Of a stretch of DNA of 64,000 bases, positions 1 through 64,000 are shown one piece after another. How positions within the stretch are numbered: the first letter of the stretch is position 1; each line of letters begins with the position of its first letter. The notes under the pieces were generated by a model. The model saw only the letters and a program-made list of their open reading frames with translations. It was not told the origin of the DNA and did not search any database. Source of the stretch: an uncultured virus (IMG/VR IMGVR_UViG_3300037400_003073) (Duplodnaviria > Heunggongvirae > Uroviricota > Caudoviricetes); IMG/VR virus record IMGVR_UViG_3300037400_003073; one strand, written 5' to 3'. A program made the position numbers and the translations under genes.

Positions 1-345
1 AATAGAACAAAAACGGCAATTTCTGAAAAATATTTTTCAAAACTATTGACCGTGAACAAATAAATTTCTATATATAGAAATGTGAGAGCGATAAAGCCCC
101 ACAAAAAACAAGAGGTAACAAAATGAATACAAATGAACAAAAATTCGACTGCCTTTCAGTCACTCACGTCGAAGTTTCAGTTTTCAAGCAAGGGGCTTAT
201 CTTGGAAAGCTTCGCGGATTTGCTACGATTGTCTTGAACGGCCAATTGCAGATTCGCGGCTTGATGATCATGGATTCTGAAAATGGCCTTTACGTCGGTT
301 ATCCGACCGATCCGTATTGCCGCGAAGACTTCCAGCACATGGTTC
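1..345 (+). repeat. Duplicate of right-end early region: 1-127 = 59901-60027 and 110-345 = 60780-61015 (770-bp deletion allele)
   Basis: Base-by-base identity; the join lies inside the shared 18-mer aagaggtaacaaaatgaa; identity ends after ggttc (345/61015). Confidence 0.95.
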
Positions 346-404
346 CGTCGTCGTTCGCGGCCATGATGACTTCTTCTGCGACCTCGGCGCGCTTTGTAAT
401 GTAG
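123..404 (+). pseudogene. 3'-truncated/chimeric copy of the SpoVG-like gene
   Basis: Identical to 60793-61089 up to FQHMV, then runs into unrelated sequence. Confidence 0.8.
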
Positions 405-430
405 TTCTTGATGTCGGTGCGTCTCATTGC

Positions 431-530
431 GGTATCCTCTGTTTGTGTGGGTTGTTGTTTCTTACGTGTATAAATATAAAATAAGTTCCCGGGGTAGGGA
501 GCTTACATTTTGCTTACATGTTTCTTACAT
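431..530 (-). promoter_or_regulatory. Class I promoter with three TGTAAG boxes at 11-bp spacing, AT-rich -10 and AGAGGATAC RBS (copy 1)
   Basis: cttaca at 502, 513, 524; near-identical blocks at 8337-8433 and 29996-30095. Confidence 0.75.
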
Positions 531-1469
531 TATCGTGGGGCCCAAAAGTTCCTGCATGATTTCGCGGGCTTCCTGGGGCGTCATGTCCCCAGGGTCCTTG
601 AGGTTTCCGGCGGCGTCGCGGTTGTCGGTCCGGCATACTTCGACACGACATCCGGCGGCGGCAAGGTCTCGTGCATAGTCGCGTCCGTGTGCCTGGGCCG
701 TGTCTTCGGGATCGAACAGGAAGAAAACGCGACGCCACCGCGATAGCAGGTTCACCTGTTCCCGCGTGAGCGACGTTCCGAAGGTAGCGACGGCACCGGG
801 CCCGAGCCTCCATTGGTCGAAAATACCCTCGCACACGACGATGGAATCGCGGGCCGTGCAGGTTTCCGCCCCGTATAGCGTGTGCTTGTAGTGCATGAGG
901 CATTCCTCGACATCCGGGAACAGGTACCTCGGTTGCTGGACCTCGTCGTTTATGGCACGCGCCTGCCACGCCACGGCGCGCCCTTCAAGGTCATAAACCG
1001 GAATTACTATCCGGTACCCTACGTCGATGTCTTTCTTGCCCCAGCGCTCGATTAGCGTGTAGCGTATGCCGTGACGGAACTCCAGCTCGCACGGGTCGAA
1101 GTTTCGGCTCTCCAGGTACCGCCGGTGGCATGGGTAGCAGTGCGTCCCGCCCGGCAGCTTCAGTGACGTTGCGGAGGCCTTCTTTGCAGTGTTCCTGGAC
1201 GTTTCCGGAGCTTTCCCTGTGGTATATCGCGCAATGTAGCTGCTGGCGGTCTCTACCGGTATGTTAGCGGCCCTGGCAAGCGCTATCGACGGGGCGCCGC
1301 CCTTGCACCTCCAGCACGAATACGCACCGCGGTCAATGGAGAACCCGCCGTGGTTGCTGTGGTCGTCACAGAATGGGCACCGGATGTTGACGTTACCCGG
1401 TGCCACGTTCTTGCCGGCGTCCCAGTTAGGGACCCCCAGGTCGTTGAGCAGTTGCTTCCAGTCCGTCAC
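525..1469 (-). CDS. DNA primase (Zn finger + TOPRIM)
   Basis: CPFC..H...CWRC zinc finger, VVCEGIFD and FLFDPED...KDPGD TOPRIM motifs; start moved to GTG at 1469 just after the upstream stop. Confidence 0.85.
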   Translation of the reverse strand: MTDWKQLLNDLGVPNWDAGKNVAPGNVNIRCPFCDDHSNHGGFSIDRGAYSCWRCKGGAPSIALARAANIPVETASSYIARYTTGKAPETSRNTAKKASATSLKLPGGTHCYPCHRRYLESRNFDPCELEFRHGIRYTLIERWGKKDIDVGYRIVIPVYDLEGRAVAWQARAINDEVQQPRYLFPDVEECLMHYKHTLYGAETCTARDSIVVCEGIFDQWRLGPGAVATFGTSLTREQVNLLSRWRRVFFLFDPEDTAQAHGRDYARDLAAAGCRVEVCRTDNRDAAGNLKDPGDMTPQEAREIMQELLGPTIM

Positions 1470-1471
1470 GT

Positions 1472-1699
1472 CTAGAACCTGTTTTTTACTTGCTTTATCG
1501 CGGCCATGATGCTCTCGTGTTTCTTGTCCAGGTCTTCGGACTCGCATATTGCGTAGGCAACTTTCACCAGTTGCCCACCCACGACAACAAAGAACAGGGC
1601 GTACATGATGTCGGCCCCAAAGACGAAATACTCGACAATTCCGAAGACCCATCCAACGATGCCTAGCGTCATAATCAATAAGATAAATAAAGCTAACAC
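1472..1699 (-). CDS. Small two-TM membrane protein
   Basis: Two hydrophobic segments, GAGG RBS, packed in operon. Confidence 0.6.
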   Translation of the reverse strand: MLALFILLIMTLGIVGWVFGIVEYFVFGADIMYALFFVVVGGQLVKVAYAICESEDLDKKHESIMAAIKQVKNRF

Positions 1700-1712
1700 T
1701 TGAAAACCTCTT

Positions 1713-2546
1713 TTAAGTTTTAGATTGCCCCGGGTTCTTTTTCCTGTTGTCCTTATACGTGAATAACCGGTCCTCGCCCACGAGGGTCGGGCTTATTACA
1801 AAAACCTGCAGCCGCTTGACAAGTCCCCGCGCGTACAGGTGGTATATGGCGTCGGTCACATCGAAGGTCGATAGCCCCATAGCCTCCCCGATTTCCTTTG
1901 TTGTCGCGTGCGGGTTGCAGGCTACCCACTGTAAGACTCTCCCGCGAATACTCCGTAGGAACGCAGGACGGATCACGGGCCTGGCGTCGAACGTGAACGA
2001 CGGGTTCGGGAGTTCCCGGGCGTCCGGGACCTTCGGGCACTTGCGCCACATCCTCCCGCATGGATATAGACGCTGCGTGTACTTGAACGGGGACGGGGCG
2101 ACGCTCATGGCGTCCATGTCCCGCGCGGTGACGGGCGCCGCGTTAAACGCCCGGGTGATTTCCCGCAATTTTTTTACGGCCCGCCGGTTCAGCTCGTCAT
2201 CTGTAAGTTCCGCAGGCATTCCCAGCGCGGGGTTCTTCGGTTTCTTGAAGGGACGCCCCCGCATCATGGTCTTGCCGCCGTTCGGGATAAACGCCACCGG
2301 CTTGTAGTTGGATGGGGTTTCCACGGGGTCCAGCACGTCGCCCCATGCGGCGTACGCCTTGAGAAGACGCTCCGCCCGGACCGTACCCTCTTTCGCCATG
2401 TGCTTGATTTGCAGGCCGTGACGGAATAGCCAGTTGCGCGCCTCTCGGAGTTTCCAGGATGCGGGAACTACGCCCGCCTTGAGAAGACGGGCCTCCGTTT
2501 TCGTCGGTTCACGGAACAGGTCCGGAACTAGCGGGGAGTGTGCCAA
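1713..2546 (-). CDS. Hypothetical protein with C-terminal winged HTH
   Basis: NPHATTKEIGEAMGLSTFDVTDAIYHLYARGLV resembles a wHTH. Confidence 0.55.
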   Translation of the reverse strand: MAHSPLVPDLFREPTKTEARLLKAGVVPASWKLREARNWLFRHGLQIKHMAKEGTVRAERLLKAYAAWGDVLDPVETPSNYKPVAFIPNGGKTMMRGRPFKKPKNPALGMPAELTDDELNRRAVKKLREITRAFNAAPVTARDMDAMSVAPSPFKYTQRLYPCGRMWRKCPKVPDARELPNPSFTFDARPVIRPAFLRSIRGRVLQWVACNPHATTKEIGEAMGLSTFDVTDAIYHLYARGLVKRLQVFVISPTLVGEDRLFTYKDNRKKNPGQSKT

Positions 2547-2808
2547 TTACAGCCTCCTTGTTGTCGCTACAGTACGCAACCCGTTTTGCTTCCGCAAGAT
2601 CGGCGGACGCTTCCATGTATATGCGCTTGAGCGCCTTCAGTTCCTCGCGCGATACCTTGACCGGTTTCCCGTGTATCGCGTCGATATACAGAAAAGCCGC
2701 CGAGGCTTTCTTGTAGAAGCAGCGGCGGACACGTTCAATGGGGCTTATGGGCTTACGTGGTTGTGGCATCCAATTCACCCAGGGAAACGATGGAACCCAG
2801 CGCCGCAT
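2509..2808 (-). CDS. Hypothetical protein
   Basis: In-operon ORF; true start may be internal (MPQPRK). Confidence 0.45.
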   Translation of the reverse strand: MRRWVPSFPWVNWMPQPRKPISPIERVRRCFYKKASAAFLYIDAIHGKPVKVSREELKALKRIYMEASADLAEAKRVAYCSDNKEAVIGTLPASSGPVP

Positions 2809-3136
2809 TCAAGTGCTGATAGAGCTTGTCCAGTTCCTGCAGCTTCATGTGTTCCTGGAGAATCTTGAACGCTAGGGCGCTCTGTTCTTCCTGGAGTTTC
2901 TTCACGTTATCGTGCGCCGTAGTGCGTTCCTGTTCGAGGCGCTTGATAACTCCGTCGAGCTCCACGTTGCAGGCACGGACCGCGTTGCCGTCCTTTTTCG
3001 ACACGGCCACGCCCAGTTTAGAGACAAGGGCGACCGCCTGCTCGGTGAGCGTCGGTTCCTTCTTTGCCTGTTCGGTACCTTCATTCTTCGGGGCGTCTTT
3101 TACAGGTACTGCTGCGGGTTTCTTCTTTGTGCTCAT
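2753..3136 (-). CDS. Coiled-coil hypothetical protein
   Basis: AAGGA RBS, heptad-rich sequence. Confidence 0.65.
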   Translation of the reverse strand: MSTKKKPAAVPVKDAPKNEGTEQAKKEPTLTEQAVALVSKLGVAVSKKDGNAVRACNVELDGVIKRLEQERTTAHDNVKKLQEEQSALAFKILQEHMKLQELDKLYQHLNAALGSIVSLGELDATTT

Positions 3137-3262
3137 GGTGCTTTCCTTTTAGGTTGGGGAGCCCCGCTGGGGTGTGATCGTCCGGGAATGTGTCAACCCG
3201 GTGGACCCGGCGGGGCGGTTGAACTGTCGATATAAAAGGGCGCAAGACGTGCGAAATTCCAG

Positions 3263-3534
3263 CGTCTAGCCTCACGGGCTTCGGACCCGTTCGTGTTTTC
3301 GTAGCACTGGGAGAGTCGAACTCCCAACAGGTAGCCCCGGGAAAATCGTCAAAACCCGACTTGCCTGCATCCGCATGTGCCATAGGGACAAGACCCCGCG
3401 GGAGCTGATTAGGAATAAAGGAACGAAACACCCTTCACAGCTTTATGGAGTTCACTCTTGCGGAGCTCTCCGACCTACCCGAGGTCTTGTCTGTCGCGTC
3501 CATTCAGTCGGACGCTATGGGAGCAGGCTAGACG
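3263..3534 (-). ncRNA. Candidate structured RNA containing a tRNA-like (acceptor + T-arm) domain
   Basis: Perfect 10-bp closing IR (3263-3272/3525-3534); internal stems; GGGAG-TTCGACT-CTCCC T-arm with TGGCAC/GTGCTA acceptor-like stem at ~3303-3383. Confidence 0.55.
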
Positions 3535-3622
3535 GGCCATGTCCCAAACTTTGCGTGAACCTCACGCGGGCCTTACTTTTCGGCGGTTTCTTGCCGCTGG
3601 TATTCTTGCCACCGCAAGCCAT
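3515..3622 (-). CDS. MACGG micropeptide (MACGGKNTSGKKPPK...), paralog of 63812-63862; reads 35 aa here because of one missing A
   Basis: AGGAGG RBS; codon-level similarity to the right-end copy. Confidence 0.7.
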   Translation of the reverse strand: MACGGKNTSGKKPPKSKARVRFTQSLGHGPSSLLP

Positions 3623-3662
3623 AGCGTGCCTCCTGGTTAATTGTTGAACTTTCGTCGGTTCT

Positions 3663-3682
3663 AATATAACTAAACCACCGGT
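3663..3682 (-). promoter_or_regulatory. ACCGG-N9-TATATT promoter motif
   Basis: accggtggtttagttatatt; motif recurs about 10 times at gene boundaries. Confidence 0.7.
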
Positions 3683-3684
3683 GG

Positions 3685-4311
3685 TTACGTCGGGGAGCTT
3701 TCGGGGTCCCTGGCTTCCACGCGGGATTTGCCGCTTCCGTCCATCGTGACGCGGAACTCACGGTCGGGTACGATCGAAGTGCCCGCCACGTCCGCGACCA
3801 TTATAACCTGGATGCCCAGGCGATGCGAAATAAGCGTCAAGACCTCGCCCAGTCTTTGCCGTGCAGTCCCGCGTATTCTCGGGAACGGCTCGTCGAGCAG
3901 CAGCACCTTGTCGAACTTCGACATCGTGAGACAACACACACGGAGCGCAAGGGAAATCACATCGACCACGCCGCCGCCGCTGCTGTTTAGCGGGTTCATA
4001 CGGGCGCCGTCCTTGTCGAGCCACATGTCAAGCTCGGTACGTCCGCGACGCGCTACAAATTCAGTTTTAAAAGTGTAGGCGCCGGGGAACACGGCGTCGA
4101 GGGCGGTCTGTACGACATCCTCGATACGGACCCTCAGCTGGTCCTGTGTATCGCGTGCCGCCTTTTGGACGACAAGGACCAGTTCTTCCACCGAGGTCTT
4201 GCGGTCGTTGAGCCGGGACACGTCGCGCTCGGCGCTTTCGAGGGCTACCCGTGCGGCTTCACGGCGGCCCATCCAGGAGGCTGCCTTGACTGTCAATTCC
4301 TGGGCGTCCAT
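3685..4311 (-). CDS. SbcC/Rad50-like ABC ATPase, C-terminal half
   Basis: Coiled coil, SSGGG signature, LLLDEP Walker B; no Walker A. Confidence 0.85.
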   Translation of the reverse strand: MDAQELTVKAASWMGRREAARVALESAERDVSRLNDRKTSVEELVLVVQKAARDTQDQLRVRIEDVVQTALDAVFPGAYTFKTEFVARRGRTELDMWLDKDGARMNPLNSSGGGVVDVISLALRVCCLTMSKFDKVLLLDEPFPRIRGTARQRLGEVLTLISHRLGIQVIMVADVAGTSIVPDREFRVTMDGSGKSRVEARDPESSPT

Positions 4312-4313
4312 GA

Positions 4314-4565
4314 CTATCCCCCGATGCTGTTTTCGGCCTGGGCGATAAGTTCCCGCGCCTCGTCAAGCGTCGCGTTGTAACTGCTCGAAAGTTTTTCGAC
4401 GTCGCCTTCGATCTTCTTTACGATTTCGCGTATCTTTTCGGGGTCGTCGGTGCCAAATTCCGCGAGCCATTTCTTTTGAATGCTCTCGACAACACCCTGG
4501 GCTTTCGCCTTCTCGCCCTTGAGGGCATCCACGCGCTTGATCAGCTGTTCCACTTCGGTAGCCAT
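4314..4565 (-). CDS. Small coiled-coil protein (possibly part of split SbcC)
   Basis: Heptad pattern; directly upstream of the SbcC C-half. Confidence 0.6.
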   Translation of the reverse strand: MATEVEQLIKRVDALKGEKAKAQGVVESIQKKWLAEFGTDDPEKIREIVKKIEGDVEKLSSSYNATLDEARELIAQAENSIGG

Positions 4566-4620
4566 TGGGCCTCCTTGAATTTAAAAGTTTTTGCCGTCCA
4601 TAAGGTACAAGAACGACCGG

Positions 4621-5007
4621 TCATTCGATAGGGACGCGTTCGCCCCAGGTAATCACAAAATAAATAGTATAGGGGTCTCCGCCCCATTCCGGTTTTCCGA
4701 AATCGTAGCGCACCCGGGGTGTCTTGAAACGCACACGGGGAGAATCGGGGCGGTACCCGTTGCGGAACTCCACGAAATCGTAGCCCCGCATATCCTGGTA
4801 CATGTTATGCGATACGCCGCCGATAATGTTTCCGCCGTATAGCAGTTTGTAAGAACCGGGGAGCTGGTCGTCACGCTGGACTATAAGCCGGGCCTGCCAG
4901 TATGGCTTGTCCTCGCGGTATTCCTCCAGCTTTACGCCGTCCCGGATCATGGAGAACCACGGCTCCCGAACAACGAGGTGCAGAACGGTTCCGGGCTTCC
5001 TGGGCAT
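4621..5007 (-). CDS. ASCH-domain protein
   Basis: LHLVVREPWFSMIRDGVKLEEYR matches the ASCH GxKxxExR motif. Confidence 0.75.
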   Translation of the reverse strand: MPRKPGTVLHLVVREPWFSMIRDGVKLEEYREDKPYWQARLIVQRDDQLPGSYKLLYGGNIIGGVSHNMYQDMRGYDFVEFRNGYRPDSPRVRFKTPRVRYDFGKPEWGGDPYTIYFVITWGERVPIE

Positions 5008-5636
5008 TATACGGCCCCGGTGCAGTTTCTAAGGATAGTAAACACGCCGCGCACGGCTTCCACGTCGCCGTCGCAATATTTCCCGATGGGTGCCATGTCA
5101 TGACGCTTAAAGCATTCCCAAACATCTTCCCCGTCCATGTTTTCCTTCGGGTCATTGATCCCCAGCAGCAGGCACGCGGCACGCAGGCTCATGTTCGAGG
5201 AACCGAACTTCATGAGCTCCATCGTGTCGAGGTGCTGGATTTCCCAGGGTTTCTTGCCCAGCGTGTTCAATGACGCCGGGACGTGCAACCCGTGGGCCAT
5301 GTATCGTTTCGCTAAAAATGGAATATCGAAGCCCTTGATATTATGGCCCACAAGGGTTATGTTGTTGTCGAGGAATCCCCCGATACTTTCGAGAATATCG
5401 CGTTCTTCCTCGACATTCCCGGCAAGCTTGTGGCGTACCTGGGAGTCCGTGTCTTCCGCGTCAGCGTACGAGACGCAGCACACTTGCCCGAACTCCGGGT
5501 ACAGTGCAGCCATTGCTTCCAGTTTTTCGGAGTCCAGGACTCCGGGGTTCTTTTTCATGATCCACTCGGGGTACCATGTATCCATAATGCCCTCGTGGGG
5601 CACCGTCTCGATGTCCAGGGCGATAATTCTTGCCAT
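5007..5636 (-). CDS. Stand-alone DEDD 3'-5' exonuclease (PolB-exo-like)
   Basis: ALDIET, GHNIKGFDIPFL, YCDGDV motifs. Confidence 0.85.
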   Translation of the reverse strand: MARIIALDIETVPHEGIMDTWYPEWIMKKNPGVLDSEKLEAMAALYPEFGQVCCVSYADAEDTDSQVRHKLAGNVEEERDILESIGGFLDNNITLVGHNIKGFDIPFLAKRYMAHGLHVPASLNTLGKKPWEIQHLDTMELMKFGSSNMSLRAACLLLGINDPKENMDGEDVWECFKRHDMAPIGKYCDGDVEAVRGVFTILRNCTGAV

Positions 5637-5645
5637 TTCGGTCTC

Positions 5646-5903
5646 CTAGTTGTTGCGGGTGTGAATGATTAAAGGCTCGCCGGTCCCGATACGTGCAAGC
5701 CTTACGGCGTCGAGAAGCCTGTCGTCGTAGTCTTCGGGAGTGTCCCCGAAGTGTACGCGACCCAGGTCATAGTCATACACCGCGACGACGTTCGAACCGT
5801 TGAAGATGTAACCGACAAGGGCGGCGTCCCATTCCTTCGGGAGCGCCACGACTTGCAGGCCTGTTTCCTTTGAAACTTTCGAGAGGATGCGGCGTTCGAT
5901 CAT
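5646..5903 (-). CDS. Hypothetical protein
   Basis: Coupled ORF in operon. Confidence 0.55.
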   Translation of the reverse strand: MIERRILSKVSKETGLQVVALPKEWDAALVGYIFNGSNVVAVYDYDLGRVHFGDTPEDYDDRLLDAVRLARIGTGEPLIIHTRNN

Positions 5904-6853
5904 TTGCGGTCCTTGTTTAGTTTGTCCAACAATTCGGGGTACACGCGCTGGGCGTTCTTGTATTCCGGTTTGGCGATTTCCCGTTCGAGGTTGTCGGGGA
6001 ACGATAGCGACACGCCTTCCGCGTCACCTATTACCGAGAGCACTTTTTCCATGCGCTCGTCGCGTTCCTTTTCCGTCACCAGGTAATCGGTCACGATGTC
6101 CCCGCGGTGCCCTTCCAGGTACACGGTCTCGGCTTCGAGAGTGTCGGTGTCCAGGATATAGACGCGCGGGCGGTATTCGCACATGTCCGCCACCTGGATG
6201 TTAAGACACCCCGGAGTAATGACGCGCCGGTTCCCCTGGTTGTGGATATATCCGTGGTGATAGTCGCCGGTGAGGATCACGCGGACGTTCGGGGCGGCTT
6301 CCAGCAGGTCGTCCGCCGTAACACCCACACCTTCGACCGGGCGGTCCTTGTCGCTCGGGAACGTCAGCTGGTGCGTGGCCCATATATCGTTATTAAATAC
6401 CCGGAGACCTTCCATATCCTCGCGTCCGAACGGGGTCGCATACAGAGTGCGCCATTTTCCGTCGCGGGTCTTCAACTCAGTGTACCCCTCGTCGTCGTCG
6501 CCGTTGTCGGTTCGGAGCATGAGGTGGTGCGCCTGGTACACGATACCCAGGCTGCAGGCGTTGAGGTTGTCGAAATCATGATAGGGCAGGTCGTGATTTC
6601 CCGGAAGTATGCGGACCGGGCACACCTCGCTGATGCTGTTTAGCGCACCGAGGACCATGTTGACGGCTTCGGTTGCGCATCGGGGCTGGTGGAACAGGTC
6701 GCCCAAAATCCACACGGCGTTGACCCGATGTTCGAGTGCGACCTTTTTTACCGCCATGACGTCTTCCCGCTGGCTCTCGAGCCAGTTCTCGTCGGTTCTG
6801 CACCTGGGACGGTCGCCGCGTATGTGCCAATCGGCTGTTAAAAGTATTTTCAT
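5900..6853 (-). CDS. SbcD/Mre11-like metallophosphoesterase nuclease
   Basis: ADWH, GDLF, PGNHD, GDYH motifs. Confidence 0.9.
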   Translation of the reverse strand: MKILLTADWHIRGDRPRCRTDENWLESQREDVMAVKKVALEHRVNAVWILGDLFHQPRCATEAVNMVLGALNSISEVCPVRILPGNHDLPYHDFDNLNACSLGIVYQAHHLMLRTDNGDDDEGYTELKTRDGKWRTLYATPFGREDMEGLRVFNNDIWATHQLTFPSDKDRPVEGVGVTADDLLEAAPNVRVILTGDYHHGYIHNQGNRRVITPGCLNIQVADMCEYRPRVYILDTDTLEAETVYLEGHRGDIVTDYLVTEKERDERMEKVLSVIGDAEGVSLSFPDNLEREIAKPEYKNAQRVYPELLDKLNKDRK

Positions 6854-7245
6854 TTGTCCCCCTTGTAATAAGGAACCATTAAGGTACCACTCAAAAATGA
6901 ACTTTTGATGCGTCCAAAGTAACCCGACCCAAACTGGACACGCTTCACGGTGTATCCGTGAAAATGTGGGTCCGTTTCTCCATCATCAAGGGCACTCACT
7001 AAGAAGGGGGAATCTGTCCACGGCTGAATAATTTTTAAAATCAAATTTACGAAAATAACCCAAGGCTCCCGATAATAAATACTATCTTCGCCGGGGAACG
7101 GCGTTATCCCGTCTTTGAGTTTATAAAAGAATTTGTCTTTGTTTCGCATCCTGTCGATCCTGTTTAAAAATTTGTTTACGCTTTCGACAACTTCATACCG
7201 GCAAAGGTTGTCGGGCCTCTTGTCAGAACTGGAGTCTGTACACAT
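6850..7245 (-). CDS. Hypothetical protein (AT-richer, moron-like)
   Basis: AGGAGG RBS; own promoter motif at 7262-7281. Confidence 0.6.
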   Translation of the reverse strand: MCTDSSSDKRPDNLCRYEVVESVNKFLNRIDRMRNKDKFFYKLKDGITPFPGEDSIYYREPWVIFVNLILKIIQPWTDSPFLVSALDDGETDPHFHGYTVKRVQFGSGYFGRIKSSFLSGTLMVPYYKGDK

Positions 7246-7282
7246 GAACCTCCTTGGGGTTCGTATAGGTCAATGACCGGAG

Positions 7283-7495
7283 CTATTCGTCACCGGGTAG
7301 CAGTTCGAAAACGCACTCGGTACAGAGCCACGACCCTGGTTCTTCAAGATCGACGCCCCAACCGTCACGCAACAGAACCGCAGCGAGTGTCTTGTCCGAG
7401 GCAATTCCGCGCCACTCCCGACCGCATTTAGAGCACGTGGCCACCATTTCCCGGAGCTTGGGCTGCCTGGGAGGTCTAATCCTGGGGCGTGCCAT
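7283..7495 (-). CDS. Small CxxC...CxxC zinc-binding protein
   Basis: MARPR start coupled to upstream stop; CSKC and CTEC. Confidence 0.55.
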   Translation of the reverse strand: MARPRIRPPRQPKLREMVATCSKCGREWRGIASDKTLAAVLLRDGWGVDLEEPGSWLCTECVFELLPGDE

Positions 7496-8187
7496 TAGAA
7501 CGCCTCCGCGTGGGCGGGTATGAGCAGGCAGGGCAACTTGTCCTGCGTGTATAGCTTGAGTGCGCTTTTCAAGGTTTCGAACGCGCGGCAGGTGCGCTTC
7601 CAGGACCATCCCAGCTTGAGGTAGCGGCGCATGTATATCTTTTTTGGCGTCAAGTAGTTGTGGGCCTTGTTGTATGCCCTTGTCTTCGATGTGTCGGGCT
7701 TGACGTAGAAAAGGTTGTTCCCGAAGTCGCGGAAAATTTGGAGCGCGTCACCCTGGAGCAGTTCAAGGTAGGGTCGCATTTCCGGGGGATATTCCCCATC
7801 GATACCCAGGGAGCTGGAATACTCGTCGACTAGACCGGTAGAGAGAGCGGCGGCGAACGCTCCCGCGCTAGGGTCGCAGCAATCTTCCGTTTCCCCGTCT
7901 ATCGTATAGCTGCGGACGGGAGCGGGTCCACCGTGAATGCAAAGGTTCGGCCCGTGACATGCCTTTGTAATGATCTCGGACAAGGACTGGAGACATTCCG
8001 CCAGCCAGGTTCCGAAACTGGCCCTGCTCGGATGGTCCGAATCGTAGCTCTTGCAGGCCTCACAGAACACGAGACCTGCCTGCAGGTATAGGTCGTCGAT
8101 AAGTTCGGGAAACTGGACGGAATAGCGGGCCACCGCTTTTTCGATGACCCCGGCATATTTAAAGTAGAGTTCGTCGGTCGCTTCCAT
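7495..8187 (-). CDS. Sigma-factor-like protein (region 2-like N-terminus)
   Basis: DDLYLQAGLVFCEACKSYD...ASFGTW resembles sigma70 region 2. Confidence 0.6.
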   Translation of the reverse strand: MEATDELYFKYAGVIEKAVARYSVQFPELIDDLYLQAGLVFCEACKSYDSDHPSRASFGTWLAECLQSLSEIITKACHGPNLCIHGGPAPVRSYTIDGETEDCCDPSAGAFAAALSTGLVDEYSSSLGIDGEYPPEMRPYLELLQGDALQIFRDFGNNLFYVKPDTSKTRAYNKAHNYLTPKKIYMRRYLKLGWSWKRTCRAFETLKSALKLYTQDKLPCLLIPAHAEAF

Positions 8188-8189
8188 GA

Positions 8190-8333
8190 TTAGCCCTGCC
8201 CCGTCGTTCCCTGTTCCATAGGATTTACGGCGACGACAAATTCCGCGTCGTTTTCTATAATTACCTGGGAGAGCTTCGAGGCAAATTCCAGCGTGGCGCG
8301 ATTCAATTCCTGTTTGATGTTTTCTGCTTTCAT
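8190..8333 (-). CDS. Small hypothetical protein (47 aa, MKAENIKQEL...)
   Basis: Directly behind class I promoter and RBS. Confidence 0.55.
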   Translation of the reverse strand: MKAENIKQELNRATLEFASKLSQVIIENDAEFVVAVNPMEQGTTGQG

Positions 8334-8336
8334 TGT

Positions 8337-8433
8337 GGTATCCTCTGTTTGCAGGGTTGTTGTTTCTTACGTGTATAAATATAAAATAAGTTCCCAGGAC
8401 GGGAACTTACATTTTGCTTACATGTTACTTACA
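8337..8433 (-). promoter_or_regulatory. Class I triple-TGTAAG promoter (copy 2)
   Basis: cttaca at 8406, 8417, 8428; near-identical to 431-530. Confidence 0.75.
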
Positions 8434-9799
8434 TTTCGCAAGCGTGCATAGGTCGCCCGCAACAGGGGCACACCTTGCCTTCCAGGGACACGAGCGCGGA
8501 GCCCAGGGCACTCGATGCGTTCTCTAGGGCCTCCTGGGCCTTTTCATAACCAGATAGGCCCGAAGTCAAAGCCTCCAGCGTACCGCGGCACCCGGATAGC
8601 GCGGACGCTACACGGGAGAGACGAACGAGCTTGCCGTCGATGAGCTCGAAGTCCAGGTGCGCAAATTTCGCGAGGTCCATATATTCCCGGAGCCGGTTCT
8701 CTTCGATTATCCGATTCCCGCGGTCGATTTCGTCGCGGGTGTGGGAGAGTTTCGCAAGGATCGCGTCGAGCCTGTCAACGTCGATGGCGGCAACCTTACG
8801 AGCGGCAACGTAATCGGTCCGGTCCGTGGCGTATCGCTTGAGCATGTTTTCCAGGCGGTCCCGTTCGGAACCTGTGCGGGAAACTTCCTCGAGAAGCGAA
8901 CCGGCGCGCCGCAACTTGTCAAGACCCGCGGCGTTCCGTTTTTCCGTGTGGTATTCCCGGAACGACTGGCTGAGCTTGGTGCTTGTCGTAATGGCGCGGT
9001 CCAGTCGTCTTGATAGGTCATCCAGGCTTTCGAGGGTGTCGTCGATGCGGTCCAGGGCCGCCGCGAGCGATCCGTTGCGGCGGTTCTCGGTTTCCCATTG
9101 CTCCAGTTCATCGCGTAGCCGCTGTTCCTTGGCTTCCAGCACACGGAGGTCGCCTTCCATCTTTGCCGCGTCGGTTGCTAGTTCCTGGAGACGCGGGACC
9201 CAGTCTAGCGCGGAAAGTTTCTCGGCGCACTTGTCCTGGGCGCCTATGGCGTACTTGAGTTCGGAAACGGTATCGCGGTGCATCCCATTCACTGTGGCAA
9301 GTGCCTCGTCGATAACTTGCAGGTCGACCAGGCTGTTCACGTATCGGGCGGCTTCTCCGGGCGTCGCGGAAATAAGGAATGGCGGGTCCATCTGTTGCTG
9401 GATGTTTACCGCCCCGATGTTTAGGGTTTCCGCGATTTCCTTCGGGACGTCGGTTCTCAACGCTTCGAAGTCACGGGAACATCCTACGGGGCTCCCGTCG
9501 TCTTCCGTGTCCAGGTGATAGCCGTTGTATGCCTGGGAGCGTTCGCGTGTAACGACGCCGCCTTCGGAATCCAGGCGGACCAGGCAACGGCCCTTGACGT
9601 TACCCTTGTCGTCCTTGATCCAGTTGGAGAGGTGGGCGGTGCCCTGTGGGCCGTTGGTGATACACCACAGGATAGCGCGCATGACCGCGGACTTGCCACA
9701 GTCGGAATCGCCTACCAGCGCGTTGATGCGCGGATGGAGCTGGAGCCGTGTCTTTTCATGGCTTTGAAAATTTGCGATATCTACTTTAAAAATACTCAT
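8429..9799 (-). CDS. SbcC/Rad50-like ATPase, N-terminal half ending in zinc hook
   Basis: NFQSH, GDSDCGKS Walker A, Q-loop, long coiled coil, terminal CPCCG. Confidence 0.88.
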   Translation of the reverse strand: MSIFKVDIANFQSHEKTRLQLHPRINALVGDSDCGKSAVMRAILWCITNGPQGTAHLSNWIKDDKGNVKGRCLVRLDSEGGVVTRERSQAYNGYHLDTEDDGSPVGCSRDFEALRTDVPKEIAETLNIGAVNIQQQMDPPFLISATPGEAARYVNSLVDLQVIDEALATVNGMHRDTVSELKYAIGAQDKCAEKLSALDWVPRLQELATDAAKMEGDLRVLEAKEQRLRDELEQWETENRRNGSLAAALDRIDDTLESLDDLSRRLDRAITTSTKLSQSFREYHTEKRNAAGLDKLRRAGSLLEEVSRTGSERDRLENMLKRYATDRTDYVAARKVAAIDVDRLDAILAKLSHTRDEIDRGNRIIEENRLREYMDLAKFAHLDFELIDGKLVRLSRVASALSGCRGTLEALTSGLSGYEKAQEALENASSALGSALVSLEGKVCPCCGRPMHACEM

Positions 9800-10230
9800 G
9801 TCCGTTTACCTTCGAGTTCTAGCGCTTTACGAAAACACACGCGATGCGCCTTTAGCTTTCTTGCGTATCTTCTGTCTATGGTGTCGCCCGGTGTAAACAA
9901 GCCACCCGCCTTACTGTATAGGATAGCAGCGGCAAGGTCGTGAGCTATTGCGAGGGCTCTGTAGAATTTTGCTCGGAGGGCATTGTACTTTTTGTCCAGT
10001 CCCTTGAGAACCTCGTCTACTTCGGATTTGCCGTATGCCTGGAACGTCGGGTCGTCTTCATACGGAATAAATGCCTGGAGCACGTGATCCTTATAAAATT
10101 TTTCAAATTCTTTTAGTTGGCGAAATTCCCGTTCTGTTTCCCGCAGGCGCTTGTATTCGTCTTCGGGGATTTCGATGGTTTTTTGTCCATGTGTAAAGTG
10201 TACTGGGTATTCCTTATGGTATTGTTCCAT
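9796..10230 (-). CDS. Hypothetical protein
   Basis: AGGAGG RBS, coupled ORF. Confidence 0.6.
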   Translation of the reverse strand: MEQYHKEYPVHFTHGQKTIEIPEDEYKRLRETEREFRQLKEFEKFYKDHVLQAFIPYEDDPTFQAYGKSEVDEVLKGLDKKYNALRAKFYRALAIAHDLAAAILYSKAGGLFTPGDTIDRRYARKLKAHRVCFRKALELEGKRT

Positions 10231-10681
10231 GCGGTGCCTCCTTTTCCATTTTCTTGCGGCGTCGGTATTCCCTCATGTAGGCGTTGTGTTTTTCCTTGTA
10301 CTCGGGGTCGTTCTTGTGGCGGGCGCGGAACTTCCGCGCGTTCTCCCGGGCTTTCTCCGGGTGCTCCTGTCGCCACTTGCGGCTGCGTTCCTTCTTGCTT
10401 TCGGGATGCGCTGCCTCCCATCGGTCAATCTTGGCACGTACCTTTTCGGGATGCCTTTGTCTGTAACGTTTCTCGCGCTCCCTGGCACTCTTTCGGCCTT
10501 TGGGGCTGTGGCGGTATTCCTGTTTGGATTTCTTGCGCTGGGGCGTATTTTCTCGAGCGTTGCGGCGCGTCTTCGAGGCGGTTGCTACGTGTTCCGCGGC
10601 GGTTGCGATCTGCTCAAGCGTCGTCGACGCCACGCGGTTTCTCGCTTCGGTGTAAATGTCGGTTGTCATGCTATTTGCCAT
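10214..10681 (-). CDS. Highly basic helical-repeat protein
   Basis: Repeated KWRQEHPEK-like units. Confidence 0.55.
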   Translation of the reverse strand: MANSMTTDIYTEARNRVASTTLEQIATAAEHVATASKTRRNARENTPQRKKSKQEYRHSPKGRKSAREREKRYRQRHPEKVRAKIDRWEAAHPESKKERSRKWRQEHPEKARENARKFRARHKNDPEYKEKHNAYMREYRRRKKMEKEAPHGTIP

Positions 10682-11084
10682 TGGCTACCTCGGTTCGGGA
10701 TTTTCGGGGGCGTCCGATAGGTTTCGGGTTAGGATGGGTCTTGTGCCACCAGGCACGCTTGCGTTCCCTGTCGTATTCCCGGTTCGCCTCGCGCCATTTC
10801 TTGTTTTCTTCATGATTCTTGCGCTTGCCTTCCGGTGTGGCCCTGTATGCCCGTTTATTTGCGTTCAGTTCGTCGCGGTGTTCTTCACGGTACTTCCGTT
10901 GCTGTGCCTTGCGCTTCGGTGTGCCATTCCTCCGCTGGTCTCTAAGTGCGCGGTTACGTTTACTTGCGTCTTCGATCCGTTGGGGCTTGTATGTGTCGTG
11001 CTTTGCGGCACTTCTTTCAGCGATTAGGGATTCCCAGTTGACGCAGGCTTCTGTACCCATTAGAGGTTCTCCCGGCGTGCCCAT
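10671..11084 (-). CDS. Highly basic helical-repeat protein with AT-hook-like GRPRK
   Basis: KYREEHRDE/KWREANRE units; PIGRPRK. Confidence 0.55.
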   Translation of the reverse strand: MGTPGEPLMGTEACVNWESLIAERSAAKHDTYKPQRIEDASKRNRALRDQRRNGTPKRKAQQRKYREEHRDELNANKRAYRATPEGKRKNHEENKKWREANREYDRERKRAWWHKTHPNPKPIGRPRKSRTEVANGK

Positions 11085-11575
11085 TCAGCAATAAGCAGCG
11101 CGTCTGCATCCTTGTGCTTCTTTATCGTCGCGCTATGGGCGGGGAATAGCCGCATCCCGATGTCCTCGCTTGCACGCTTGAGTTCCGGGGCTCCCGTGCA
11201 ACCCGGGGGCAGCAGTTTCTTTTGCCATGCCCGGGAATCCGTGTACATGCGGGGAATGCCCAGGCCCTCCAGTACGATGAGGGTAGCTTCAAGCGCGCGC
11301 AACGCGGAACAGGATGCCATGAACCTCGCGGGGTTCACCATCGGGCGTTCTATCACCGCGATACATTCCTCGGGGGTTATCTGTTCCCGGTCCATGAGTT
11401 CGAACAGCACCGCCTCGAGGGCTTTCGTGTCGATGCGGGTCACGTTCTTCTTTTCGCGGGTGTAGTTCTGCTCGGACTTGACCGGTGTCTCGATAAATCC
11501 CGACGGGACAACGTTAGAGACCCAGGCGACGGTGCCGGTCACCCCATTGTCTATCCCTATGTATAGTTTGTGCAT
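11060..11575 (-). CDS. RuvC-like Holliday junction resolvase
   Basis: IGIDNG, VIERP, WQK, DADALLIA. Confidence 0.8.
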   Translation of the reverse strand: MHKLYIGIDNGVTGTVAWVSNVVPSGFIETPVKSEQNYTREKKNVTRIDTKALEAVLFELMDREQITPEECIAVIERPMVNPARFMASCSALRALEATLIVLEGLGIPRMYTDSRAWQKKLLPPGCTGAPELKRASEDIGMRLFPAHSATIKKHKDADALLIAEWARRENL

Positions 11576-11578
11576 GTT

Positions 11579-11752
11579 TTAAGCCTCCAAAGTTTTCAAT
11601 ATTAGAACGGGCATCATTGCTGTCGTGGCGACGGCCCACGCCACTTCCTCGGGCGTGAGCTCACCCAAGGCGATCATTTCCCGCGCCGTTTCTGTAGGGC
11701 GTTCCGCCTTCGGTATGCGCTTTAGTTTTTCCCACAACTTCAAGGTGTCCAT
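11579..11752 (-). CDS. Small hypothetical protein
   Basis: MDTLKLW start with AGGAG RBS. Confidence 0.45.
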   Translation of the reverse strand: MDTLKLWEKLKRIPKAERPTETAREMIALGELTPEEVAWAVATTAMMPVLILKTLEA

Positions 11753-11754
11753 GT

Positions 11755-13020
11755 TTACTCCTGGGAATACTTGCCAGGGCGGCCCGTCTTGATGCTGTCT
11801 TCGATGCGTTCCCACTTCTCTCGGACACGACGGGTCAGTTCCTCGCGCATGGCTTTGTTTTCCTTCTTTTCGATAAGGTCGATGAGTTCCACGCGTGTGT
11901 AGGTCTTGCCAAATTCCCGGTCGAAGGCTTCCTGGTGCTTCGTGTCAGCTTCCACCCATTCCAGGATGTCCGCAACGGAGAGGGACGACTTTGTTTTCTT
12001 TGTCGCGGCCAGGCATTCTTCGAGGAGCTTCTTTTCGGTTAGCCATGCGACAAAGTTGTCGCGGTTCTTTTCCCTTGCGGTTTCACTCCACGTGATTTGC
12101 TTCGCGGCTTTCGTAAGCTCGCCGTCCTTGCCGCGCAAGTCAAAAAGGAAATCCAGGTTAGAACCGATGTTGTCTATGCCGTAATCAAAGAAAATTGTAA
12201 AATATACGGTACGGTACGGGCGGGGAGTCTTGCTCTTTGTCGTGCTTGCCGAAACGTACACACCGATAACGCGGTCACCCTGTTTAATTTGATAGATGGT
12301 CTTTAAAAAAATTCGCGTATGTGCATAAAATTCGAGAGCCTTGCCACAGGACACTGTCCACTTTTGCCCGTACATACCGGCCTTCATGTTGTCGCGGATC
12401 TGTGAGACGATAATGACGGATAGCTGGGCGTCGCGCAGTTTCTTGTGCTTCGTTCGGAAGAACTGCTGGCTCATGAACTTCGCAATTTGCGCCCCGTAGT
12501 CACCCGGGTCTTCCACAGTTTCGCCCGCCTTGAGCAACTTGAGGCGGTTCGCCTCCATTTCCTCGCGTGTGGCGTCGCTCAAGCCGTCGAGGGAGTCCAA
12601 TGCGTAGATACCGACCTGGCCTGGTTCCATGCTTTGCAGCACCAGGGAGACCTGGGCGTCCATCTGTTCGACCGTGGCGCTGTCGCCTATGCGCTTGGGC
12701 CCTATCTTGTGTTCCTCGGGATGAAGATCCACATTGTAGAGTCGCATACTGTCGAAGGTATCGCCGCTTTCAGCGTCGTCGCTGTGGAATACAAAACGGT
12801 CGCGGAACTTCCAGTAGTTCGCTGCCACTATTTCGTTCTTTACAAAGGATTTTCCGGCGCTCTTGTCGCCTATGATGTTGAGGATAGTTCCATAGGGGAG
12901 CCCGTAGACTCCCTTGTCGCCACCGATTAGAAGGTCCAAGAGGTCGCAACCCGTCTGCATGTATTCCTGTTGGACTGGTGCGGTTACTTCCGGTTCTTTT
13001 TCTTTTTTCTTTGTTGCCAT
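11755..13020 (-). CDS. RecA/UvsX-like recombinase
   Basis: QTGCDLLDLLIGG, GDKSAGKS, ALDSL, SQIRD, GKALEFYA. Confidence 0.9.
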   Translation of the reverse strand: MATKKKEKEPEVTAPVQQEYMQTGCDLLDLLIGGDKGVYGLPYGTILNIIGDKSAGKSFVKNEIVAANYWKFRDRFVFHSDDAESGDTFDSMRLYNVDLHPEEHKIGPKRIGDSATVEQMDAQVSLVLQSMEPGQVGIYALDSLDGLSDATREEMEANRLKLLKAGETVEDPGDYGAQIAKFMSQQFFRTKHKKLRDAQLSVIIVSQIRDNMKAGMYGQKWTVSCGKALEFYAHTRIFLKTIYQIKQGDRVIGVYVSASTTKSKTPRPYRTVYFTIFFDYGIDNIGSNLDFLFDLRGKDGELTKAAKQITWSETAREKNRDNFVAWLTEKKLLEECLAATKKTKSSLSVADILEWVEADTKHQEAFDREFGKTYTRVELIDLIEKKENKAMREELTRRVREKWERIEDSIKTGRPGKYSQE

Positions 13021-13098
13021 GTATGTTTTTACCTCGTTTTCTATATAGGAAAAGCACCGGTCGCCCGGTGCCTTGTGTCTTGGCTCTTAACGGAGAAA

Positions 13099-14346
13099 CT
13101 ACCTGCCCGAGGCGCGCTTGCATCGTCCATAGATGGAATCGGGGCAATCCGGGCACATGGACTTGCGGTCACAGTCAGTGCCGAAACAATATCCGTGGGG
13201 GCACTTTTCTTCGGTGCTTGTTTCCTGGGGGCGCGTTTCCTGTGAGCGTTCCTGGTCGCGACCGCCGCGTTCAAGGTTTGTCGGCTGGTCCGGGAACGGG
13301 TCCTGGAAGTCACGGCCATCGGAACCGCGGAGCGTGCGTTCCTGGGGCTGTTCGTCACGCGGAGAACGTTCCTCGCGATCGGAACCGCGGCTCGGCTGTT
13401 CATCGTCACGACGGGACTGACCACGTTCATAGTCACGGCCACCTCGTTCCTGGTCCCTCGCGGTTTCTTCGCGGTCGCGTCGCAGGTCTTCGTAATATTC
13501 TCGACGGTCTTCGTTGCGGTCATAATCACGGCCACCGCGTTCCTGGTCGCGACCGCCACGGTTGTCGTTGTCGCGGTTGTCATTGGAAGGTCCGCCAAAC
13601 ATGGCAGTTTCGATGTCTTCCTTCGTCGAGACGACCAACAGGGAATCGAGACACGGAACGGCGTCAAGAACAGAGTCGGGGATTTCTTCACGGCGCTTGT
13701 TGAATGCGAAGTTCTTCGCGATTTTATACTTGCGGCCACCGCCCATTGATTCTTCGCCAATTTGGAACGACACCTCGCGTCCGGCGGCTCCAGGGTTCGC
13801 AAAGTCAACGACACCATCGCCGCGCATGCAGGCTGTGGACGCGTCCGTCAAGTCGTGGGTGAAGTTGTTATAGGCGCAATCCAGCAACATGGGCACATCG
13901 TCACCGCGTCCACGTTCGTCGAGAGGCTGGACGCACAGGAGGGAGCGCTTGCTGGCCCACATTCCCTTGGCGGCGTCGCTTCCGTTCTCGTCCGAAAGAC
14001 GCTGCGCTTCCTCGCACATCGGGCACGCCTTGCCGTATGTCTTTTTCGGGCAAATGTAGGTGCCCTTGTCGGGTCCTACGTTCTTGTGCACAAAGTAGTC
14101 GACGGAATAGTCCCAGTCGCCCTCGCGCAATTCACCGGCGACGACTGCTGGGTTGTTGCGGCCCACGCGGAACGGGAGGATGTTCACGTCGTAGTATTTC
14201 TTGACCTCTCCGAACTTGTAAAACTTGAGGTTTACAGAACGCGTGTCGAGGGCCTGGGTGCCACGGGCGCCAGTGTTGTCTTCGTTCGTTTCGGTACGGC
14301 GCTGGTAACGTCCGCCCATTCGGATTTCGTTGCGGTTAATCGCCAT
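13099..14346 (-). CDS. gp32-like single-stranded DNA-binding protein with low-complexity tail and C-terminal Cys cluster
   Basis: VH...ICPKKTYGKACPMCE zinc motif; between UvsX and UvsY; DQERGGRD repeats. Confidence 0.7.
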   Translation of the reverse strand: MAINRNEIRMGGRYQRRTETNEDNTGARGTQALDTRSVNLKFYKFGEVKKYYDVNILPFRVGRNNPAVVAGELREGDWDYSVDYFVHKNVGPDKGTYICPKKTYGKACPMCEEAQRLSDENGSDAAKGMWASKRSLLCVQPLDERGRGDDVPMLLDCAYNNFTHDLTDASTACMRGDGVVDFANPGAAGREVSFQIGEESMGGGRKYKIAKNFAFNKRREEIPDSVLDAVPCLDSLLVVSTKEDIETAMFGGPSNDNRDNDNRGGRDQERGGRDYDRNEDRREYYEDLRRDREETARDQERGGRDYERGQSRRDDEQPSRGSDREERSPRDEQPQERTLRGSDGRDFQDPFPDQPTNLERGGRDQERSQETRPQETSTEEKCPHGYCFGTDCDRKSMCPDCPDSIYGRCKRASGR

Positions 14347-14828
14347 TAGCTTCTCTCCTTGTTAAGATTTGCGCGGAGCGTGCTCCGTGAGGTTTCTTGT
14401 GAAAAATCGGACACCGCCCCGGTGCTGGATGTCTCGTAGTTACGGGAACATGTCATGCGGACCGCGCATTCTATCGCGGTCTTTTTGTGGTCCAAAGCCC
14501 GGACGATGCGGGACGCGTCGAGGAGCTTCCTGTTCGCGACTACTACTTCGTCACGGAGTTTTTCAAGTTCGGGGTCAGCAAGGACCAACGCCGCGATTTT
14601 CGCTTCGGTGAGCTTTTCGCCACGATCCGCGGCCCCCTTTCGGATGTCCAGTTCGCAGCGTGCGCTCTGTACGTCGAGCTTGTTCACGGCGCGGTCGCGC
14701 GCTTCACGTGCGTCGGCTTCCTTACTCGCGTAATAGTCGAAAAGGCTGGACTGTCGGGCGACCGCCGTTTGAAGGTCCGCGAAATCAAGATCGAGGTCGC
14801 GGTTCTCGCTTGGGTAAAATTCAGACAT
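14346..14828 (-). CDS. UvsY-like recombination mediator
   Basis: Helical; KLTEAKIAALVLADPE motif; synteny. Confidence 0.6.
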   Translation of the reverse strand: MSEFYPSENRDLDLDFADLQTAVARQSSLFDYYASKEADAREARDRAVNKLDVQSARCELDIRKGAADRGEKLTEAKIAALVLADPELEKLRDEVVVANRKLLDASRIVRALDHKKTAIECAVRMTCSRNYETSSTGAVSDFSQETSRSTLRANLNKERS

Positions 14829-14877
14829 TTAAATACCTCTTTTAGTTCTTCCGTCATATAGACAACCGACCGGTAGG

Positions 14878-15819
14878 TTACAGACCGCTACGCCATGCCG
14901 CCAGCGTTATACCGGGGAACCCTGTGTCATAAGTCGGGAGCGCGAATTCCTCAAGGACGCGGGCGGCGTGCTTGTCCATGCGCTTGAGCAATATGGCCTG
15001 GGCGTATCCCAGGATTCCTCGCCGCAACGTCTCGGGGTCGACCTTGCCCTTGAGTGGTTCCAGCGCGCTTGCAATTTCGGCCCATGCGGCACCCTTACAA
15101 AGCAGCTGGCACAATGTCCGAGTTTCGAGGTCCTCGTCAAAGGCCCCGCCTTCGAGCAGCTTGAGCTGGGCGGGCAAGTCGTCAACAATCGGCATGACCT
15201 TTTCGAGAGCCACGAGAGCCGCGCGCGGTGATCCTTCCGCGGACTGGACGATAGCTTCGAGAAGTTCGGGGACCAGCTTATAGTTTTCTTTTTCTGCGAC
15301 GCTGGACACCAGGCTGGTGAGTTGCCGTTTGTTGAGCGGTTCGACCTTCCATTGGGTGCAGCGTGTGCTTATGGCTTTTCCGGCGTCACCCTTGAGCAGC
15401 TTCGGCAGGTCCGTTGTACATAAGAAAAAATAAACATGGTCGGGGCATTCTTCGAGAGGCTTGAGGTACGCGGCCTTTTCGTCGAGGGTCATGCCGTGGG
15501 CTTCGTCGATGATATAGACGGTCGCCTCGCCTGTAAGCGGAAGGCATCCCATTTCGGCAATGATTTCGCGGGCCGTGTCGATGCCGCGGTTTTCCGCCTT
15601 GTTGATTTCGTGGATGCTCAAGTCGTCCGCATGAAGTATTGAACGGGCAATGCAACGGGCGAGCGTCGTCTTGCCGCAACCGCTTGGGCCGTAGATGATG
15701 TGGGCATGTGAGACCCTGGACGCGGGCTGCGCAAAGTGTTCGCGGATTCCGTTCACGACGGCGGTGTTGCCCTTGACTTCTTCGAGAGTTTTCGGGCGGT
15801 ATTCTTTGTATAGGCTCAT
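14878..15819 (-). CDS. dnaX: DNA polymerase III gamma/tau-like clamp-loader ATPase
   Basis: LYKEYRPKTL, GPSGCGKTT, IIDEAH, LKPLEE, STRC. Confidence 0.88.
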   Translation of the reverse strand: MSLYKEYRPKTLEEVKGNTAVVNGIREHFAQPASRVSHAHIIYGPSGCGKTTLARCIARSILHADDLSIHEINKAENRGIDTAREIIAEMGCLPLTGEATVYIIDEAHGMTLDEKAAYLKPLEECPDHVYFFLCTTDLPKLLKGDAGKAISTRCTQWKVEPLNKRQLTSLVSSVAEKENYKLVPELLEAIVQSAEGSPRAALVALEKVMPIVDDLPAQLKLLEGGAFDEDLETRTLCQLLCKGAAWAEIASALEPLKGKVDPETLRRGILGYAQAILLKRMDKHAARVLEEFALPTYDTGFPGITLAAWRSGL

Positions 15820-16028
15820 TTAATGATTCCCTCCGAAACGCCCATAGATACAAGGGCGTCCTCTATCTTGGTTTGTAGTGTTAGAACATCACCGGCGGAC
15901 GGCGTACCGCTCGTATAGTTACGGAGCAGGCCGTCAGCGGCGTCTTCAAGGTCAAGCGGCGACGGATCGTCGAGAGCGACCTCCGCACCACATTCCGGGC
16001 AATATATGAAATTTTCATTGTTTGGCAT
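15816..16028 (-). CDS. Small hypothetical protein (CPECG)
   Basis: Coupled ORF. Confidence 0.5.
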   Translation of the reverse strand: MPNNENFIYCPECGAEVALDDPSPLDLEDAADGLLRNYTSGTPSAGDVLTLQTKIEDALVSMGVSEGIIK

Positions 16029-16416
16029 TTTGGTTTTCCTGTTCTTTCTGCTTACGTTTAAGGCGTAACAATTTCTTGTAATGTCCGTAGGATAGCTCCA
16101 TACGCAGGTACGTGTTGTTACGGGCTACCCGTTGAAGGTACGCGGCACCGAGAGCCGTCCACTTGTAAAATTTTGATTTCTTGTCATATTTTAGAAGCCC
16201 CAGCTGTACGAACTTCGGGTGTTCCTTTGCGGTAGCCTTCGAATCTTTTTTAACGTAGCTTCCACCATACGGCAACCATGAATACTTGCCGTTACGCTGA
16301 ACCCGTCCTTGGATAGTTGCAGGGTTGCATAAAGGACCTGCGCACAAAATAAGTTCTTTTATTTCGGGGATGGTAAGTTCAATCCCGTAAAATTTCAATC
16401 TTGGAGTTTTAGCCAT
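16015..16416 (-). CDS. Basic hypothetical protein (AT-richer)
   Basis: AAGGA RBS; immediately downstream of the RNA cluster. Confidence 0.6.
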   Translation of the reverse strand: MAKTPRLKFYGIELTIPEIKELILCAGPLCNPATIQGRVQRNGKYSWLPYGGSYVKKDSKATAKEHPKFVQLGLLKYDKKSKFYKWTALGAAYLQRVARNNTYLRMELSYGHYKKLLRLKRKQKEQENQNAKQ

Positions 16417-16429
16417 TTAGATTCCTTAA

Positions 16430-16791
16430 AATGGTATGGGCGCGGTTACGGGTACTCCTTTCTAACCCTTGGCCGCACCCTTGTTGTAGGCCTCCAACGT
16501 TAGCCACCGCACCAGGCCTCGGTGGTGCGGTCCCGTCCGGTATTTCGGACCCGGCGTCGGCCCCTATTCTCTAGGCGGGCAACACTCCCACGGCGTTCAC
16601 CTACAACAACTGCAAGGAACCACACTGGTTGCGCAATTCCAGGAGCTGTAATTTGTACGCGGAACTTTGCGGGCCTTGCTTTTCGAGAATGGAGTCGAAC
16701 AAAGAAGGCTAGAAAAGGACTCCTTAACGTTGCCGGGCACCTGGGTGTCTATTGATAGGGGAGCAATAAGGAGAAAATCCCAGGTCCCGGC
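16430..16791 (-). ncRNA. Candidate structured RNA(s) downstream of the tRNA
   Basis: No credible ORF; stems 16438-16480, 16481-16490/16600-16609 (multibranch), 16611-16679, 16732-16791. Confidence 0.5.
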
Positions 16792-16794
16792 GTA

Positions 16795-16867
16795 TTGCAA
16801 CAGCGGGGCTCGAACCCGCAGCCTCGTCCTTCGGAGGGACGCGCTCTATCCATTGAGCTATGCCACA
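16795..16867 (-). tRNA. tRNA-Arg(CCG), CCA not encoded
   Basis: Cloverleaf: TGTGGCA/TGTTGCA acceptor, GCTC/GAGC D-stem, CGTCC-CTCCGAA-GGACG, GCGGG-TTCGAGC-CCCGC. Confidence 0.9.
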
Positions 16868-16927
16868 AGGGTCGCGTGGTTCGCAAGTCGAGGATACCAC
16901 TCACACCACTTGCGCCCCCGCGTTGTT

Positions 16928-17014
16928 AGTATAGGCAACCGACCGGTCTTCTTGTGGGGTTAGCTCGGCGGCGCCGTGCCGGTTGCCTATTCCCAATATA
17001 GAAACAACCCCGGT
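16928..17014 (-). promoter_or_regulatory. Two tandem ACCGG-N9-TATAYT promoters upstream of the tRNA/RNA cluster
   Basis: accggtcggttgcctatact (16928-16947) and accggggttgtttctatatt (16995-17014). Confidence 0.7.
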
Positions 17015-17017
17015 AGG

Positions 17018-17161
17018 TCATAGCCAGGTCACGGACAACGTGAGCACTCCCGCCGCGATCCAGTACACGGACATCCGCAGGTCGTGGTTCATGATGTAGG
17101 GAACCGCCGACAAAAGGTCCAAAATTATAAGGACGGTCGGGAATATCTTTTCTTTTGGCAT
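17018..17161 (-). CDS. 47-aa two-TM protein (MPKEKIFPT...SVTWL), paralog of 62622-62762
   Basis: AGGAGG RBS; about 70% identical to the right-end copy. Confidence 0.8.
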   Translation of the reverse strand: MPKEKIFPTVLIILDLLSAVPYIMNHDLRMSVYWIAAGVLTLSVTWL

Positions 17162-17169
17162 TTTGCCTC

Positions 17170-19908
17170 CTATGATGCCTTGAATACTTCGGGCCAGTCG
17201 GGTTTAACGATTCCATTTGGGCCCAGTTCGCCCACGTCCTTCATGTCCGCCCAGGTAGCGCCGACCGGTGACATTTCCGCCTCGATCACGAGCGGGACGC
17301 AAATCCAGGGGAACGCACGCGAGACGCGCTCCACGCCGTTCTGATATACGATGGCGGCGACCTGGTTTTCTTCACCTTCGCGGACAAGGGCAATAATGGC
17401 GTCGTGAATCTGTCCAATTATGCAGGACTGCATCCCCCGTTCCTTAGCCAGCTCGTTTATGCGCTGGACATCCCACGAGAGAGCTCGGAGCAGAATGTGG
17501 AATGCCGACCCCTGGATGCACCGGTTGGTCGCTTCGGTGTAGCCCATAGGACCACGGCACCGGAACCCCGTGTAGCTTTCGACGTACCCGAACGTTTGGT
17601 ACCGGTCCCATTCCTTTTTGCGCCATTGGTTATACACTTTAAAGCGTTGGTTCCAAAAGATGTCGTCGGCCTTTTCGACGTGGGCCTCCCATTTCTTGAA
17701 GGTATTGATGCCGCAATCTTTCGCCAGGTGTTCCTTCGTGTATGGCGGCATGTTCGCCCACATGCGGGTGGCGCATGACTTGTAGTTCGCACCATAGAAC
17801 GAGGCGAACACGTACCCGGACTTGATGGAGGAGCGTTCTTCCTTCGTCAGTATATCGGGGGTCCTTATGTACATATCGCAGGCCGTGTCGCGGTGCATGT
17901 CCGATTCCGGGTTCTGTAGGTAGTGTATCATTTGCGGGTCGTGGTGATAGCTCGCGGACACCATGACTTCCAGGCTCTTGTAGTCCATTTCCATGTAGCG
18001 GAACCCCGGCGGCGCGACGAACAGGTTCCGCAACATTTTTTTAACTTGCTTGTCACGCTTCGGGATGTTTTGAAAGTTCGGGCTGTCAGCGCTCGATCTG
18101 TAGGTACGCGGTCCCGCCTGGCTCTTTTCTCCAGTCGTGGTGCCGCTCTCGGAACCCGTCGAGAGGTTGAAGAAAGTACGGATGAGGTGGCAGCCCTTTT
18201 CCTCGTCCCAAACGGCCTCGCGCTGGTAGGATTCCAGGAACGTGTCGCGGATTTTCGCCCAGTGTCTCATTTCGAGCACATCCCGACACAACTGGGTCCC
18301 CAGTTTGGTGAGCGTGTCTTCCTTCACGTCTTGGGATTCCGCGGGCGGTTTCAGCTTGCACACGTCATAAAGAACCTCGCAGAGCTGCTTGTTTGAATTT
18401 GGATTGAAGTCCTCACCGGGGTGTTTCTGTTGCCATTTCTTGACATCGGGGGATGCCATTATCTTTGCGACCGCGGCGCCGAGCTTGACCCGCAGTTCTT
18501 CCTTGAGTTGCCTGGCCTTCTCAAGATCAATCGGGAGTCCTTCGGACTGGACGCGGGCCAGCGTATCCATACCTTCCATAAAGAACCGGAAGGCGCCCTC
18601 CATGCCAGAAAGTTGCCGCACCTGGGCGTCACGAATAAATAGCGTATAGAGTGAATCCTCCGAGCAATAATAGACCACATCGCCGCGCGGGATTCCCTCC
18701 CCGGAGTGTAAAAGGTTAAATGCGTTGCACCCGTACTTTTCCGCCTCTCCCTGGACCAGGGTGCGGATGTACTTGTCCGCCTTCGTGTCGTACCCCAGGA
18801 CCCCGAGTTCGCAATACGTGTGGAGCTTGAGCCCCACCTTTTGGTTGTTGTCGATAACATGGGCCGCCAGGCAAGTGTCCCAGCTCCAGTTGGTAGGCCA
18901 GTCGGTTCTCCCGTTCCCGATACCTCCGCGGAACCTGGTCCAGCACGCTTCGAAACTGGCATTGTGCGCCACGATCCCGATGCGGGGATGGTGTGTCAGT
19001 TCGTGCCATGCCTTCACAAGCCGTGGGTGGTTTCCGTCCCAAAGGAACCCGAACGCGTGATACTTGCCGTCCATGCGGTAAGCGACGGACGCAGCGTATA
19101 TGCGGTGCCCTTCTCTGTGAGGCTTGAGCCCGGTTGTCTCGTAGTCGATAGCCACGTCGACGACGCCGTCGGGGGCTGCCCCGAGAGCATTTACGGCGGC
19201 CCAGTACATGACGTCCTCGATCCATTCGGCGGCAACGTCGGGGTCTTCCGTCACCCGTATATCGTCGGGTATTTCGGGAAGCGGCTTGTCCTTCAATGCC
19301 CAGGCGTTGCGGACGTGCTGGGCTAGATACATGGCGGGGCAACTGTCCCGGCGTTGCCACGATATAAACTCGGGAGAATACGTCGGGCAAATCCAGGCGT
19401 TGTACTTCCGGTCGGGGATGCGTTTTCCGAAAAGGTCGCTCGGTTGGGTGTTCTTGATTCTACCCGCAAGCCGGTCCCAAATAAGGGCCTTCGTAGGTAT
19501 TACCCCCATTGGTATGATAACACGGGGCTGCAGCTCCCGGATTAGGCGGTCCAGGCGTTCGGAACAGCACGCGGGGTTTTTCGGTTCCTTACCTTCGGGA
19601 ACCGGGCACGGAAGGGCGTACCCTACCCAGGCATGGTCGAGGATACGCTTCGGTACGCCGCGGCACCCGGCCTGGTCGAACAGCACGTCGTAGAGTTCCA
19701 GCGAAAATACGTGGGCGGCGTCGTTCCCCTCGCCCCGTCTCGGGTAGTCGGAGAGGATCAAGACACGGTCCGCCCCCTTGCCCGCGAACCCCGACAACTT
19801 GCCGCTGCCGTCAAGTCCACAGGCCTTGCAACCTGTTGGCGGCGCCGCCCGTTTTGTTCGCGTCTTGTTGGCAAGCAGCATTTCCTGGCTAATATCGAAA
19901 AACCCCAT
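17170..19908 (-). CDS. polA: Family A DNA polymerase with N-terminal UDG-like domain and 3'-5' exonuclease
   Basis: IDYETTG, AHNASFE, PNFQNIP, MDYKSLE, RSSIKSGYVFASFYG, QIHDA; N-terminal CxxC...LQPRVIIPMG...PTYSP. Confidence 0.92.
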   Translation of the reverse strand: MGFFDISQEMLLANKTRTKRAAPPTGCKACGLDGSGKLSGFAGKGADRVLILSDYPRRGEGNDAAHVFSLELYDVLFDQAGCRGVPKRILDHAWVGYALPCPVPEGKEPKNPACCSERLDRLIRELQPRVIIPMGVIPTKALIWDRLAGRIKNTQPSDLFGKRIPDRKYNAWICPTYSPEFISWQRRDSCPAMYLAQHVRNAWALKDKPLPEIPDDIRVTEDPDVAAEWIEDVMYWAAVNALGAAPDGVVDVAIDYETTGLKPHREGHRIYAASVAYRMDGKYHAFGFLWDGNHPRLVKAWHELTHHPRIGIVAHNASFEACWTRFRGGIGNGRTDWPTNWSWDTCLAAHVIDNNQKVGLKLHTYCELGVLGYDTKADKYIRTLVQGEAEKYGCNAFNLLHSGEGIPRGDVVYYCSEDSLYTLFIRDAQVRQLSGMEGAFRFFMEGMDTLARVQSEGLPIDLEKARQLKEELRVKLGAAVAKIMASPDVKKWQQKHPGEDFNPNSNKQLCEVLYDVCKLKPPAESQDVKEDTLTKLGTQLCRDVLEMRHWAKIRDTFLESYQREAVWDEEKGCHLIRTFFNLSTGSESGTTTGEKSQAGPRTYRSSADSPNFQNIPKRDKQVKKMLRNLFVAPPGFRYMEMDYKSLEVMVSASYHHDPQMIHYLQNPESDMHRDTACDMYIRTPDILTKEERSSIKSGYVFASFYGANYKSCATRMWANMPPYTKEHLAKDCGINTFKKWEAHVEKADDIFWNQRFKVYNQWRKKEWDRYQTFGYVESYTGFRCRGPMGYTEATNRCIQGSAFHILLRALSWDVQRINELAKERGMQSCIIGQIHDAIIALVREGEENQVAAIVYQNGVERVSRAFPWICVPLVIEAEMSPVGATWADMKDVGELGPNGIVKPDWPEVFKAS

Positions 19909-19964
19909 TTAAAACCCCGCGATAAATATTGGCCGGGAACACATCCCGGCCCATGTGTTTTCGT

Positions 19965-21062
19965 TTATCTGTTTGCCTTTGGCACGTGAAGGCTTACCAT
20001 GTGGATGTATTCGCCCGCCTTGAAGACAAGGGAATCGGAGCGTGCACCCGGTACAAGCGAGAAGTCGACCGACTTGTTGACCGCGTCTTCCAAGAATTCC
20101 ACGTTGACCCATACGCTTACGTTGTTCGGGTCGTTGCTTGGTTTCGTGTCCCACGGGATTTCTTCGGTGGCTTCGCTCCCGTCCTTTTCGGCATGGAGAA
20201 CCAGCGCGTCGTTTGTAAACGTCATTTCAATGAGAGCTGCGTTGTTGCCGTCAAGACCGGACGCAAGAACCGCCACGCGGGCCACCGCTTCCTTGATGTC
20301 CGCAGGGAGCTTGCCTGTAAGCAACGGCGCCGTTGAAAGTGCACGGTCCACCGACTCGATAATTTTAGTAAACGGATAAACGCTGTGGTCCTTGCGCTGT
20401 GCGCTAAAAATAGTGCCGTCGGGGTAATGCAGGTGGAACCACGGACCGACAACCGCATAGCCGTCGGGGTCGCCGCACTTGAGGGCGTCTTGGATAACAG
20501 AATCGTCGAGCAGGAAACGTTCCACGGGTTCGGACAACTTCGTGAAGCTGATGCGCTTGGAATCCGACGAAATCACGGCGGCGGCATCCTGGTATTCGAC
20601 CGTAGCGACGCCCCGGATGGTGACGATGTTGCTCGGGATGCACGACACACGGAGAGCCGTCATGAACTTGTCCGGGACCTGCTTGAACTCTACGGAACTG
20701 TTGCCGACCGTCGCTACGTAGGCCTTGATCTTCGAAGGGTCGAGAAGCGGGAGCGTTGCGCGTGTTCTTCCGTTCTTTACCTTGATTTTGTTGTTTGCAA
20801 TTTCGAAAGATACCTGGTCGCCATTCATACGCGAGACCAGTTTAAAGAACTCCTGGCCCTTGACGGAAAATTCCTGACCCTGGGTATCGCATGGGGCGGT
20901 TACGGACACCACCCCGTTGCAGGAGTGGACGTTCGCGCCGTCGAAAAGTAGCTGCTCGGCACCGTTGTTGCTGCTTATCCCGTTAAGTTGTACGCCCTTT
21001 TCAACGCCGGGTATTACTTTCTTGATAGCTGCGAGAAGCGTCTCGCGTTCAATCGTTATCAT
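19965..21062 (-). CDS. dnaN: DNA polymerase III beta-clamp-like protein
   Basis: 365 aa; MITIERETLLAAI start, SSDSKRI, YP, three-domain pattern; next to polA. Confidence 0.7.
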   Translation of the reverse strand: MITIERETLLAAIKKVIPGVEKGVQLNGISSNNGAEQLLFDGANVHSCNGVVSVTAPCDTQGQEFSVKGQEFFKLVSRMNGDQVSFEIANNKIKVKNGRTRATLPLLDPSKIKAYVATVGNSSVEFKQVPDKFMTALRVSCIPSNIVTIRGVATVEYQDAAAVISSDSKRISFTKLSEPVERFLLDDSVIQDALKCGDPDGYAVVGPWFHLHYPDGTIFSAQRKDHSVYPFTKIIESVDRALSTAPLLTGKLPADIKEAVARVAVLASGLDGNNAALIEMTFTNDALVLHAEKDGSEATEEIPWDTKPSNDPNNVSVWVNVEFLEDAVNKSVDFSLVPGARSDSLVFKAGEYIHMVSLHVPKANR

Positions 21063-21964
21063 TTAGACAACTCCTTTATTGCGGCGGCGCGGTTCGCGTT
21101 CGCCTGGTTTGTTAGGTTCTGTTGGATTTCCTGTTCACGTTCGGACAAGCTGATTGTTTCGCAATAGGTGTCCCCGCTTTCAAGTACATGGGCAATGCAC
21201 CGGTCGTTCGATAGCTTGTCCGCGTCTTCCTTTTCTTTCTTGAAGCGCTCCACGGCACTGTCCGCAAGGATTAGCCCGTTCCCGAAAATATCCTGGCCGC
21301 AGTCCATCTTGCGTATGTATGCGCATTCGTCCTTGTAGATGTGGAACTCATGACCCTCGGGGAAATCACCACGGGCCAGGGTCCCGGTGCGTGCCATGTT
21401 TAGGATGGACGGGGGCCATTCCAGCTTTCGGACAACGCGGGACGGTTTCGCCCCGGTGTTCGCGTCGTCGATGGCATGGTACAGGTCGGTCGAGCAAATC
21501 AAGCGGGCGTCGCTAGGAAGGTTGGTGCAGAAACACGTAGCCACCTTTGCGCCGTTCGTGTAGGTGATCTGTTTACCCGCGACGATATAGGTCACGTCGG
21601 CCCCTATAACAAGGCCCGACAAGTACGGTCCGAAAATAAAGAACCGGACGCCCTTCGACAAGTACCAGCGCACAATATGCGCATAGAGGGAGAACGGCGG
21701 ATTGTCGAGCACCAGGCACCCTTCGGGGTATTCCTCGTTCTCGAAGTTCCTGCCGGGATAGAACGGGCGTATAATTTGTGTGTCCTGGGGCAAGTCCCAG
21801 CGCTTGAACACCCAATCCTTGATAGCCTTATAGACCGGCTCCGGCGTATAGCAGTCGTCGGTCGTCTTTTTCGGTTCGAACTTTTCTTCGAACTTCTTGT
21901 ACTCTGTAAACTTGTTTAATTTGTGGTAGGGTACGTTCGGTACGTCAAAGAACCCATCGGCCAT
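21059..21964 (-). CDS. Putative N6-adenine DNA methyltransferase
   Basis: DDCYTP and VLDNPPFS motifs. Confidence 0.65.
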   Translation of the reverse strand: MADGFFDVPNVPYHKLNKFTEYKKFEEKFEPKKTTDDCYTPEPVYKAIKDWVFKRWDLPQDTQIIRPFYPGRNFENEEYPEGCLVLDNPPFSLYAHIVRWYLSKGVRFFIFGPYLSGLVIGADVTYIVAGKQITYTNGAKVATCFCTNLPSDARLICSTDLYHAIDDANTGAKPSRVVRKLEWPPSILNMARTGTLARGDFPEGHEFHIYKDECAYIRKMDCGQDIFGNGLILADSAVERFKKEKEDADKLSNDRCIAHVLESGDTYCETISLSEREQEIQQNLTNQANANRAAAIKELSK

Positions 21965-22002
21965 TCGTGTTACCTCCAGCGGTTAAATATAGGGAATACC
22001 GG

Positions 22003-23454
22003 TCATCGGCGGGTGCGACGCCTCCCGGTGTATTTCGGTTGGTTTTCTTCGGCGGAATACGAGACCTCGCCCATATCGACACAGGATAGGCGTGCACATT
22101 CCAGGTAGGGGCGCCCGATCGCCAGGCAGTTCGTACACACCACCTCGTCAAATATAACACCGCCGTCGCGGGTAGTAGAGCACGAGATTCGGTATATGCC
22201 CCGCGCCTTTTCCTGTTCGGTTTGGTTGATCGCGACCAGTTTCGTCACGTGCGCGACTTTGCGGCGGTCTTCGGACACGTTCTTGGCGGATGCGTCCTTT
22301 TCGCCGTCCATCGTCTCGGTACCTGTATGCGACGCCGTGACGACCAGGCATCCCAGTTCAAGGCCCAGGCCTCTCAATGCTTGCCAGGTCATGTTTATCT
22401 GATGGCGGACCTCCACGCGGGAGTTCCCGTGGTCCATGATGTCCGCGGAATCTACAACCACGACGTCCGGAACAAAATTCTCGTATGTGCCCATTGTCGT
22501 GATTTCGGAGCGCAAGCCGCGGACGGACAAGGTGCCGGTAGGGAATGCCCGGAGCTCAAGGCGACCATGCCTTGACACACGGCGAACGCTCTCCTGGATA
22601 GCTTCGATGCCCTCGAAGGAAGTTTCCACCCGTTCTGTCTTTACTTCGCGGTCAAGGATAGACCAACGGCCCTCCCCGGTTTCCTCAAGTACAGGCCACG
22701 GAGCGCTTTCCCCGTAACGGGAGCACCCGTTTATCATTTGCCAAAAACGGCGCACCATCTGTTTCTTCGTCATTTCGAGAGACACGAAAAGCACGCGCTT
22801 TCCCTTGAGTGCGGCGGCAAACGCGGTGGCCATGAGCCACCAGGTCTTGCCGCGTTTCGGAGGCGCTATGTAAGCTATAAAGTCGTCCGTGGTGAACGGG
22901 CCCAATACGTGCCCCAGTTCTCCGGGGAATTGGAATTCGATCTCCTCCGTGTCGTCGAAGGCTTGCGCGATTTGTCTTGCGTCGCTAAAGATGGATACGG
23001 ACTCCTTGACCCGGACGTTCGGGCGCTGGAACTCCGCGACGGCAAGGAACCCCGCGGACGTGTCATGGTTGGAGAGAGCCCGACCTATGCGTTCATGGAG
23101 CATGGCCAGCGCCCGTTCCTGGAAATATTCGACCGCCATGTCTTCCGCCTGCTTGTCATTCGTCGGGAGCCATTCATCCGAACAGGTCTCGAGAAACACC
23201 GCGACAAGTTCCGCGTCGGATTCCCGCAGCTCGCGTTTACGGCGCATGTAAATATCCTTTATCGCTTTTCCCGGGGCGTCGCCGGTCCGGTCGAAAAATT
23301 CCCACACCCAGGTAGCGACGGCGCGGCTCATGGTGCTTTCGAACATGGCGGGGTCCCCCACTGTCCGTATCTTGGATAGCAGCGGGGTGGACATTATAAG
23401 GTTTGAGAGCACGCGGCGCTCGATGGACAAGTCTATTTTTTCACGTGTAATCAT
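22003..23454 (-). CDS. DnaB-like replicative helicase
   Basis: APPKRGKT, VSLEM, VVVDSAD, VTASH. Confidence 0.85.
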   Translation of the reverse strand: MITREKIDLSIERRVLSNLIMSTPLLSKIRTVGDPAMFESTMSRAVATWVWEFFDRTGDAPGKAIKDIYMRRKRELRESDAELVAVFLETCSDEWLPTNDKQAEDMAVEYFQERALAMLHERIGRALSNHDTSAGFLAVAEFQRPNVRVKESVSIFSDARQIAQAFDDTEEIEFQFPGELGHVLGPFTTDDFIAYIAPPKRGKTWWLMATAFAAALKGKRVLFVSLEMTKKQMVRRFWQMINGCSRYGESAPWPVLEETGEGRWSILDREVKTERVETSFEGIEAIQESVRRVSRHGRLELRAFPTGTLSVRGLRSEITTMGTYENFVPDVVVVDSADIMDHGNSRVEVRHQINMTWQALRGLGLELGCLVVTASHTGTETMDGEKDASAKNVSEDRRKVAHVTKLVAINQTEQEKARGIYRISCSTTRDGGVIFDEVVCTNCLAIGRPYLECARLSCVDMGEVSYSAEENQPKYTGRRRTRR

Positions 23455-25628
23455 TTAAAATCCCTTGTATGAATGACGACACCGCGACGTTCGAGAAGTT
23501 CGCTCAACAGGTCCACGTCGGCGGCTTCCTTGCCGTCAAGGACTCCGTCGAGCATCTTTGCGCGGTCGTCCAGCACTTCCACGGCGTCCATATCCACGGT
23601 ACCCGGCGCCACCAGGTAATACGAGGTCACCGAGCTCTTTTGCCCGGACCGGTGCAAACGATCCTCCGCCTGTCGGTGTGCGTTCGGAGTGTGCGAAAAT
23701 TCAGCGAACGCCACATCGGAACAGACATCCTGGAACCCGTCGATGCCGACTCCGCCGGACTGGATGTTCGCCACCATTACGCGGCAGTCCACGTCTTCGA
23801 TAAACCGCCTGCGGGCATCCTCGCGTTCCGCCTGGTTCATTCCACCGTATATTTTCGCGGGATGGAAATCCCGGAGCGTCGAGAAAAGCAAATCGACCAC
23901 ATCGCGATGCCATGCAAAAAGGAGCAGCTTTCGACCGGAGTCCAGGAAGTCACGGACCCACTGGAGCAGGTTCTTTTCCTTGAGGGCATAGGCGGTACGC
24001 AAGAGACCCGCGACACGTTCCCGCATTTCCTTTTCGCTAGTGCCGTCCTGGGTGAAGGCGACGGCTTCCGCCATCTTGTAGTCCTGGAACGCCTTCGCGT
24101 CAACTTCGAGGGGGACGACCTCCATGACCTTGCGCGGGAGGTCCGTCATGACTTCGGCCTTTGTTCGTCGCAACATGCACCCGACAAACAGGGCGTGGAG
24201 TTCCTTCACGTTCGAGGCTCCGTTGAAAGTGAGCGAGAACCCGTTGTGCTTCGGTGCGCAATACCGGTACAGGTAGGAACGCTGGCTCTTGAATCTCTCG
24301 GGGTCCATTATGTTTAGAAGCGGCCAAAACTGGGCGGGCTTGCTCATGGCGGGCGTTCCGCTCATGCCTATCACGTCGGGAATTTTACGGGCCAGGCGCA
24401 TGAAGGCCCGGGAACGTTGCGAGCTAGGGTTTCCGATGGCTTGAACCTCGTCGCCTATTAGCAGCTTGAAGCCCAGGCCGGTCAATTCTTCCTCCCAGTC
24501 GCTCAAGATGTCCCAGTTGATAATGTAGGACACACCGGGCTCGAGCATGTAGGGCGTCTTGCCCTGGAGCACGGCGACGCGTGGCTTGTAGCCAGGGACG
24601 GACCCGACCCAGCGGTAATACGCGGACTGCCATTGGAGCTTTGTCGGGGCGTTCACGACGATAAGGGCGGGGAACCTGTTCGCGTAAACGAGCCACGACA
24701 AGGCCTCGACCGTCTTTCCGCAATTATGGACGACGACCCCGTCCGCCAGGAAGTTCGCATGGTTCAGCACCTTTACGTCGTAGGTGTGGCGTGTGCCTAC
24801 CCGTTCAATAGATACAGGGCGTACCGCCTTGGGTGTGTTCGTGGAGTTAATATTGCATACTACAGCACTGCCGCCTAAACGTTCCGCCGGAACCCAACCA
24901 CAGGATTCTGTGAGAACCTGGTGGTCGGGGGTGCATACCAACGTGCGCCCATCCTCGAACGTGACGCGGACGCATTCCCGTTCCCCGCTGTCGATCACGT
25001 CCACGACCTCCCCGAGCCTAAATACGCCGTCCTGGTGGATGCAGCGTATGAACCACGGGCGTTCTTGCAAGGTGTAAAGTTTGCGCGGGTCGTCGCTGTG
25101 GAACTTGCGGAAGAACGCCGCTAGGGTCATTCTCTTGGCGGCGCCGTGCCGGTTTACCTGTACCATGGCTTCACCGTCGATGCATCCCATTTCGTCGCCC
25201 AGGGCTACGCGCCCGCGCCGGATCGTCGCGAACTTGAGGAAGTCCAACTGGTACGAACGCAGGCCCGGTATCATGGGGGCGGTAGGGTCGAGCTGAACCG
25301 CGGCGATGCGCTTTCGCTGTTCTTCAACGGGGTCCACTTCGGGTACTTTTTCCGCCGAGGGCGGTTGGGCTTCGTACTTCCTGGGAGCAGGGAACCCCGC
25401 AACCTGGAGCCATTCGAGCATTTCAGCGCTCGCGGGGACCTCCCAGCGCTTGGTTGCCGCGTTGTACTTGCGGCGGGGCAGATTTCGGACCGCAGTGAGA
25501 ACTTTCTGCCAGTCCGCGCTCTCGTGTGCCACCCAGGCTATCGAAATCGTCTTGCCGCTTTCTTTGTATTCCGCGGAATACCGGACGCCAGGGACGGGCG
25601 AAAATGGTTGTAATTTTTGCGTAAACAT
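23451..25628 (-). CDS. SNF2/HARP-like helicase containing an intein
   Basis: LRSYQ, DEMG|CGKT, DEVQ, SGTP, LRRTK, QAEDRLHRSGQ. Confidence 0.9.
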   Translation of the reverse strand: MFTQKLQPFSPVPGVRYSAEYKESGKTISIAWVAHESADWQKVLTAVRNLPRRKYNAATKRWEVPASAEMLEWLQVAGFPAPRKYEAQPPSAEKVPEVDPVEEQRKRIAAVQLDPTAPMIPGLRSYQLDFLKFATIRRGRVALGDEMGCIDGEAMVQVNRHGAAKRMTLAAFFRKFHSDDPRKLYTLQERPWFIRCIHQDGVFRLGEVVDVIDSGERECVRVTFEDGRTLVCTPDHQVLTESCGWVPAERLGGSAVVCNINSTNTPKAVRPVSIERVGTRHTYDVKVLNHANFLADGVVVHNCGKTVEALSWLVYANRFPALIVVNAPTKLQWQSAYYRWVGSVPGYKPRVAVLQGKTPYMLEPGVSYIINWDILSDWEEELTGLGFKLLIGDEVQAIGNPSSQRSRAFMRLARKIPDVIGMSGTPAMSKPAQFWPLLNIMDPERFKSQRSYLYRYCAPKHNGFSLTFNGASNVKELHALFVGCMLRRTKAEVMTDLPRKVMEVVPLEVDAKAFQDYKMAEAVAFTQDGTSEKEMRERVAGLLRTAYALKEKNLLQWVRDFLDSGRKLLLFAWHRDVVDLLFSTLRDFHPAKIYGGMNQAEREDARRRFIEDVDCRVMVANIQSGGVGIDGFQDVCSDVAFAEFSHTPNAHRQAEDRLHRSGQKSSVTSYYLVAPGTVDMDAVEVLDDRAKMLDGVLDGKEAADVDLLSELLERRGVVIHTRDFK
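24723..25184 (-). mobile_element. Mini-intein (154 aa) in Walker A of the helicase
   Basis: C1 (CIDGE), block B CTPDH, block F TYDV, terminal VVHN followed by +1 Cys; no LAGLIDADG domain. Confidence 0.92.
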
Positions 25629-26648
25629 TTAGACACTAATCCCGTGGACATTTTTGGCCCAGCGTTTAAAATTGTTCCAGCGCTCCGTATTGGAACGGAC
25701 CCACCGCAATGGGTGCACCTCGAATTTCACGGCGTCCTTCCAGTCGCAAATGAGACGCAACAGGTCCCAGGAATTAGCCAGCCTGGATCGGTTTACCAAA
25801 TCCTGCATTAGTTCACCGCGGTGGTTGTTGTACCACTGGACAACCTGTGCAGCACCGGACCACATTGCGACAAGGGCGTCGCCCATGTAGTCGGTTTTTC
25901 GAACTTCGCGGTCGACAAGTTCGCGAGCCTGTGGTGGCAAAGTTTCCCGGTAGCCCATCCAGGTCATGTGCCAAAAGTACACCTCGATGAACGGCGATGT
26001 TTCGGACCCTTCGCGGGAACCGGAGACCAGGAACTCGAGCAGGGACTTTCGGACCCCGTCCTTGGGCCACCAAAATGTGCCGGTGCCTTCCCATCGGAGC
26101 TGGATGTAGTCGAGCGTTTTGGCGATGGCGTCGAGAACGGGCACCCCCTGGGAGAAACACAAGAATCGCGGCGAAGCTCCGTGGCTATAGAGCCGGGACA
26201 TCCAGGCGGCGTTCCAGTTGTGGAGCGAACCGAAGGTACCGTCGGCCAGTCGGGCTATTTCGCGGCAGGTCTTGTGCCACACCCCGCTGTCGGGTTTGGT
26301 ACGGGTCAAGATGTCCTGGTGGTTGTCTATGATCTCGCGGAGCCGCGTTTGCTGTTCCTGTGTAAGCATTCCCGCAAATTCCGAGAAGGGTTCTATCCCG
26401 AACCCTTCCGTTTGCGTTTTTGGCGCTTCCTGGGCTCGGTTTTTCTTCGGGGGTGTCTTTGCCTTGACCGTCACGTTTTCGGGAGCCACGCGAACGGGAA
26501 ACGCAGCGGCGATGTCGTCCTGTACTTTCTCGCGTATCTCGATACGGTCACGGCTTACGCGTACCGCTTCGAGCGAGGGGTAGTCCTTGCCGAGTTTCTC
26601 GTTTATGTCGTCGATTAGCTGTTGCGGTATCGTGAGGATTCCGACCAT
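25629..26648 (-). CDS. Hypothetical protein
   Basis: Start MVGILT coupled to upstream stop. Confidence 0.6.
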   Translation of the reverse strand: MVGILTIPQQLIDDINEKLGKDYPSLEAVRVSRDRIEIREKVQDDIAAAFPVRVAPENVTVKAKTPPKKNRAQEAPKTQTEGFGIEPFSEFAGMLTQEQQTRLREIIDNHQDILTRTKPDSGVWHKTCREIARLADGTFGSLHNWNAAWMSRLYSHGASPRFLCFSQGVPVLDAIAKTLDYIQLRWEGTGTFWWPKDGVRKSLLEFLVSGSREGSETSPFIEVYFWHMTWMGYRETLPPQARELVDREVRKTDYMGDALVAMWSGAAQVVQWYNNHRGELMQDLVNRSRLANSWDLLRLICDWKDAVKFEVHPLRWVRSNTERWNNFKRWAKNVHGISV

Positions 26649-27031
26649 TACAGATGCCTCCGTTTCCATTTCTCCAGGGTTTCCCGGTCTTCGGATTCCC
26701 GCGTGGGACACACGGAGTCGAAAATCTTGAACCACCCGCGGGTTCCAAGGGTATCCGTGTCTACCATGCTGTCGTTGACCGGCGGGAACGCGTCGCCCCG
26801 GTACGTCGGGTCGAACCACTTCGGGTTCGGCTTCCAGTTCCGATGCTTCATTTCCCGGAGTATGCGGGAGTGATACCAAACAACCACGCCCCAGGGAAGC
26901 CCGTATATCCACGGGTGCTTGCCGTCATAAGGACGCCACGGACCGGATCGGACGCGGCACATGTCGCGATGCAGCGCGCAAAGGAGCCTGCCGGGCAAGT
27001 CTTCCAGGATTTCTGGTCGCCAAAATTTCAT
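26648..27031 (-). CDS. TIGR02328-like (pyrimidine-dimer glycosylase-related) protein
   Basis: MKFWRPEILEDLPGRLLCALHRD...W...H resembles the family's MRLWH..L..LP.QQLLGQHRE pattern. Confidence 0.55.
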   Translation of the reverse strand: MKFWRPEILEDLPGRLLCALHRDMCRVRSGPWRPYDGKHPWIYGLPWGVVVWYHSRILREMKHRNWKPNPKWFDPTYRGDAFPPVNDSMVDTDTLGTRGWFKIFDSVCPTRESEDRETLEKWKRRHL

Positions 27032-27054
27032 TTTTACCTCGTCTGTTCCCCGGA

Positions 27055-27141
27055 TATTTACGCATACGACCGGTACGTTGCCGGAAATAAACAAAATTTT
27101 ACACGCCACGGGCCCCGAAGTACCGGCGGTGTTGCTATATT
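27055..27141. promoter_or_regulatory. Back-to-back ACCGG-N9 promoters (27055-27074 minus; 27122-27141 plus)
   Basis: accggtcgtatgcgtaaata and accggcggtgttgctatatt. Confidence 0.65.
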
Positions 27142-27147
27142 GGGGAA

Positions 27148-27765
27148 TAACCGGCGTCCCAAAGCAAGCGGACACCGGAGCACCCGGACCGGTAGATGGT
27201 AGCCCGGCAAGACGGTGCAAGGCGGAACCATTTCACAGCCCGCCGAACAGGGGCCCAGGAGCCCGGATGTAGAGCATACCGGTAGAGCCCCGCGCAAGGA
27301 TCGACGTCCGAGCGTGCATATAGTTGGGCTAGCTTGATTAGCACCGGAGGTGGCCTATCTTCAAACAGAGGGCGTCGCCCATACAGCCCCGGCATTGCGA
27401 CCGGGGTGGTCAGCGCAATAGATAGCAAAAGGTGGCAAGCCCGGTGCCGCGTGTGAAGACGCACGTCAGCCGGGAGCAGCATGGGCCTTCACCAGGTCGA
27501 GTCTTGCGACCAGTGGGAACACACGGCGCCCATATCCCGCCAAATGCCCGCGAGGGCAGTAGTGTGGCGCATAGCAGTCCCCCCGACCGGTTGACCTGGG
27601 GGGTTGGGAGCAATCCCAGTAAGCGCCGCTCCGGTCTAGTGCCGGTATAAAAGCAGAAAAAGTCGTACGCCGATGTCTAGTGCTTCGAACTACTCCCTTC
27701 CCTGGGGGTAGTTTGGCTCTTGTCCCCACCTCCGTCTAGGTGCTGCTATCGCAGCAATAGCTAGG
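27148..27765 (+). ncRNA. Candidate large (~600 nt) structured RNA
   Basis: Begins right after a promoter motif; no credible ORF; GNRA hairpins TGCCC-GCGA-GGGCA and TGGGA-GCAA-TCCCA plus many other stems. Confidence 0.55.
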
Positions 27766-27847
27766 TAGGAATAGGTGTATAACGCGCGTGTGTGCGCGCA
27801 CGTACGCGTATGCGCGCGTAAGGGAGGATTCCATCCAGGAGCAAAAA

Positions 27848-28074
27848 TGCCATTGAGGCCAATTTACATCCCCGACGGGTTCCACCGCGGCTCCGTCACG
27901 TTCCGCGCTTCCTGGGAATACTTCGACGAGCCGTGCGAACCCCCGCCTCCGCCCGACTACATCCCGTCGGGCCCTTTTTCGACTCCGGGAGTGGTGGGAC
28001 GCCCAGGCGGAGTTCTACGGGTGCCCGGTTCCCCCGTTTCCTGGGTGATCCTTCGGGACCGGCCCGCGTTTTGA
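27848..28074 (+). CDS. Small proline-rich hypothetical protein
   Basis: AGGAG RBS before MPLRPIYIP; C-terminus uncertain. Confidence 0.35.
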
Positions 28075-28181
28075 CGGATTGGGGGCTCCGTGGGCCTGTT
28101 TTCCTCCAGGCGGTGCAACTACACGGTCGGAGAAAACAGGGGCCCGTGGGGGCCCTTTTGGCAAAATTCCGGGATTTTCAC

Positions 28182-29564
28182 AAAAAGCGTGGGCAGGAAG
28201 ATGCCGTCCCTTTAGGGCGGCGTAGGAATGCCCACGAGAACACTTTGGGAACACTTTATTCCAATATTGCACCTAAAATGCTTGATTTGCAATTCGAAAT
28301 GTTCTAAACTTATAATTGAACACGGGTGAAATTCAGATGGCAGAACTGACCTACAATGCAGAGCTACGGTTCCGTACCAAGGAAGACCACGAATACTGGT
28401 CTAGTCTTCTTGCATTGTCCAGGAAAGCCTACAACAAGTGTGCGAACATCCTTGATTCCAACAATGTCCATATAGACTTGCGGTCAGTCCACAAGGCAGT
28501 GTATGATATTCTCCGTGAGGAATATCCAACCATTCCAAGCCAAGCCGTAATCAAGATATACAAGGAGTGCATATCGGCATTCCGTTCCATCAAGAGCAAC
28601 GGCCATAAGAAGCACAAAATACCAGAAAAGCATGGTCTATCAATGAGGCTGGACAAGCGGCTGTATTCTAAGTTCAATCGCAAGAGCATTGCATTGTGCT
28701 CCGGCAAGGCTTGCAAAAGAGCCGTAGCGGATATTGTCGGTTATGACAGGCTGGAGTCGCTGTTTGTGCAATATACCACAGCCGACCCGTTGATTTTCAT
28801 GCGAAATGGGCGTTTCTTCCTTTCGATAACATTCAATGTTCCCGATGTACCTCTATATGATGACAACTGCATCGGATTGGATATGGGCGAACGCCGTTTC
28901 GCAATTTCCTCCGATGGAATCATGTTCCACGACAAGGAATACAACAAGCGTAGACGCAAACTACGCTACTTGAAGCGTTGCTTGCAAAAGAAAGGAACTA
29001 AGTCTGCACGTAGGCATTCTCGTAAGCTATCCATCAAGGAACAAAACCAGTCTACCGATATGTGCCGAAAGATTGCCAATGCGGTAATCCAAAGCACGTC
29101 AGCTTCCATTATCGTAATGGAAGATTTAAGCGGAATTAAGCAGAAGACTTCAAAGTCTAAAGAGGGATTCAAACGGAAATCCCATAATCGTAGGATGTGC
29201 CAAATTCCATTCTACAAGTTCAAGCAAATCTTGTCATACAAGACACCGCTGTACGGTAAGACAGTGGAAACAGTTTCTCCGTTCATGACAAGCCAAACTG
29301 ATTGCACCACGGGCAAGAAGGAAGGTACTCGCAAGAATCGTAGATTCTATTGCAAGAACGGTACTGTCCTGGATGCCGACTGGAATGCTGCAATCAACAT
29401 AGCTCGGAAGAGCAAACATCCTTCCTCGTTCAAGATGCCCCTTGATGGCGCATTGAGAACTTGGAAGGCAGGGTGTATGTCAACCACCCAATCGTACATC
29501 AGTCTCCCTGCGGTAACAACGGGAGCCGTACAAGCTCACGCCCTTCAGGGCGTGGGTAGTTGAC
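28182..29564 (+). mobile_element. Non-autonomous IS200/IS605-family element (tnpB only), inserted 3' of TCAC
   Basis: LE: GAAG at +16..19 then hairpin GCCGTCCC-TTTA-GGGCGGC; RE: CAAG, hairpin CTCACGCCC-TTCA-GGGCGTGGG, ends TGAC; composition differs from flanks. Confidence 0.9.
28337..29563 (+). CDS. tnpB: RNA-guided endonuclease TnpB
   Basis: RuvC motifs IGLDMG, VMEDL, DADWNAAINI; TSQTDC; degenerate zinc finger. Confidence 0.92.
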   Translation: MAELTYNAELRFRTKEDHEYWSSLLALSRKAYNKCANILDSNNVHIDLRSVHKAVYDILREEYPTIPSQAVIKIYKECISAFRSIKSNGHKKHKIPEKHGLSMRLDKRLYSKFNRKSIALCSGKACKRAVADIVGYDRLESLFVQYTTADPLIFMRNGRFFLSITFNVPDVPLYDDNCIGLDMGERRFAISSDGIMFHDKEYNKRRRKLRYLKRCLQKKGTKSARRHSRKLSIKEQNQSTDMCRKIANAVIQSTSASIIVMEDLSGIKQKTSKSKEGFKRKSHNRRMCQIPFYKFKQILSYKTPLYGKTVETVSPFMTSQTDCTTGKKEGTRKNRRFYCKNGTVLDADWNAAINIARKSKHPSSFKMPLDGALRTWKAGCMSTTQSYISLPAVTTGAVQAHALQGVGS

Positions 29565-29992
29565 TTCTCGCGGGCCTCCAGCTCGACAATTCTGAACCCT
29601 TCCCGGTACTTGTTTCGCTTCTCGATGCGTTCGCGGGCGGCCTCGAGTTCCTTTTCGGTGGCTTCGCGGCCATAGTAGGGAACGCCCCTGGTGCAACCGA
29701 AGCTGCGGACCGATCCAGTGGCGACCTGTCCTATTTCCGCGTCGTGTTCCTTGAAGAAACGGACGGCCTCGTCGAGCTTGCGTGCCGGGTACAGGTAGAT
29801 TCCGGTGCGGATAGTGTCTTCGGTGTTGAATCTCGGGTAGTGGAAGAACGCCAGGCGCTCGATTTCCTTTTCCGCGAGCTGGAGAGATCCGCAGCAGCTC
29901 ACCGGGCTCTCGCCCGCCATAATCGCGTGCGTGTAGGTGTGTGTCCTGCTTGTGCGTACCAGCTTGTCGGTGCCTTTGATGTAGAACTTCAT
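29480..29992 (-). CDS. Hypothetical early protein; C-terminus extended into the IS
   Basis: Behind class I promoter; native end ...AREK* when the IS is removed. Confidence 0.7.
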   Translation of the reverse strand: MKFYIKGTDKLVRTSRTHTYTHAIMAGESPVSCCGSLQLAEKEIERLAFFHYPRFNTEDTIRTGIYLYPARKLDEAVRFFKEHDAEIGQVATGSVRSFGCTRGVPYYGREATEKELEAARERIEKRNKYREGFRIVELEAREKSTTHALKGVSLYGSRCYRRETDVRLGG

Positions 29993-29995
29993 TTC

Positions 29996-30095
29996 GGTAT
30001 CCTCTTGTTTGGTGTTGGTTGTTGTTTCTTACTTGTATAAATGTAAAAAGATTTTGCCGCCATGGAACTTACAATTTACTTACATCTTGCTTATA
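29996..30095 (-). promoter_or_regulatory. Class I triple-TGTAAG promoter (copy 3)
   Basis: cttaca/cttaca/cttata at 30068, 30079, 30090. Confidence 0.7.
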
Positions 30096-30133
30096 CTTGC
30101 GCCTGTAACCGGTCCGTTCCATACAATAAGGCC

Positions 30134-30361
30134 ATGAGCATGCCCACACCCCTCGATTTCCCCTTCTTAGCCATGTCCGTACGCGATACCGGCTCCACCT
30201 TCTCCACACTGGGGCATCCACTACCCAGCCGCATCCGTGGACCCCTGGTGGTCGAGACCGTCCTGGAAATAGACAACTCCGTAAGCAGGAGCCGTCGCAT
30301 CGTATACCCGCGCGACCCGTCGCTGAACCGGGTCCCCGACCCGCGTTCCTCAACTATCTAA
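30134..30361 (+). CDS. Small hypothetical protein, probably leaderless
   Basis: ACCGG-N9-TACAAT (30108-30127) ends 6 nt before ATG. Confidence 0.5.
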   Translation: MSMPTPLDFPFLAMSVRDTGSTFSTLGHPLPSRIRGPLVVETVLEIDNSVSRSRRIVYPRDPSLNRVPDPRSSTI

Positions 30362-30513
30362 ACAATTTATAAACACTTATTAGCATATTATTAACATTTT
30401 ATTAATGAGTGAAACGGGTTACTCGTTTTTAAAGTGTTAATAAATCGGGGAAATGCTGTCGGGAGCCGCGCTTGAGCCGTTCCAGGCCCCAAAAAATTAC
30501 TTATATTAAGGGC

Positions 30514-31311
30514 ATGGCACGAACGAAAACACAGGGCATCGCCGCTTCCTCTCCCCAGCACGGGCGCTCAAGCACCCGCGAGGCGCACACGTTGCCCAAA
30601 GTGAAGACGCTCAAGGCGTACGCTCTCCCCGATGGGTGCTCTCCCGAGGATTTCTTCCCCGACTGGAAGGCGGCGGGCGCGACGCTCCCCGAGGTGTATT
30701 TTGCCGTGGAGTACCTCTCTAACCACTTCGACCACGCCCAGGCGTACCACGCGGTGTTCCCCGACGAATCCAAGAGCCGTGCGAACATTTGCGGCCAGGC
30801 TTACTTGCGCCGCCCGACGGTCCAAAAGATCCTGGCGGACTATACCCGCGCATGGCTCCGGGGCCGCGTCGCATTCCTGGAGAAAGAGGTCATGGACACC
30901 ACCCTGGCACGGGCTCTTTACGACCCAGCCATGTTCTTGAACCCGGACGGCTCCCCCGCTTTTACCGACTGGAAGGACATCCCCGAGGCGTACCGCCGGT
31001 GCATCGAAGGCATCGACGTCCGTTTTTGGGGCAAGGACGCTGACAAGCAGACCGTGTCTTTCACTCTTGCGAATCGATCCGAAGCCCTGGGGCAGCTCAT
31101 GAAGCTGCTCTCGTGTATCAAGCAGGGCATGGATAGCGACCGCGCAGGGTCCGGTCTCACGAACGAGACCGAGCTCATGCTTGCCACCCTGTTCGCCCAG
31201 GGCCGCAAGGTGGACAACAGGACCCCCGAGGCCATCCGTTATTCCAGGGCCGCCCGCGCGGAATACACGCCGCCCTCCGTGCCCGAGACTGTCATCACGG
31301 GGCTTGGCTGA
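30514..31311 (+). CDS. terS: Terminase small subunit
   Basis: FAVEYL...AQAY..A...YLRRPTVQ HTH pattern; directly upstream of terL. Confidence 0.75.
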   Translation: MARTKTQGIAASSPQHGRSSTREAHTLPKVKTLKAYALPDGCSPEDFFPDWKAAGATLPEVYFAVEYLSNHFDHAQAYHAVFPDESKSRANICGQAYLRRPTVQKILADYTRAWLRGRVAFLEKEVMDTTLARALYDPAMFLNPDGSPAFTDWKDIPEAYRRCIEGIDVRFWGKDADKQTVSFTLANRSEALGQLMKLLSCIKQGMDSDRAGSGLTNETELMLATLFAQGRKVDNRTPEAIRYSRAARAEYTPPSVPETVITGLG

Positions 31312-32636
31312 TGTCGTTTTCATGGACTCCGCAATACGTCGAGAAGGTTCGCGATTATCCGCACCTTATCGGGCACATGGTAGGCAAGACGAAACTGACC
31401 CCCATGCACTCCGATTGGTGTAAGATGTTGTGGGACGCTGAACCGGGCCGCCACGTCGCCCTCATGGCACACCGCGGCGCCTACAAGACCACTGCGCTCA
31501 CCGAAGTGGGCATCCTCTATTATTTGCTTTTTCACCCGTCGGAACGTATCGCGCTTGTTCGCGAGAACTGGACCGAAGCGGCAAAGACCTTAGAGACCAT
31601 CAAGCAGTACATGAAGACCGAGGCCGTCGCGTCCCTGTTCCATTACCTCCACGGGCAATATCCCGACGAGACGCGCTCCCCGTTCGGGTCCGTCACCTAT
31701 TCGTTCAAGCGCACCATCACCAAAGAGGCATCCATCGACGCCTACGGCATAAACCAGGTGCCTACAGGGTCCCATTACGACCGCATCCATTGCGACGATA
31801 TTGTCACGATCAAGGACCGCCTCTCCCGTGCCCACCGCGAAATGGTCAAGCAGGGCGTGCTCGAAATCATGACGAACATCATCGACCCGGGCAAGTCTTG
31901 CGCGTTCGTGGGCACTCCCTGGCACCACGACGACGCCTGGAGTCTTCGGAATGAAGAAAAGCAGCTAATTATCCCCGAGCCCTGGAAGTACAGGCCCGAA
32001 GACACCCACATCTTGACGCCCGAGGAACTGGCAAAGAAACGAGCGACGACGACCGCTGCCCTGTTCGCGATCAACTACAACCTGGACACCAGCGTCAAGG
32101 ACGAGGGCCAGGTCTTCGACGATCCCATCTTTGGCGCCTGGGACTGGAACATCCGCCCCACCCGTATATTCGGGCACCTGGACGCCGCCTGGGATGGCAC
32201 CTGTACGAACGCCCTCACTATCATGGCAAAACGTCCCGACGGTATCATACAGGGCTACGGCAAAATTTATCCCGGCACCTTCGACGATTGCAAGGGCGAC
32301 GTCGCCCGGGTGTGCCATGAACGCAGGGTGCGCAACTTCTACATGGAAAAGAACCCCGACAAGGGCATGGCGGCGGGAGAGCTCCAGCGCATTCCGGGGT
32401 TCCCCACTGTCCACAAGTATTCCGAGAGCATGAACAAGGACATCAAAATCGTCGCGTACCTCAAGAAATACTGGCAGAGTATTGTGTGGGACCCGTCCAC
32501 GGACCCGGAATACCTGGCACAAATCACGGATTACCGCCCAGGGCAAGATCCTCGCGACGCTCCCGACTCCGGTGCGTCACTCTTGCGCCAGGCAATTTAT
32601 CGCGGGGGCGGTCCGTCCGCTCTCTACACAACATAG
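31311..32636 (+). CDS. terL: Terminase large subunit
   Basis: HRGAYKTT, IHCDD, VGTPWH, HLDAA, DAPDS. Confidence 0.9.
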   Translation: MSFSWTPQYVEKVRDYPHLIGHMVGKTKLTPMHSDWCKMLWDAEPGRHVALMAHRGAYKTTALTEVGILYYLLFHPSERIALVRENWTEAAKTLETIKQYMKTEAVASLFHYLHGQYPDETRSPFGSVTYSFKRTITKEASIDAYGINQVPTGSHYDRIHCDDIVTIKDRLSRAHREMVKQGVLEIMTNIIDPGKSCAFVGTPWHHDDAWSLRNEEKQLIIPEPWKYRPEDTHILTPEELAKKRATTTAALFAINYNLDTSVKDEGQVFDDPIFGAWDWNIRPTRIFGHLDAAWDGTCTNALTIMAKRPDGIIQGYGKIYPGTFDDCKGDVARVCHERRVRNFYMEKNPDKGMAAGELQRIPGFPTVHKYSESMNKDIKIVAYLKKYWQSIVWDPSTDPEYLAQITDYRPGQDPRDAPDSGASLLRQAIYRGGGPSALYTT

Positions 32637-32645
32637 GAGGCCTAA

Positions 32646-33968
32646 ATGGGCATTGTAAAAACTCTTTTCCGCATGGACGGCTGGCAGAACCTGTTGTCCG
32701 GGTTCGGATCGAAAAAAGACAAGGGGACGGTGCCCGAGAACTCCGTCGCTGGATTTAACCGTATAACCCCGGTCCAGCTGGGTGTTCTGTATCGCACGAA
32801 CGCGGAAATCCGGAACGCGATAGACATGCCTGCGGAAGATATGACCCGGTGCGGGTTCGAGGTAGAAGGGGACGACGGCACGCTGTACAAGGCGTTCCAG
32901 GGCATACACGGTCCCGCCGTCTTCAAGCAGGCCCTGCAGCATACGCGCCTCTACGGCGGCGCTATCGTGGTGCTGGACATCGAAGGCGCCGGTAGCTGGG
33001 ACACTCCCTGGAATCCGAAGAACGGCGGCAAGATACGGCGCCTCGTGGAATACCCGCGGACACGCGTCAACCTTGCCGCGATGGAAGTATCGAAGGTGCC
33101 CGGCTCCCAGTACTTCGACGACTTCGAAATGTGGTCGATATTTGGCGCGAGCGGTACTCCGTTCAGCGTCCATGCGTCCCGCATCCTGGTTTTCAAGTCC
33201 GGGAGCCGCGTGGACATCCTGGAACCGGGATACACCGACTACGAGCGGTATTGGGGTCTATCCGAAGTGTATCGCGGCCTTGACGACGCCTACGGGTTCG
33301 GGACCACAAAGCAGGGCACATCGCACCTCATGAAGGAATGCAGCGTCGCGAAGTACCGCCTCTCGAACCTTGAGAACCTGGTGGCCGAGAACGACTGGCA
33401 AAGCCTGGACAACCGCCTCGAAGCCATAGACATGCAGAAATCGGTTGTAAATGGCGTATTTTTGGGAGAAGGCGAAGAATACACCCGCGAGAACGTGACC
33501 TTCTCCGGGGTTCCCGAAATTTGGGACCGTCAAATGATGGCGGTCTCCGGGGCGTACCGCGTGCCGGTCACCAAGATGTTCGGGCGGTCCGCCGCCGGAA
33601 TGAACGCCACGGGCGAGGGCGACGACGATAACTACAACGCGTATATAGCGGGCCTGCAGGTGACACAAGAACTGCCGCCGTTGCTCCGTCTCATGGAGTG
33701 CTTGAACGCGCTGCTCAAGATCGTAAAACCCGACACAAAGGAAATGGACGCCCGGCTCTCCATCAACTTCAACCCGTTGAGCACACGCGACCAGCTCAAG
33801 GACGCCCAGGTCCGCGAAGCCATGAGCAGGGCCGACCGCAATTACGTCGAGGCGGGCATCCTGTACCCCGAAGACATAATCCGGAACCGCTTCCAGGGCG
33901 GTTACAAGGTGGACACGACGGTCGAGGAATTGCACACCCCCGACTTGACGATGGAAGGCGCTAAATGA
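32646..33968 (+). CDS. Portal protein (DUF1073/HI1409 family)
   Basis: DGWQN, IDMPAEDMTR, RLYGG, VHASR, PVTKMFGRSAAGMNATGEGD. Confidence 0.9.
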   Translation: MGIVKTLFRMDGWQNLLSGFGSKKDKGTVPENSVAGFNRITPVQLGVLYRTNAEIRNAIDMPAEDMTRCGFEVEGDDGTLYKAFQGIHGPAVFKQALQHTRLYGGAIVVLDIEGAGSWDTPWNPKNGGKIRRLVEYPRTRVNLAAMEVSKVPGSQYFDDFEMWSIFGASGTPFSVHASRILVFKSGSRVDILEPGYTDYERYWGLSEVYRGLDDAYGFGTTKQGTSHLMKECSVAKYRLSNLENLVAENDWQSLDNRLEAIDMQKSVVNGVFLGEGEEYTRENVTFSGVPEIWDRQMMAVSGAYRVPVTKMFGRSAAGMNATGEGDDDNYNAYIAGLQVTQELPPLLRLMECLNALLKIVKPDTKEMDARLSINFNPLSTRDQLKDAQVREAMSRADRNYVEAGILYPEDIIRNRFQGGYKVDTTVEELHTPDLTMEGAK

Positions 33969-35908
33969 CACCGATGACCAGGAACCTCCCCGCCCTGGTC
34001 GCTATGGCTGGTGGCATGACAAAGCAGAAGCTGCGGACGCTCAAGGCCCGCCGCTGGAAGTACCCGCTCTCCCTGGAGCGGCAATACGCGACCGCCATCT
34101 CCCGTTACTTTGACAAGGTGTGGCGCGATTATGCCCTGGTCGCCGTAGGTACGATGGTTCCGCACGGTGACGCCGTGGACTTGAACCCCGAAGGAACCGG
34201 TCCCGCCCTTGCCGCTATCGTGACTGTCGCGGAAGGTATGGACAAGTTCAACAAGAACGAGCTGGCGGCGTTCCAAAAAATAGCCATTGGCACGGCGTTC
34301 ACGGAAGACGAGCCCTGGCTTCCTGGGGTGCTTGACACATGGGCACGCGAGCAGGTGACGCTCATAACGAAGGCGTCCCAGGATATGCGGGATGCCGTGG
34401 CCCGCCGGGTCCGTGATGGCGTGAAGGAAGGCCTGCTGGCCCGCGAGGTGACGGACAACATCGCCCGCGACTTGCCGCGGATTTCATACAACCGGGCAAA
34501 GATAATCGCCCGTGACCAAACCGCGAAACTAAATTCGGACCTCACGCAGGGACGTATGGCGGACGCCGGTCTCGAGACGTACATTTGGGACACCGCCCAG
34601 GACGAACGGGTGCGCGGCAACCCTGGGGGCAAGTATGCGGACGCACTCCCGTCCCATTGGGTCATGCAGGGCAAGATTTGCCGCTGGGACAATCCCGCGG
34701 TGTGCCAAAACGAACAGGGGGAATGGGTATCCCGTCCGCCCGAAGCCCCGACCACGCACCCCGGTGTGGCGATCCTGTGCCGTTGCGTGGCTATCCCTAA
34801 CTGGCAGGAACTTGAGGGCGTCGGTGCAAGCGAATTGCCGGATATTGAGCCGACAGAGGCGCCTAAAACCGAAATCAAGGAAACTGAAATCGACGAGAAC
34901 TTAGGCGTTTTCACCGATGAAAATATTTTTATGGACATGCTGTCCGTAAGGTTCCCAGATTCCTCAAGGATTTCCAGTTCAGTAAAGAAAGACGCCTTTT
35001 CAAGAATAAAGCGGCTTGACGGAGCCGTACAGCTCGCATATTCCGATACATTTACAAAGTTTGTCAACAATGTAAAAAGCAGCAGCAGGAGTTCTTTTGG
35101 CGTATTCGGCAAGGAAGTCAAGATAAAGAAAAACGGCTCCACCGGTGGCGATGTTGTCCATGAGCTAGGCCATGCCCTTGACCGTAAGATAGGCGTTGCG
35201 CACAACGCTCTTTACGCTTCGAAAATAAGGATGTCAAAATATGGCAACAGGAACCTTGGCGAAATTGTCAAGGACGAGCTTGTAACTCCGATTGTCGAAG
35301 CCGTTACAGCCGAACGCAAGGATACTGTCAAGAGGCTGTTGAAGGAAATCCCGAATGAATGCAAGACGGCCTTGAAGGACGTTTTGAATAAGGCGGATTC
35401 TTCTCGATACGACTGGATAATGGCCGTTCGCAAGTCGGCAAAAAACATGGACGATTACAGCAAGGTCATTACGGTTGTAGGCGCCATTGAAGACAAGTCC
35501 ATGTTCGAGGCTCTTGTAAATGGTGAAAACAGTAAACTTGTTGACTATATCCTTGAAAGGCTTGAACGAAGAGAATTTGCCGGGAACCTTACGGCTGTTG
35601 ACCGTTACAGCAAGACTTTGAACGGGCTTGTGGAAATGTCAAAGAAGGGCGGTGACGAGCATTCTGTTTATGGCGCCTTGTCCGACATGTTCGAGGCCGG
35701 AACGGGCATACAGAACTACTTCGGCATATACGGTCACGGCTCAAGATATTGGAGAGGATTTGACGGCGACAGCAACAAATGCACGGAGGCGTTCGCGGAA
35801 ATTCTCGAAATGCTTTCAAGCCCAAACGATAACGCAAGGAAAATTATTGACAAGTACCTTCCGACGGCACGCGACTTTGTATTAGATTTGATAAAGGAGA
35901 CAAAATAA
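33965..35908 (+). CDS. MuF/SPP1-gp7 head morphogenesis protein with C-terminal HExxH domain
   Basis: IARDQTAKLN, DERVR, HPG...CRC; then HELGH...EAFAE. Confidence 0.88.
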   Translation: MTPMTRNLPALVAMAGGMTKQKLRTLKARRWKYPLSLERQYATAISRYFDKVWRDYALVAVGTMVPHGDAVDLNPEGTGPALAAIVTVAEGMDKFNKNELAAFQKIAIGTAFTEDEPWLPGVLDTWAREQVTLITKASQDMRDAVARRVRDGVKEGLLAREVTDNIARDLPRISYNRAKIIARDQTAKLNSDLTQGRMADAGLETYIWDTAQDERVRGNPGGKYADALPSHWVMQGKICRWDNPAVCQNEQGEWVSRPPEAPTTHPGVAILCRCVAIPNWQELEGVGASELPDIEPTEAPKTEIKETEIDENLGVFTDENIFMDMLSVRFPDSSRISSSVKKDAFSRIKRLDGAVQLAYSDTFTKFVNNVKSSSRSSFGVFGKEVKIKKNGSTGGDVVHELGHALDRKIGVAHNALYASKIRMSKYGNRNLGEIVKDELVTPIVEAVTAERKDTVKRLLKEIPNECKTALKDVLNKADSSRYDWIMAVRKSAKNMDDYSKVITVVGAIEDKSMFEALVNGENSKLVDYILERLERREFAGNLTAVDRYSKTLNGLVEMSKKGGDEHSVYGALSDMFEAGTGIQNYFGIYGHGSRYWRGFDGDSNKCTEAFAEILEMLSSPNDNARKIIDKYLPTARDFVLDLIKETK

Positions 35909-36150
35909 TGACAACCGACGAACTTCTGAAAAACAGCGAGCTCGAAGATTACTGCCTCTTGAACGGCTATTCAATAGTTTATAACAGATGGACCGATTCG
36001 CTTGTATTTTCCCGAGACGGTAATGATTACATTGTCAAGGAAGAATTTTCAGACGATGATGTCTTGAAGGCAATCGAAGGACTGCCCGAAGGCGATCCTC
36101 TGATTCAGTTCCTTGAGCAATACGAGCCGCCAGCCGACGAAATCTTGTGA
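35908..36150 (+). CDS. Small acidic protein, candidate immunity protein
   Basis: TAATG-coupled to muF; D/E-rich; same low GC as the extension. Confidence 0.6.
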   Translation: MTTDELLKNSELEDYCLLNGYSIVYNRWTDSLVFSRDGNDYIVKEEFSDDDVLKAIEGLPEGDPLIQFLEQYEPPADEIL

Positions 36151-36264
36151 TTTTTCAACGAGGGACGGTCTTGAAGGCGGTGTTTTGCCGTTTTCAAGGC
36201 CGTTTTTGTACATTATGCTTAAAATTTTGTTATTATTTTCTTAAAATAAAATTATATTTTGGGT

Positions 36265-37464
36265 ATGAACAAGAAAAAAGACTCTTTGCAGGTGTCCCAA
36301 AGCCGCCTAGACTGGTACCAGGACGCCATCGATTACGAGACGAACCCGGCTGAAAAGACCGCCGAGGGATTCTTGATTGCCCGTGCTCCGGTGACTTCCA
36401 TCGGTGTTTTTTCTTACAGAAACCCGGACGGTTCCGAACGCCGCGAGCTTCGCCTTCCCGAAGAAGTCTTTGCCGAAGAAAGCCTTGCGTCTTTAAAGAT
36501 GAAGCCGCTCACGCTTCTTCACCCTGACGAAAAGGTTACGCCCGAAAACGTCGGCAAGTTGTCCGTCGGTTCTGTAGGCTCCGACGTGACATCCGATTCA
36601 TACAGAGTTTATGTGTCTTTGACCGCGACGAAAAAAGACGCCGTTGACGCCGTTGAAAACGGTTCCGCGCGTTCCCTTTCTTGCGGCTATAATTGTGACA
36701 TCGAGTGGACTTCCGGTACGTGGCTCGGTATGTCGTACGATTGCATACAGCGCAACATCCGGTACAACCACGTGGCCCTGGTCCCCGCTGGGCGCGCTGG
36801 TGACGACGCACAGATTCGCATGGACTCCGCGGGAGTTCCTTGCGGAATCCCTCAAAATTTCAACGAAAAGGAAAACAACATGGCACTACAGACCATCCAC
36901 CTCGACGGGGCTGACTTCCAGGCGGAGCCCCATGTAATTGCCGCCCTGGGCACGGCTCAAACGCGGTGCGACGAATTGAGCAAGCAGCTCGATAAGCTCC
37001 GCAACGACGCCGCTGACGAAAAGAAAACCCTCGAGACAAAGTGCTCGACCCTCCAGGGCGAACGCGACACGCTCCAGGAACGTCTCGACGCTATGGAAAA
37101 GGAAATGCCGGGCAAGATTTCTGCCGCGGTCCAGTCTCGTCTTGAACTCGTGGGCAAGGCACAGAAGGCTGGCGTGGAAGTCCGCAACGACATGGCCGAC
37201 CAGGACATCAAGAAGGCGGTCATCCTCAAGAAGTTCCCGAGCGCCAACCTTGACGGCAAGGACGACGCATACGTGAACGCCCGCTTCGATTGTGCCTGTG
37301 ACCTTATTGACCAGGACGGCGAAGCACATAGCCGCCAGGACGCCGCGGAACATGTTGCCGCGACCCCGTCCCTCAAGACGGCCCAGGAACGCCTGGAAGA
37401 ATCTAAACGGAATTACAACGCCCGCCTTGATAGCGCGTGGCAAGACGATAACCCGAACAAGTAA
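36265..37464 (+). CDS. DUF2213 prohead protease/scaffold
   Basis: EGFL...LSCGY...QRNIRYNHVALVPAGRAG...RMDS plus coiled coil. Confidence 0.88.
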   Translation: MNKKKDSLQVSQSRLDWYQDAIDYETNPAEKTAEGFLIARAPVTSIGVFSYRNPDGSERRELRLPEEVFAEESLASLKMKPLTLLHPDEKVTPENVGKLSVGSVGSDVTSDSYRVYVSLTATKKDAVDAVENGSARSLSCGYNCDIEWTSGTWLGMSYDCIQRNIRYNHVALVPAGRAGDDAQIRMDSAGVPCGIPQNFNEKENNMALQTIHLDGADFQAEPHVIAALGTAQTRCDELSKQLDKLRNDAADEKKTLETKCSTLQGERDTLQERLDAMEKEMPGKISAAVQSRLELVGKAQKAGVEVRNDMADQDIKKAVILKKFPSANLDGKDDAYVNARFDCACDLIDQDGEAHSRQDAAEHVAATPSLKTAQERLEESKRNYNARLDSAWQDDNPNK

Positions 37465-37476
37465 GGAGGCCGCATA

Positions 37477-38208
37477 ATGGCAGCTTATGGTAACATGAAT
37501 AAGGGTTTGCCGGGTGGTCTCATCGGACTGACCGAAACCCATCAGATCGACTCCCGCCTCGCTAAAGGCGACATCCCGTACGGCGCCCCCGTTTTTGGCA
37601 CCGGTGACGGGGAACAGGTGACTCGCACCGGTTCTGCCCTTTTGGGCGTCGCTGGTCGCACCGCAAAGGACACCCAGGAATGGAAGGACGGGGACTCCGT
37701 GAACGTGGTCCGCACCGGCAAGGTGTGGGGCGTTGCAGGTTCCGCCCTTTCGGCTGACGCTGAAATCTCCGTCAACGCAAGCACCGGCAAGCTTGTCGAA
37801 AAGACGAGCGCCGCCGATGGCGCCGCTCGCGTTGTGACTATCACGGTCGCAGGAAACTCCGCCGCGGATAAGGTTGTGACCGTTCTCGTCGGTGACAAGG
37901 GCGTGACCTTGACGACCTCCGACGACGTAAAGAGCAACACCGCGGTCGCGGCTGCTCTCCAGGCCGCACTTGCCGCCATCGATATTCCGTTCACGGCAAC
38001 GGTATCGTCCGGCGTCGTCACCTTGACCGCAAAGGACAAGGGTGTGGCTTCCAACAGCGTCGCCATCGTCGCTAGCACGACGGACTCCACGCAGACCCTC
38101 ACGGTCGCCCAAACGACCGCGGGTTCCGACCAAATCTTGAACCCGGGCTGGTTCGCACGTTCCACCGCTGAATCCCAGGGCGATCTTGTCGCCGTGGACC
38201 TCGGCTAA
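37477..38208 (+). CDS. Head decoration/cement protein
   Basis: IPYGAPV, VVRTGKVW; position before MCP; inserted T/V/A-rich domain. Confidence 0.7.
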   Translation: MAAYGNMNKGLPGGLIGLTETHQIDSRLAKGDIPYGAPVFGTGDGEQVTRTGSALLGVAGRTAKDTQEWKDGDSVNVVRTGKVWGVAGSALSADAEISVNASTGKLVEKTSAADGAARVVTITVAGNSAADKVVTVLVGDKGVTLTTSDDVKSNTAVAAALQAALAAIDIPFTATVSSGVVTLTAKDKGVASNSVAIVASTTDSTQTLTVAQTTAGSDQILNPGWFARSTAESQGDLVAVDLG

Positions 38209-38225
38209 CTAAAGGAGTTTGAAAC

Positions 38226-39152
38226 ATGGAAAATAATCAGACCCGCCTAGACGCCTACGAACAGGCGTTCTTCGACGAACAGCTCGCCCTCGTAAAGTCC
38301 CGTACCTACGACGTGAAGCACAAGGCTCTTAAGGCCCTCCAGCTTTTGCCGGTATCGACTGAACAGGACCCGGGCGCCGACCGTATCATTTGGCGTTCCT
38401 ACGACCAGGTAGGCGTCGCCAAGATCGTCTCGGACTATGCAAACGACTTCCCGCGCGCTGACGTAGGCGGCGAGGAACACATAAGCCCGGTCAAGGACAT
38501 CGGCTCCAGCTATGGTTATTCCCTCAAGGAAATCCGCCGCGCCCAAAAGGCCGGGGTCTCTCTCGACGCAAAGAGAGCAGAAGCCTGCCGTCGTGCCATT
38601 GACGAAAAGCAGGACCGCATTGCCTGGTTCGGTGACGTAAAGGCAAAGCTCCCTGGCTTTATCAACGCTCCGGGCATCTCGGAATACGTGGCTGCCTACA
38701 ACGCAGGCAATACTTCGAAGGCATGGGCCTACAAGACCGCCGACGAAATTGTCGCGGATGTTGCTGGTATCATTACCGCTTCCGGTGAAGCCACGAACGG
38801 AATCGAGAACCCGGACACGCTCATTCTTCCGTTGAGCCTCTACAACAAGCTCAAGACCACGCCGTACGGCGCCAACCGCGACAAGACCATCCTCGGGTTC
38901 ATTCGTGAGAACTACCCGGACATCACCCGCATCGACTGGGTTTCTGACCTTGCAACCGCGGGCGCCGGTGGTACGTCTCGCGTCATGGCTTATAGCCGCG
39001 ACCCGTTGAAGGTCGAAGTCCAAATCCCGCAGCGCTTGGAACAGTTCCCGCCGCAGCAGAAGGGCCTCGCCTTCGACATCATTTGCGCACAGGCAACCGG
39101 CGGTACCTTGCTGTACTACCCGTTGTCCGTCGTGTTCTGTGATGGTCTTTAG
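38226..39152 (+). CDS. Major capsid protein (DUF2184-like)
   Basis: 308 aa; YGYSLKEI, IAWFGD...GFIN, PDTLILP, TGG..LYYP. Confidence 0.88.
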   Translation: MENNQTRLDAYEQAFFDEQLALVKSRTYDVKHKALKALQLLPVSTEQDPGADRIIWRSYDQVGVAKIVSDYANDFPRADVGGEEHISPVKDIGSSYGYSLKEIRRAQKAGVSLDAKRAEACRRAIDEKQDRIAWFGDVKAKLPGFINAPGISEYVAAYNAGNTSKAWAYKTADEIVADVAGIITASGEATNGIENPDTLILPLSLYNKLKTTPYGANRDKTILGFIRENYPDITRIDWVSDLATAGAGGTSRVMAYSRDPLKVEVQIPQRLEQFPPQQKGLAFDIICAQATGGTLLYYPLSVVFCDGL

Positions 39153-39198
39153 GATTACCTCCTAAAGGTCCCCGCCGGTGGGGTTCGCCGGTACTATT

Positions 39199-39243
39199 AG
39201 GGGCGCCGGGTTTTGTAGCCCAGCCCGGTCAGCCCCCTTCTTT
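39199..39243 (+). terminator. Putative intrinsic terminator after MCP
   Basis: GC stem followed by ttcttt. Confidence 0.45.
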
Positions 39244-39275
39244 ATATAGGGCTATAACCTTTTAGGAGTTAAATT

Positions 39276-39692
39276 ATGCTAGTAAATAACAGAGCCGCCC
39301 GCGTGATTACTGTTGGACGCGGTGAAGGTGTGCCGAAGCTCATTCTCGTTCCAGGCTTGAACGTCATCACCGACGAGCATTGGCAGGGCGTCGCTGAAAA
39401 GAGCCTCAAGGACCACATCGCCAAAGGTATCATCGTTCCCATCTACAAGGTGGAAAAGAAAACGGAAAAAGACGAGAACGGCAAGGAAAAGAAGGTCGAA
39501 GTCAACGTTCCTTGTACTCCCGACGAAATCCCGGCGGACAAGCTCGACGACGTTGTGAACGAAATCAAGAGCGAAGACCAGGCAACCAAGTTCGAGAAAG
39601 CCTCCAATAAGGAAGGCGTCCGGATCAAGGCCATGAACCGCAAGAAAGAAATCCACGACGAAATTGAGTCCCGGAAAACTTCCGAAACCTAG
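39276..39692 (+). CDS. Hypothetical virion-module protein
   Basis: AGGAG RBS; LVPGLN motif. Confidence 0.65.
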   Translation: MLVNNRAARVITVGRGEGVPKLILVPGLNVITDEHWQGVAEKSLKDHIAKGIIVPIYKVEKKTEKDENGKEKKVEVNVPCTPDEIPADKLDDVVNEIKSEDQATKFEKASNKEGVRIKAMNRKKEIHDEIESRKTSET

Positions 39693-39707
39693 TAAGGAGC
39701 CCGCAAT

Positions 39708-40130
39708 ATGTCCGCACCGCTATCCATTGAAGCATACATAGCCGCCGTGGCTCCGGGCCTTGCCCAGGACCCCGGTTGTTCCGTGTTCGTGGAAATGGCG
39801 GAAGAACGCACCCAGCGGAATTTTTACGGGCCTAAATATAACCAGGCCGTCGCACTCATGGCGGCCCACATTTGGTATCTCCTGGGCTCCGGTTCCTCCA
39901 GTGTTCCTGGCTCCGGGAGTTCCGAGGGCGGTTCCACCGGTGCTATTACTTCGAAGCGTGAGGGCGACATCTCCGTGAGTTACGGCTCCGGGGCGGTTGC
40001 CGCTACCGCTGTGAAGGTGGGCGATACTGACCTGGCGCAGACCCGTTGGGGTTTGCAGTTGCTTGCGCTCCGTAAGGGTTGCAAGCCGTTCATTGGTGTA
40101 TGCTCCGGGGGATTTAATGCCCTCCCCTAA
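39708..40130 (+). CDS. Head-tail adaptor (DUF4054-like)
   Basis: ALMAAH, GAITSKREGDISVSY, QTRWG. Confidence 0.8.
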   Translation: MSAPLSIEAYIAAVAPGLAQDPGCSVFVEMAEERTQRNFYGPKYNQAVALMAAHIWYLLGSGSSSVPGSGSSEGGSTGAITSKREGDISVSYGSGAVAATAVKVGDTDLAQTRWGLQLLALRKGCKPFIGVCSGGFNALP

Positions 40131-40632
40131 ATTTACACACAAGGACCTCGGCAAGGCTGCTCTAAAGAAGCAGCTGACGCTGTTGAAGCACCGTGCCGCT
40201 CTCGTGGGTATTCCCGGCGGTCTTTCGGCTGACGAGGGCAAGACGACCCTCGCAACCGTCGCCCTGGTGCTGGAGAAGGGCAGCGAGGTCATGAAAATAC
40301 CGCCGCGTCCGTTTATGCAACAGACCCGAGAAAAGGCCGAGACGGGCCGTTTCCCTAAGATTATGGCGGGGTTATACAAGCTGGTGGCCGATGGCAAGTT
40401 GAAGGCCGAGAAGGCTATAAAGACCCTCGGGATGGCATACGAGGGCGAAATGAAAAATATTTTTTTGACTGGTGAATTTGTCCCGAACTCCCCGATTACT
40501 ATTGGCGGTGGCTGGATGCGCAACCGCGTGAGCGGCAAGGCGTTCAAGGTGAAGGGCAAAGGCAGCTCCCGACCGCTTATTGACACGGGGCACCTCCGGC
40601 AGTCCATTACGAACAAGGTGGTCAAGGTATGA
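40117..40632 (+). CDS. Neck/tail-completion protein
   Basis: IPPRPFM, PNSPITI, KGSSRPLIDTGHLRQSIT. Confidence 0.75.
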   Translation: MPSPKFTHKDLGKAALKKQLTLLKHRAALVGIPGGLSADEGKTTLATVALVLEKGSEVMKIPPRPFMQQTREKAETGRFPKIMAGLYKLVADGKLKAEKAIKTLGMAYEGEMKNIFLTGEFVPNSPITIGGGWMRNRVSGKAFKVKGKGSSRPLIDTGHLRQSITNKVVKV

Positions 40633-41018
40633 GCACATTGTTTCCACGCACCATACAGGCCGAACATCGCACCGGGTCTTTTGTCCGGGGTGATTGGGTC
40701 GTTACCACTGTCGAAAATTTCACGTTTACAGGTAGCGTCCAACCCTTGACCGGCAAGGAAACGGAATTTTTACCGGAGAACCGGCGCGACACAGGTCTTG
40801 TAAAAATTTATTCAAACGCACCCCTAGCCGTAAGCCTTGAAGGCTCGAATACGGCGGGCGACGTCGTCATTTGGGCAGGCAAGCGTTGGGAGGTGGTGCA
40901 GGAGCTCGTGTACGCCAACGGGCTTGTCGAACATTACAAGTACATCGCCGCTTACATTGGACCCCAGGAAACGCAGAACAGCGCCACAGGAACTCCAGCG
41001 CAACAGGGGGATGCATGA
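40629..41018 (+). CDS. Head-closure protein
   Basis: GSVQP...LPE..R...GDVVIW motif; synteny. Confidence 0.65.
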   Translation: MSTLFPRTIQAEHRTGSFVRGDWVVTTVENFTFTGSVQPLTGKETEFLPENRRDTGLVKIYSNAPLAVSLEGSNTAGDVVIWAGKRWEVVQELVYANGLVEHYKYIAAYIGPQETQNSATGTPAQQGDA

Positions 41019-41524
41019 GCCAGGCGACCAGCATTTCTATTTTGTGGGGCGTTCTATACGACTGGGTGACCCAAGTGTTGCCTGGCATCGAAGTCGTGAA
41101 GGCCTATAAGGATGGTCCCGCCCCTTCCGGTGAATATATCGCGATAGACTACTCTGGCTCATGGCGTCCCGCGGGCACTACTCCTCACGTCGTAGCTGGT
41201 ACTGACGAGCACGAGACCCAAATCGGGCCCCGCGTATATACCTATACGGGGTCCGTTGTAGTTCGTGATGTTTGCGGCGACGGTGAATCGCTCCTGCTAC
41301 TGTCGGAATCCCTGGACAACCAGGAAACCGTGGATGCGTTCGCCGCCGCCGGTTTTTCCGTTTTGCGCACCCGTGGACCGGAGCAGGTTCCATCGCTGGA
41401 ACAGAGCCGCTGGCGTTCGGAGTCTATCCTTACGCTTGAAATGGCATGGGCCCGCGGATATGCCGGTACAACCCCGAGCATGAAATCCGTGGAAGTTACG
41501 AATGAATCCTTCCCGGGTTCTTGA
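41015..41524 (+). CDS. Tail terminator/neck protein
   Basis: Synteny before sheath; ATGA-coupled. Confidence 0.6.
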   Translation: MSQATSISILWGVLYDWVTQVLPGIEVVKAYKDGPAPSGEYIAIDYSGSWRPAGTTPHVVAGTDEHETQIGPRVYTYTGSVVVRDVCGDGESLLLLSESLDNQETVDAFAAAGFSVLRTRGPEQVPSLEQSRWRSESILTLEMAWARGYAGTTPSMKSVEVTNESFPGS

Positions 41525-41585
41525 TAAAAACGTTTGCAGGCGGTAAATTTTTTAAATATATTCATTGTAAATAGGAGGCCCACGT

Positions 41586-42635
41586 ATGGCGCTAAGTAAC
41601 ATTGTAACAGTCAACATCTCGCGGCAAACGACCTCGGTGGCGGTCGCTTCTTTCAACGTGCCGCTCATTCTTTCTACTTTTGCCACGAGCAAGACCACCA
41701 CGACGTTTACGCGCGCGCGCTCGTATGGCTCTCTCGCTGAACTTGTCGCGGACGGCTGGGCAACTACCGACGCCGTGTATAAGATCGCCAACGTCATGTT
41801 TACGCAGGATCCTTGCGTGTCTCGCGTGGTTGTTGGTCGTGCTGACAGTAGCGACGCAAATGTTGCGGCTAGCTTGAACGCGATATTTGCCGAAGATAGT
41901 TCCTGGTATGGTATTGTTGTGGACCAGGCAATGGCTACCGACTTCGACGACGTTGCGGCATGGGTTGAAACCGCCCGTCGCTTCGCAATTCTGTGGACCA
42001 CCGACGCGAACACCCCGGACGCCACAAAGACCACCGACCTCGCCAGTGTTCTCAAGGCGGCAAAGTATGACCGCTCCGCCGTGATTTATCGCGAAGCAAA
42101 TACCGCCGTGGACTACCCGGACGCCGCCTGGATGGGTGAGGGGTTCCCGTTCGATCCTGGTTCTTCTACCTGGGCATACAAGCAACTCAAGGGCGTGGCA
42201 CCGGAAAAGAGCATGACCGAGGCAAAGGAATCCGCGCTGCGGGGTAAGAATTGTAACTACTACTCCGAAGTTGGTGGAGTCAACGTCACCCAGGAAGGCA
42301 AGGTCGCCTCGGGTGAATGGATCGATATTATTATCGGGACCGACTGGATTGAAGCACGCATCCGCGAGGAAGTTTACGGCGCGTTTGTGAACAACCGCAA
42401 AGTCCCGTACAGTGACGTGGGCATTGGCATGATTAAGGGCCTCGTTAAAGCGGTGCTTTATCGCGCTGCCGCTATGGGTATCTTGCAAGAGAATAGCATC
42501 GAGGTGACCGCCCCGAAGTTTGCAGACATCCCGCAAGCTGACAAGATCGCGCGTAAACTTCCGGACGTACAATTCCGTGCACTTTACCAAGGCGCAATTC
42601 AGAAAACAGAAATTAACGGCACCGTTTCCGTTTAA
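41586..42635 (+). CDS. Contractile tail sheath (DUF3383-like)
   Basis: LSNIVTVNIS, TWAYKQLKGV, SGEWIDIIIGTDW, KVPY, GAI. Confidence 0.88.
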   Translation: MALSNIVTVNISRQTTSVAVASFNVPLILSTFATSKTTTTFTRARSYGSLAELVADGWATTDAVYKIANVMFTQDPCVSRVVVGRADSSDANVAASLNAIFAEDSSWYGIVVDQAMATDFDDVAAWVETARRFAILWTTDANTPDATKTTDLASVLKAAKYDRSAVIYREANTAVDYPDAAWMGEGFPFDPGSSTWAYKQLKGVAPEKSMTEAKESALRGKNCNYYSEVGGVNVTQEGKVASGEWIDIIIGTDWIEARIREEVYGAFVNNRKVPYSDVGIGMIKGLVKAVLYRAAAMGILQENSIEVTAPKFADIPQADKIARKLPDVQFRALYQGAIQKTEINGTVSV

Positions 42636-42649
42636 AGGAGGTTCAATAT

Positions 42650-43087
42650 ATGGCAGTCCCTAATGTTGGCGTCAAGACTTATGACCCGAAAATGGTCATC
42701 GTGACCTTCGGCACCCTGTCCTTTGCGGGCTATGCCGATGGTACATTTATCCGTGTGTCGCGTTCCGGTGACGCTTTCGGCAAGCGGAAGGGAGCCGGTG
42801 GCGACGTGGAAAGAATCAACCGGAACCAGGGCGACTTCGAAGTCTCCCTCACCCTGTTGCAGACTTCCAGCACCAACCAAGAGCTCTCCGCGATACTTGC
42901 CGCGGACCAGGTAACAAACGCCGGTGTATTCCCGTTGACTATCGAAGACCTCCTGGGCCATACCCTGTTCTTTGCTCCGCAAGCATGGATACGCAAGGAC
43001 CCGGATTGGGAGGATGGCGATGACCTCAACAACCGCGAATGGATCTTCGACACCGGCATCGCAACCAATACAGTCGGAGGCAACTAG
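42650..43087 (+). CDS. Tail tube (DUF3277-like)
   Basis: TYDP, GYADG, LLQTS..N, REW. Confidence 0.85.
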   Translation: MAVPNVGVKTYDPKMVIVTFGTLSFAGYADGTFIRVSRSGDAFGKRKGAGGDVERINRNQGDFEVSLTLLQTSSTNQELSAILAADQVTNAGVFPLTIEDLLGHTLFFAPQAWIRKDPDWEDGDDLNNREWIFDTGIATNTVGGN

Positions 43088-43089
43088 TC

Positions 43090-43593
43090 ATGATTTCCCC
43101 GGTCACTAAAGAAATCGGCGGTTTTGCTGTCCGGTTCCGCCCGTTGCCCGCGACTTCCGCGTTCACTTTGGCCAAGCGTGTAGGTGCATTGGTCTTGCCA
43201 GTCCTTAAAACTTTGGATTTGTCGAACTTGTCTGCGGATGTCGATTTAAACGTTCTAATTGACACCGCCGCCGCTATCTTGTCCGATACAACCGATGAAC
43301 GGGCGGTCGGCATTGTTGTCGATTCCCTCATTGGCTTGACGATAACGCCTCCGGGCGGTACTCCCGTCGAAATCACGGACCGGAGTACCGTTGACTCCGT
43401 GTTCTGTGGCGAACTTGAAGCGATGTACCAGATTGTTTTCGAGGCGTGGAAATACAACAAGCTCGCCCCTTTCAAGTTGGCGGCTCGCTTTGGTCTGCAA
43501 ACGAAAGTAACAGATTCCTCAAGCGAAGCCGCAGGCACAGAGACGAAACGTGGGCCGCGATTGGCAATGTCGGGAGTCTCGCCGATGAAGTAG
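43090..43593 (+). CDS. Tail assembly chaperone (G-like)
   Basis: Between tube and tape measure. Confidence 0.7.
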   Translation: MISPVTKEIGGFAVRFRPLPATSAFTLAKRVGALVLPVLKTLDLSNLSADVDLNVLIDTAAAILSDTTDERAVGIVVDSLIGLTITPPGGTPVEITDRSTVDSVFCGELEAMYQIVFEAWKYNKLAPFKLAARFGLQTKVTDSSSEAAGTETKRGPRLAMSGVSPMK

Positions 43594-43790
43594 AGGACAG
43601 GTGGCCCATATTGCGTTTGGTCGTAGATATGGGCGTTTCCTTGTCCGAGGTCGAGAAATGGGACCTTGACGATATAAGGCACTTCAATTCAATCCTTGAC
43701 ATGCGGCAGGATTGCGAGAGCGCGGCTGACGCATACCAGGCAGAACAGATGAAGAAGTCGCAACAACAGAGCAACGAACGGAGACGCTAG
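43467..43790 (+). CDS. -1 frameshift extension of tail chaperone (GT-like)
   Basis: In-phase slippery heptamer C CCT TTC at 43467-43473; -1 frame open to 43790. Confidence 0.65.
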   Translation, partial: PFQVGGSLWSANESNRFLKRSRRHRDETWAAIGNVGSLADEVEDRWPILRLVVDMGVSLSEVEKWDLDDIRHFNSILDMRQDCESAADAYQAEQMKKSQQQSNERRR

Positions 43791-43792
43791 GC

Positions 43793-45400
43793 ATGGTTAT
43801 CGAGGAACTATTTACACGGCTCGGCTTTCAGGTAGACCCGAAAGGAATCGACAAGGCGAAGGACGCGCTTGGTAGTTTCAAGAAGTGGGTCGGCGGTCTC
43901 GCTCTAGGCGCAGGCCTGATTTCTCTTGCAAAGACGGGCGTAGAAGCCGCAATGACGATGGAAGGGCTAAATGCCCAATTTACCGTCATGACCGGGAGCG
44001 CTGAAAAGGCGCGTGACGTAATCGCACAGATTGCGGACTTTGCGGCACATACTCCGTTCGACAAGCTCGGTCTTTCAAGTGCAGCAAAGACGTTGATGGC
44101 GTTCGGCCTTGAATCCGAAAAGGTGGTCCCGACGCTAAAGATGCTTGGTGACGTTGCGGGTGCAGACCAGAACAAGCTAAACGGTCTCGCTCTCGTTTTC
44201 GGTCAAATTCAGAGCACGGGCAAGCTGATGGGGCAGGACTTGCTCCAGCTCATCAACCAGGGCTTCAACCCTCTTACGGAAATATCGAAGCAGACCGGCA
44301 TTTCTGTAGCCAAACTCAAGGACATGATGTCGCAGGGCGCAATTAGCGCCGACATGGTGACGCTCGCATTCAAGAGCGCCACAAGCGCTGGAGGCCTGTT
44401 CTATGGCAACCTTGAATCACAGAGCCAGACCTTGCAGGGCCGCATTTCGACGCTAAAGGACAACTTTGTTACAGCGTTGCAGAACATGGCGGAGGCGTTC
44501 CTTCCGCTGCTAAAGAACGGCGTCGATATGCTTGTTGCGTATGATTGGACGCCCATTGTCGAAACGGTAAAATCTTTCGGAAACGCCTTGACATCAATTC
44601 CGTTCGAGACCGTCATTACATGGGTTAGGCGTCTTTCTATCGCCGTGATAGCATTTGCTACAAGGGATTTGCAGAGGACCTTGGTAACGTCTTTTGCAAG
44701 GGCGGCAGAAGCCGGAATGACGGCTTTCAGCAATCTTACTTTGTCTTTTACAAGTTTCAAGGGCATTGCCATTGGCGGTATAAAGTCTATCGGAATCGCC
44801 ATGAAAACGGCACTAGGTCCAATCGGTATTGCGTTGATCGCTATCGAAGGTTTTGTAGAGGCTTACAACTGGCTTGAAGGAAAGTCTAGGGAAAAGGCAA
44901 CGGAGGAACAGCGGGAATCCGCAAGACGCTATATAGCGCAGAACGTAGCCAAGGGACAAAAGACACGCGAACAGGTTGTTAGCGAAGTTGTAGTCCAGCA
45001 GGAAGGAATGAAGGCTAGGGCTAAGAAACTGCAGGAGCGTGCCGCTATGGGCGGCGATGAAGGAAAAGAAGCGTCCAAGGAACTTGAGTCTTTACAGATG
45101 AACATCCGTAAACGAGAATCCTTTGTAAACGCATTGAAGGATGTTTACAAGGAAAAGACCGGCATGGAGTTTGAAGTAAAGGCTGGTGTAGTCAAGTCTC
45201 CGTTGTCCGGCAGTTCAGACTTGGCAAAGCAAATCGCCGAAATGACGAAGGCGCTAAACGAAAGTTCTAAATCGACGAAAAAGAACACGAAGGCGGTCGA
45301 GGACAACACGCGCAAGTTCAACATTAGCGATATTTCCAGACAGGCTTTCGATGCCGCCTTCAATACAAAGCTCAAGGAAGCCTTCATAACTACAATCTAG
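43793..45400 (+). CDS. Tape measure protein
   Basis: IEELFTRLGF, TPF, GQDLLQL, QSQTLQGRISTLKDN. Confidence 0.9.
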   Translation: MVIEELFTRLGFQVDPKGIDKAKDALGSFKKWVGGLALGAGLISLAKTGVEAAMTMEGLNAQFTVMTGSAEKARDVIAQIADFAAHTPFDKLGLSSAAKTLMAFGLESEKVVPTLKMLGDVAGADQNKLNGLALVFGQIQSTGKLMGQDLLQLINQGFNPLTEISKQTGISVAKLKDMMSQGAISADMVTLAFKSATSAGGLFYGNLESQSQTLQGRISTLKDNFVTALQNMAEAFLPLLKNGVDMLVAYDWTPIVETVKSFGNALTSIPFETVITWVRRLSIAVIAFATRDLQRTLVTSFARAAEAGMTAFSNLTLSFTSFKGIAIGGIKSIGIAMKTALGPIGIALIAIEGFVEAYNWLEGKSREKATEEQRESARRYIAQNVAKGQKTREQVVSEVVVQQEGMKARAKKLQERAAMGGDEGKEASKELESLQMNIRKRESFVNALKDVYKEKTGMEFEVKAGVVKSPLSGSSDLAKQIAEMTKALNESSKSTKKNTKAVEDNTRKFNISDISRQAFDAAFNTKLKEAFITTI

Positions 45401-45409
45401 GAGCGGGTC

Positions 45410-46087
45410 ATGGTTAGCGTACTCAATTCTATTTTTGGCGACAGGCTCGACATTAAGTCTCTTATACCTACAAGCCTATTTTACCCGAAAGAAGGCTACA
45501 GCGTAGGCGAAATTGACATTGACCTTATACTTGACGAGAACCATTCGAAACATGCCGTAGTGACGGAGAATCCGTTACAGGACGGGCGCGCTGTTAGCGA
45601 TGGCATTTATCTACAGCTCCGCGAAGGCTCACTCACTGCTCTTGTGTCTAACCATTCATTGAAGCACGTCCAGAAAATCGACGATGAAAAACAGAACGCC
45701 GAAACATTGATGAACATGGCGCAATGGAAAGACCAGCTCAAGAACCGCGCTAGAGACGCATGGAACGACTTGAAGGACTTGATGGACAAGAAACAGCCCG
45801 TCAAGATCGTTACATCGCTCGAAACTTACGACAACGTAGTCATTACTGACATCGAGACTGATCGAGACGGAGAAACAGGCGAAGCGCTCGAAATAAAGAT
45901 AAATTTCCGGCAGATTCAGACGGTAAGCCTAACGGAGACTGTAGTATCGGGGCCGGTTCAGCCGAAGGACATGAAGTCCGGCATAAACCGTTCTGCGGCG
46001 GTCGGCGTGAACAACGGACAGAAGGTAGCTGCGGAGCCGAGCGAGGCCGACAAGAATCAACTTATCATAGGCACAATAGTTCCGTGA
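45410..46087 (+). CDS. Baseplate/tube initiator (Dit-like)
   Basis: ENH...VTENPLQDG..VSD, VTSLETYDNVVI. Confidence 0.75.
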   Translation: MVSVLNSIFGDRLDIKSLIPTSLFYPKEGYSVGEIDIDLILDENHSKHAVVTENPLQDGRAVSDGIYLQLREGSLTALVSNHSLKHVQKIDDEKQNAETLMNMAQWKDQLKNRARDAWNDLKDLMDKKQPVKIVTSLETYDNVVITDIETDRDGETGEALEIKINFRQIQTVSLTETVVSGPVQPKDMKSGINRSAAVGVNNGQKVAAEPSEADKNQLIIGTIVP

Positions 46088-46097
46088 GGCTTTTACC

Positions 46098-46454
46098 ATG
46101 TTGCGTATTCCGTTTAATCCTTCCGTAAGTGCAGACCAGACCATAAGCGTACTTATTCCCGAACAACTTGTAATGACATTGCGCCTGGTATGGAGCGAAC
46201 GCGCAAAGGCGTGGGACATCGTTGTTTCATCCGACAACGGTGAACTGGGCATGTTCCGCATTACGGATCGGTTCCCCATATTGTACGAGCACAGGGCTAT
46301 TTCCCCGATAAAGGGCGACATAATCGCGCTTCCGTTGTCCGAAGGCAAGGGCAAGCCCCTTTCCGATTATGACGCTCTTGGCGATTCATGGGGCTTGTTC
46401 TACATCGACGAGAACGACTTGAAGGCATGGGAGAAGGCTAATGGCTTGGGGTAG
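46098..46454 (+). CDS. Small baseplate protein
   Basis: Synteny; LRLVW...W, LG..WGLFY. Confidence 0.65.
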   Translation: MLRIPFNPSVSADQTISVLIPEQLVMTLRLVWSERAKAWDIVVSSDNGELGMFRITDRFPILYEHRAISPIKGDIIALPLSEGKGKPLSDYDALGDSWGLFYIDENDLKAWEKANGLG

Positions 46455-47412
46455 AGTTGTACGCCTTGTGGCACAGAACCGCGACATGGTGCAGGTCGAT
46501 GTTTCGGCATTGCGTATTGACGCACGATGCGTCCGTTCTCGCGTTTTCAACGATAACGAGATGGAGGCGACAATTCTCAACGCCAACAGCGACACTATAT
46601 CGAAGTTTTTGCAACGCGGTACTAACATAATGCTTTACGCAGGCTACGAGCAGGGAGGTGAACCCGGTCTCATGTGGCAGGGTAACATTATAGACTCAAA
46701 GACTTTGAGCAACGGAACGGACACGGTGACTACTATTCGTTCCATCGCCTTGCGTTCTCTCAAGCGTCCGTTCACTTGCACTCCAGTATGTCTTGGATTC
46801 AAGCCCGGTGCAACCGCTGCCGATGTAATCGACTCCATTTGCGCAATATTGGGGCTTGTGCCGTATGGCAAGGAAATGGCTACAGAAGTTTCTTTCCCGT
46901 CCGGGTGGACTTTTGTAGGAAACGTGATTAACGCCATGAAGAAGCTCGCGCAGGATTTGGAGACAAAGGGCATGGGCATATATGTAGACCTTGCCGAAAT
47001 TGTCGTTTTCCGTCACAGGACGGACAGCTCCTATTCCATTGCGTACCTTACGCCAGACAGCGGCCTTCTTAACCTCGAAAACACAACAGACTATGTAGGC
47101 TTCGCGAGGACAAGCATTGACGACATGGCGAGCAAGGTAGGCGAGAAGCCGAAGAGAGGCGAAGTAGTCTTGAAGCCCGAAGATGTAGACGATGTTTACG
47201 CGCAGCTTGACAAGATTTTCACGAATATGAAAAAGACCTATTCCGCGAAAACGATTGTCACCCCGAAATTGCGCCCTAACGCTCTTGTGCGTATAAACGA
47301 CGAACGGCGCGGTGTGCATGACGGCCTGTTTGTAGTTGACAAGATGGAGGTAAGCGTTGGCAACGGCCCAAATTCTGCCTTCTCGATGGACCTTAACCTG
47401 ATTGAGGCTTAG
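46441..47412 (+). CDS. Baseplate hub protein
   Basis: ILN, LYAGY...WQGNI, LTPDSGLL. Confidence 0.75.
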   Translation: MAWGRVVRLVAQNRDMVQVDVSALRIDARCVRSRVFNDNEMEATILNANSDTISKFLQRGTNIMLYAGYEQGGEPGLMWQGNIIDSKTLSNGTDTVTTIRSIALRSLKRPFTCTPVCLGFKPGATAADVIDSICAILGLVPYGKEMATEVSFPSGWTFVGNVINAMKKLAQDLETKGMGIYVDLAEIVVFRHRTDSSYSIAYLTPDSGLLNLENTTDYVGFARTSIDDMASKVGEKPKRGEVVLKPEDVDDVYAQLDKIFTNMKKTYSAKTIVTPKLRPNALVRINDERRGVHDGLFVVDKMEVSVGNGPNSAFSMDLNLIEA

Positions 47413-47414
47413 CT

Positions 47415-48020
47415 ATGAGTATGCCATCAATGCTAGACGCTTATTTAGCGAACGCCTTGAGCGGAGTCCACACATCGCTTGTGGCGACTGTCACGGCATA
47501 CGACGAGAAAACGCATAGGGCCACTGTAAAGCCTTCCGTGCGTATGCTGATGGATAACGGAATACAGATTGAATTGCCGGAGCTTGTAGATGTCCCGGTT
47601 GTGTTCCCTAGTTCAAAGGCGTTTGACATGGAATTTCCTTTGGACAAAGGCGACGGTGTACTTCTCGTATTCCAGGAGCAGGATATTTCCGCGTGGAAGA
47701 ACGGAGACAGGAACGCGGCTCCTTCCGTATCTTCGAGATTCGGCCTTGATGCCGCAATTGCCATTCCTGGATGTTTCCCGAAGCCGACGAAGGGAAAGGC
47801 GCGCATTGTGGTGGACTCGGACGGGGTGATTACATGGGAAGCGAAGAAGATCGTATTCAACGAGCAAGTCGTTTTCAACGATGATGTAATCGCCCGTACT
47901 GACGTGTACGTAGGCGCTGGGGTCGGCCCCGGCGTATCGCTCAAGCAGCACACGCACATAACGCCTGCGGGACCGTCTAACGCACCGTCACCCATTACAC
48001 CCATACCGCCGGAGAAGTAG
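47415..48020 (+). CDS. Baseplate spike (Gp138/gpV-like)
   Basis: VHTSLVA, DVPVVFP, GDGVLLVF, DAAIAIPG, SLKQHTH. Confidence 0.85.
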   Translation: MSMPSMLDAYLANALSGVHTSLVATVTAYDEKTHRATVKPSVRMLMDNGIQIELPELVDVPVVFPSSKAFDMEFPLDKGDGVLLVFQEQDISAWKNGDRNAAPSVSSRFGLDAAIAIPGCFPKPTKGKARIVVDSDGVITWEAKKIVFNEQVVFNDDVIARTDVYVGAGVGPGVSLKQHTHITPAGPSNAPSPITPIPPEK

Positions 48021-48023
48021 AAC

Positions 48024-48299
48024 ATGGCATTGAACTTGACACAATTCAAGAAAGACCTAAAGGCGTCAATGAAAGCCGCCGCAGAGTCCAACAATGAACT
48101 TTCTCCGAACGACCCGGCAGCGGCTCTCGACAAGGCGATGGAAAACATTGCGAACGCCATAGCGGAAAAGGTGGACGCATACATAAAGACAATGACGATA
48201 ACGATTCCAATCGGTGGCGTTGTCGTTACGCAGACAACTACTTCGCCATCGCCACAGTCAAACGTCGATCCTATAGTCGTTACAGACTGCGTATCATGA
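48024..48299 (+). CDS. Hypothetical protein
   Basis: ORF after spike. Confidence 0.6.
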   Translation: MALNLTQFKKDLKASMKAAAESNNELSPNDPAAALDKAMENIANAIAEKVDAYIKTMTITIPIGGVVVTQTTTSPSPQSNVDPIVVTDCVS

Positions 48300-48307
48300 C
48301 GGATTAA

Positions 48308-48367
48308 GTCCGGGCAGGGTGAGCGCCAGCCCGGATTCGGGAGGCCATCTTGTCCGGGCGCCTTTTT
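48308..48367 (+). terminator. Putative intrinsic terminator
   Basis: Long GC stem followed by T5. Confidence 0.5.
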
Positions 48368-48427
48368 AGGTAACAAATTTTGTCATATATAGGAACGAAA
48401 TAAGTTATATTTAAAACGGATAAGACT

Positions 48428-48790
48428 ATGGAACTATCACTCGACAAAGCCACATGGGACTTGCATCTTGACGCAACGGGCAATATCGCCACCGTTGGCG
48501 AAGCCGATTTTCCGGCGTTGCTTTCGCAGCGCATTACGCACAGATTGCAGACTTTCAAGGGCGAGTGTTTCCTTGACCGTGAAATAGGGGTTCCCTATTA
48601 TGAGGAAATCCTAAAGAAAAACCCGGACCTTGGACGCATACGATCGCTTCTATCTTCCGTAATTTCGGGTGTTGACGGAGTGGACAAGATACTATCGCTT
48701 GATTTGTCGTTTGACAGAAAAACAAGACTGCTGTCTGTCACATTCCGAGTACTGGGTCAAGACGGATCAATCGCTACAGGAGAAGTTTAG
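48428..48790 (+). CDS. Baseplate wedge gp25/W-like
   Basis: RLQTFKGECFLD..IGVPY. Confidence 0.8.
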   Translation: MELSLDKATWDLHLDATGNIATVGEADFPALLSQRITHRLQTFKGECFLDREIGVPYYEEILKKNPDLGRIRSLLSSVISGVDGVDKILSLDLSFDRKTRLLSVTFRVLGQDGSIATGEV

Positions 48791-48793
48791 ATT

Positions 48794-50221
48794 ATGGGAA
48801 CTTATGTAACCGAAAGCGGTCTCAAGAGAAAGACCTTGCAGGAATGCCGCGCCGAAATCGAAAACGCATTAAAGCAGGCTTTTGGGACTTCATTCGAGAC
48901 ATCAGCCGATAGCCCGAACGGACTTTTGATTAGCCAGCTCGCTCTCGGATTCTCGAACGCCTGGGAACTCGCCTTCGAGGTATTCTCAAGCCGTGACCCG
49001 GCGCAAGCCGTAGGCGTCTCGCTTGACTTCGCGGCGGCCCTTAACGGCATTACGAGACAGTCTGCGAGGGCGTGCTCAGTGAACGCAGTCACCTTCACGC
49101 TCGATTCGTCGGCTACTATCCCTCAAGGTGCTACAGCCGTAAGGACACGCGGCAACCTTGACTTTACTCTTGATTCTTCCGTTACCGTAAGCCGTTCGGC
49201 TTGCGAAAAGCTCATGATTGAAGATGACGGAAGCCAGAAGAACACTGACTACGTTTTCCATTTCACTTTTGGCGATGTTACGCTTAACAACTCGACAGAA
49301 CAGAGCAACCTTTACAGGCTCCGACAGCTTATCATTGTAGCAGGAGGAAAGGCCGAATTTTACGGCGGACGGCTCGCCGTATGGGTTGACGGTTCTACCG
49401 TAGGCATAACGGGCCAACTTCCTGACGATTTCAACATCTATGCCGGAAATACAGGCTCGTTTACTGCTGTAACCGAAGGCTTGCAGACTTGCGACATCGG
49501 GGAACTCGATGCCGTTAGTGGCTCCGTTACCGGTTTTGACGCGGTGTATAATTTTGTCGTTGGCGTTCCCGGCCGTGATGCGGAAACTGACGATGAACTT
49601 CGCGTAAGGCGCGCAATCTATGCGCAATCCATCAAGTCCTGCGGTACAGACCCGTCAATCGAGGCGCACCTTCTTAACGATGTTCCTGGCGTAACGGCGG
49701 CATCCGTAACAAGCAACCGCAACATGACAACGGACAACGAGGGGCGACCTCCGAAGAGCTTCGAGGCGCTTGTAGGTGGCGGCGATGATTACGATGTAGC
49801 AATGTGCGTTTGGAAGAACCAGCCGAGCGGAATACAGCCATACGGCAACACGTCCGTAGAAATTGTTGACGAAGATGGCGACAGGCAGATGATCTCGTTT
49901 TCGAGACCATGCGCAAAATATCTTTGGGTGCGCGTAACGTACAGGCTCTATGACGAAGAGACGTTCCCAGGCATAGAAACGCTCAAGGCGGCAATCTTGC
50001 AGTGGGCAGACATCGAATACAACATCGGAAAGGACGTAATTCCAGACCGAATCTATCAAGGCATTTACGGCGTTCCAGGAGTGGGCCAATGCTCGATTGA
50101 GGTCGCATTGACGGAAAATCTGACGGACAGCCCAAACTATGTGACGGACACTATACCAGTTTCAAGCACGGATTACGCCGTTCTTTCTACCGACCGCATA
50201 ACGCTGACGCCGGCAACGTAA
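48794..50221 (+). CDS. Baseplate J-like protein
   Basis: DSPNG, AVGVSLD, GRDAETDDELR.R, VPGV. Confidence 0.88.
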   Translation: MGTYVTESGLKRKTLQECRAEIENALKQAFGTSFETSADSPNGLLISQLALGFSNAWELAFEVFSSRDPAQAVGVSLDFAAALNGITRQSARACSVNAVTFTLDSSATIPQGATAVRTRGNLDFTLDSSVTVSRSACEKLMIEDDGSQKNTDYVFHFTFGDVTLNNSTEQSNLYRLRQLIIVAGGKAEFYGGRLAVWVDGSTVGITGQLPDDFNIYAGNTGSFTAVTEGLQTCDIGELDAVSGSVTGFDAVYNFVVGVPGRDAETDDELRVRRAIYAQSIKSCGTDPSIEAHLLNDVPGVTAASVTSNRNMTTDNEGRPPKSFEALVGGGDDYDVAMCVWKNQPSGIQPYGNTSVEIVDEDGDRQMISFSRPCAKYLWVRVTYRLYDEETFPGIETLKAAILQWADIEYNIGKDVIPDRIYQGIYGVPGVGQCSIEVALTENLTDSPNYVTDTIPVSSTDYAVLSTDRITLTPAT

Positions 50222-50255
50222 ATCGTTGATAATAGTCTTACAGGAGTTTATTGCA

Positions 50256-53243
50256 ATGGAAACGATAGTACCTTACAAGGAAGAGTTCAAGAAGTACATC
50301 CCGGAACAGTACAAGAACAGCGAGAAACTTCTGGCTCTCGTCAATTCCTGCATGTCGCAATTTGACGACCTTGAGACTGCCTTTTTTGAAATTCTGCAAG
50401 CCTTGAACCTTGCCGACGCCATAGGACCCGCATTGGACTACTTGGGCGCAATCGTCGGCGTAAAGCGCAATCCTGGCGAAAGCGACACGCAATACCGCGA
50501 ACGGATCGTAAGCGGTTTGAACCTGTTGAACCTTCCGGGGCCGGAAGCGTTGCGCATGGTTATAAAGTTCCTCACGGGTGTAGATTCAGTCGGCCTTTTT
50601 CCGAACTGGCCCGCAGAAATGTACTACGTTCTTGACGGTGGAACGGACGCGGACTTGTCGAACCTTGAGAAGAACAGCATGACAAGCGGCGCCTCTCTTG
50701 TGCGTGGGACGTTCCTTTGCATGGAATCCGGTGAAGGCGGTTACATCGTGAATGACGATAACGGGATGCCGTTCGTTGTCGATTACGTGGACATTATGGA
50801 CATCCCCGACAACGTTTTACGCTTTACGTTCAGCCTGCCCGATTATGACCCGACCGTTGCAGGCGTTGGAACGCATGGCACATGGACAAAGGTAGAGTCC
50901 AGCAATCAAAACGAATGGGACTGGACCACGGAAGGCGTTAGCACTTCCGGGGAATTTAAGAACGCTTTTCACGATTCCGCAAATCTTGTAAGTGTCCGGT
51001 GTAAAGTCTTTGAAAGTTCGTTAAATGCGTATGAATTATTTTATAATAATTCTTCGCTAATAAATGCCGATTTACAGAATGTCTCGGGAATTTATGGCTC
51101 CGCAATATCATTTTTCGAAGGGTGCACAAATTTAAAAAATATTGTTCTTACGGGTGCGAACAACATAGAAACCACCTCGTACTTCGCAGGATATTGCTCA
51201 AATCTTGAAAGCGTGTATATTGATTCTCTTGAAAATTGCGCGTCTTTAAATGCGGCATTTACAAATTGTACGCAATTAAAAGATGTACGCATTGGGTATA
51301 TTCCGAACGTTACGAATTTATATACAATATTTAGAAATTGCTCAAGCCTTGAAAGCGTGTATCTAGATATTCCAAGTGTTACAACATGCTACCAAGCGTT
51401 TTATGGATGTTCAAAGTTAAAAAACGTTATTCTAAAAAATACGGGTAACGTAGAAAGTTTAAACGGAACATTTAGCCAATGTGTTGCGTTGGAAACGGCT
51501 CCTGATTTAGACACTTCATCGTGTACTAATTTTAACAGCCTATTTTTTAACTGTGAATCTTTGAAGGAAGTTCCGGACTACGAAACTTCAAATGGCACCG
51601 ATTTCAATTCGGCGTTTAAACAGTGCGAAAATCTAGAGTATATAAGAATAGATGTGTCTAGTGCGTTATCTATAGAATCAATGCTCGAAGATTGTACAAG
51701 TTTAATAGATGTAGAATTTATCGGAAATGCTGGAAACGTTGAAAATTTCAAAAAACTTTTCAACGATTGCCGATCTTTAAAGAATATTCCGTTCTTTGAT
51801 ACGTCAAGTGCCGAAAATGTAACTTCAATGTTTAAAGGGTGTATAAATGTAGAATCCGGGGCGGTTGAAATGTATGAGCAGATGAGCGCCTCTGCTAACA
51901 TTTCCGATTATGAAGACTGTTTTACTAATTGCGGCATAAACACCATCCGGGGCATTGGCGACCTTACGAAGATTCCGACAAGTTGGGGTGGCCTCGGTTC
52001 TATCCCGGAAAATTCTCTCTTGTTCAACTTCGGCGACCCGAGCTACAACCCGAATGAAACGACCACAAGCAACCACGGAACTTGGACAAGATATAGCACG
52101 GGATATGCAGATAACATATTTAATCTTTGGCTTTGGATTTATGACGGCAACGAATACGGATGGGCTAAAGAGTTCATGCCAGATATCTTCAGCAGTTATC
52201 TATCCGATTTCGATAATAACCCGGTGGACGTTGTTGCTCACGGCGATTTGACGGACATCAAGTGTTACGCGGACCTTTTCTGTAGGGCGTCCGCATTGCG
52301 CTATTGTTGCGACTTTGTCATCCCGGATGCTTCCGTAAATTTCCCCGGCTATAGTGGTTCGTTACAAGGTATGTTCTCAAGGTGCGACAATCTTGAAGTT
52401 TTCCCGCATATAGACATTTCAAATCTTAGAAGCGGAATCAGTTATCTCGCGGACAGTTGCACCAAACTAACCACGATAAAACCGCCTACTATACGTTCAA
52501 TAGTTGGAGGAAGCATTGCCACGATTAGTGCATTTGAAAATTGCCCGAATGTGGAACGCGGTGCAGCGGAGACATACTCGGTTTTAAAAAACATATCGAA
52601 TTCCGGCAGCCATGACTGCTTTACGAATTGCGGCGTGAATAAATTAACAGGCGTTTCCGACTTGTTCAAGATTCCGACAAGTTGGGGCGGTTTAGGATTG
52701 GTCTCGGAAAAAGCCATTGTCTTTGCGTTCGGTGACGAAAATTACAACCCGTCAACCGCAGGTGTTGGCGCAGGTGGTACATGGACTGAACTTGCCGATA
52801 ACCCGACAGAATTCAATATTTGGACGTGGACGAAATCCGGCAACGACTGGAGCGGCGAACTTGAAAACGCATTTACAGACGAAGTAAACAAGCCGTACAT
52901 ACTCGCGATAGGCTCAACAGGCCTCGTTTCAAATGTTGACAACTTCCTCAATGGAAGCACGTATGTTCGTCACGGCGCGCTCGATATGTATCGCCAAATG
53001 AGCGGACGGGCGACTCCTCCGAGCAACCACGAAAAGACGTTCCACGATTGCGGAAAACTTACGGAGCAGGGGCTTTTCGAACTTTTGCAAATTCCGGTAA
53101 ATTGGGGCGGCGATGTTTTGACATTCTGTATTGAGAACAACCTTGTCGCATACTTGCCGGACGAAAATCAAACGGAAGTTATCGTGCAGAGCATACGTTA
53201 CTATCAAGACGTTTTCCGCATGATGAAGAATAGCGATTTGTAA
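50256..53243 (+). CDS. Baseplate wedge (DUF2612-like) fused to three BspA/DUF285-like LRR modules
   Basis: AIGPALDYLGAIVGVKR..SDTQYR; xFxxCxxL repeats; three IP(T/V)(S/N)WGG caps. Confidence 0.75.
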   Translation: METIVPYKEEFKKYIPEQYKNSEKLLALVNSCMSQFDDLETAFFEILQALNLADAIGPALDYLGAIVGVKRNPGESDTQYRERIVSGLNLLNLPGPEALRMVIKFLTGVDSVGLFPNWPAEMYYVLDGGTDADLSNLEKNSMTSGASLVRGTFLCMESGEGGYIVNDDNGMPFVVDYVDIMDIPDNVLRFTFSLPDYDPTVAGVGTHGTWTKVESSNQNEWDWTTEGVSTSGEFKNAFHDSANLVSVRCKVFESSLNAYELFYNNSSLINADLQNVSGIYGSAISFFEGCTNLKNIVLTGANNIETTSYFAGYCSNLESVYIDSLENCASLNAAFTNCTQLKDVRIGYIPNVTNLYTIFRNCSSLESVYLDIPSVTTCYQAFYGCSKLKNVILKNTGNVESLNGTFSQCVALETAPDLDTSSCTNFNSLFFNCESLKEVPDYETSNGTDFNSAFKQCENLEYIRIDVSSALSIESMLEDCTSLIDVEFIGNAGNVENFKKLFNDCRSLKNIPFFDTSSAENVTSMFKGCINVESGAVEMYEQMSASANISDYEDCFTNCGINTIRGIGDLTKIPTSWGGLGSIPENSLLFNFGDPSYNPNETTTSNHGTWTRYSTGYADNIFNLWLWIYDGNEYGWAKEFMPDIFSSYLSDFDNNPVDVVAHGDLTDIKCYADLFCRASALRYCCDFVIPDASVNFPGYSGSLQGMFSRCDNLEVFPHIDISNLRSGISYLADSCTKLTTIKPPTIRSIVGGSIATISAFENCPNVERGAAETYSVLKNISNSGSHDCFTNCGVNKLTGVSDLFKIPTSWGGLGLVSEKAIVFAFGDENYNPSTAGVGAGGTWTELADNPTEFNIWTWTKSGNDWSGELENAFTDEVNKPYILAIGSTGLVSNVDNFLNGSTYVRHGALDMYRQMSGRATPPSNHEKTFHDCGKLTEQGLFELLQIPVNWGGDVLTFCIENNLVAYLPDENQTEVIVQSIRYYQDVFRMMKNSDL

Positions 53244-53280
53244 CAAAAAAAAAACTTATATTACTACTAGGAGATTTTAT

Positions 53281-54351
53281 ATGCCATACCCGCCGAGACA
53301 AATTCCAGATGCACCGCTCCCAATGTCGATGGCTCCGCAAGCGGAAACACTTACGGGGAACGACATCGTTGTAATCGTCCAGCCGCTGAACGCACCAGGT
53401 CGAAAAACACGTTCCATGACACTTTCTCAACTGGCATCGTTTATTGCTGCCGGTGAACTTGGAGAAATCGTTTTCGTGAACGTGAACGGCTTCCGCTCCA
53501 CGGTCGGAAAGAACGGCTATAGCTATCACCACGATGCAGACCAGTCCTACAACGCGAACCTCGACTACGCGATAGATAGCAACGGAATCCACGCCGTTCT
53601 TGCAATTTCGGGATATTCAAAGCGCTTTGAAGCCAACGGCAACAGCGTGTTATTTTCGAAGACAACAAGCGGGCTTGTGGACAAGGTAGAAATCTTCGAG
53701 AGCTGCATACAGATTTCGCACCAAACCAGGAACGGCGCCAATGTAATCACGCATACAAGCCGCATCGCTTGGGACCACATGAGGACGCCGGAAGTGCGCG
53801 TCATGCAGGACGAAAACAACTACATCCCGATAAAGTGGGACTCCGCAAATAACGAGTTCGTCGTTTGGCAAAGGGCAAATAGCGGGAAGGTGGCAGTTCC
53901 TAAACTCCATGTTTACGGTACGCTAGAAGTCGAAAAAGACACCACAATAAGAGCGGACGTGAACATAACCAAAACAATTACAGTAGCAGATAGAGCGGAC
54001 TTTAATGGAAACTTTACAGTTATAAAGAATTTATACGCAACTGATTACGCGGAAACTTATTGTAGGTTAAAAACGGCAAGACTCAATCTTAAAAATGAAA
54101 AAAGCTATTTTACAGTATCATCAAATACAAATATAAACACTTTAATTGCTGGAGTTTCCGAACAAATTGCAGTTGCCGAGGGTGATATTGTGACTTTAAG
54201 AAATAATAGTAACACGGATATAGAAGTTGTAATGGGTCTTCGCAAAGTTACCTTGAACGCTTTTTGCGCTATGCAATTTATATGTCATGGAACAGATGGG
54301 ACCAATACACAATGGGCACCACTTGGAAACGCCACGGTTACTTTGGCATAG
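53281..54351 (+). CDS. Tail fibre-like protein
   Basis: beta-rich; position after baseplate; AT-rich C-terminal part. Confidence 0.55.
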   Translation: MPYPPRQIPDAPLPMSMAPQAETLTGNDIVVIVQPLNAPGRKTRSMTLSQLASFIAAGELGEIVFVNVNGFRSTVGKNGYSYHHDADQSYNANLDYAIDSNGIHAVLAISGYSKRFEANGNSVLFSKTTSGLVDKVEIFESCIQISHQTRNGANVITHTSRIAWDHMRTPEVRVMQDENNYIPIKWDSANNEFVVWQRANSGKVAVPKLHVYGTLEVEKDTTIRADVNITKTITVADRADFNGNFTVIKNLYATDYAETYCRLKTARLNLKNEKSYFTVSSNTNINTLIAGVSEQIAVAEGDIVTLRNNSNTDIEVVMGLRKVTLNAFCAMQFICHGTDGTNTQWAPLGNATVTLA

Positions 54352-54453
54352 AGAATTTAAAAAAGAAAAACCTAAACGGAGGTTATACAAATGTCGAATA
54401 AAGAAATCCTGCTAGGAAATGCTACGGTAACTTGGTCGTAAAGGAGATAAAAT

Positions 54454-54885
54454 ATGGCGAATACATCCGGTGAATTTAGCGTTGTTCATTACTTTGATGC
54501 TGAAAAGAATGATCTTATGTTTGTCCGTTTTTGGGTAAACGGTCATGAGGTTCTCATGCCTTTGTCCGAACTTGTGTACGGGCTGAAAGACGGAAAAGAC
54601 ATTGAAGTCGTAATACCCGAAGATACAAGCGAAGAAAACAAGCTCGTAAACATGAACGAAGTCCTTGAGGCTATCGGGCGCTTGCAGGAAGTGACAACGC
54701 TTGCGGTTGCCAACAGAAAGGCGGTTGAAGCTACAAGGAAGAAGGCGCTTGAAGAAAGCAAGAAGAATTTGAACTTGAAGGACATCGCCGAAATTGAAGG
54801 CGTTGAACCCGATACGGATACCAAAGAAATTAAGGTTTCCGAAACAAAGAAATTAAACAAAGTACAGGAGGCAGAAAATGTCTAG
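54454..54885 (+). CDS. Paralog of the N-terminal domain of the next gene
   Basis: TSGEFSVVHY...IPEDTSEENKLVN vs TSGDLSIVHY...IPEGTSEQNPLVN. Confidence 0.7.
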   Translation: MANTSGEFSVVHYFDAEKNDLMFVRFWVNGHEVLMPLSELVYGLKDGKDIEVVIPEDTSEENKLVNMNEVLEAIGRLQEVTTLAVANRKAVEATRKKALEESKKNLNLKDIAEIEGVEPDTDTKEIKVSETKKLNKVQEAENV

Positions 54886-56359
54886 CAACAACGTATTGCC
54901 GCAGACCAGTGGCGACTTGAGCATCGTACACTATGCAGACGCTCAAGGAAACGAGAACTTTTTTATCCGTGCATGGGCGAAAGGCAGCAAAGTGCTTATC
55001 CCGTTGAAGGAAGTGATGGACGATGTAAATGCGTCAATCGAAAACATCAAGAAACTTATCCCTGAAGGAACAAGCGAACAGAACCCGCTTGTAAACAACT
55101 TAAAACTCTACAAGGAGTTGCACCGCGTACCCAACGGCGGCACCTTGCTTGCAGGTGCGAAGGTGGGCGACATCCTTTGGGTGGACCCGAATAACGGCGA
55201 CAAGTACTTCTTTGACAAAGCCGTCTATCCTGTATCGCAGGCAGTCTCTGACGGGCTTGAATCCGTTGGCGTGGTGGCGGACGTTGACGGAAGAAAGCTT
55301 CTTATTCTCCACAAGGACGAATCCGCCGATTTGCAGTTCGCCAACTGCTGGTTGTTCAAGGTAACCGGCATCAATCTTGACGGAACAACCAACACGCTCA
55401 ATATGCAGCAGCACGCATCCAACGATTCCGCGGTTCCGGCAGGAACATTCACGGACAGCACTTCCACGACGCTTGCCGAGTTCTGTACGGCGCTTGATAC
55501 GTGGCTTCGCGAGCACCAAACCGTGGCAGGGGCTTCCGAGACCGACTGGCATTGCGAACTGATGCCAGATGCCGATGGCGTGGACTCATGCTTCATCGTT
55601 GTAGATACCAACAGCTATCAGAACCGATTGGCACCGATTGCAAGCGGTTCAACGGCAACGGCTACACTTTATATGTGGCAATTTGCCGGACAGACGACTG
55701 ACAGAACAATGATACTTCGAAACAACGGCTCCAGTGTCTATTACGCCGGATGGAACAAGGAACGACTTATCGAATGGTTCAGCAACCCTGCTAACGCATC
55801 CATCTCGCCGACAAACGACCCGAACGGAGATGGACTGCTCAACTTGACGGACTTCAACGGCACAAACTATCCTGCCGTGAAGGAGTACTACGACGACTAC
55901 GAGACCTACATGGAGGCCATGATGATGAAGTGGCCGAGCGAAACTGGGTCACAGGCTGCATTTGCCGGAACGGGTAAAAACATCGGGCTTGTATTAGGAA
56001 CGCATACGCACAAGAACCTCGCTGGAGAATCGGTCTACACGTTCCCTGCTAACAGATACTCTTATACGAGAGCCACGGAAGCGACACGCAAGAGCGATGA
56101 CCTGGGCGATGGTGGTTGGTACTTGCCGGACGTTGTAGACTCGTTTAAGGTGTTTTCAAAGATGAAAGTTGACGGTACGGACGCGATAAACAATAGTTTG
56201 TCTGCAATTTCATCGCGCCGCGCGTTGTCGGTGTCGCGCTGGTGTGGCTCGCGTTATAACGGCAGTAGCAGTTGGTTTATATACTCCAGGGGCAATTTCT
56301 ACCGCTCCTACTTCTTCTATAGCGTTAGGTGCTGCGCGGTTGCGCTCTTGGAATATTAA
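54878..56359 (+). CDS. Receptor-binding-like protein with C-terminal CLec-type DGR variable region
   Basis: FPA...GGWYLP...RWCGSRYNGSSSWFIYSRGNFYRSYFFYSVRCCAV. Confidence 0.75.
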   Translation: MSSNNVLPQTSGDLSIVHYADAQGNENFFIRAWAKGSKVLIPLKEVMDDVNASIENIKKLIPEGTSEQNPLVNNLKLYKELHRVPNGGTLLAGAKVGDILWVDPNNGDKYFFDKAVYPVSQAVSDGLESVGVVADVDGRKLLILHKDESADLQFANCWLFKVTGINLDGTTNTLNMQQHASNDSAVPAGTFTDSTSTTLAEFCTALDTWLREHQTVAGASETDWHCELMPDADGVDSCFIVVDTNSYQNRLAPIASGSTATATLYMWQFAGQTTDRTMILRNNGSSVYYAGWNKERLIEWFSNPANASISPTNDPNGDGLLNLTDFNGTNYPAVKEYYDDYETYMEAMMMKWPSETGSQAAFAGTGKNIGLVLGTHTHKNLAGESVYTFPANRYSYTRATEATRKSDDLGDGGWYLPDVVDSFKVFSKMKVDGTDAINNSLSAISSRRALSVSRWCGSRYNGSSSWFIYSRGNFYRSYFFYSVRCCAVALLEY

Positions 56360-56373
56360 TTATTAACTTATTT

Positions 56374-56393
56374 GCAATCCCGTAAGGGATTGC
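56374..56393 (+). other. DGR-type hairpin 3' of the VR
   Basis: GCAATCCC-GTAA-GGGATTGC, 8-bp stem with 4-nt loop. Confidence 0.65.
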
Positions 56394-56403
56394 GGAGCTT
56401 AAT

Positions 56404-56556
56404 ATGAACAAGGACTACAAGGCAAAGCTTCTAGAAAAGGCTGGAATTTATGTAGACTGTTGCCAGCTTCTCAAGTGCGTGTACAAGTTGCTTTTTCAAT
56501 GCCGAAGAAAGACAGGGTTATTATCGGTGACAAGATTATAGAATACAACTTGTCCA
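56404..56556 (+). pseudogene. Truncated, frameshifted Avd-like (four-helix bundle) gene
   Basis: IYVDCCQLLKCVYKLLF/SMPKKDRVIIGDKI with one T missing in a T-run; similarity ends near 56556. Confidence 0.6.
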
Positions 56557-56685
56557 GTTATATAAAAATATTGAACAAAAACGAAGGATGTGGCTATTTG
56601 TCGAAAAGGCTTTGTCCAAGTTCAAAAATGTATTATATTGGAATAGTGAGAAAAATTCTTTTTCGACAAAGGAACTAAAGCACTC

Positions 56686-57024
56686 ATGACCCCGGAACTC
56701 ATTACCGCCATAATCGCTTGTCTAGGTGCCTTGACTGCATTTCTCAAGGCACGTTCCGACGTGACGGAAATCAAGAAGGAACGGACGGAAACGAAGACAG
56801 AACGTGACCGCGACTCGCAAGAACTGCACGACAACGTTATAAAGCTGCAATGCACGTGCGAGACACACAGGGCGATTATCGATAGGCAGCAGGAAATCAT
56901 AGACAAGAGCAACAACCAGATTTTCATGCTCAACAACCAGCTCGCGAAAGTTATCGTCAAGATGGAGAACATCATCGACTGCCTCAAAGAACTAAAGGAC
57001 GACTTCAAGGACAAGGGGAAATAG
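56686..57024 (+). CDS. Holin-like protein (N-terminal TM + coiled coil)
   Basis: ELITAIIACLGALTAFL; lysis-module position. Confidence 0.55.
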   Translation: MTPELITAIIACLGALTAFLKARSDVTEIKKERTETKTERDRDSQELHDNVIKLQCTCETHRAIIDRQQEIIDKSNNQIFMLNNQLAKVIVKMENIIDCLKELKDDFKDKGK

Positions 57025-57026
57025 AA

Positions 57027-57092
57027 ATGAACTTGTTGCTTGTAATATTCGCTATCGGTTTCGTTATAACGGAGTTCGTCAATGACGACTGA
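57027..57092 (+). CDS. 21-aa single-TM peptide
   Basis: MNLLLVIFAIGFVITEFVNDD; AAGGGG RBS. Confidence 0.45.
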   Translation: MNLLLVIFAIGFVITEFVNDD

Positions 57093-57162
57093 GTGGTTGC
57101 TTTTGGCAGCTTATGTCGCAAACATCGTCGCTTTCGTGTACTTTATCCTGGAGGAATCATGA
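57082..57162 (+). CDS. 26-aa single-TM peptide
   Basis: MTTEWLLLAAYVANIVAFVYFILEES; GGAG RBS; ATGA-coupled to the next gene. Confidence 0.45.
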   Translation: MTTEWLLLAAYVANIVAFVYFILEES

Positions 57163-57665
57163 GTAGAACAAAATGCACGGTCAAAAGCGTAAAGGCTTCG
57201 CCGTTCATTACAACAGCAGGTCGCCCGTTTACATTCATTGGCGCCGCGCGCATTGCGATAGAACTGGCTCGAACCTATACGGACGGCAAAACCGAAAAAG
57301 CGTTGCTTACCATAAAAATTCGTCCCGGCTACAAAACAGACGGGGCAAGCACATTTTTTCCTATTTCGTTGCTTGTGCCGCAATGGGTTCCAGGTGACGA
57401 CAATTACAACGCCGCCCCGGTTGCTCACGATGTGCTGTACATGCTCGGTGGTATAGTCGCGGGTGAACACGAGCCCGTGAAGTTGAGCCGCGAGGAAGTG
57501 GACGACATTTTGCGCGGAGTTTGGCGTTGCTGGGGAATGTCCCGCTTTGTTGCAGGGTGCGCAGACAAGGGCGTCGAGGTTTTCGCGGGCGGAAAAGATC
57601 ACTGGGGCAATGACGGGTACGGCGTGCGGCAATACGCAAGCGCAACATGGACGGTGCTGGAATGA
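57159..57665 (+). CDS. DUF1353-like protein
   Basis: PGYKTDGAS, AAPVAHDVLY, SREEVDDIL. Confidence 0.75.
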   Translation: MSRTKCTVKSVKASPFITTAGRPFTFIGAARIAIELARTYTDGKTEKALLTIKIRPGYKTDGASTFFPISLLVPQWVPGDDNYNAAPVAHDVLYMLGGIVAGEHEPVKLSREEVDDILRGVWRCWGMSRFVAGCADKGVEVFAGGKDHWGNDGYGVRQYASATWTVLE

Positions 57666-58081
57666 CCCTCGTGGAATATGCGGAAAAGTTTATCGGGCGT
57701 CCGTATGTTTGGGGCGGCGACGGCTCCGGTAAGTTTGGCGGCGGGTTCGATTGCTCGGGCCTGGTGCTCGAAGCTCTCAAGACCACGGGATATATCGGGA
57801 ACGGCCAGGATTTGACGGCCCAGGGCTTGCACGACGCCTTGAAGAAATCCGGGTGGGTGGAAGTGCCTCTCGCGCTAATGACGGCACAGGACGTGCTATT
57901 TTGGGGCAAGTCCGGGAAGGCTATCACGCACACGGCGATAGCTATTGGGCGCAGCCAGTACATAGAGGCGGGCGGCGGAGGTTCTAAATGCACCTCCCCG
58001 GAGAAATCCACCGGCATGGTCCGGGTCCGTCCATTAGGTGCAAGAGAGGCGCCCGTCGCGATCTTGAGGGCGCCTGTGTAG
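57662..58081 (+). CDS. NlpC/P60 (C40) peptidase, probable endolysin
   Basis: GRPYVWGG, FDCSGLV, DVLFW, HTAI. Confidence 0.88.
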   Translation: MTLVEYAEKFIGRPYVWGGDGSGKFGGGFDCSGLVLEALKTTGYIGNGQDLTAQGLHDALKKSGWVEVPLALMTAQDVLFWGKSGKAITHTAIAIGRSQYIEAGGGGSKCTSPEKSTGMVRVRPLGAREAPVAILRAPV

Positions 58082-58103
58082 ATTTGTTGGCCGGGGAACC
58101 AAC

Positions 58104-58138
58104 AGCGAGGGGCCGGGGAGAGATCCCCGACCCCTTTT
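58104..58138. terminator. Putative terminator ending the late operon
   Basis: aggggccgggga...tccccgacccc followed by T4. Confidence 0.55.
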
Positions 58139-58402
58139 ACTTCAACAGCTCCAGCAAGAGCCCCAGGAACTCCAGGGCGCACGAAACGGAGCAGGCAAGG
58201 AACATGAGTCCCAGGAACAGGAAGACCGCGATCCGACCGGGTGTTTTCTCTTTCCGTCCTTCATCGTAAGGGCGGATTGTCCCCGCTCACCTCCCAAGTG
58301 TTTATCTTATAAGGTATATATTTCTTTATTATTAATTTGCATAAGTGCAAATAAATTTCTATATTTGAAAAATAAAAAGAAAAAAAAAAGGACGTTTTTA
58401 AA

Positions 58403-58669
58403 ATGGCTATCATACAAAGTAAAGAAAGACTTGCAGCGGTGAGAAAGCACTACCCGGATGACGAATTGTTGATTGCTGCATGCGATCATCTTTTTAACTT
58501 GTTCGACAAGGAAGAAGACCTCAAGCGTGAGATCAACGTATGCAACGGTGCGTGGGTCCACTTTTTGCGCGGAAAATCACGGCAAGGGGTGCGGCTGGCG
58601 ATCATCAATCGTGCCGCTCGAACGGCCATTCATGACTGTCTGCTGGGTCATGAATGTAAAAAGACGTAA
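58403..58669 (+). CDS. Hypothetical protein
   Basis: AAGGA RBS; TTGCAT..TATATT promoter upstream. Confidence 0.55.
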   Translation: MAIIQSKERLAAVRKHYPDDELLIAACDHLFNLFDKEEDLKREINVCNGAWVHFLRGKSRQGVRLAIINRAARTAIHDCLLGHECKKT

Positions 58670-58739
58670 ACAAGATTGTGTTTTTTGAGCGAAAAACGGC
58701 AATTTCTGAAAATTCTTGAAAAAAATTTTGTTTTACCTA

Positions 58740-58768
58740 TTGACGGGCGGTTTAGAAAATTCTATATA
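58740..58768 (+). promoter_or_regulatory. Sigma70-like promoter TTGACG-17-TATATA
   Basis: Shares the upstream aaaacggcaatttctgaaaa block with 59946 and 46. Confidence 0.75.
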
Positions 58769-58818
58769 TAGAAACGTGAGCGGGAACGAACCCGCCACGA
58801 AAAACAAGAGGTAACAAA

Positions 58819-59121
58819 ATGAAAATCATCAATTACACTGTCAATACTAGAGGTTTTGACGAAACTTTTAAAACGCCTTCCTTCGAAACGAAATCCGATG
58901 CGAATGTAAAAATCCATGAAATTGAAGAAGATTTGTATGGTAAAAAGTATTACCTTAATCATGGTGAGTACGCACGCCCGGAATTTAAGGCGCAGCGATA
59001 CAAAGACGGTTGGGGTATAAAGGTTTTGTATCATTACCTTACAGGGACTTGCCACGCGCCAAAAGACGGAAGGTTTACTTCTAAAGATCGTTTTTTCGAA
59101 AGATTCTTCGATGAAGCATAA
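58819..59121 (+). CDS. Hypothetical early protein
   Basis: AAGAGGTAACAAAATG RBS. Confidence 0.7.
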   Translation: MKIINYTVNTRGFDETFKTPSFETKSDANVKIHEIEEDLYGKKYYLNHGEYARPEFKAQRYKDGWGIKVLYHYLTGTCHAPKDGRFTSKDRFFERFFDEA

Positions 59122-59178
59122 GGGGGTCGGATCATGAAAACGCAAATTTCCACTCTTCGGCCCTAGACAAGCCCGCCC

Positions 59179-59208
59179 GCCGGGGGCGTTCCCCGGCACA
59201 TTTTTTTT
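59179..59208 (+). terminator. Intrinsic terminator
   Basis: GCCGGGG/CCCCGGC stem followed by T8. Confidence 0.65.
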
Positions 59209-59226
59209 ACTCAAGAGGTACTGAAT

Positions 59227-59484
59227 ATGTGCATGGATGATTACTGTTTTCGAAAAGTCGAGAACAAGGACCGTGAACGAAACGAACGCCTTGACGCTGC
59301 CGTGTATGCCAGGAAAGGTGCGGAGATTGCCCGAACCTCCATACAAGAAGATACCGCCGAATACGTCATTTTGGCCGCATATCCGGGCGCGGACGATTTC
59401 GAGGTGCTGGGAGTAGGCACGAAGAAATTCGGCCTTGAATTGGGCCTTAAAATGGATCGTGACGTTAATCTTTTGTTTATGTAA
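59227..59484 (+). CDS. Hypothetical protein
   Basis: GAGG RBS. Confidence 0.55.
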   Translation: MCMDDYCFRKVENKDRERNERLDAAVYARKGAEIARTSIQEDTAEYVILAAYPGADDFEVLGVGTKKFGLELGLKMDRDVNLLFM

Positions 59485-59493
59485 GGAATTTAT

Positions 59494-59709
59494 ATGAAAG
59501 CAGTAATTACGAACAAAGAAGGCGGCTTCGTTATCAATTCCGATGGGTTCCAAGTCGAAATCCATCCCAATGGAAAAGGCGGCGTTGATGTTTGCTTTTT
59601 CGGCAAAGTGCCAAGAAAACTGAAATACGTTGTCGAGAAGCACAAGAACTTGTTTGTAAATCCCGACATTGCGAGGACGCTAGTTTGTAACGAAATTTCT
59701 CGATTGTGA
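59494..59709 (+). CDS. Hypothetical protein
   Basis: AAGGA RBS. Confidence 0.6.
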   Translation: MKAVITNKEGGFVINSDGFQVEIHPNGKGGVDVCFFGKVPRKLKYVVEKHKNLFVNPDIARTLVCNEISRL

Positions 59710-59715
59710 GTATTT

Positions 59716-59860
59716 GGCGAAGGCGGGCTTGTTACCTCATCACCTCAATGTTTCCCGCCTTCGCCTTCTGCTTTTCCCGCGCCCGATCCATTGCGCGGGT
59801 TTCTCCGCCCCGGAGTGGCTTCTTTGTTACCTTTTGGGCCGCTCCGGGGTCCTTTTTTTT
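59716..59860 (+). ncRNA. Three-hairpin element with anti-RBS loops, ending in a terminator
   Basis: 12-bp stem 59716-27/59754-65 with loop TTGTTACCTC; third hairpin loop TTTGTTACCT followed by T8. Confidence 0.5.
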
Positions 59861-59945
59861 ATGTTTCTTAAATGTAAATTTTATTTAATAAAGTGGCGAA
59901 AATAGAACAAAAACGGCAATTTCTGAAAAATATTTTTCAAAACTA

Positions 59946-59974
59946 TTGACCGTGAACAAATAAATTTCTATATA
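59946..59974 (+). promoter_or_regulatory. Sigma70-like promoter TTGACC-17-TATATA
   Basis: Identical copy at 46-74. Confidence 0.75.
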
Positions 59975-60022
59975 TAGAAATGTGAGAGCGATAAAGCCCC
60001 ACAAAAAACAAGAGGTAACAAA

Positions 60023-60241
60023 ATGAAAAGAATGACTTTCAAAACGATTTGCGAAAAGTTAGCCGCAAAATCCATCGTAAAGATTAGCACTACTTGGGGA
60101 TGGCAGATTTGCAAGTCCGAAGAAATTAAGATTGATTCCAAAAAGAAAATTTTCGAAATTCCTGCATTTAGCAAATATTGGGGAGCGTATATGCACCCCG
60201 TGCGTTGCGGCGAAGTCATTTCTATTGAGAATGCAGCATAA
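60023..60241 (+). CDS. Hypothetical early protein
   Basis: AAGAGGTAACAAAATG RBS. Confidence 0.65.
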   Translation: MKRMTFKTICEKLAAKSIVKISTTWGWQICKSEEIKIDSKKKIFEIPAFSKYWGAYMHPVRCGEVISIENAA

Positions 60242-60252
60242 GGGGGCGGATC

Positions 60253-60552
60253 ATGATTTCTTTGCATAACAGAATCGAACGCGATTTCCGCGAATGGCTC
60301 GCCAAGAACGGCGAAGCCGGGGCAACCTTCGGGGAGCAGGGCCGATATACGGTCATTACCCTTACCAAAGATGCAGAAGGTGATTTTGCCGCCTACCTCG
60401 AAGAATTTTGCAAGGCCGAAGCCTTCGACATTAAGAATTCGATTGGCCTTTATCGCTCCCCGGAATTTTTCTTCCGCGATGCAAAAACCTTGATGTTCCA
60501 GCGTCATTTCACAACGGAACGTCCCACGAAACAACTTTGTGAATTTATTTAG
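60253..60552 (+). CDS. Hypothetical protein
   Basis: Operon ORF with RBS. Confidence 0.6.
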   Translation: MISLHNRIERDFREWLAKNGEAGATFGEQGRYTVITLTKDAEGDFAAYLEEFCKAEAFDIKNSIGLYRSPEFFFRDAKTLMFQRHFTTERPTKQLCEFI

Positions 60553-60560
60553 GTGGAAGC

Positions 60561-60788
60561 ATGACACGCGAAGAATTTATCGAGTACACCAAAAGGGCCC
60601 TTGCGCCTACGCTGAAAAGGCGCAAGCTGAAAAACGGAAACCTCATGATTTTCTACATCAAGAATCAATACGTAGAAATCCCGCCGGAGGTTTGGAATTT
60701 CCAGCCGGAGGACACTTGCGAAGCTAAGCGTCAAGAACGCCTTGCAGGTGTTTTCTATGATCTTTTCACCGCAAAAAATAAGAGGTAA
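60561..60788 (+). CDS. Hypothetical protein
   Basis: Operon ORF with RBS. Confidence 0.6.
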   Translation: MTREEFIEYTKRALAPTLKRRKLKNGNLMIFYIKNQYVEIPPEVWNFQPEDTCEAKRQERLAGVFYDLFTAKNKR

Positions 60789-60792
60789 CAAA

Positions 60793-61089
60793 ATGAATAC
60801 AAATGAACAAAAATTCGACTGCCTTTCAGTCACTCACGTCGAAGTTTCAGTTTTCAAGCAAGGGGCTTATCTTGGAAAGCTTCGCGGATTTGCTACGATT
60901 GTCTTGAACGGCCAATTGCAGATTCGCGGCTTGATGATCATGGATTCTGAAAATGGCCTTTACGTCGGTTATCCGACCGATCCGTATTGCCGCGAAGACT
61001 TCCAGCACATGGTTCTTCCGATGACGCGGGCACTTCGCGAACACATCGAAAATTGCGTTCTTGAAAAATACCAGCAGGCGATAGGCTGA
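60793..61089 (+). CDS. spoVG: SpoVG-family nucleic-acid-binding protein
   Basis: VTHVEV...KLRGFATIVL...IRGLMIMDSENGLYVGYP...P.TRALREHIE..VLEKY. Confidence 0.75.
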   Translation: MNTNEQKFDCLSVTHVEVSVFKQGAYLGKLRGFATIVLNGQLQIRGLMIMDSENGLYVGYPTDPYCREDFQHMVLPMTRALREHIENCVLEKYQQAIG

Positions 61090-61091
61090 TT

Positions 61092-61925
61092 ATGGCGAAG
61101 TCTTCGACAAACGAAATAGCGAAAATTCTCGACCGCATACAAGGTTTCGATACTTACACGGTTATCCGTGACTTTTTCGAGATTTCCGCCATTTCGATTA
61201 GGAATAACGTAGATTATGGCAAGGAGCGCGATTCGTACGAACAACGTTATCTAGCCATAATCAAGAAGTACAGAAAGGAAGATTTGGCCGTATTTGTCGA
61301 AGCGTTGGGCGTGTTCATGGGATTGATTCAGAAGGCTATGGACGGCGATATTCCTTTTCGCGATTTCGCTGGCGAAATCTACATGGATTCGGGCACCAGC
61401 AGCGGCAAGGCCGGTCAATTCTTCACGCCTTACCATGTGTCGCACCTCATGGCCGAAGTCAACTTCGACAAGGACAAACTAAAGGCCGAAATCGCGGCGG
61501 ACCCGGATCACGTTATCACTATCGCCGAACCGACTTGCGGCGCGGGCGGGCTTATCGTCGCTGCAATCGACGTTCTCAAGGATGCGGGCATTAATTATGC
61601 TTGGAACGCCTTCGTGGATTGTGGCGACATTGACGCCCGATGCGTACACATGACGTATCTTACTTTGTCATTGCTTGGCGTCCCTGCCGTTGTGCGCCGT
61701 GGCGATGCGCTGGCCCTTGACTACTCCGAAACGTGGTACACGCCCGCGTATATCTTCGCTTGGCCGCACTTCAAGAGCCGTTTGCGTGGCGGCAAATATC
61801 CGTCAACCCCAACGGTGCAGGAAGCCCCGCAAGAGCCGCAGACGGCCCCGGTCGTTGAAGTTCCGCAGGTTGTCCCGGCTCCCATCCCGTTGATGGACGA
61901 GAACGGCCAACTTTCACTTTTTTAG
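61092..61925 (+). CDS. N6-methyltransferase-like SAM-binding protein (no NPPY motif seen)
   Basis: GQFFTP, EPTCGAGG, GDID, GDAL. Confidence 0.7.
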   Translation: MAKSSTNEIAKILDRIQGFDTYTVIRDFFEISAISIRNNVDYGKERDSYEQRYLAIIKKYRKEDLAVFVEALGVFMGLIQKAMDGDIPFRDFAGEIYMDSGTSSGKAGQFFTPYHVSHLMAEVNFDKDKLKAEIAADPDHVITIAEPTCGAGGLIVAAIDVLKDAGINYAWNAFVDCGDIDARCVHMTYLTLSLLGVPAVVRRGDALALDYSETWYTPAYIFAWPHFKSRLRGGKYPSTPTVQEAPQEPQTAPVVEVPQVVPAPIPLMDENGQLSLF

Positions 61926-61935
61926 CGAGGTAACT

Positions 61936-62238
61936 TTGCAGAATTGGGAACAACTTATTGCGGATAAGGTAGCTCCCGAATGGAGAAGGCACCGCCTAGA
62001 AGTTCAGAAGGCTTGGAAGGCAAGAAAAAGGGCAGAAAAAAAGGAGCTTGAAAAAATGAGAACAAATGCAAAAGTAGGCGACACGATCCGAATTATCGAA
62101 ATGAAGGGCGAACCGCGCTATGATGGAAAAATTGGTGTTGTCGAGCATATCGACGACATCGGACAAGTTCACGGCACTTGGGGCGGATGCGCTATCCAGC
62201 CGGAGCGCGACACCTTCGAAATCTTGCAACACGCATGA
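61936..62238 (+). CDS. DUF4314-like protein
   Basis: VGDTIRIIEM...GVVEHIDDIGQVHGTW. Confidence 0.65.
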   Translation: MQNWEQLIADKVAPEWRRHRLEVQKAWKARKRAEKKELEKMRTNAKVGDTIRIIEMKGEPRYDGKIGVVEHIDDIGQVHGTWGGCAIQPERDTFEILQHA

Positions 62239-62247
62239 GGTAAATAA

Positions 62248-62625
62248 ATGAAGTTTGAAGAAATTTATAAAAAAGTTCTTGATAGTGATAAAAAGTTTAA
62301 AGGGCTAGGCATCCCAATAAATTTAGATTTTAAGATTGAAGATTTGCGTGACGCTCTTATAGAATCAAATGATAAAATCGAAGAACTAAAATCCATTAAT
62401 AAAAAAGAGCTTGATGCGCTCCGAAAGGAAAACGCCTACTTGCGGCGGCTTGTAGCTCACGCCTTGAGCGGGTGGGCTATGGGAATGAGCATGGCAAACG
62501 TTTATCTTTCAAAAGGTTCAAGAGAAAAGCAAATTAAATATTATATGGTGTTCAAAAAATTCGAAAACCTGCACAATATCGAAAAGGACAAGTGGAGAAA
62601 AGAAAAAGCGGAGTCATACAAATGA
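62248..62625 (+). CDS. Hypothetical protein
   Basis: GAGG RBS. Confidence 0.6.
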   Translation: MKFEEIYKKVLDSDKKFKGLGIPINLDFKIEDLRDALIESNDKIEELKSINKKELDALRKENAYLRRLVAHALSGWAMGMSMANVYLSKGSREKQIKYYMVFKKFENLHNIEKDKWRKEKAESYK

Positions 62626-62762
62626 ATGAAAAAGTCTTCCCGACTATACTTATCATTCTCGATTTCTTCGCCGCCGTACCGTATGGCGTAAAGGGCGATC
62701 TCAAGATGTTTGTCTATTGGGTGGCGGCTGGAGTGTTGACTTTATCCGTAACTTGGCTATAA
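62622..62762 (+). CDS. 46-aa two-TM protein, paralog of 17018-17161
   Basis: MNEKVFPTILIILDFFAAVPYGVKGDLKMFVYWVAAGVLTLSVTWL. Confidence 0.8.
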   Translation: MNEKVFPTILIILDFFAAVPYGVKGDLKMFVYWVAAGVLTLSVTWL

Positions 62763-62772
62763 AGGAATACAA

Positions 62773-62958
62773 ATGAATAATGCAGAATTAAAAGGGAAAT
62801 ATCTTGAAACAGTTATTCGTCAAGAAGGCCGCCATGTTACACTTGAATTTTTTCCGAACAACAGGCATAATGCTTTTGTCTGTAACATGAAGCGGATCGC
62901 GAAAGAATTTCACCTCAAAGTAATTTGGAAACAAAAAGATTATGAAAAATCCAGCTAG
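62773..62958 (+). CDS. Hypothetical protein
   Basis: AAGGA RBS. Confidence 0.5.
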   Translation: MNNAELKGKYLETVIRQEGRHVTLEFFPNNRHNAFVCNMKRIAKEFHLKVIWKQKDYEKSS

Positions 62959-63151
62959 ACAACATAGGGCCGAATCAATGTGGTGCAAGATTGCTCCATA
63001 TCGTGACAAACTAAAAGAGGATTGCCCCCCAAAAATCAAGCTCATTTTAATGGTGAATAGATGGATCAACCCTTGGCACGCTTTGCAGGACCTCGAAAAA
63101 GAAATCCCGTTCAAGCGTAGGCAGGAATTGAAAAAGGTTATTGGCTTATGA
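62942..63151 (+). CDS. Hypothetical protein
   Basis: Overlapping operon ORF. Confidence 0.45.
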   Translation: MKNPARQHRAESMWCKIAPYRDKLKEDCPPKIKLILMVNRWINPWHALQDLEKEIPFKRRQELKKVIGL

Positions 63152-63321
63152 AAAATTCAGAACTACATAACGAAGGCTTTATAGAGTACATGGCTTGCCA
63201 GGTTTGCGGTTACGTCAAGTATTGCAAGGCAACGCCGCGCGGCTGGATTTGCCGTTCATGCGATAGAATCGCAAAGGAAAAGAAAAATGAGGTAATGACT
63301 GATGGCAGCGATTCCGAATAA
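63148..63321 (+). CDS. Small CxxC zinc-binding protein (57 aa)
   Basis: CQVC...CRSC; ATGA-coupled. Confidence 0.45.
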   Translation: MKNSELHNEGFIEYMACQVCGYVKYCKATPRGWICRSCDRIAKEKKNEVMTDGSDSE

Positions 63322-63634
63322 GATGTTTACGCATAAGCGAATACAGAAGATGCTGGAAGCATACCGCGACGATACAAGCGTTTTCGCGACAGAAACGGAA
63401 TACTATCTTGCCTTGTATGCAAAGGAAATGTGGCAGCGTTTGAACGCGCTGAAAGAGTGGACGGAGCGGTATAGGCTGAACACCGAAAGCATCGAAGCGT
63501 TCATGAAACGAGAAACGGCGAAGCCAAAAAAGAACCGCGTGGATTGGCCCACGTTTGAGAAGTTTATGCACAAGCGTAAGTTGGCCCTGCACGATTGCGA
63601 ACTTGGCCGACGCGAAATCATGGATATTGAATAA
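63302..63634 (+). CDS. Hypothetical protein
   Basis: GAGG RBS. Confidence 0.6.
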   Translation: MAAIPNKMFTHKRIQKMLEAYRDDTSVFATETEYYLALYAKEMWQRLNALKEWTERYRLNTESIEAFMKRETAKPKKNRVDWPTFEKFMHKRKLALHDCELGRREIMDIE

Positions 63635-63811
63635 AGATAAGGAATATAAAAATGAGCAAATTTAGTTGGTTCACAAGTACAGAACGATACGATGGCGGTT
63701 GGTATAAATGCAATGCCCGCGTAGAACTTATTGGTAATACGTTATCATTTACCGACTCTTGATCCTAAACGTATTAACCAAATTAACCGAATAAAAAAAA
63801 GGAGGTCGCAC

Positions 63812-63862
63812 ATGGCTTGCGGTGGCAAGAAATCCGGCGGCAAGAAACCGCCGAAAAAGTAG
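63812..63862 (+). CDS. 16-aa basic micropeptide MACGGKKSGGKKPPKK
   Basis: AAGGAGG RBS, terminator after, paralog at 3622. Confidence 0.7.
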   Translation: MACGGKKSGGKKPPKK

Positions 63863-63880
63863 CATTCGTTTGGATGCAAG

Positions 63881-63917
63881 AAGGGCGCATGGCTGATGCC
63901 GTGCGCCCTGTTTTTTT
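63881..63917 (+). terminator. Intrinsic terminator
   Basis: AGGGCGCATGGC/GCCGTGCGCCCT stem followed by T7. Confidence 0.8.
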
Positions 63918-64000
63918 AGGATTGGATTGATTGAGTTTGATATAATGTTTTATGCGAGGTTAACCGCGTCCGTCAAGTCTTCCTTGAGTACGTGAGAGTA

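Follow-up and report, generated by a model that had tools for sequence, protein, structure and literature searches.

A predicted micropeptide gene family of tailed phages with an invariant cysteine and a variable polycationic tail

The stretch of viral DNA analyzed here (64,000 nucleotides, hereafter the window) contains two minute open reading frames (ORFs), termed copy A and copy B, whose products begin with the same MACGGK string. Are these copies of a genuine gene and, if so, what might so small a peptide do for the phage? The original prediction had described both as MACGGK-type ORFs with an AGGAGG ribosome-binding site (RBS) and an upstream AATTAACC motif, all of which is correct (Table 1). 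From the ATG onward, 43 of 46 nucleotides are identical between the two copies, whereas their flanks are unrelated apart from the RBS. The window contains each of the two 20-mers of this core exactly two times, whereas shuffles predict 0.01 and 0.02 occurrences. The count of the AATTAACC motif in the 64-kb window fits chance (2 versus 2.1), but its placement does not, as both matches sit just upstream of the peptide ATGs. Short basic ORFs as a class are common by chance (16 in the window versus 3 to 14 in 20 shuffles); hence, the evidence for a gene has to come from conservation and not from composition.

The window derives from a tailed phage whose terminase is at most 35% identical to those of named phages. 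Matches to PHROGs delineate a replication block (primase, polymerase, and helicases) on the minus strand at ~0.5 to 27 kb and a second block, at ~31 to 53 kb of the plus strand, with the genes for packaging, head, tail, and baseplate; between them lies a 415-aa ORF (28316-29563, plus strand) that matches transposase PHROGs (phrog_506, E = 1e-42) and coincides with a dip in G+C content. Within the replication block, copy A lies between an ATPase gene (phrog_15167), which it follows, and a tRNA-like element. Copy B is found among accessory genes, past SpoVG-like, N6-methylase, and DUF4314 genes, and, by homology with G002 (loci L154/L001), faces the 3' end of an integrase gene. Its coding sequence (CDS) is identical in G002, where the terminator-like hairpin is also kept. 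Copy B is intact and is the last cistron of its transcript, with a terminator of its own. In G002 (8628-10601), the matches to window positions 1-143 and 63757-64000 are ~1.6 kb apart, with the integrase gene between them. The window probably covers nearly all of a genome of ~65 to 66 kb, on which the integrase would be bracketed by the two copies, inverted relative to each other and separated by roughly 5 kb. Since exactly one copy is present in each of 20 other viral records searched, the occurrence of two in the window is unusual.

Table 1. Positions of the two peptide ORFs and adjoining elements in the window, and gene order around the peptide gene in other phage lineages
Feature	Position	Strand	Remarks
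Copy A, 35-aa ORF	ATG 3622-3620, stop 3517-3515 (3515..3622)	minus	MACGGKNTSGKKPPKSKARVRFTQSLGHGPSSLLP*; translation of the window
Copy A, make-up	3515..3622	minus	MACGGKNTSGKKPPK, then a 20-aa frameshifted extension
Copy A, ancestral 16-codon end	TAA at 3575-3573	minus	would-be stop without the frameshift
Copy A, A4 run	3577..3580	minus	TTTT on the plus strand; A5 in relatives
Copy A, AGGAGG Shine-Dalgarno	3629..3634	minus	6 nt ahead of the ATG
Copy A, AATTAACC motif	3635..3642	minus	upstream of the ATG
195-nt stretch between peptide end and tRNA-like element	3382..3576	minus	absent from G001 and X5; present in X1 and X2
tRNA-like (cloverleaf-like) element	3303..3381	minus	fold common to the window and its G001 counterpart; also L346 346-425
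Copy B, intact 16-aa ORF	63812-63862	plus	MACGGKKSGGKKPPKK*, TAG stop; translation of the window
Copy B, AGGAGG Shine-Dalgarno	63800..63805	plus	6 nt ahead of the ATG
Copy B, AATTAACC motif	63781..63788	plus	upstream of the ATG; ATTAACC directly precedes the motif
Intrinsic-terminator-like hairpin and T run	63882..63917	plus	12 pairs, 9 of them G-C; 19 nt past the copy B stop
Context, cr53_1 (Suoliviridae-like crAss phages)			portal-protease-peptide, upstream of the major head protein
Context, L018 and L030			portal-peptide
Context, L140			portal-337 aa-peptide, upstream of the major head protein
Context, L036			protease/major-head fusion-peptide
Context, L143			portal-gp7-like-peptide-248 aa-major head protein (MCP)
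Context, L149			major head protein (MCP)-peptide
Context, L150, L146, and L153			peptide shortly ahead of the portal or terminase gene
Context, crAss001			lysis block (gp27-gp30)-peptide-gp31-major capsid protein
Context, L141, L144, L147, L148, and L151			beside tail-fiber, lysozyme, or holin genes
Context, L139/L152 and L145			among thymidylate-synthase-like or DGR genes

Conventional sequence searches yielded little: blastn against phages found nothing for window positions 3100-4400 and just one chance 26-nt match for copy B plus its terminator, tblastn of a 20-aa member against phages also came up empty, probably owing to the low-complexity filter, and a long degenerate pattern of 44 nt found 0 matches in viral contigs. 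Degenerate-pattern scans of viral contigs, whose larger counts refer to the matches listed and are lower bounds, recovered a family. A pattern combining the RBS with MACGGK hit seven viral contigs, all seven of which encode ORFs of 9 to 16 aa. The MACGGKK pattern is present at no fewer than 117 loci; among the matches listed, 111 are ORFs of at most 30 aa rich in K, G, and S, the remaining six being one 34-aa family-like form, one +1 A frameshift variant, and four chance-looking matches, and these listed matches comprise at least 57 distinct CDSs. When the loci from the different patterns (more than 100) are pooled, the matches listed hold at least 121 distinct CDSs for at least 89 distinct peptides of 8 to 20 aa, with members in crAss-like gut phages, rumen phages, and others. 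The original prediction had hinged on further homologs with synonymous variation, and these are abundant.

Several features of these loci speak for coding status. The commonest peptide, of 19 aa, is encoded by at least nine different CDSs among the matches listed, which differ at synonymous sites only. Beyond codon 7, changes fall on the third codon position 328 times versus 129 and 195 times on the other positions, and length changes between members are in whole codons. An SD-like 4-mer is present upstream in 99 of the 133 distinct contexts listed. We base the coding status of these ORFs on the finding that, across more than 100 unrelated contigs, the nucleotide sequence diverges but frame, start, stop, and amino acids are retained: both window ORFs are members of a genuine family of micropeptide-encoding genes in tailed phages. 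The proposal of a conserved gene with a strong RBS that lies below gene-caller thresholds is thereby borne out by the pattern scans. As for the tail, it is the composition and not the sequence that is kept (234 synonymous versus 222 nonsynonymous codon differences in 146 pairs).

Which residues define the family was established by freeing individual positions in the pattern and then checking ORF length. With residue 3 free (M-A-x-G-G-K-K-x-G), all 96 of the matches listed that have Cys are short ORFs, whereas 20 of the 22 without it are long or open frames with the appearance of chance, the other two being short and not Lys-rich. When residue 2 is freed, Ala predominates, with 96 of the matches listed; family-like peptides with another residue here have Pro (5), Lys (4), Gly (1), or Ser (1), and a further six short listed matches, with Gln or Arg at this position, are not Lys-rich. 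The pattern M-A-C-x-x-K-K-x-G-K gives short ORFs in 119 of 120 matches listed, with GG at the two free positions in 55 and mostly GK, KG, GS, SS, or GT in the rest. By this comparison Cys3, already singled out in the original prediction, is invariant and Gly4-Gly5 is not, and the family core reads as Met-Ala-Cys plus a polycationic tail and not as MACGG. The earlier notion of a conserved MACGG-lysine unit thus holds for the MAC and the Lys-rich tail but not for the glycine pair, and with that pair not being invariant, ideas built on a CGG unit (zinc knuckle, lipobox +2/+3 positions, or N3S chelator) were dropped.

The family (hereafter MAC peptides) can be defined as Met-Ala-Cys followed by 5 to 17 residues, nearly all of which are Lys, Gly, Ser, Arg, Pro, or Thr. 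In the pooled matches listed, the tail is 50% K, 33% G, and 7% S, with V, L, I, M, Y, and A together under 2%; 86 of 89 listed peptides have a single Cys, and the mean net charge over 46 peptides is +6.9 (about +7, for the MxCGGKK subset). The high basic density and low-complexity K/G/S make-up are those of a polycation, with no fold indicated, and the micropeptides are expected to be disordered and unable to fold. The likeness to histone tails raised at the outset comes down to the low-complexity K/G composition of the tail only. The scans also hit six longer, Cys-rich ORFs (L277, L281, L282, L288, L289, and L293), which start with MNCGGKKKGYK… or MHCGGKKKGY…, contain more CGGK/CxC motifs, and are still open at 42 aa, where the locus ends; these may represent a different, zinc-ribbon-like small protein with a common N-terminal string.

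A number of known classes of small proteins do not fit these peptides. They are not bacterial lipoproteins processed by Lgt and Lsp, as there is no signal peptide before a lipobox ([LVI][ASTVI][GAS]C); the Cys is residue 3, and an in-frame stop occurs 0 to 17 codons upstream in most loci. True Prevotella lipoproteins (L305 and L312) with -M-A-C-G-G-K-K- at the lipobox and mature N terminus, in contrast, have a long open frame upstream. A lipoprotein N terminus combines the lipobox with a Gly/Ser/Lys tether, and Pam3CSK4 is a synthetic lipopeptide; the likeness of the micropeptides to such N termini is probably compositional, given that their Gly4-Gly5 is not conserved. A RiPP precursor is likewise rejected, since no leader precedes Cys3 and no enzyme family recurs alongside the gene in 16 lineages. 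The near absence of hydrophobic residues from the tail speaks against amphipathic peptides of the disruptin or antimicrobial type, and a regulatory leader or upstream ORF is contradicted by 6 of 19 contexts, copy B among them, in which a terminator-like hairpin follows and the next 110 nt hold no start of an ORF of at least 50 aa.

Copy A departs from the rest of the family in its length, and its close relatives indicate why. The original prediction had noted that one added A in the A run would give a 16-aa product ending in ...PPKK* at a TAA, and had called for a check of the length of this run; that form does exist. The viral contig G001 (61.8 kb, rated complete) is ~91 to 93% identical to the window across the replication block and in places within the head block, with lower identity elsewhere, and in this relative (G001/G003, 92% identical) the orthologue of copy A, a single copy at the same position, is MACGGKKTGGKKPPKK* with an A5 run. 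In a comparison of contigs from four public sequencing runs over window positions 3100-4000, the contig of X1, the run from which this DNA may come, has the sequence of the window here (A4). The X2 contig, from another study, has an extra T behind 3576 (plus strand) which, together with an S9G substitution, gives MACGGKNTGGKKPPKK*, and is likewise A5. The X5 contig skips 195 nt (3381 to 3577), which restores AAAAAG TAA with an A5 run in a G001-like arrangement. A scan of metagenomes for the A4/A5 allele retrieved the G001 contig only. As A5 gives the 16-aa form in G001/G003, X2, and X5, copy A is a derived allele with a -1 A frameshift, 35 aa in length, with the first 15 residues kept, and the 16-aa A5 form is the ancestral allele that still circulates. 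By the same comparison, the 195-nt stretch is an insertion specific to the sub-lineage of the window, placed exactly between the peptide stop and the tRNA-like element. Six more contigs in X1 and X2 match just the ~40-nt CDS, with unrelated flanks, and we read these as other phages of the same samples that carry the gene. Elsewhere in the family, the viral contig L115 has a +1 A in a Lys-codon A run that turns MACGGKKKKKKGR* into a 31-aa frameshifted form, a second case of homopolymer slippage besides copy A.

In a manual classification of 21 hand-chosen lineages, in which many neighbors are of unknown function, about 12 of the 21 contexts lie within ~3 genes of portal, protease, head-morphogenesis, major head protein, or terminase genes, and five further ones are beside tail-fiber or lysis genes, placing 17 of 21 in late regions (Table 1). 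The 240- to 390-aa genes upstream of the major head protein, for which no family was found, are labeled as scaffold by position only. There is no recurrent family of modifying enzymes among the neighbors in 16 lineages, which fits a peptide that acts unmodified. In 6 of 19 contexts, including copy B and crAss001, a terminator-like hairpin follows the peptide gene, and the next 110 nt contain no start of an ORF of at least 50 aa; in several other lineages, the next ORF begins 1 to 38 nt past the peptide stop. Two further associations may be loose linkages to the peptide gene: a DUF5675 (phrog_1501) gene is present 0.4 to 0.8 kb upstream of it in L150 (4807-5325) and L153 (1740-2222), which are otherwise different lineages, and phrog_16490 adjoins it in the L139/L152 and L145 lineages.

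Without a fold, such a peptide would have to act through multivalent charge and its one thiol, probably in large numbers. Taking this together with the late and head-associated contexts, the proposal that we tentatively prefer, though we hold it at less than even confidence, is that the MAC peptide is a cationic thiol compound present in abundance and bound to the phage DNA as heads are assembled. Its synthesis would be strong and late in infection, alongside that of the head proteins, and the peptide, as a multivalent cation with a single thiol, would neutralize and condense the DNA during or after packaging. Charge neutralization alone leaves the invariant Cys at position 3, near the N terminus, unexplained. 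One option is that, outside the cell, a disulfide might link two peptides into a tighter binder that is released by reduction; the other is that the Cys might provide a DNA-bound protective thiol. The disulfide option is weakened by the reducing conditions of the gut. In favor of the DNA-binding proposal is the classification above (17 of 21 contexts late and ~12 of 21 in head or packaging regions, by our own assignment); against it, neither window copy is part of the head module, copy A being in the replication block and copy B among accessory genes next to the integrase, and two other lineages have the gene among nucleotide-metabolism or DGR genes. For the lineage of the window, it would have to be supposed that the gene moved out of the head module, whereupon the second copy may have let copy A decay.

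Short, unstructured, and very basic proteins that neutralize and condense packaged double-stranded DNA are well known in the form of adenovirus mu (pX), protein VII, and the protamines, and in the last of these, Cys disulfides lock the condensate. These are Arg-rich and are either cleaved from precursors or much longer, and they have no sequence relation to the predicted MAC peptides. The disulfide-linked forms of synthetic Cys-(Lys)n condensers bind DNA more tightly and are set free on reduction, and cationic thiols concentrate on DNA. Such peptides and the aminothiol protectants have the same ingredients as the predicted MAC peptides (oligolysine and one thiol), but they are man-made and the analogy is one of chemistry only. 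To our knowledge, no free DNA-condensing peptide of the protamine type is known for tailed phages. The fuller and somewhat more doubtful version of the DNA-binding proposal is that tailed phages, including crAss-like ones, possess just such a free "phage protamine," namely, a 1- to 2-kDa Ala-Cys-oligolysine peptide that would be loaded into the head with the DNA in thousands of copies, for charge neutralization, with the thiol allowing redox-switchable cross-linking or genome protection. If this is true, it would be a virion component missed by gene callers, SDS gels, and tryptic proteomics. The tiny ribosomal proteins Thx, bS22, and bL37 (24 to 33 aa) are also highly basic and bind nucleic acids; they have neither sequence similarity to the predicted MAC peptides nor an invariant Cys.

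Alternatively, in line with the ideas of the original prediction, the polycation could be aimed at the host. The peptide might bind host RNA, ribosomes, the nucleoid, or polyphosphate, or its lysines or Cys3 might offer a decoy or an acceptor site to some enzyme or defense system of the host. The positions of both window copies and of L139/L152 and L145 in early, accessory, or nucleotide-metabolism regions would suit such a function, as would the moron-like character of copy B, with its own terminator and integrase neighbor, and the invariant Cys suggests a specific chemical or recognition role. However, most contexts are late structural regions, and, with member phages whose start regions do or do not have SD-like sequences and whose G+C content ranges from 28% to 63%, the target would need to be nearly universal. 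The freely varying tail (234 synonymous versus 222 nonsynonymous differences) further argues against a specific protein interface, and we regard a host-directed role as unlikely.

Rather less likely still is a contribution to lysis, whereby the polycation would reach the envelope when the holin fires and destabilize the outer membrane or wall polymers in the manner of polylysine or the phiKT disruptin. A cationic phage peptide for disruption of the outer membrane has been described in phiKT gp28 (10.1101/515445), also a small product near or below the limits of gene callers with a late function. The gene for the MAC peptide is directly before the holin-endolysin pair in L148, after a lysozyme gene in L144, near endolysin genes in L141 and L147, and directly after the lysis block gp27-gp30 in crAss001. 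Yet, this position beside holin, endolysin, or lysozyme genes is not found elsewhere (~5 of 21 contexts). Compared with gp28, the MAC peptides are shorter, with no hydrophobic residues to speak of; they are hence not amphipathic in the way of antimicrobial peptides, and their invariant Cys would be left unexplained.

A different class of explanation makes the peptide itself irrelevant. Operons can harbor very short, strongly initiated ORFs, as in the lambda bar minigenes and attenuator leaders, and, by analogy, the act of translating the Lys and Pro codons after a strong initiation could couple or attenuate downstream expression. The close spacing of the next ORF in several lineages (1 to 38 nt past the stop) and the slippery A runs in the Lys codons (A4/A5 in copy A and the +1 A in L115) are compatible with this. 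Against it, a terminator-like hairpin with no ORF in the next 110 nt closes 6 of the 19 contexts examined, several members thereby being terminal cistrons, and the downstream genes are unrelated across lineages. Moreover, in contrast to leader peptides and minigenes, MAC and the composition are conserved at the amino acid level, across synonymous changes and across phyla of phages, making a purely regulatory mini-cistron improbable.

The original prediction had further suggested that the peptide might be a partner of the adjacent RNA. For instance, it might bind that RNA, or the element might form the 3' end of its mRNA. The element next to copy A has 26 predicted pairs, one of them compensatory in a comparison of two sequences only, with a 5-bp acceptor-like stem and a T-arm (GGGAG TTCGACT CTCCC) whose stem in G001 is GGGGG/CCCCC, the compensatory change. 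In G001/G003 and the X5 contig, it starts directly past the TAA of the peptide, an arrangement that, along with the retained cloverleaf-like fold, would favor such a partnership. At the gathering threshold, Rfam called only a tRNA-Arg at 16795-16867 in the window; at E values up to 5, it gave just a chance frameshift-element match over 3100-3720, and ARAGORN made no call in the region of copy A and the element. Folding of the 426 nt of RNA past copy A revealed no unusual stability (z = -1.44). The 22-nt core of the element is found in two viral contigs only, both of the G001/G003 type, whereas copy B, G002, and all other lineages are without it; at 19 other loci, the peptide gene has no tRNA gene next to it, and the sole two tRNAs called, both in L143, are ~2.5 kb away; in the window itself the 195-nt insertion separates peptide and element. 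As a general rule, then, the partnership is not supported, and we deem it very improbable; the element is a lineage-specific neighbor and neither a part nor a general partner of the peptide family. It could be a transcript-end or processing signal or the relic of an integration site.

Least credible of all is that there is no gene and that the two copies are a repeated DNA or RNA signal, open by chance, in the form of a 46-nt inverted repeat around the integrase region: they are mutually inverted and, by comparison with G002, would flank a ~5-kb segment with the integrase, and their Gly-Gly and Pro-Pro codons can form a small hairpin within the CDS, but orthologue comparison found no compensatory change maintaining that hairpin, and the synonymous variation among more than 100 unrelated contigs that keep frame, start, stop, and amino acids contradicts such a signal.

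The family is new in being absent from the annotations and family libraries searched. With six peptides of 20 to 35 aa, copy A included, Pfam and NCBIfam returned 0 families at E values up to 10, and exact look-up of five members of 20 to 35 aa among 15 billion proteins found none. Motifs of the MACGGK and MAKTCK types were not found in the main texts of the papers searched, and keyword searches returned nothing relevant. A scan of genome contigs gave 28 matches, only four of them family-like. Three of these (L313, L316, and L324) are on AT-rich contigs (32 to 34% G+C) and encode peptides as found on crAss-like viral contigs; they sit in MAG bins labeled Clostridium and Bacilli and are probably mis-binned phage contigs. 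The other 24 are not members: two are the Prevotella lipoproteins, and the remaining 22, which include three 7-aa MACGGKK stubs, are not rich in Lys. With most matches being nonmembers and the rest including such AT-rich contigs in MAG bins, no host can be assigned through prophages. If the peptide is made, it would be among the shortest conserved viral gene products known, and its gene shows that an entire category of products escapes gene callers with the standard minimum of 30 codons, as well as SDS-PAGE and tryptic proteomics. The pairing of an invariant Cys with a polycation that is free to vary presents a structure-function puzzle, and the peptide is a testable candidate for the means by which some phages cope with charge and chemistry in tightly packed DNA or, alternatively, for a new host-directed or lysis polycation.

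Direct tests are made feasible by the cultivable Bacteroides phage crAss001 (MH675552, L326), which has an unannotated 22-aa ORF between gp30 and gp31 at 26878-26946, MAKTCKSGGKMPPKGGKKPTKK (MAKTCKSGGK…), with an SD-like sequence before it and a hairpin after it. All 19 matches to a pattern for this form are ORFs of 15 to 22 aa on contigs of about 52 to 103 kb, mostly near 100 kb, and the crAss001 ORF is by its sequence a related but distinct form of the MAC peptide. The crAss-like phages are the most abundant human gut viruses, and mass spectrometry of crAss001 virions was performed on trypsin-treated gel bands against a database of annotated proteins (PMC10172136). By that procedure, a 2-kDa Lys-rich, unannotated peptide would be missed in the virions. 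In the RefSeq record of cr53_1 (L125, NC_055889.1), the peptide ORF is likewise unannotated, between the "protease" gene gp90 and gp89. The latter, a late gene (4160-5311 of the locus), has 10 in-frame TAG codons that are read through as Gln, and its annotated start (locus position 4187) is probably nine codons too far downstream, the true ATG being at 4160, with a TAG at codon 8.

Follow-up and report, generated by a model that had tools for sequence, protein, structure and literature searches.

In the window, the 64,000-nucleotide stretch of phage DNA analysed here, the box ACCGG recurs at a fixed, short distance upstream of a TATA-type -10 element. We conclude that these sites (class II, Table 1) are probably middle promoters, read by a phage-encoded sigma factor in an unusually short geometry. 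Genes for replication and recombination, tRNA-Arg and a conserved ~600-nt structured RNA carry the box upstream, and the structural genes of the window are without it.

A box at a fixed short spacer

The initial annotation listed 11 motif sites, all of which read as described when checked directly against the sequence. ACCGG-N9-TATA occurs eight times in the window, compared with a mean of 0.7 and a maximum of 3 in fourth-order Markov simulations (n = 40). An unbiased scan of the window likewise ranked ACCGG with a 9-nt spacer first among 5-mer/spacer pairs. When the spacer in ACCGG-Nk-TA[TC]A was varied, 10 copies were found at k = 9 and between zero and three at every other k from 4 to 15. 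Eight of the 10 lie at gene boundaries or in intergenic DNA and point the same way as the gene that follows (binomial 5e-6 at p = 0.14). The two exceptions are at 8678-8697, in sense orientation within the SbcC-like gene, and at 45937-45956, in antisense.

The originally proposed -10 sequence, TATAYT, fits only four sites and the consensus had to be loosened. The working consensus is (A/C)CCGG-N9-TATA, in which the final position of the -10 hexamer is unconstrained and a -35 box is absent. In a pooled profile (26 of 33 sites; an antisense-ORF filter dropped seven, some of them real promoters) the box occupies -26 to -22 and no information is found at -52 to -33, in agreement with the earlier statement that it does not sit at -35. 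A canonical -35 hexamer (-35 to -30, 16-19 bp spacer) was not found in these 26 sites, where no position from -52 to -30 exceeds 0.15 bit of information. T at -7 is far from invariant (11 of 26), and the predicted +1 is a purine in 21 of 26. The possibility that CCGG is a shifted -35 element with a -10 further downstream was rejected, as no conserved hexamer occurs at that place.

Across all lineages, T is found at -7 in 41 of 77 class II sites, versus 101 of 123 sites of the TTGAC-N17 type. Exceptions exist in both groups: the three TTGAC sites of the window have A, and class II sites have T in 12 of 13 cases in one related genome (G005) and in five of five in another (G017).

Table 1. Features of the window discussed in the text. 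Promoters are predicted; class I denotes the early type and class II carries the box. G numbers designate related phage genomes.
Position	Strand	Feature
1752..1771	-	Class II, ACCGG-N9-TATAAG, 99 nt before primase; absent from the earlier list; same site in G001 and G002
3663..3682	-	Class II; heads small-ORF / MarR-like / primase block
4602..4621	-	Class II, weak -10 (TACCTT), before 83-aa ORF
7262..7281	-	Class II, TCCGG variant, before 131-aa ORF and SbcD-like gene; ACCGG in G001
7495..8187	-	Phage sigma70-family factor, 230 aa (predicted)
8378..8409	-	Class I: TAAG repeats, inverted repeat in spacer, TATATT; before 47-aa ORF (start 8333) and sigma gene
8678..8697	-	Match within SbcC-like gene, 490 nt before sigma gene; kept in G001
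11579..11752	-	57-aa ORF, in 11 of 11 motif-bearing genomes; near sigma gene in jumbo relatives
13042..13061	-	Class II, 21 nt before RecA/UvsX-like gene
14855..14874	-	Class II, 26 nt before 160-aa ORF and SSB gene; orthologous sites in G001, G002 and G019
16794..16868	-	tRNA-Arg(CCG)
16928..16947	-	Class II, 59 nt before tRNA-Arg
16995..17014	-	Second class II site, 126 nt before tRNA-Arg
21986..22003	-	Variant before 301-aa ORF, clamp and polymerase
27055..27074	-	Class II, -10 TAAATA, heads helicase block; divergent from 27122; same divergent pair in G019
27122..27141	+	Class II, before large non-coding RNA; register shared by G001, G002 and G019
27148..27760	+	Candidate ~600-nt structured non-coding RNA; ends approximate
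30040..30071	-	Second class I promoter, before 170-aa ORF
30108..30127	+	Class II, TACAAT, toward terminase genes; kept in G001

Several sites have counterparts in relatives. The orthologue of the 83-aa ORF in G002 is preceded by a strong CCCGG-N9-TATATG site, and the RecA/UvsX-like site has orthologues in G001, G002 and G019 (CCGG) and in G003 (ACCCC). The variant at 21986-22003 does show the reported 7-nt spacer (to TATATT); it lies on the minus strand and is also readable at 9 nt with a weak -10, TATTTA. In G002 and G003 a regular 9-nt site stands immediately before the clamp gene. No counterpart of the match at 8678-8697 was seen in G002, and this match reflects either chance or autoregulation.

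The sigma-like protein, the predicted cascade and a structured RNA

The predicted structure of the ORF at 7495-8187 bears out its description as sigma-like, with a sigma70-family fold that combines sigma2 and a modified sigma4. Residues 1-78 form sigma2, followed by a low-confidence linker (79-115) and a sigma4-like helix-turn-helix (HTH) with an insertion (about 135-214). The top seven VIA-align matches are sigma2 domains (Z 8.0-9.5, rmsd 2.0-2.7), and residues 1-78 align to region 2 of SigB, SigE, sigma70 and FliA. When the C-terminal domain was folded alone (pLDDT 80), the top 21 VIA-align matches were without exception sigma factors, each aligned through its region 4 with moderate scores (Z 4.5-5.8), and the sigma4 HTH was recognized in these matches. 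This region-4-like domain carries a basic insertion and a longer first HTH helix. Foldseek returned nothing at E <= 0.001 for the protein or its C-terminal domain, and the sequence had no match in Pfam, PHROGs or PDB; many of its relatives match Pfam Sigma70_r2 (PF04542). On the modelled structure, the protein is putatively assigned to the sigma70 family with a group 4 / ECF-like plan.

The sigma gene in the window is downstream of an early-type promoter, not of a class II box. In the genomes inspected it is preceded by class I or TTG[AC]C[AC]-N17 promoters, never directly by a class II box. The gene content behind the box, replication and recombination, fits a middle class. The cascade suggested by the initial annotation, from class I promoter to sigma-like protein to ACCGG, is plausible in view of the sigma fold, the early-type promoter before the sigma gene, the box on replication rather than structural genes and the lack of -35 information.

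Three sites had been reported to point into structured non-coding regions, and this was retained for two of the three targets. The region downstream of 27122 is a structured RNA (z about -5.2), and beyond 16928 and 16995 lie tRNA-Arg and a stretch with moderate structure (z -2.55). The sequence that follows 30108 is unstructured (z -0.97).

The ~600-nt RNA (folding z -5.24) is 71% identical over 575 nt in G002 and is also present in G019. Among its predicted pairs, both partners have changed in 24 of 176 and in 12 of 60. Its first hairpin starts within a few bases of the predicted transcription start in three lineages. Of 117 loci returned when the RNA was scanned for with 14-base matches, one was a true homologue. 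The RNA matched no Rfam family at E <= 5, with ROOL, GOLLD and OLE, which are near 600 nt and phage-borne, included in the search. A contig from an RNA library spans 27212-27496. Contigs from RNA runs cover parts of the RNA and tRNA regions and give no start, strand or level; they come from two runs whose figures are identical and which probably represent one data set, used as contigs only.

Related phages and the reader of the box

Across related phages the register is kept (a box from -26 to about -19, then TATA) and the sequence of the box is lineage-specific. The box is ACCGG in the window, G001 and G002, CCCGG in G019, ACCCY in G003, TTTTG in G005, GACTA in G014, TGACG in G015, ACCTA in G017 and TAGTA/GTGC in G004 and G016; for G004 and G014-G017 the pattern was adjusted by eye. 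Each pattern is almost confined to its own lineage and has one peak spacer. G019, a genome found via the RNA and not via the sigma factor, provides an out-of-sample case: CCGG-N9-TATA precedes the same genes as in the window, with 12 sites at spacer 9 versus 1-5 at spacers 6-13 (Markov mean 3.0).

Among loci found by their clamp loader and not by the sigma, the top 4-mer falls at spacers 6-10 (p <= 1e-4) in 15 of 17 with a close sigma versus 4 of 41 others. Three searched records among the latter with such a 4-mer comprise two that hold a distant sigma and a third that is a 33% fragment. No such motif was found in G006 or in eight loci with distant sigmas. This co-occurrence of sigma and motif is not independent evidence, because both share the phage tree.

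The observed/expected ratio of CCGG is 0.86-1.09 in the four genomes with CCGG boxes and 0.00-0.74 in seven with other boxes, and in genomes that avoid CCGG the CCGG box is absent. Two findings count against the sigma as reader. CCGG is retained as the box in G019, whose sigma shares only 23-29% identity, and the box has changed in lineages where identity is 37-40%. Residues at the usual base-reading positions of the recognition helix, which we assign on the assumption that sigma70 numbering applies, differ among CCGG users; the HTH residues common to these are only T180, L192 and T199. The initial annotation had named either the sigma-like ORF or an activator as the reader; the comparative data, although confounded by phylogeny, favour the sigma as the putative reader.

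An activator nevertheless represents the leading alternative, which we consider unlikely: host sigma70 would read TATA, a phage protein like MotA of T4 or Lpa of P1 would bind the box, and the phage sigma would serve other promoters, for example late ones. In its favour, the -10 resembles host-type TATATT, a sigma4 domain is hard to place at -24, and T4 MotA shows that a phage box 12 bp from the -10 can replace the -35 element (PMC2988021). Six of the eight strict window sites contain the palindrome ACCGGT, but a dimeric reader of this palindrome is weakened by the non-palindromic boxes of relatives (G002, G019, G003, G005 and G015). Candidate readers are a MarR-like wHTH ORF (1713-2546) and conserved 57-, 160- and 427-aa ORFs. 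All of them are behind class II promoters in the window, whereas the sigma gene is early, and the MarR-like gene was found only in the window, G001, G002, G003 and G019 while the jumbo relatives keep the architecture. The relaxed T at -7 in most lineages also argues against an activator. Pfam and PHROG scans of the 69 window proteins gave no match to a MotA-/AsiA-like or other activator family, and several conserved ORFs matched no family at all.

That a host alternative sigma factor reads these promoters seems very improbable. The lineages may have different hosts; against this, at least seven boxes share one register, and their changes track each phage's own loss of CCGG/CpG, as for a phage-encoded reader. 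The -24/-12 consensus of sigma-54 is TGGCAC-N5-TTGC, and the TGGC/TTGC pair is absent from the position profile of the pooled sites. Two matches lie inside genes, as might be expected of operators, replication or packaging signals or RNA-level marks, yet such non-promoter roles are scarcely credible given the strict orientation toward the next gene, the 20-27 nt to the ribosome-binding-site-bearing starts of RecA and the 160-aa ORF, the sites at the 5' edge of the conserved RNA and tRNA, and the purine bias at +1.

With the phage sigma as the reader, we envisage a lytic myovirus in which host core RNA polymerase carrying this sigma would read the sites. The host holoenzyme would transcribe from the class I promoter at 8378-8409, leading to production of the sigma. 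Its sigma2, a predicted fold, would then bind core and open DNA at TATA (-12 to -9), with T at -7 not strictly needed. In the least certain step, the box at -26 to -22 would replace the -35 element and be read by the modified region-4 domain, which would lie roughly one helical turn nearer than usual, perhaps with the aid of a small phage co-factor. The 57-aa ORF, which had no Atlas match, is a candidate for this co-factor. The output would be the replication and recombination genes, tRNA-Arg and the ~600-nt RNA, and late structural genes would use a third promoter class, an A-rich TATATT. From one lineage to another, box and reader would change in concert, partly because CCGG is purged from the genomes of some lineages.

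A broader reading, which we offer tentatively and with less confidence than the promoter assignment, joins these elements. A phage sigma70-family clade may have re-geared its region 4 to a specific box at -26 to -19, nearer by one helical turn than the canonical sigma2-sigma4 arrangement at -35; restriction-site avoidance may have repeatedly forced paired changes of box and sigma, giving at least seven mutually orthogonal pairs, with an undescribed, ornate ~600-nt RNA as a conserved output.

TnpB relatives (89-94%) occur in two Bacteroidales bins, which do not identify the host: neither bin holds the sigma, and one flank has a portal that looks T4-type (recognized by eye). For the capsid (37%) and the polymerase (about 24%) no close cultured relative exists among the matches, and neither cluster names nor NCBIfam pointed to an organism.

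In sigma70, the distance between sigma2 and sigma4 is thought to set a promoter spacer near 17 bp (PMC12276001). If the proposal is true, a sigma reading a specific box 9 bp from the -10 means that this geometry can be reset. As a series, the lineages would provide a testable matrix of sigmas versus boxes and possibly a recognition code. They would also supply candidate orthogonal switches for synthetic circuits and an example of how restriction pressure reshapes a transcription code. In addition, the motif would mark start points in uncultured phages, and here it exposed a large RNA without an Rfam family.

Comparison with known systems

The operator of P1 Lpa is an inverted repeat at position -22. 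Lpa itself is described as a late activator that binds RNA polymerase (PMC8198154). Like the window sites, the Lpa system has a phage element a short way before a sigma70-like -10; it differs in that it serves late rather than middle genes and works through an activator with host sigma70. In T4, the MotA box (WWWTGCTTtA) is centred at -30, 12 +/- 1 bp from the -10, and host sigma70 is used; activator-dependent promoters there need an excellent sigma70 -10 (PMC2988021). The MotA/AsiA system is similar in its middle replication genes and in a phage box that replaces the -35 element at a fixed distance from a TATA-type -10 (PMC2988021). The window sites do not carry the MotA box and have CCGG at 9 nt.

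The large ornate RNAs ROOL, GOLLD and OLE are the subject of PMC12286853. The ~600-nt RNA is comparable to them in being large and highly structured. In the literature searched (mostly open-access) we found no report of this motif or of a phage sigma with a 9-bp spacer.

Streptococcal SigX/ComX is likewise a sigma70-family factor whose promoters lack a -35 element and have a feature at about -25 (PMC6001120). That feature is described as a T-run at variable distance (PMC6001120), whereas the window has a specific, lineage-variable sequence at a fixed 9-nt spacer. Phage 7-11 gp47 is another phage sigma with a bipartite promoter (PMC8948821, PMC4331800). Its mapped promoter, GTAAtg-N16-aCTA, has a normal spacer and serves late genes (PMC8948821), and the motif first predicted for this phage (PMC4331800) was unlike that mapped later by primer extension (PMC8948821). 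A parallel in domain plan is phiEco32 gp36 (co-factor gp79), which has the same two domains and still contacts -35 (PMC12276001). Its promoters are reported to have AATGTA near -11.5, with the C-domain contacting -34 to -37 (PMC12276001), whereas the window sites conserve upstream bases at -26 to -22.

The motif and its placement in the window

The window covers most of one myovirus genome, for which no close cultured phage was found and no host was identified when sought. Its leftward replication arm (525-26912) encodes primase, exonucleases, SbcCD-like genes, resolvase, RecA/UvsX, SSB, clamp loader, family A polymerase, clamp, DnaB and SNF2 helicase. The rightward arm, from 30472, carries head and contractile tail genes, and the only tRNA gene is tRNA-Arg. 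The solo TnpB has copies of 89-94% identity in other gut contigs; it was not found in the related phage genome G001, and the related G005 genome has several TnpB genes.

All 11 sites of the initial annotation, which had proposed ACCGG-N9-TATAYT as a promoter class read by a phage sigma-like protein or an activator, lie where it placed them. ACCGG-N9-TATA occurs eight times, whereas 40 Markov simulations gave a mean of 0.7 and at most 3, and ACCGG at spacer 9 ranked first in an unbiased scan over every 5-mer/spacer combination. The proposed spacer of exactly 9 holds, with ten ACCGG-Nk-TA[TC]A matches at k=9 vs 0-3 at each other k from 4 to 15, as does the placement at gene boundaries, where 8 of 10 sites point to the next gene (p 5e-6). 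The TATAYT consensus fits four sites only and fails for the remainder. With a matrix built from sites of the relative G002 alone, the five highest ranks in the window go to motif sites, including one previously overlooked before the primase (1752-1771). At the structural genes the box is absent and A-rich TATATT elements take its place; the sole site directed at the terminase is 30108 (+).

In 26 sites pooled from the window, G002 and G019 (7 of 33 having been removed by a filter), positions -52 to -33 carry no information. We observed a weak A at -29, A/C at -26 and G/C at -13, and the predicted +1 is a purine in 21. Over all lineages, T at -7 is less frequent in class II sites, those with a box, than in TTGAC-N17 sites (41/77 vs 101/123; p 2e-5, pooled, sites not independent). 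Counter to an argument from this position, all three window TTGAC sites have A at -7 and class II sites of G005 and G017 mostly have T.

Coordinates of features in the window and in related phages
Feature	Location	Strand	Remarks
Solo TnpB, IS200/605 type	28316-29563	+	own promoter TTGCAA-N18-TATAAT
SNF2 helicase	23451-25628	-	intein-like segment, PF14890 match at residues 273-302
Family A DNA polymerase	17170-19908	-	UDG-like domain at N-terminus; adjoins beta-clamp and clamp loader
Likely DNA adenine methyltransferases (two)	21059-21964; 61092-61925	-; +	NPPF motif by eye; PF02384 match
TTGAC-N17-TATATA promoters (three)	46-100; 58740-58800; 59946-60000	+	two identical over ~70 bases
Early-type promoters	8378-8440; 30040-30100; ~470-530	-	without TTGACA; TGTAAG repeats of ~10-bp period; inverted repeat in spacer; TATATT
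Non-coding RNA, ~600 nt	27148-27760; L101:12915-13530; L303:13860-14450	+ (window)	in window, G001, G002, G019
Non-coding stretch past tRNA-Arg	16420-16790	-	moderate structure (z -2.55); 80% conserved in G001
57-aa ORF	11579-11752	-	no known family; conserved in 11/11 related genomes; near sigma gene in jumbo relatives
Retron-like reverse transcriptase, G005 (185 kb)	L118:14333-15688	-	
RtcB-family ligase, G005	L119:16300-17502	+	

Box turnover across related phages

Relatives were scanned as whole records. CCGG-N9-TATA sites number 9 in G001 (sigma 91% identical) and 12 in G002 (55%), where the spacer sequences are wholly different. In G003 (sigma 39%; nearly CpG-free, CpG being at 0.07 of expectation at 55% GC), the pattern is ATGACCCY, whose ACC falls in the same register, and its sites precede the same genes. 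Among larger relatives, of up to 216 kb, the register is retained and the box differs: TTTTG in G005 (14 sites vs 0.63 expected), GACTA in G014, TGACG in G015, ACCTA in G017, and TAGTA with GTGC in G004 and G016. In a cross-scan, each pattern is nearly confined to its own lineage at a single spacer, a diagonal inflated because the G004 and G014-G017 patterns were tuned by eye. Near the SSB gene, G004 and G016 also have a G015-like TGACG-N9-type site beside their TAGTA/GTGC sites, suggestive of a shift from one box type to another.

G019, located via its non-coding RNA, served as an out-of-sample test: it has 12 sites at spacer 9 vs 1-5 at other spacers (Markov mean 3.0), preceding RecA, a 160-aa ORF and the RNA. 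A clamp-loader search returned 80 loci, of which 58 span at least 10 kb. Among these, the top 4-mer fell at spacers 6-10 with p<=1e-4 in 15 of the 17 that have a close sigma (~12 distinct phages) vs 4 of the 41 others. On inspection, the two remaining close-sigma loci have CCAG-N9 and TTATG-N9. Two of the four positive others have a distant sigma in their records, one duplicates another's sites and was left out of the sigma search, and the last, a 33% fragment, has no sigma. G006 and eight loci with distant sigmas have no such motif.

Observed/expected CCGG is 0.86-1.09 in the four CCGG-box genomes and 0.00-0.74 in the seven with other boxes, which suggests that restriction avoidance may be one driver of box turnover. 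The pattern also suggests a box reader able to track the phage's own sequence changes. Several relatives are almost without GATC, CCGG, GGCC or CATG.

Non-coding targets

Promoter 27122 (+) leads into the ~600-nt RNA, which has a G002 counterpart of 71% identity over 575 nt and lies downstream of the same promoter in G019. It folds much better than shuffled versions (z -5.24), both sides of predicted pairs change in 24/176 and 12/60 cases (few sequences), and Rfam gave no match. In all three lineages the first hairpin begins no more than a few bases from the predicted start, indirectly supporting that start. Bovine-gut RNA contigs, probably from one data set, cover 27212-27496 and 16387-16709, the latter overlapping the stretch past tRNA-Arg; such contigs cannot show starts. 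Three sites had been said to enter structured non-coding DNA, but the sequence following 30108 proved unstructured. The conserved RNA merits separate study.

The probable reader of the box and known systems

ORF 7495-8187 has no sequence match in Pfam, PHROG or PDB. It lies beside a Sigma70_r2 cluster in the Atlas (0.96), and many of 62 scanned relatives match PF04542. Its predicted structure resembles sigma2 domains over residues 1-78 (Z 9.5 to SigB, rmsd 2.0). Folded alone, the C-domain (pLDDT 80) has sigma factors as its best 21 structural matches, at moderate Z of 4.5-5.8; Foldseek alone gave no significant match. In the model, the C-domain carries a basic insertion, and its first HTH helix is longer. 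The gene follows class I promoter 8378-8409 and a 47-aa ORF in the window, and directly follows TTG[AC][AC]A-N17 with a TATATT-type -10 in G014, G015, G017 and G006; it thus looks early throughout. TTGACA promoters of jumbo relatives contain an inverted repeat, ACCTA...TAGGT, that may be an operator.

We consider the promoter architecture real and clade-wide, and the phage's own sigma its most likely reader, with reasonable confidence. The analysis establishes the motif with its spacing and orientation, how it is conserved and how it turns over, and the ORF's predicted fold and location downstream of early-type promoters. On the preferred reading, the sites would act as promoters, the phage sigma would open the TATA element and, as the weakest step, its region 4 would read the box. 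Sigma, box and replication genes all follow a single tree. The box cannot be predicted from overall sigma identity, as G019 retains CCGG at 23-29%, and T180, L192 and T199 are the only HTH residues common to CCGG users. The main rival has an activator bound at the box and host sigma70 on the promoter. However, the only recognisable DNA-binding candidate, a MarR-like protein, was not found in jumbo relatives that retain the architecture, and all activator candidates lie downstream of class II promoters in the window.

The operator of the P1 activator Lpa lies at -22. Lpa acts as an activator (PMC8198154). T4 MotA uses host sigma70, and its box takes the place of the -35 at 12 bp from the -10 (PMC2988021). 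Phage sigmas driving middle or late genes are known (PMC12276001, PMC8948821); the phiEco32 gp36 C-domain contacts the -35 (PMC12276001) and phage 7-11 gp47 uses a 16-bp spacer (PMC8948821). In SigX promoters a T-run sits close to -25 (PMC6001120). By analogy with phiEco32 gp79, the 57-aa ORF could be a co-factor. For phage 7-11, the motif first predicted (PMC4331800) did not agree with the motif mapped afterwards, which counsels caution. Our literature search, which covered openly available main texts, returned no report of the present motif or geometry. The geometry in the present phages is unusual and directly testable.

Follow-up and report, generated by a model that had tools for sequence, protein, structure and literature searches.

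A candidate family of structured RNAs of about 610-670 nt in a few uncultured phages

The element and its surroundings

The window, that is, the whole stretch of 64,000 nucleotides that was analysed (IMG/VR record IMGVR_UViG_3300037400_003073), comes from an uncultured, myovirus-like rumen phage of ~62 kb. Its TerL is at most 35% identical to that of any cultured phage, and a blastn search with positions 26000-29000 against 50,697 phage records returned no match. The phage has its own replisome, and no integrase was found among the 64 ORFs scanned. Between two credible genes, at 26648-27031 on the minus strand and from 27847 onward on the plus strand, lies a gap of 815 nt. This gap contains a non-coding element of ~611 nt with sharp boundaries and ~60% G+C, which separates the leftward replication/repair arm from the rightward packaging arm (Table 1). 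The element belongs to a self-contained cassette in the order promoter, RNA, ORF for an acidic protein of 67-76 aa, and terminator.

Table 1. Coordinates of the features of the cassette in the window
Feature	Position	Strand	Remarks
Extended -10 promoter element TGCTATATT	27133..27141	+	Read from sequence; -35 region (27114-27119) weak
Structured RNA element	27148..27758	+	5' end inferred from promoter (± few bases); 3' end where conservation stops
P1 hairpin CCGGCGTCC (RNA CCGGCGUCC) / GGACACCGG	27151-27159 / 27170-27178	+	8 of 9 pairs, one C.A mismatch
P2 GCACC / GGUGC	27180..27218	+	Around P2a CCGG (27189-27192) / CCGG (27204-27207)
P3 hairpin GGCGG / CCGCC	27221..27244	+	Conserved CGAAC directly 3'
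P4 GGGGC / GCCCC	27250..27291	+	Around P4a CCGGAUG (27263-27269) / CAUACCGG (27275-27282)
Long-range helix Y CGGAGGUGG / CCACCUCCG	27345..27353 / 27726..27734	+	Closes 3' domain
Invariant 18-nt block GCCUAUCUUCAAACAGAG	27353..27370	+	Identical in 6 of 6 distinct sequences
Long-range helix 11 GGGCGUCG / CGGCGCCC	27370..27377 / 27524..27531	+	Closes central domain
Central-domain hairpins	27387..27511	+	Alignment of lineage C uncertain here
Central hairpin CCCCGG / CCGGGG	27387-27392 / 27401-27406	+	Other sequences in L009
Central hairpin CCCGG / CCGGG	27440-27474	+	Around CGUGUG / CGCACG (27450-27465)
Central hairpin GGUC / GACC	27495-27511	+	
Invariant UCCCGCCA, then GCGA-tetraloop hairpin	27535..27564	+	
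GCGA hairpin, outer CGC / GUG	27538-27540 / 27562-27564	+	
GCGA hairpin, inner UGCCC / GGGCA	27545-27558	+	
Three-way junction	27566..27627	+	Closing helix GGCGC / GCGCC (27566-27570 / 27623-27627)
Junction arm CCCCC / GGGGG	27580-27584 / 27599-27603	+	
Junction arm UUGGGA-GCAA-UCCCAG	27604-27619	+	
Hairpin CCGG / CCGG	27631..27645	+	2 of 5 pairs with double changes; 3 of 6 sequences have G-C for C-G
Hairpin AACUACUCCC / GGGGGUAGUU	27688-27713	+	Overlaps near-invariant GGGGGYAGUUUGGCUCYUG (27704-27722)
3'-terminal hairpin GCUGC-UAUC-GCAGC	27742..27755	+	4 of 5 pairs changed on both sides
Hypervariable spacer, 88 nt	27759..27846	+	64.9% identical to L006; holds ribosome-binding site of small ORF
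Alternating purine-pyrimidine palindrome	27782-27818		Within spacer
Small ORF	27847..28048	+	Frame broken by a 2-nt deletion in the window
Terminator hairpin GGGGCCC-GUG-GGGGCCC	28139..28159		A-run before, U-run after; cassette end

A preliminary description of this DNA had named an ACCGG-N9-TATATT motif, hairpins, GNRA-capped stems, C/G stems and an AACTAC/GTAGTT stem, and each of these was present where it had been placed. ACCGG (27122-27126) is separated by nine bases from TATATT (27136-27141), and a TG at 27133-27134 allows the latter to be read as an extended -10 element. A two-hexamer promoter scan detected no site here in the window itself. At the equivalent position, relative L009 possesses TTGACA-17-TATATT (11/12 promoter match) and L027 possesses TAGAAA-17-TATAAT (10/12). 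Thus, the predicted promoter pointing away from the replication arm is supported by promoter-like sites, which occupy one shared position in each of the three lineages described below: judged by its sequence, a sigma-70-type promoter is present at a fixed plus-strand place in each lineage. Host RNA polymerase would start transcription from about 27148.

Contigs matching 27212-27517, the central part of the element, were found in four bovine-gut RNA libraries from at least three studies (X1 and X2 appear to be a single data set). These contigs are unstranded and could derive from DNA, and the runs were chosen for holding 27212-27517; we take them as a weak hint of expression. The same four runs held no contig on 25500-27211 or 27518-28207, where the uncovered part proves nothing.

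The claim that the stretch is free of ORFs holds only loosely. The mechanical ORF list for the gap includes, on the minus strand, ORFs of 115 aa (27135-27482) and 87 aa (27466-27729) that overlap the element, as well as a plus-strand ORF of 72 aa. The overlapping ORFs lack Pfam matches, and in the relatives none of these frames is conserved. An unrecognised or frameshifted protein-coding gene is accordingly an extremely improbable explanation. The two minus-strand ORFs and one of 310 aa in L009 speak for it; against it, the ORFs are not conserved between lineages, and the substitutions described below are compensatory in stems rather than concentrated at third codon positions. Further, the 310-aa ORF is spurious, as it corresponds to two frames of the window with 33-35% amino acid identity versus 67% DNA identity, and lineage C yielded nothing significant.

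Conservation and pairing across three lineages

In a comparison with L006, a relative 94% identical to the window, the element was the best-conserved stretch (597 of 611 columns, 97.7%). Corresponding values were 94.5% for the Pyr_excise CDS, 92.2% for the left intergenic region, 64.9% for the spacer and 94.1% for the small ORF. Homologue collection with nhmmer, which the preliminary description had proposed as a check, recovered only seven IMG/VR contigs, representing six distinct sequences in three lineages. The lineages are 50-67% identical overall, yet have exact blocks of 17-19 nt in common, and the RNA of the window (611 nt) is shorter than that of the other lineages (~650-670 nt). The family is rare (7 of ~2.9 million IMG/VR contigs). 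Three motif scans of IMG/VR gave 7, 11 and 16 loci, and others gave 10 in metagenome contigs and 9 in GTDB genomes; these are counts before nhmmer filtering, after which the true loci were the same seven IMG/VR contigs or their metagenome copies. GCCUAUCUUCAAACAGAG used as a search pattern retrieved family members and chance matches only. No prophage copy was found in GTDB species-representative genomes.

The RNAalifold consensus of the six sequences contains 127 pairs, with 90.1% of cells paired versus 79.1% in shuffles (0/500 as high). Both sides had changed in 46 of the 127 pairs, compared with 30.4 in shuffles (0/500) and 8-12 in slid controls; the structure was derived from the same alignment, and with only six sequences in three lineages no significance of the R-scape type can be assigned to these counts. 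A core structure given by hand, with the three-way junction, and placed on alignment A9 showed 95.1% of cells paired (32-54% when slid) and five double-change pairs (0-2 when slid). Similarly, the minimum-free-energy fold of the window alone, projected on L009, was 73% paired with 23 double changes, compared with 38-51% and 8-13, respectively, in slid controls. As far as sequences can tell, the pairing of more than 20 helices, several of them long-range, is therefore kept by compensatory changes across three lineages.

The changes are distributed along the element. A hairpin of differing sequence occupies the P1 position in every lineage (10 pairs in L009, 9 in L027 and L026, and 8 in L090). 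P2 reads GCAUC / GAUGC in L009, a compensatory change from C-G to U-A that was read by eye, with no count by a tool. P3 is GGCGGGG / UCCCGCC in L009 and GCCCGG / CCGGGC in L027 and L026. P4, helix 4 of the consensus, has a G-C pair in the lineage of the window that is A-U in 4 of the 6 sequences, and in L009 and L027 P4a differs in sequence. Helix Y comprises 7-9 bp in all six sequences: it is 9 bp long in the window, in L001 and, with shifted sequence, in L009 (CGAGGUGGG / CCCACCUCG), and has 8 bp in L027 and L026 and 7 bp in L090. For helix 11, seven of the eight pairs changed on both sides and none was broken (n = 6 sequences).

In the central domain, the hairpin at 27440-27474 is CCCGA / UCGGG in L009, as read from the sequence. 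The outer pairs of the GCGA hairpin are invariant, and AAUC / GAUU takes the place of its inner stem in L009, GACU / AGUC in L027. The hairpin at 27688-27713 (consensus helix 24) has 12 pairs, with 94.4% of cells paired and two pairs with double changes. The 3'-terminal hairpin is GCCUU / AAGGC in lineage C, and the L009 version pairs poorly. A constrained, pseudoknot-free fold of the window sequence had 4 multiloops and 18 hairpins. The view of the element as a structured RNA with GNRA-capped stems thus gains from pairing kept through compensatory changes and from conservation above that of the neighbouring genes.

Three candidate features were discarded. An outer stem guessed by hand (CACC / GUGG around 27490-27516) failed to pair; RNAalifold helix 3 (27175-27192) clashes with P1 and P2 and is disrupted in L009; and CCUCC at 27729-27733, considered as an anti-Shine-Dalgarno sequence, is the 3' strand of helix Y.

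The plus-strand fold was more stable than shuffled sequences (z = -3.24, 0/20 shuffles as good), compared with z = -0.98 (5/20 as good) for the minus strand. Further, the helices contain 93 G.U cells on the plus strand versus 23 when the same helices are read on the minus strand. The total RNAalifold energy was weaker on the minus strand (-94.4 vs -107.2), and its covariation term was larger there (9.65 vs 5.54), so that covariation alone does not fix the strand.

These results also bear on whether the element acts as DNA, as a replication origin, packaging site or regulatory region at the junction of the arms. Its exact position at the divergent junction of the replication and packaging modules would fit such a role, which we nevertheless consider very improbable. 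No iterons, notable direct repeats or A+T-rich stretch were found, the changes keep RNA-type pairs with the G.U pairs on one strand, and the promoter is directed into the element. Further, two sister phages (L010 and L011; TerL 81-83% identical, same replication genes) lack the cassette and carry a protein gene in its place. The cassette is therefore non-essential for this phage type.

Comparison with known RNA families

To our knowledge, few bacterial or phage RNAs longer than ~500 nt have conserved complex folds (rRNAs, group II introns, RNase P, OLE, GOLLD, ROOL and HEARO). Each such large RNA has either unusual biochemistry or poses a still open problem. ROOL forms an octameric cage. GOLLD is often >800 nt and lies near tRNAs. 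OLE, of ~600 nt, is a chromosomal RNA of anaerobic Firmicutes; the oapA gene adjoins the OLE gene, and OapA is a membrane protein.

An Rfam scan of the whole window at gathering thresholds detected only a tRNA-Arg; no second tRNA gene was found, and this one (16794-16868) is 10 kb from the element. When positions 26900-28000 were searched with cmscan against 4227 Rfam 15 families at E ≤ 10, the check suggested earlier for known large families, the sole hits were mir-297, P15 and CC0196, all unrelated small RNAs with chance-level scores of 13-18 bits. The families searched presumably included GOLLD, OLE, HEARO and raiA. RNase P, tmRNA and group I/II introns, whose hallmarks had previously been reported as absent, likewise gave no match to Rfam models or ARAGORN. 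The ROOL model (RF03087, gathering score 99.1 bits) had no match at E ≤ 10 in 26900-28000 or in four family records, in a search in which no positive control rang, the model having also found no match in the 3 + 41 Bacillota genomes tried as a control.

The earlier proposal of an undescribed large phage non-coding RNA agrees with the promoter position, the conservation, the compensatory changes and the lack of an Rfam match. We consider it probable, with moderate confidence, that the plus strand at 27148-27758 encodes one of a new family of highly structured RNAs of ~610-670 nt, present in a few uncultured phages of ~50-65 kb, and that the folded RNA is the product. Such a well-bounded family would add an example to the few large ornate RNAs of bacteria and phages, and would mean that rumen viromes still conceal large RNA genes invisible to family-based annotation. 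Its promoter, invariant blocks and covarying long-range helices would make it a direct target for cryo-EM, probing, and cleavage or assembly assays.

ROOL is the closest in kind. ROOL RNAs are described as large, with many helices and multistem junctions, and as encoded by phages or prophages (PMC5737381, PMC12286853), and the element, with its predicted fold, would be similar in these respects. The average length of ROOL is given as 581 nt (PMC5737381), and that of ROOL env-120, from cow rumen, as 659 nt (PMC12286853). Thus, the element (611 nt, family ~650-670 nt elsewhere) resembles ROOL in length and in its phage location, the window carrying phage genes. ROOL was first discovered in cow rumen metagenomes and has no known function or protein partner (PMC5737381, PMC12286853). 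Unlike ROOL, which frequently is near tRNA genes, the element is not near them; it is followed by a conserved small ORF and is very rare. Further, the start of env-120 is A+T-rich, in contrast to the ~60% G+C of the element. Three invariant motifs of the family were absent from the supplements with the env-120 sequence and alignment, a weak test because those sequences are line-wrapped or gapped.

GOLLD is likewise a large ornate phage or prophage RNA of obscure role, whose expression goes up during phage lysis (PMC12286853); unlike GOLLD, the element has no Rfam match at E ≤ 10. OLE is described as a large structured RNA working with proteins (PMC12286853). The element resembles OLE in having a small protein gene directly 3', and differs from OLE/OapA in the lack of an Rfam match and in its candidate partner, which is predicted to be acidic and mostly disordered.

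That the element is a very divergent ROOL, GOLLD, OLE, HEARO or raiA RNA missed by the Rfam models is, in our estimation, highly unlikely. Its ROOL-like size, its presence in a phage and the bovine-gut label of the RNA libraries that hold it are consistent with this idea. The chance-level Rfam matches (for ROOL none at E ≤ 10, with the control caveat above), the distance of 10 kb to the one tRNA gene found, the base composition and the missing motifs argue against it.

Downstream of the element, at a distance of 560 nt, is a tnpB gene (28316-29563) within an insertion at 28161-29989. Omega-RNAs overlap the 3' end of tnpB. The element was rejected as such an RNA (reRNA, IS200/IS605), as it lies outside the insertion and upstream of tnpB, and is present in relatives without tnpB there.

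The small ORF and the working product

Intact small ORFs of relatives encode 67-76 aa with the motif STPREWW-AQA-FYG-PVPP-PG. In the window, 27847-27987 encodes residues 1-47, and the conserved C-terminal motif is read in another frame (27986-28045). Of the six distinct cassettes, two (those of the window and L090) have a frameshift in the ORF and yet an RNA with all its blocks; the two frameshifts could be assembly errors. Behind the ORF, the terminator is probably bidirectional, judging from its sequence: a minus-strand terminator-like site was listed at 28155-28140, and a plus-strand one can be read from the bases themselves. In L027, the small ORF is followed by a terminator-like site on the plus strand. 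Homology to L006 stops at 28160. In lineage C and L006, leftward ORFs lie on both sides of the cassette.

In the window, no terminator-like site was detected that would separate the RNA from the small ORF, so that the RNA is probably the 5' part of the ORF's transcript. This raises the explanation that the element is a giant cis-acting 5' UTR, the fold of which controls translation or stability of the message with no role of its own. The strict co-occurrence of RNA and ORF in all seven contigs, with the ORF broken in 2 of 6 distinct copies, and the location of the terminator 3' of the ORF rather than before it favour such a leader. We regard it as rather unlikely all the same. Its length would be three times that of the ORF and its conservation higher (97.7% vs 94.1%), the 88-nt junction between them is the least conserved part (64.9%), and the RNA is intact in the two cassettes with a frameshifted ORF. 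Further, known leaders come nowhere near such a set of invariant blocks and over 20 conserved helices. Read-through into the packaging or late genes, as in lambda pR'/6S-like or put-like systems, is also unlikely, since in L006 and L027 the cassette is separated from TerS by runs of leftward ORFs.

In our preferred reading, with the folded RNA as the product, the RNA would be a stable particle working in trans during infection and not merely the leader of the small ORF. By analogy with the ornate RNAs ROOL, GOLLD and OLE, it may self-associate or carry the co-encoded protein of 67-76 aa, and candidate tasks are those of a scaffold, a decoy for a host factor or defence, or a catalyst. A more specific version, which we put forward only tentatively and think less likely than not to hold in full, is that of an RNA machine in its own right, a self-assembling multimer or ribozyme made by host RNA polymerase at the start of infection and used to commandeer or disarm the host, with the small protein helping but dispensable. 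If true, RNA-only assemblies of the ROOL/GOLLD kind would be a recurrent phage invention and not two isolated curiosities.

The tiny conserved protein alongside the RNA offers a lead to a candidate partner. All seven family contigs matched it by tblastn, and the other phage relatives that were fetched gave no match at E below 1e-4. Scanning IMG/VR with two protein patterns brought back six of the seven family contigs and nothing else. The protein is predicted to be acidic and mostly disordered, with one helix; in the AlphaFold model (mean pLDDT 66), this single helix spans residues 54-65. A profile search of 1.84 billion representatives returned seven proteins, five of them new.

Genomic setting of the element

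The window is phage DNA, and the element lies inside an 815-nt gap that separates a minus-strand arm of replisome and repair genes from a plus-strand arm. The minus-strand arm encodes a primase, exonuclease, UvsX-like recombinase, clamp loader, family-A polymerase, sliding clamp and DnaB-like helicase, as well as an SbcCD-like nuclease, an SNF2 helicase and a T4-endoV-like Pyr_excise protein. The plus-strand arm encodes head and packaging proteins (small and large terminase, portal, Mu-F-like protein, protease and major head protein) and tail proteins (tail sheath, tape measure and baseplate). No integrase was found among the 64 window ORFs scanned, and the TerL of this phage was at most 35% identical to those of cultured phages.

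Three observations concern the arms themselves. Directly ahead of its SNF2 domain, at residues 273-302, the SNF2-family helicase matches Intein_splicing below threshold (E 2.6e-07; 31 bits, cut-off 35.8). The 912-aa polymerase has a weak uracil-DNA-glycosylase-superfamily match, below cut-off, near its N-terminus (residues 103-188). Further, G+C in the last 14 kb of the window (baseplate, tail-fibre and later genes) is 37-52%, down from 55-60%, which points to a host-range region that is mosaic or was recently exchanged.

Coordinates of features in the window and its relatives (identity: window versus one 94%-identical contig)
Feature	Position (strand)	Identity or remark
Minus-strand arm	~500 to 27031 (-)	
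Family-A polymerase	17170-19908	
SNF2-family helicase	23451-25628	
Pyr_excise CDS		94.5%
Left intergenic part incl. promoter		92.2%
Extended -10	27133-27141 (+)	
Element	27148-27758 (+)	97.7% (597/611)
Helix Y	27345-27353 / 27726-27734	
Helix 11	27370-27377 / 27524-27531	
RNA-library contigs, X1 and X2	27212-27496	
RNA-library contig, X3	27333-27486	
RNA-library contigs, X4	27341-27517	diverged variant, 27341-27426
88-nt spacer 3' of element		64.9%
Purine-pyrimidine tract	27782-27818	
Plus-strand arm	from 27847 (+)	
Small ORF	27847-28048	94.1%
Stretch up to 28160		92.0%
Insertion	28161-29989	
tnpB	28316-29563	
Low-G+C region	50000-64000	lowest 36.6%, at 51001-52000
L009 hairpin	8056-8074 (-)	
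L010 replacement gene	4809-5837 (-)	
L011 replacement gene	7159-8103 (-)	

Coding capacity and known RNA families

Sequence inspection found every motif listed in the preliminary description at its position. The stretch had also been called ORF-free; mechanical ORFs of 115 aa (-), 87 aa (-) and 72 aa (+) do overlap it, yet none has a Pfam match. In L009, an IMG/VR relative, a 310-aa minus-strand ORF spans the element. We rejected this ORF as a gene: it has no Pfam match, and its matches to the window fall in two frames with 33-35% amino acid identity, lower than that of the DNA. Its product gave nothing significant against lineage C. We consider a hidden CDS improbable.

Rfam 15 contained no family for the element at gathering thresholds, and only three chance-level matches were detected around it at E ≤ 10. 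ARAGORN found no tmRNA, and the model of ROOL, a large ornate RNA, did not match four family records in a search run without a positive control. The odds that the element is a divergent member of a known RNA family are small.

The tnpB gene downstream sits in an insertion that is missing from the close relative L006, and we therefore ruled out the element as its omega-RNA. The product of tnpB has Cas12f1-like TNB and OrfB_IS605 domains (PHROG, transposase). The insertion, a low-G+C stretch of ~1.8 kb, takes the place of 3.5 kb in which the 94%-identical relative has other genes. One RNA library, X4, contains contigs that are 88-93% like parts of the insertion and then continue into dissimilar sequence; thus, related copies of this stretch exist elsewhere.

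Distribution, conservation and secondary structure

When the gap was compared by nhmmer with 85 loci around TerL relatives, diverged copies were detected in L009, L026 and L027. After nhmmer filtering of each, motif scans of IMG/VR (three, independent of one another), of JGI metagenome contigs (one) and of GTDB species-representative genomes (one) together yielded the same seven IMG/VR contigs and nothing further. With the window, these represent six distinct element sequences in three lineages: A (window, L001), B (L009) and C (L027, L026, L090). Lineages A and B are 65-67% identical, and C is 49-52% identical to either. Despite this divergence, the lineages have in common the exact blocks GCCUAUCUUCAAACAGAG, UCCCGCCA, AGCAG and UGACCU, and share GGGAGYAAUCCCRGUA and GGGGGYAGUUUGGCUCYUG. 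At closer range, two IMG/VR contigs match the window at 94% identity across 26605-28160. Region by region, the element was the best-kept sequence, with a sharp 3' edge.

Ten public runs are listed for parts of the stretch; four of them are RNA libraries with bovine gut or bovine metagenome as their label, and two of these four (X1 and X2) are probably one data set. Contigs on part of the element thus occur in RNA libraries from at least three studies, which shows presence there but not transcription, strand or ends.

The plus-strand fold was better than all 20 shuffles (z -3.24); the minus-strand fold was no better than shuffles (z -0.98, 5 of 20 as good). The RNAalifold consensus of a MAFFT alignment of the six sequences comprised 127 pairs in 25 helices. 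Paired cells amounted to 90.1% versus 79.1% for shuffles, and double-sided changes occurred at 46 pairs versus 30.4 in shuffles and 8-12 in slid controls, in which helix partners were moved by 1-3 columns; none of 500 shuffles reached either value. The "further pair types" measure was unexceptional (50/500 shuffles). Because this structure came from the same alignment on which it was counted, three extra checks were added. The single-sequence MFE structure of the window, projected on L009, was 73% paired (38-51% slid) with 23 double changes (8-13 slid). The excess for lineage C was smaller (58% versus 35-45% paired; 20 versus 12-17 double changes). A hand-written core structure on a separate alignment was 95.1% paired (32-54% slid), with double changes at five pairs (0-2 slid).

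Helices misaligned by MAFFT were inspected directly. The long-range helix Y formed 9, 9, 9, 8, 8 and 7 bp across the six sequences, although the sequences differ. Seven of eight pairs of helix 11 were compensatory and none was broken, and P1, P3, P4a and other hairpins recurred among relatives at the same positions with other sequences. Constraining the window fold to 116 supported pairs gave a pseudoknot-free model of 179 pairs, 18 hairpins and four multiloops. UCAAAC and GUUUGG, both of them invariant, could pair with each other.

Conservation, compensatory pairs and the lack of an Rfam family bear out the proposal of an undescribed large structured phage RNA. We consider it likely that the element represents a new family of large structured RNA acting at the RNA level. 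No iteron-like repeats were found at the element, and action as DNA has little probability in our assessment.

Promoter, small ORF and possible mode of action

Plus-strand promoter-like sites lie immediately 5' of the element in L009 (TTGACA-17-TATATT, 11/12 matches) and L027 (TAGAAA-17-TATAAT, 10/12 matches). The window itself carries an extended -10, TGCTATATT, a type that the two-hexamer scan does not score. These sites uphold the suggestion that the element has its own promoter directed away from the replication arm. Further, consensus helices contained 93 G.U cells on the plus strand versus 23 for the minus-strand reading. The RNAalifold covariation term alone did not favour the plus strand, so the strand was assigned from the promoters, the G.U bias and the fold z-scores. 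Directly behind the element of L009, a terminator-like hairpin with a T-run on the minus strand could shield the RNA gene against antisense transcription.

Behind the RNA, each of the three lineages has a variable spacer, then a small ORF (67-76 aa) and then a terminator-like hairpin. Leftward ORFs come after this cassette in L006 and L027, and the cassette thus appears to be an isolated rightward unit. No Pfam or PHROG family covers the small protein, whose C-terminus carries a conserved motif (STPREWW-AQA-FYG-PVPP-PG); prediction gives a largely disordered chain with a single helix. In the contigs and IMG/VR protein-pattern scans, the protein was matched solely where the RNA was found, and its profile matched just seven representatives among 1.84 billion proteins. 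Compared with the relative L004, the window lacks 2 nt near 27984-27987; this deletion shifts the frame ahead of the motif, which is therefore out of frame. The copy in L090 is likewise broken; these cases may be real decay or assembly error. Two sister phages, L010 and L011, have the same neighbouring genes and a TerL that is 81-83% identical, but they possess neither the RNA nor the small ORF. Their cassette site is occupied by a leftward gene of 314-342 aa; the two genes are 49% identical to each other and have no Pfam or PHROG family.

That the element is a giant leader of the small ORF, which follows it in every lineage and is broken in two copies, seems unlikely. We moderately favour the folded RNA itself as the product: it would work in trans as a stable particle, which the small protein may assist. 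The closest known systems are ROOL and GOLLD, two large and ornate RNAs of phages that form cages and whose function is not known, and OLE, a large RNA with partner proteins (PMC5737381, PMC12286853). The element is like them in kind only, not in sequence or model membership.

Directly ahead of the ribosome-binding site of the small ORF, purines and pyrimidines alternate in a tract of overlapping palindromes of the (CG)n/(TG)n type, which close relatives conserve only in part. The tract could fold into a 15-bp hairpin or be prone to form Z-DNA.
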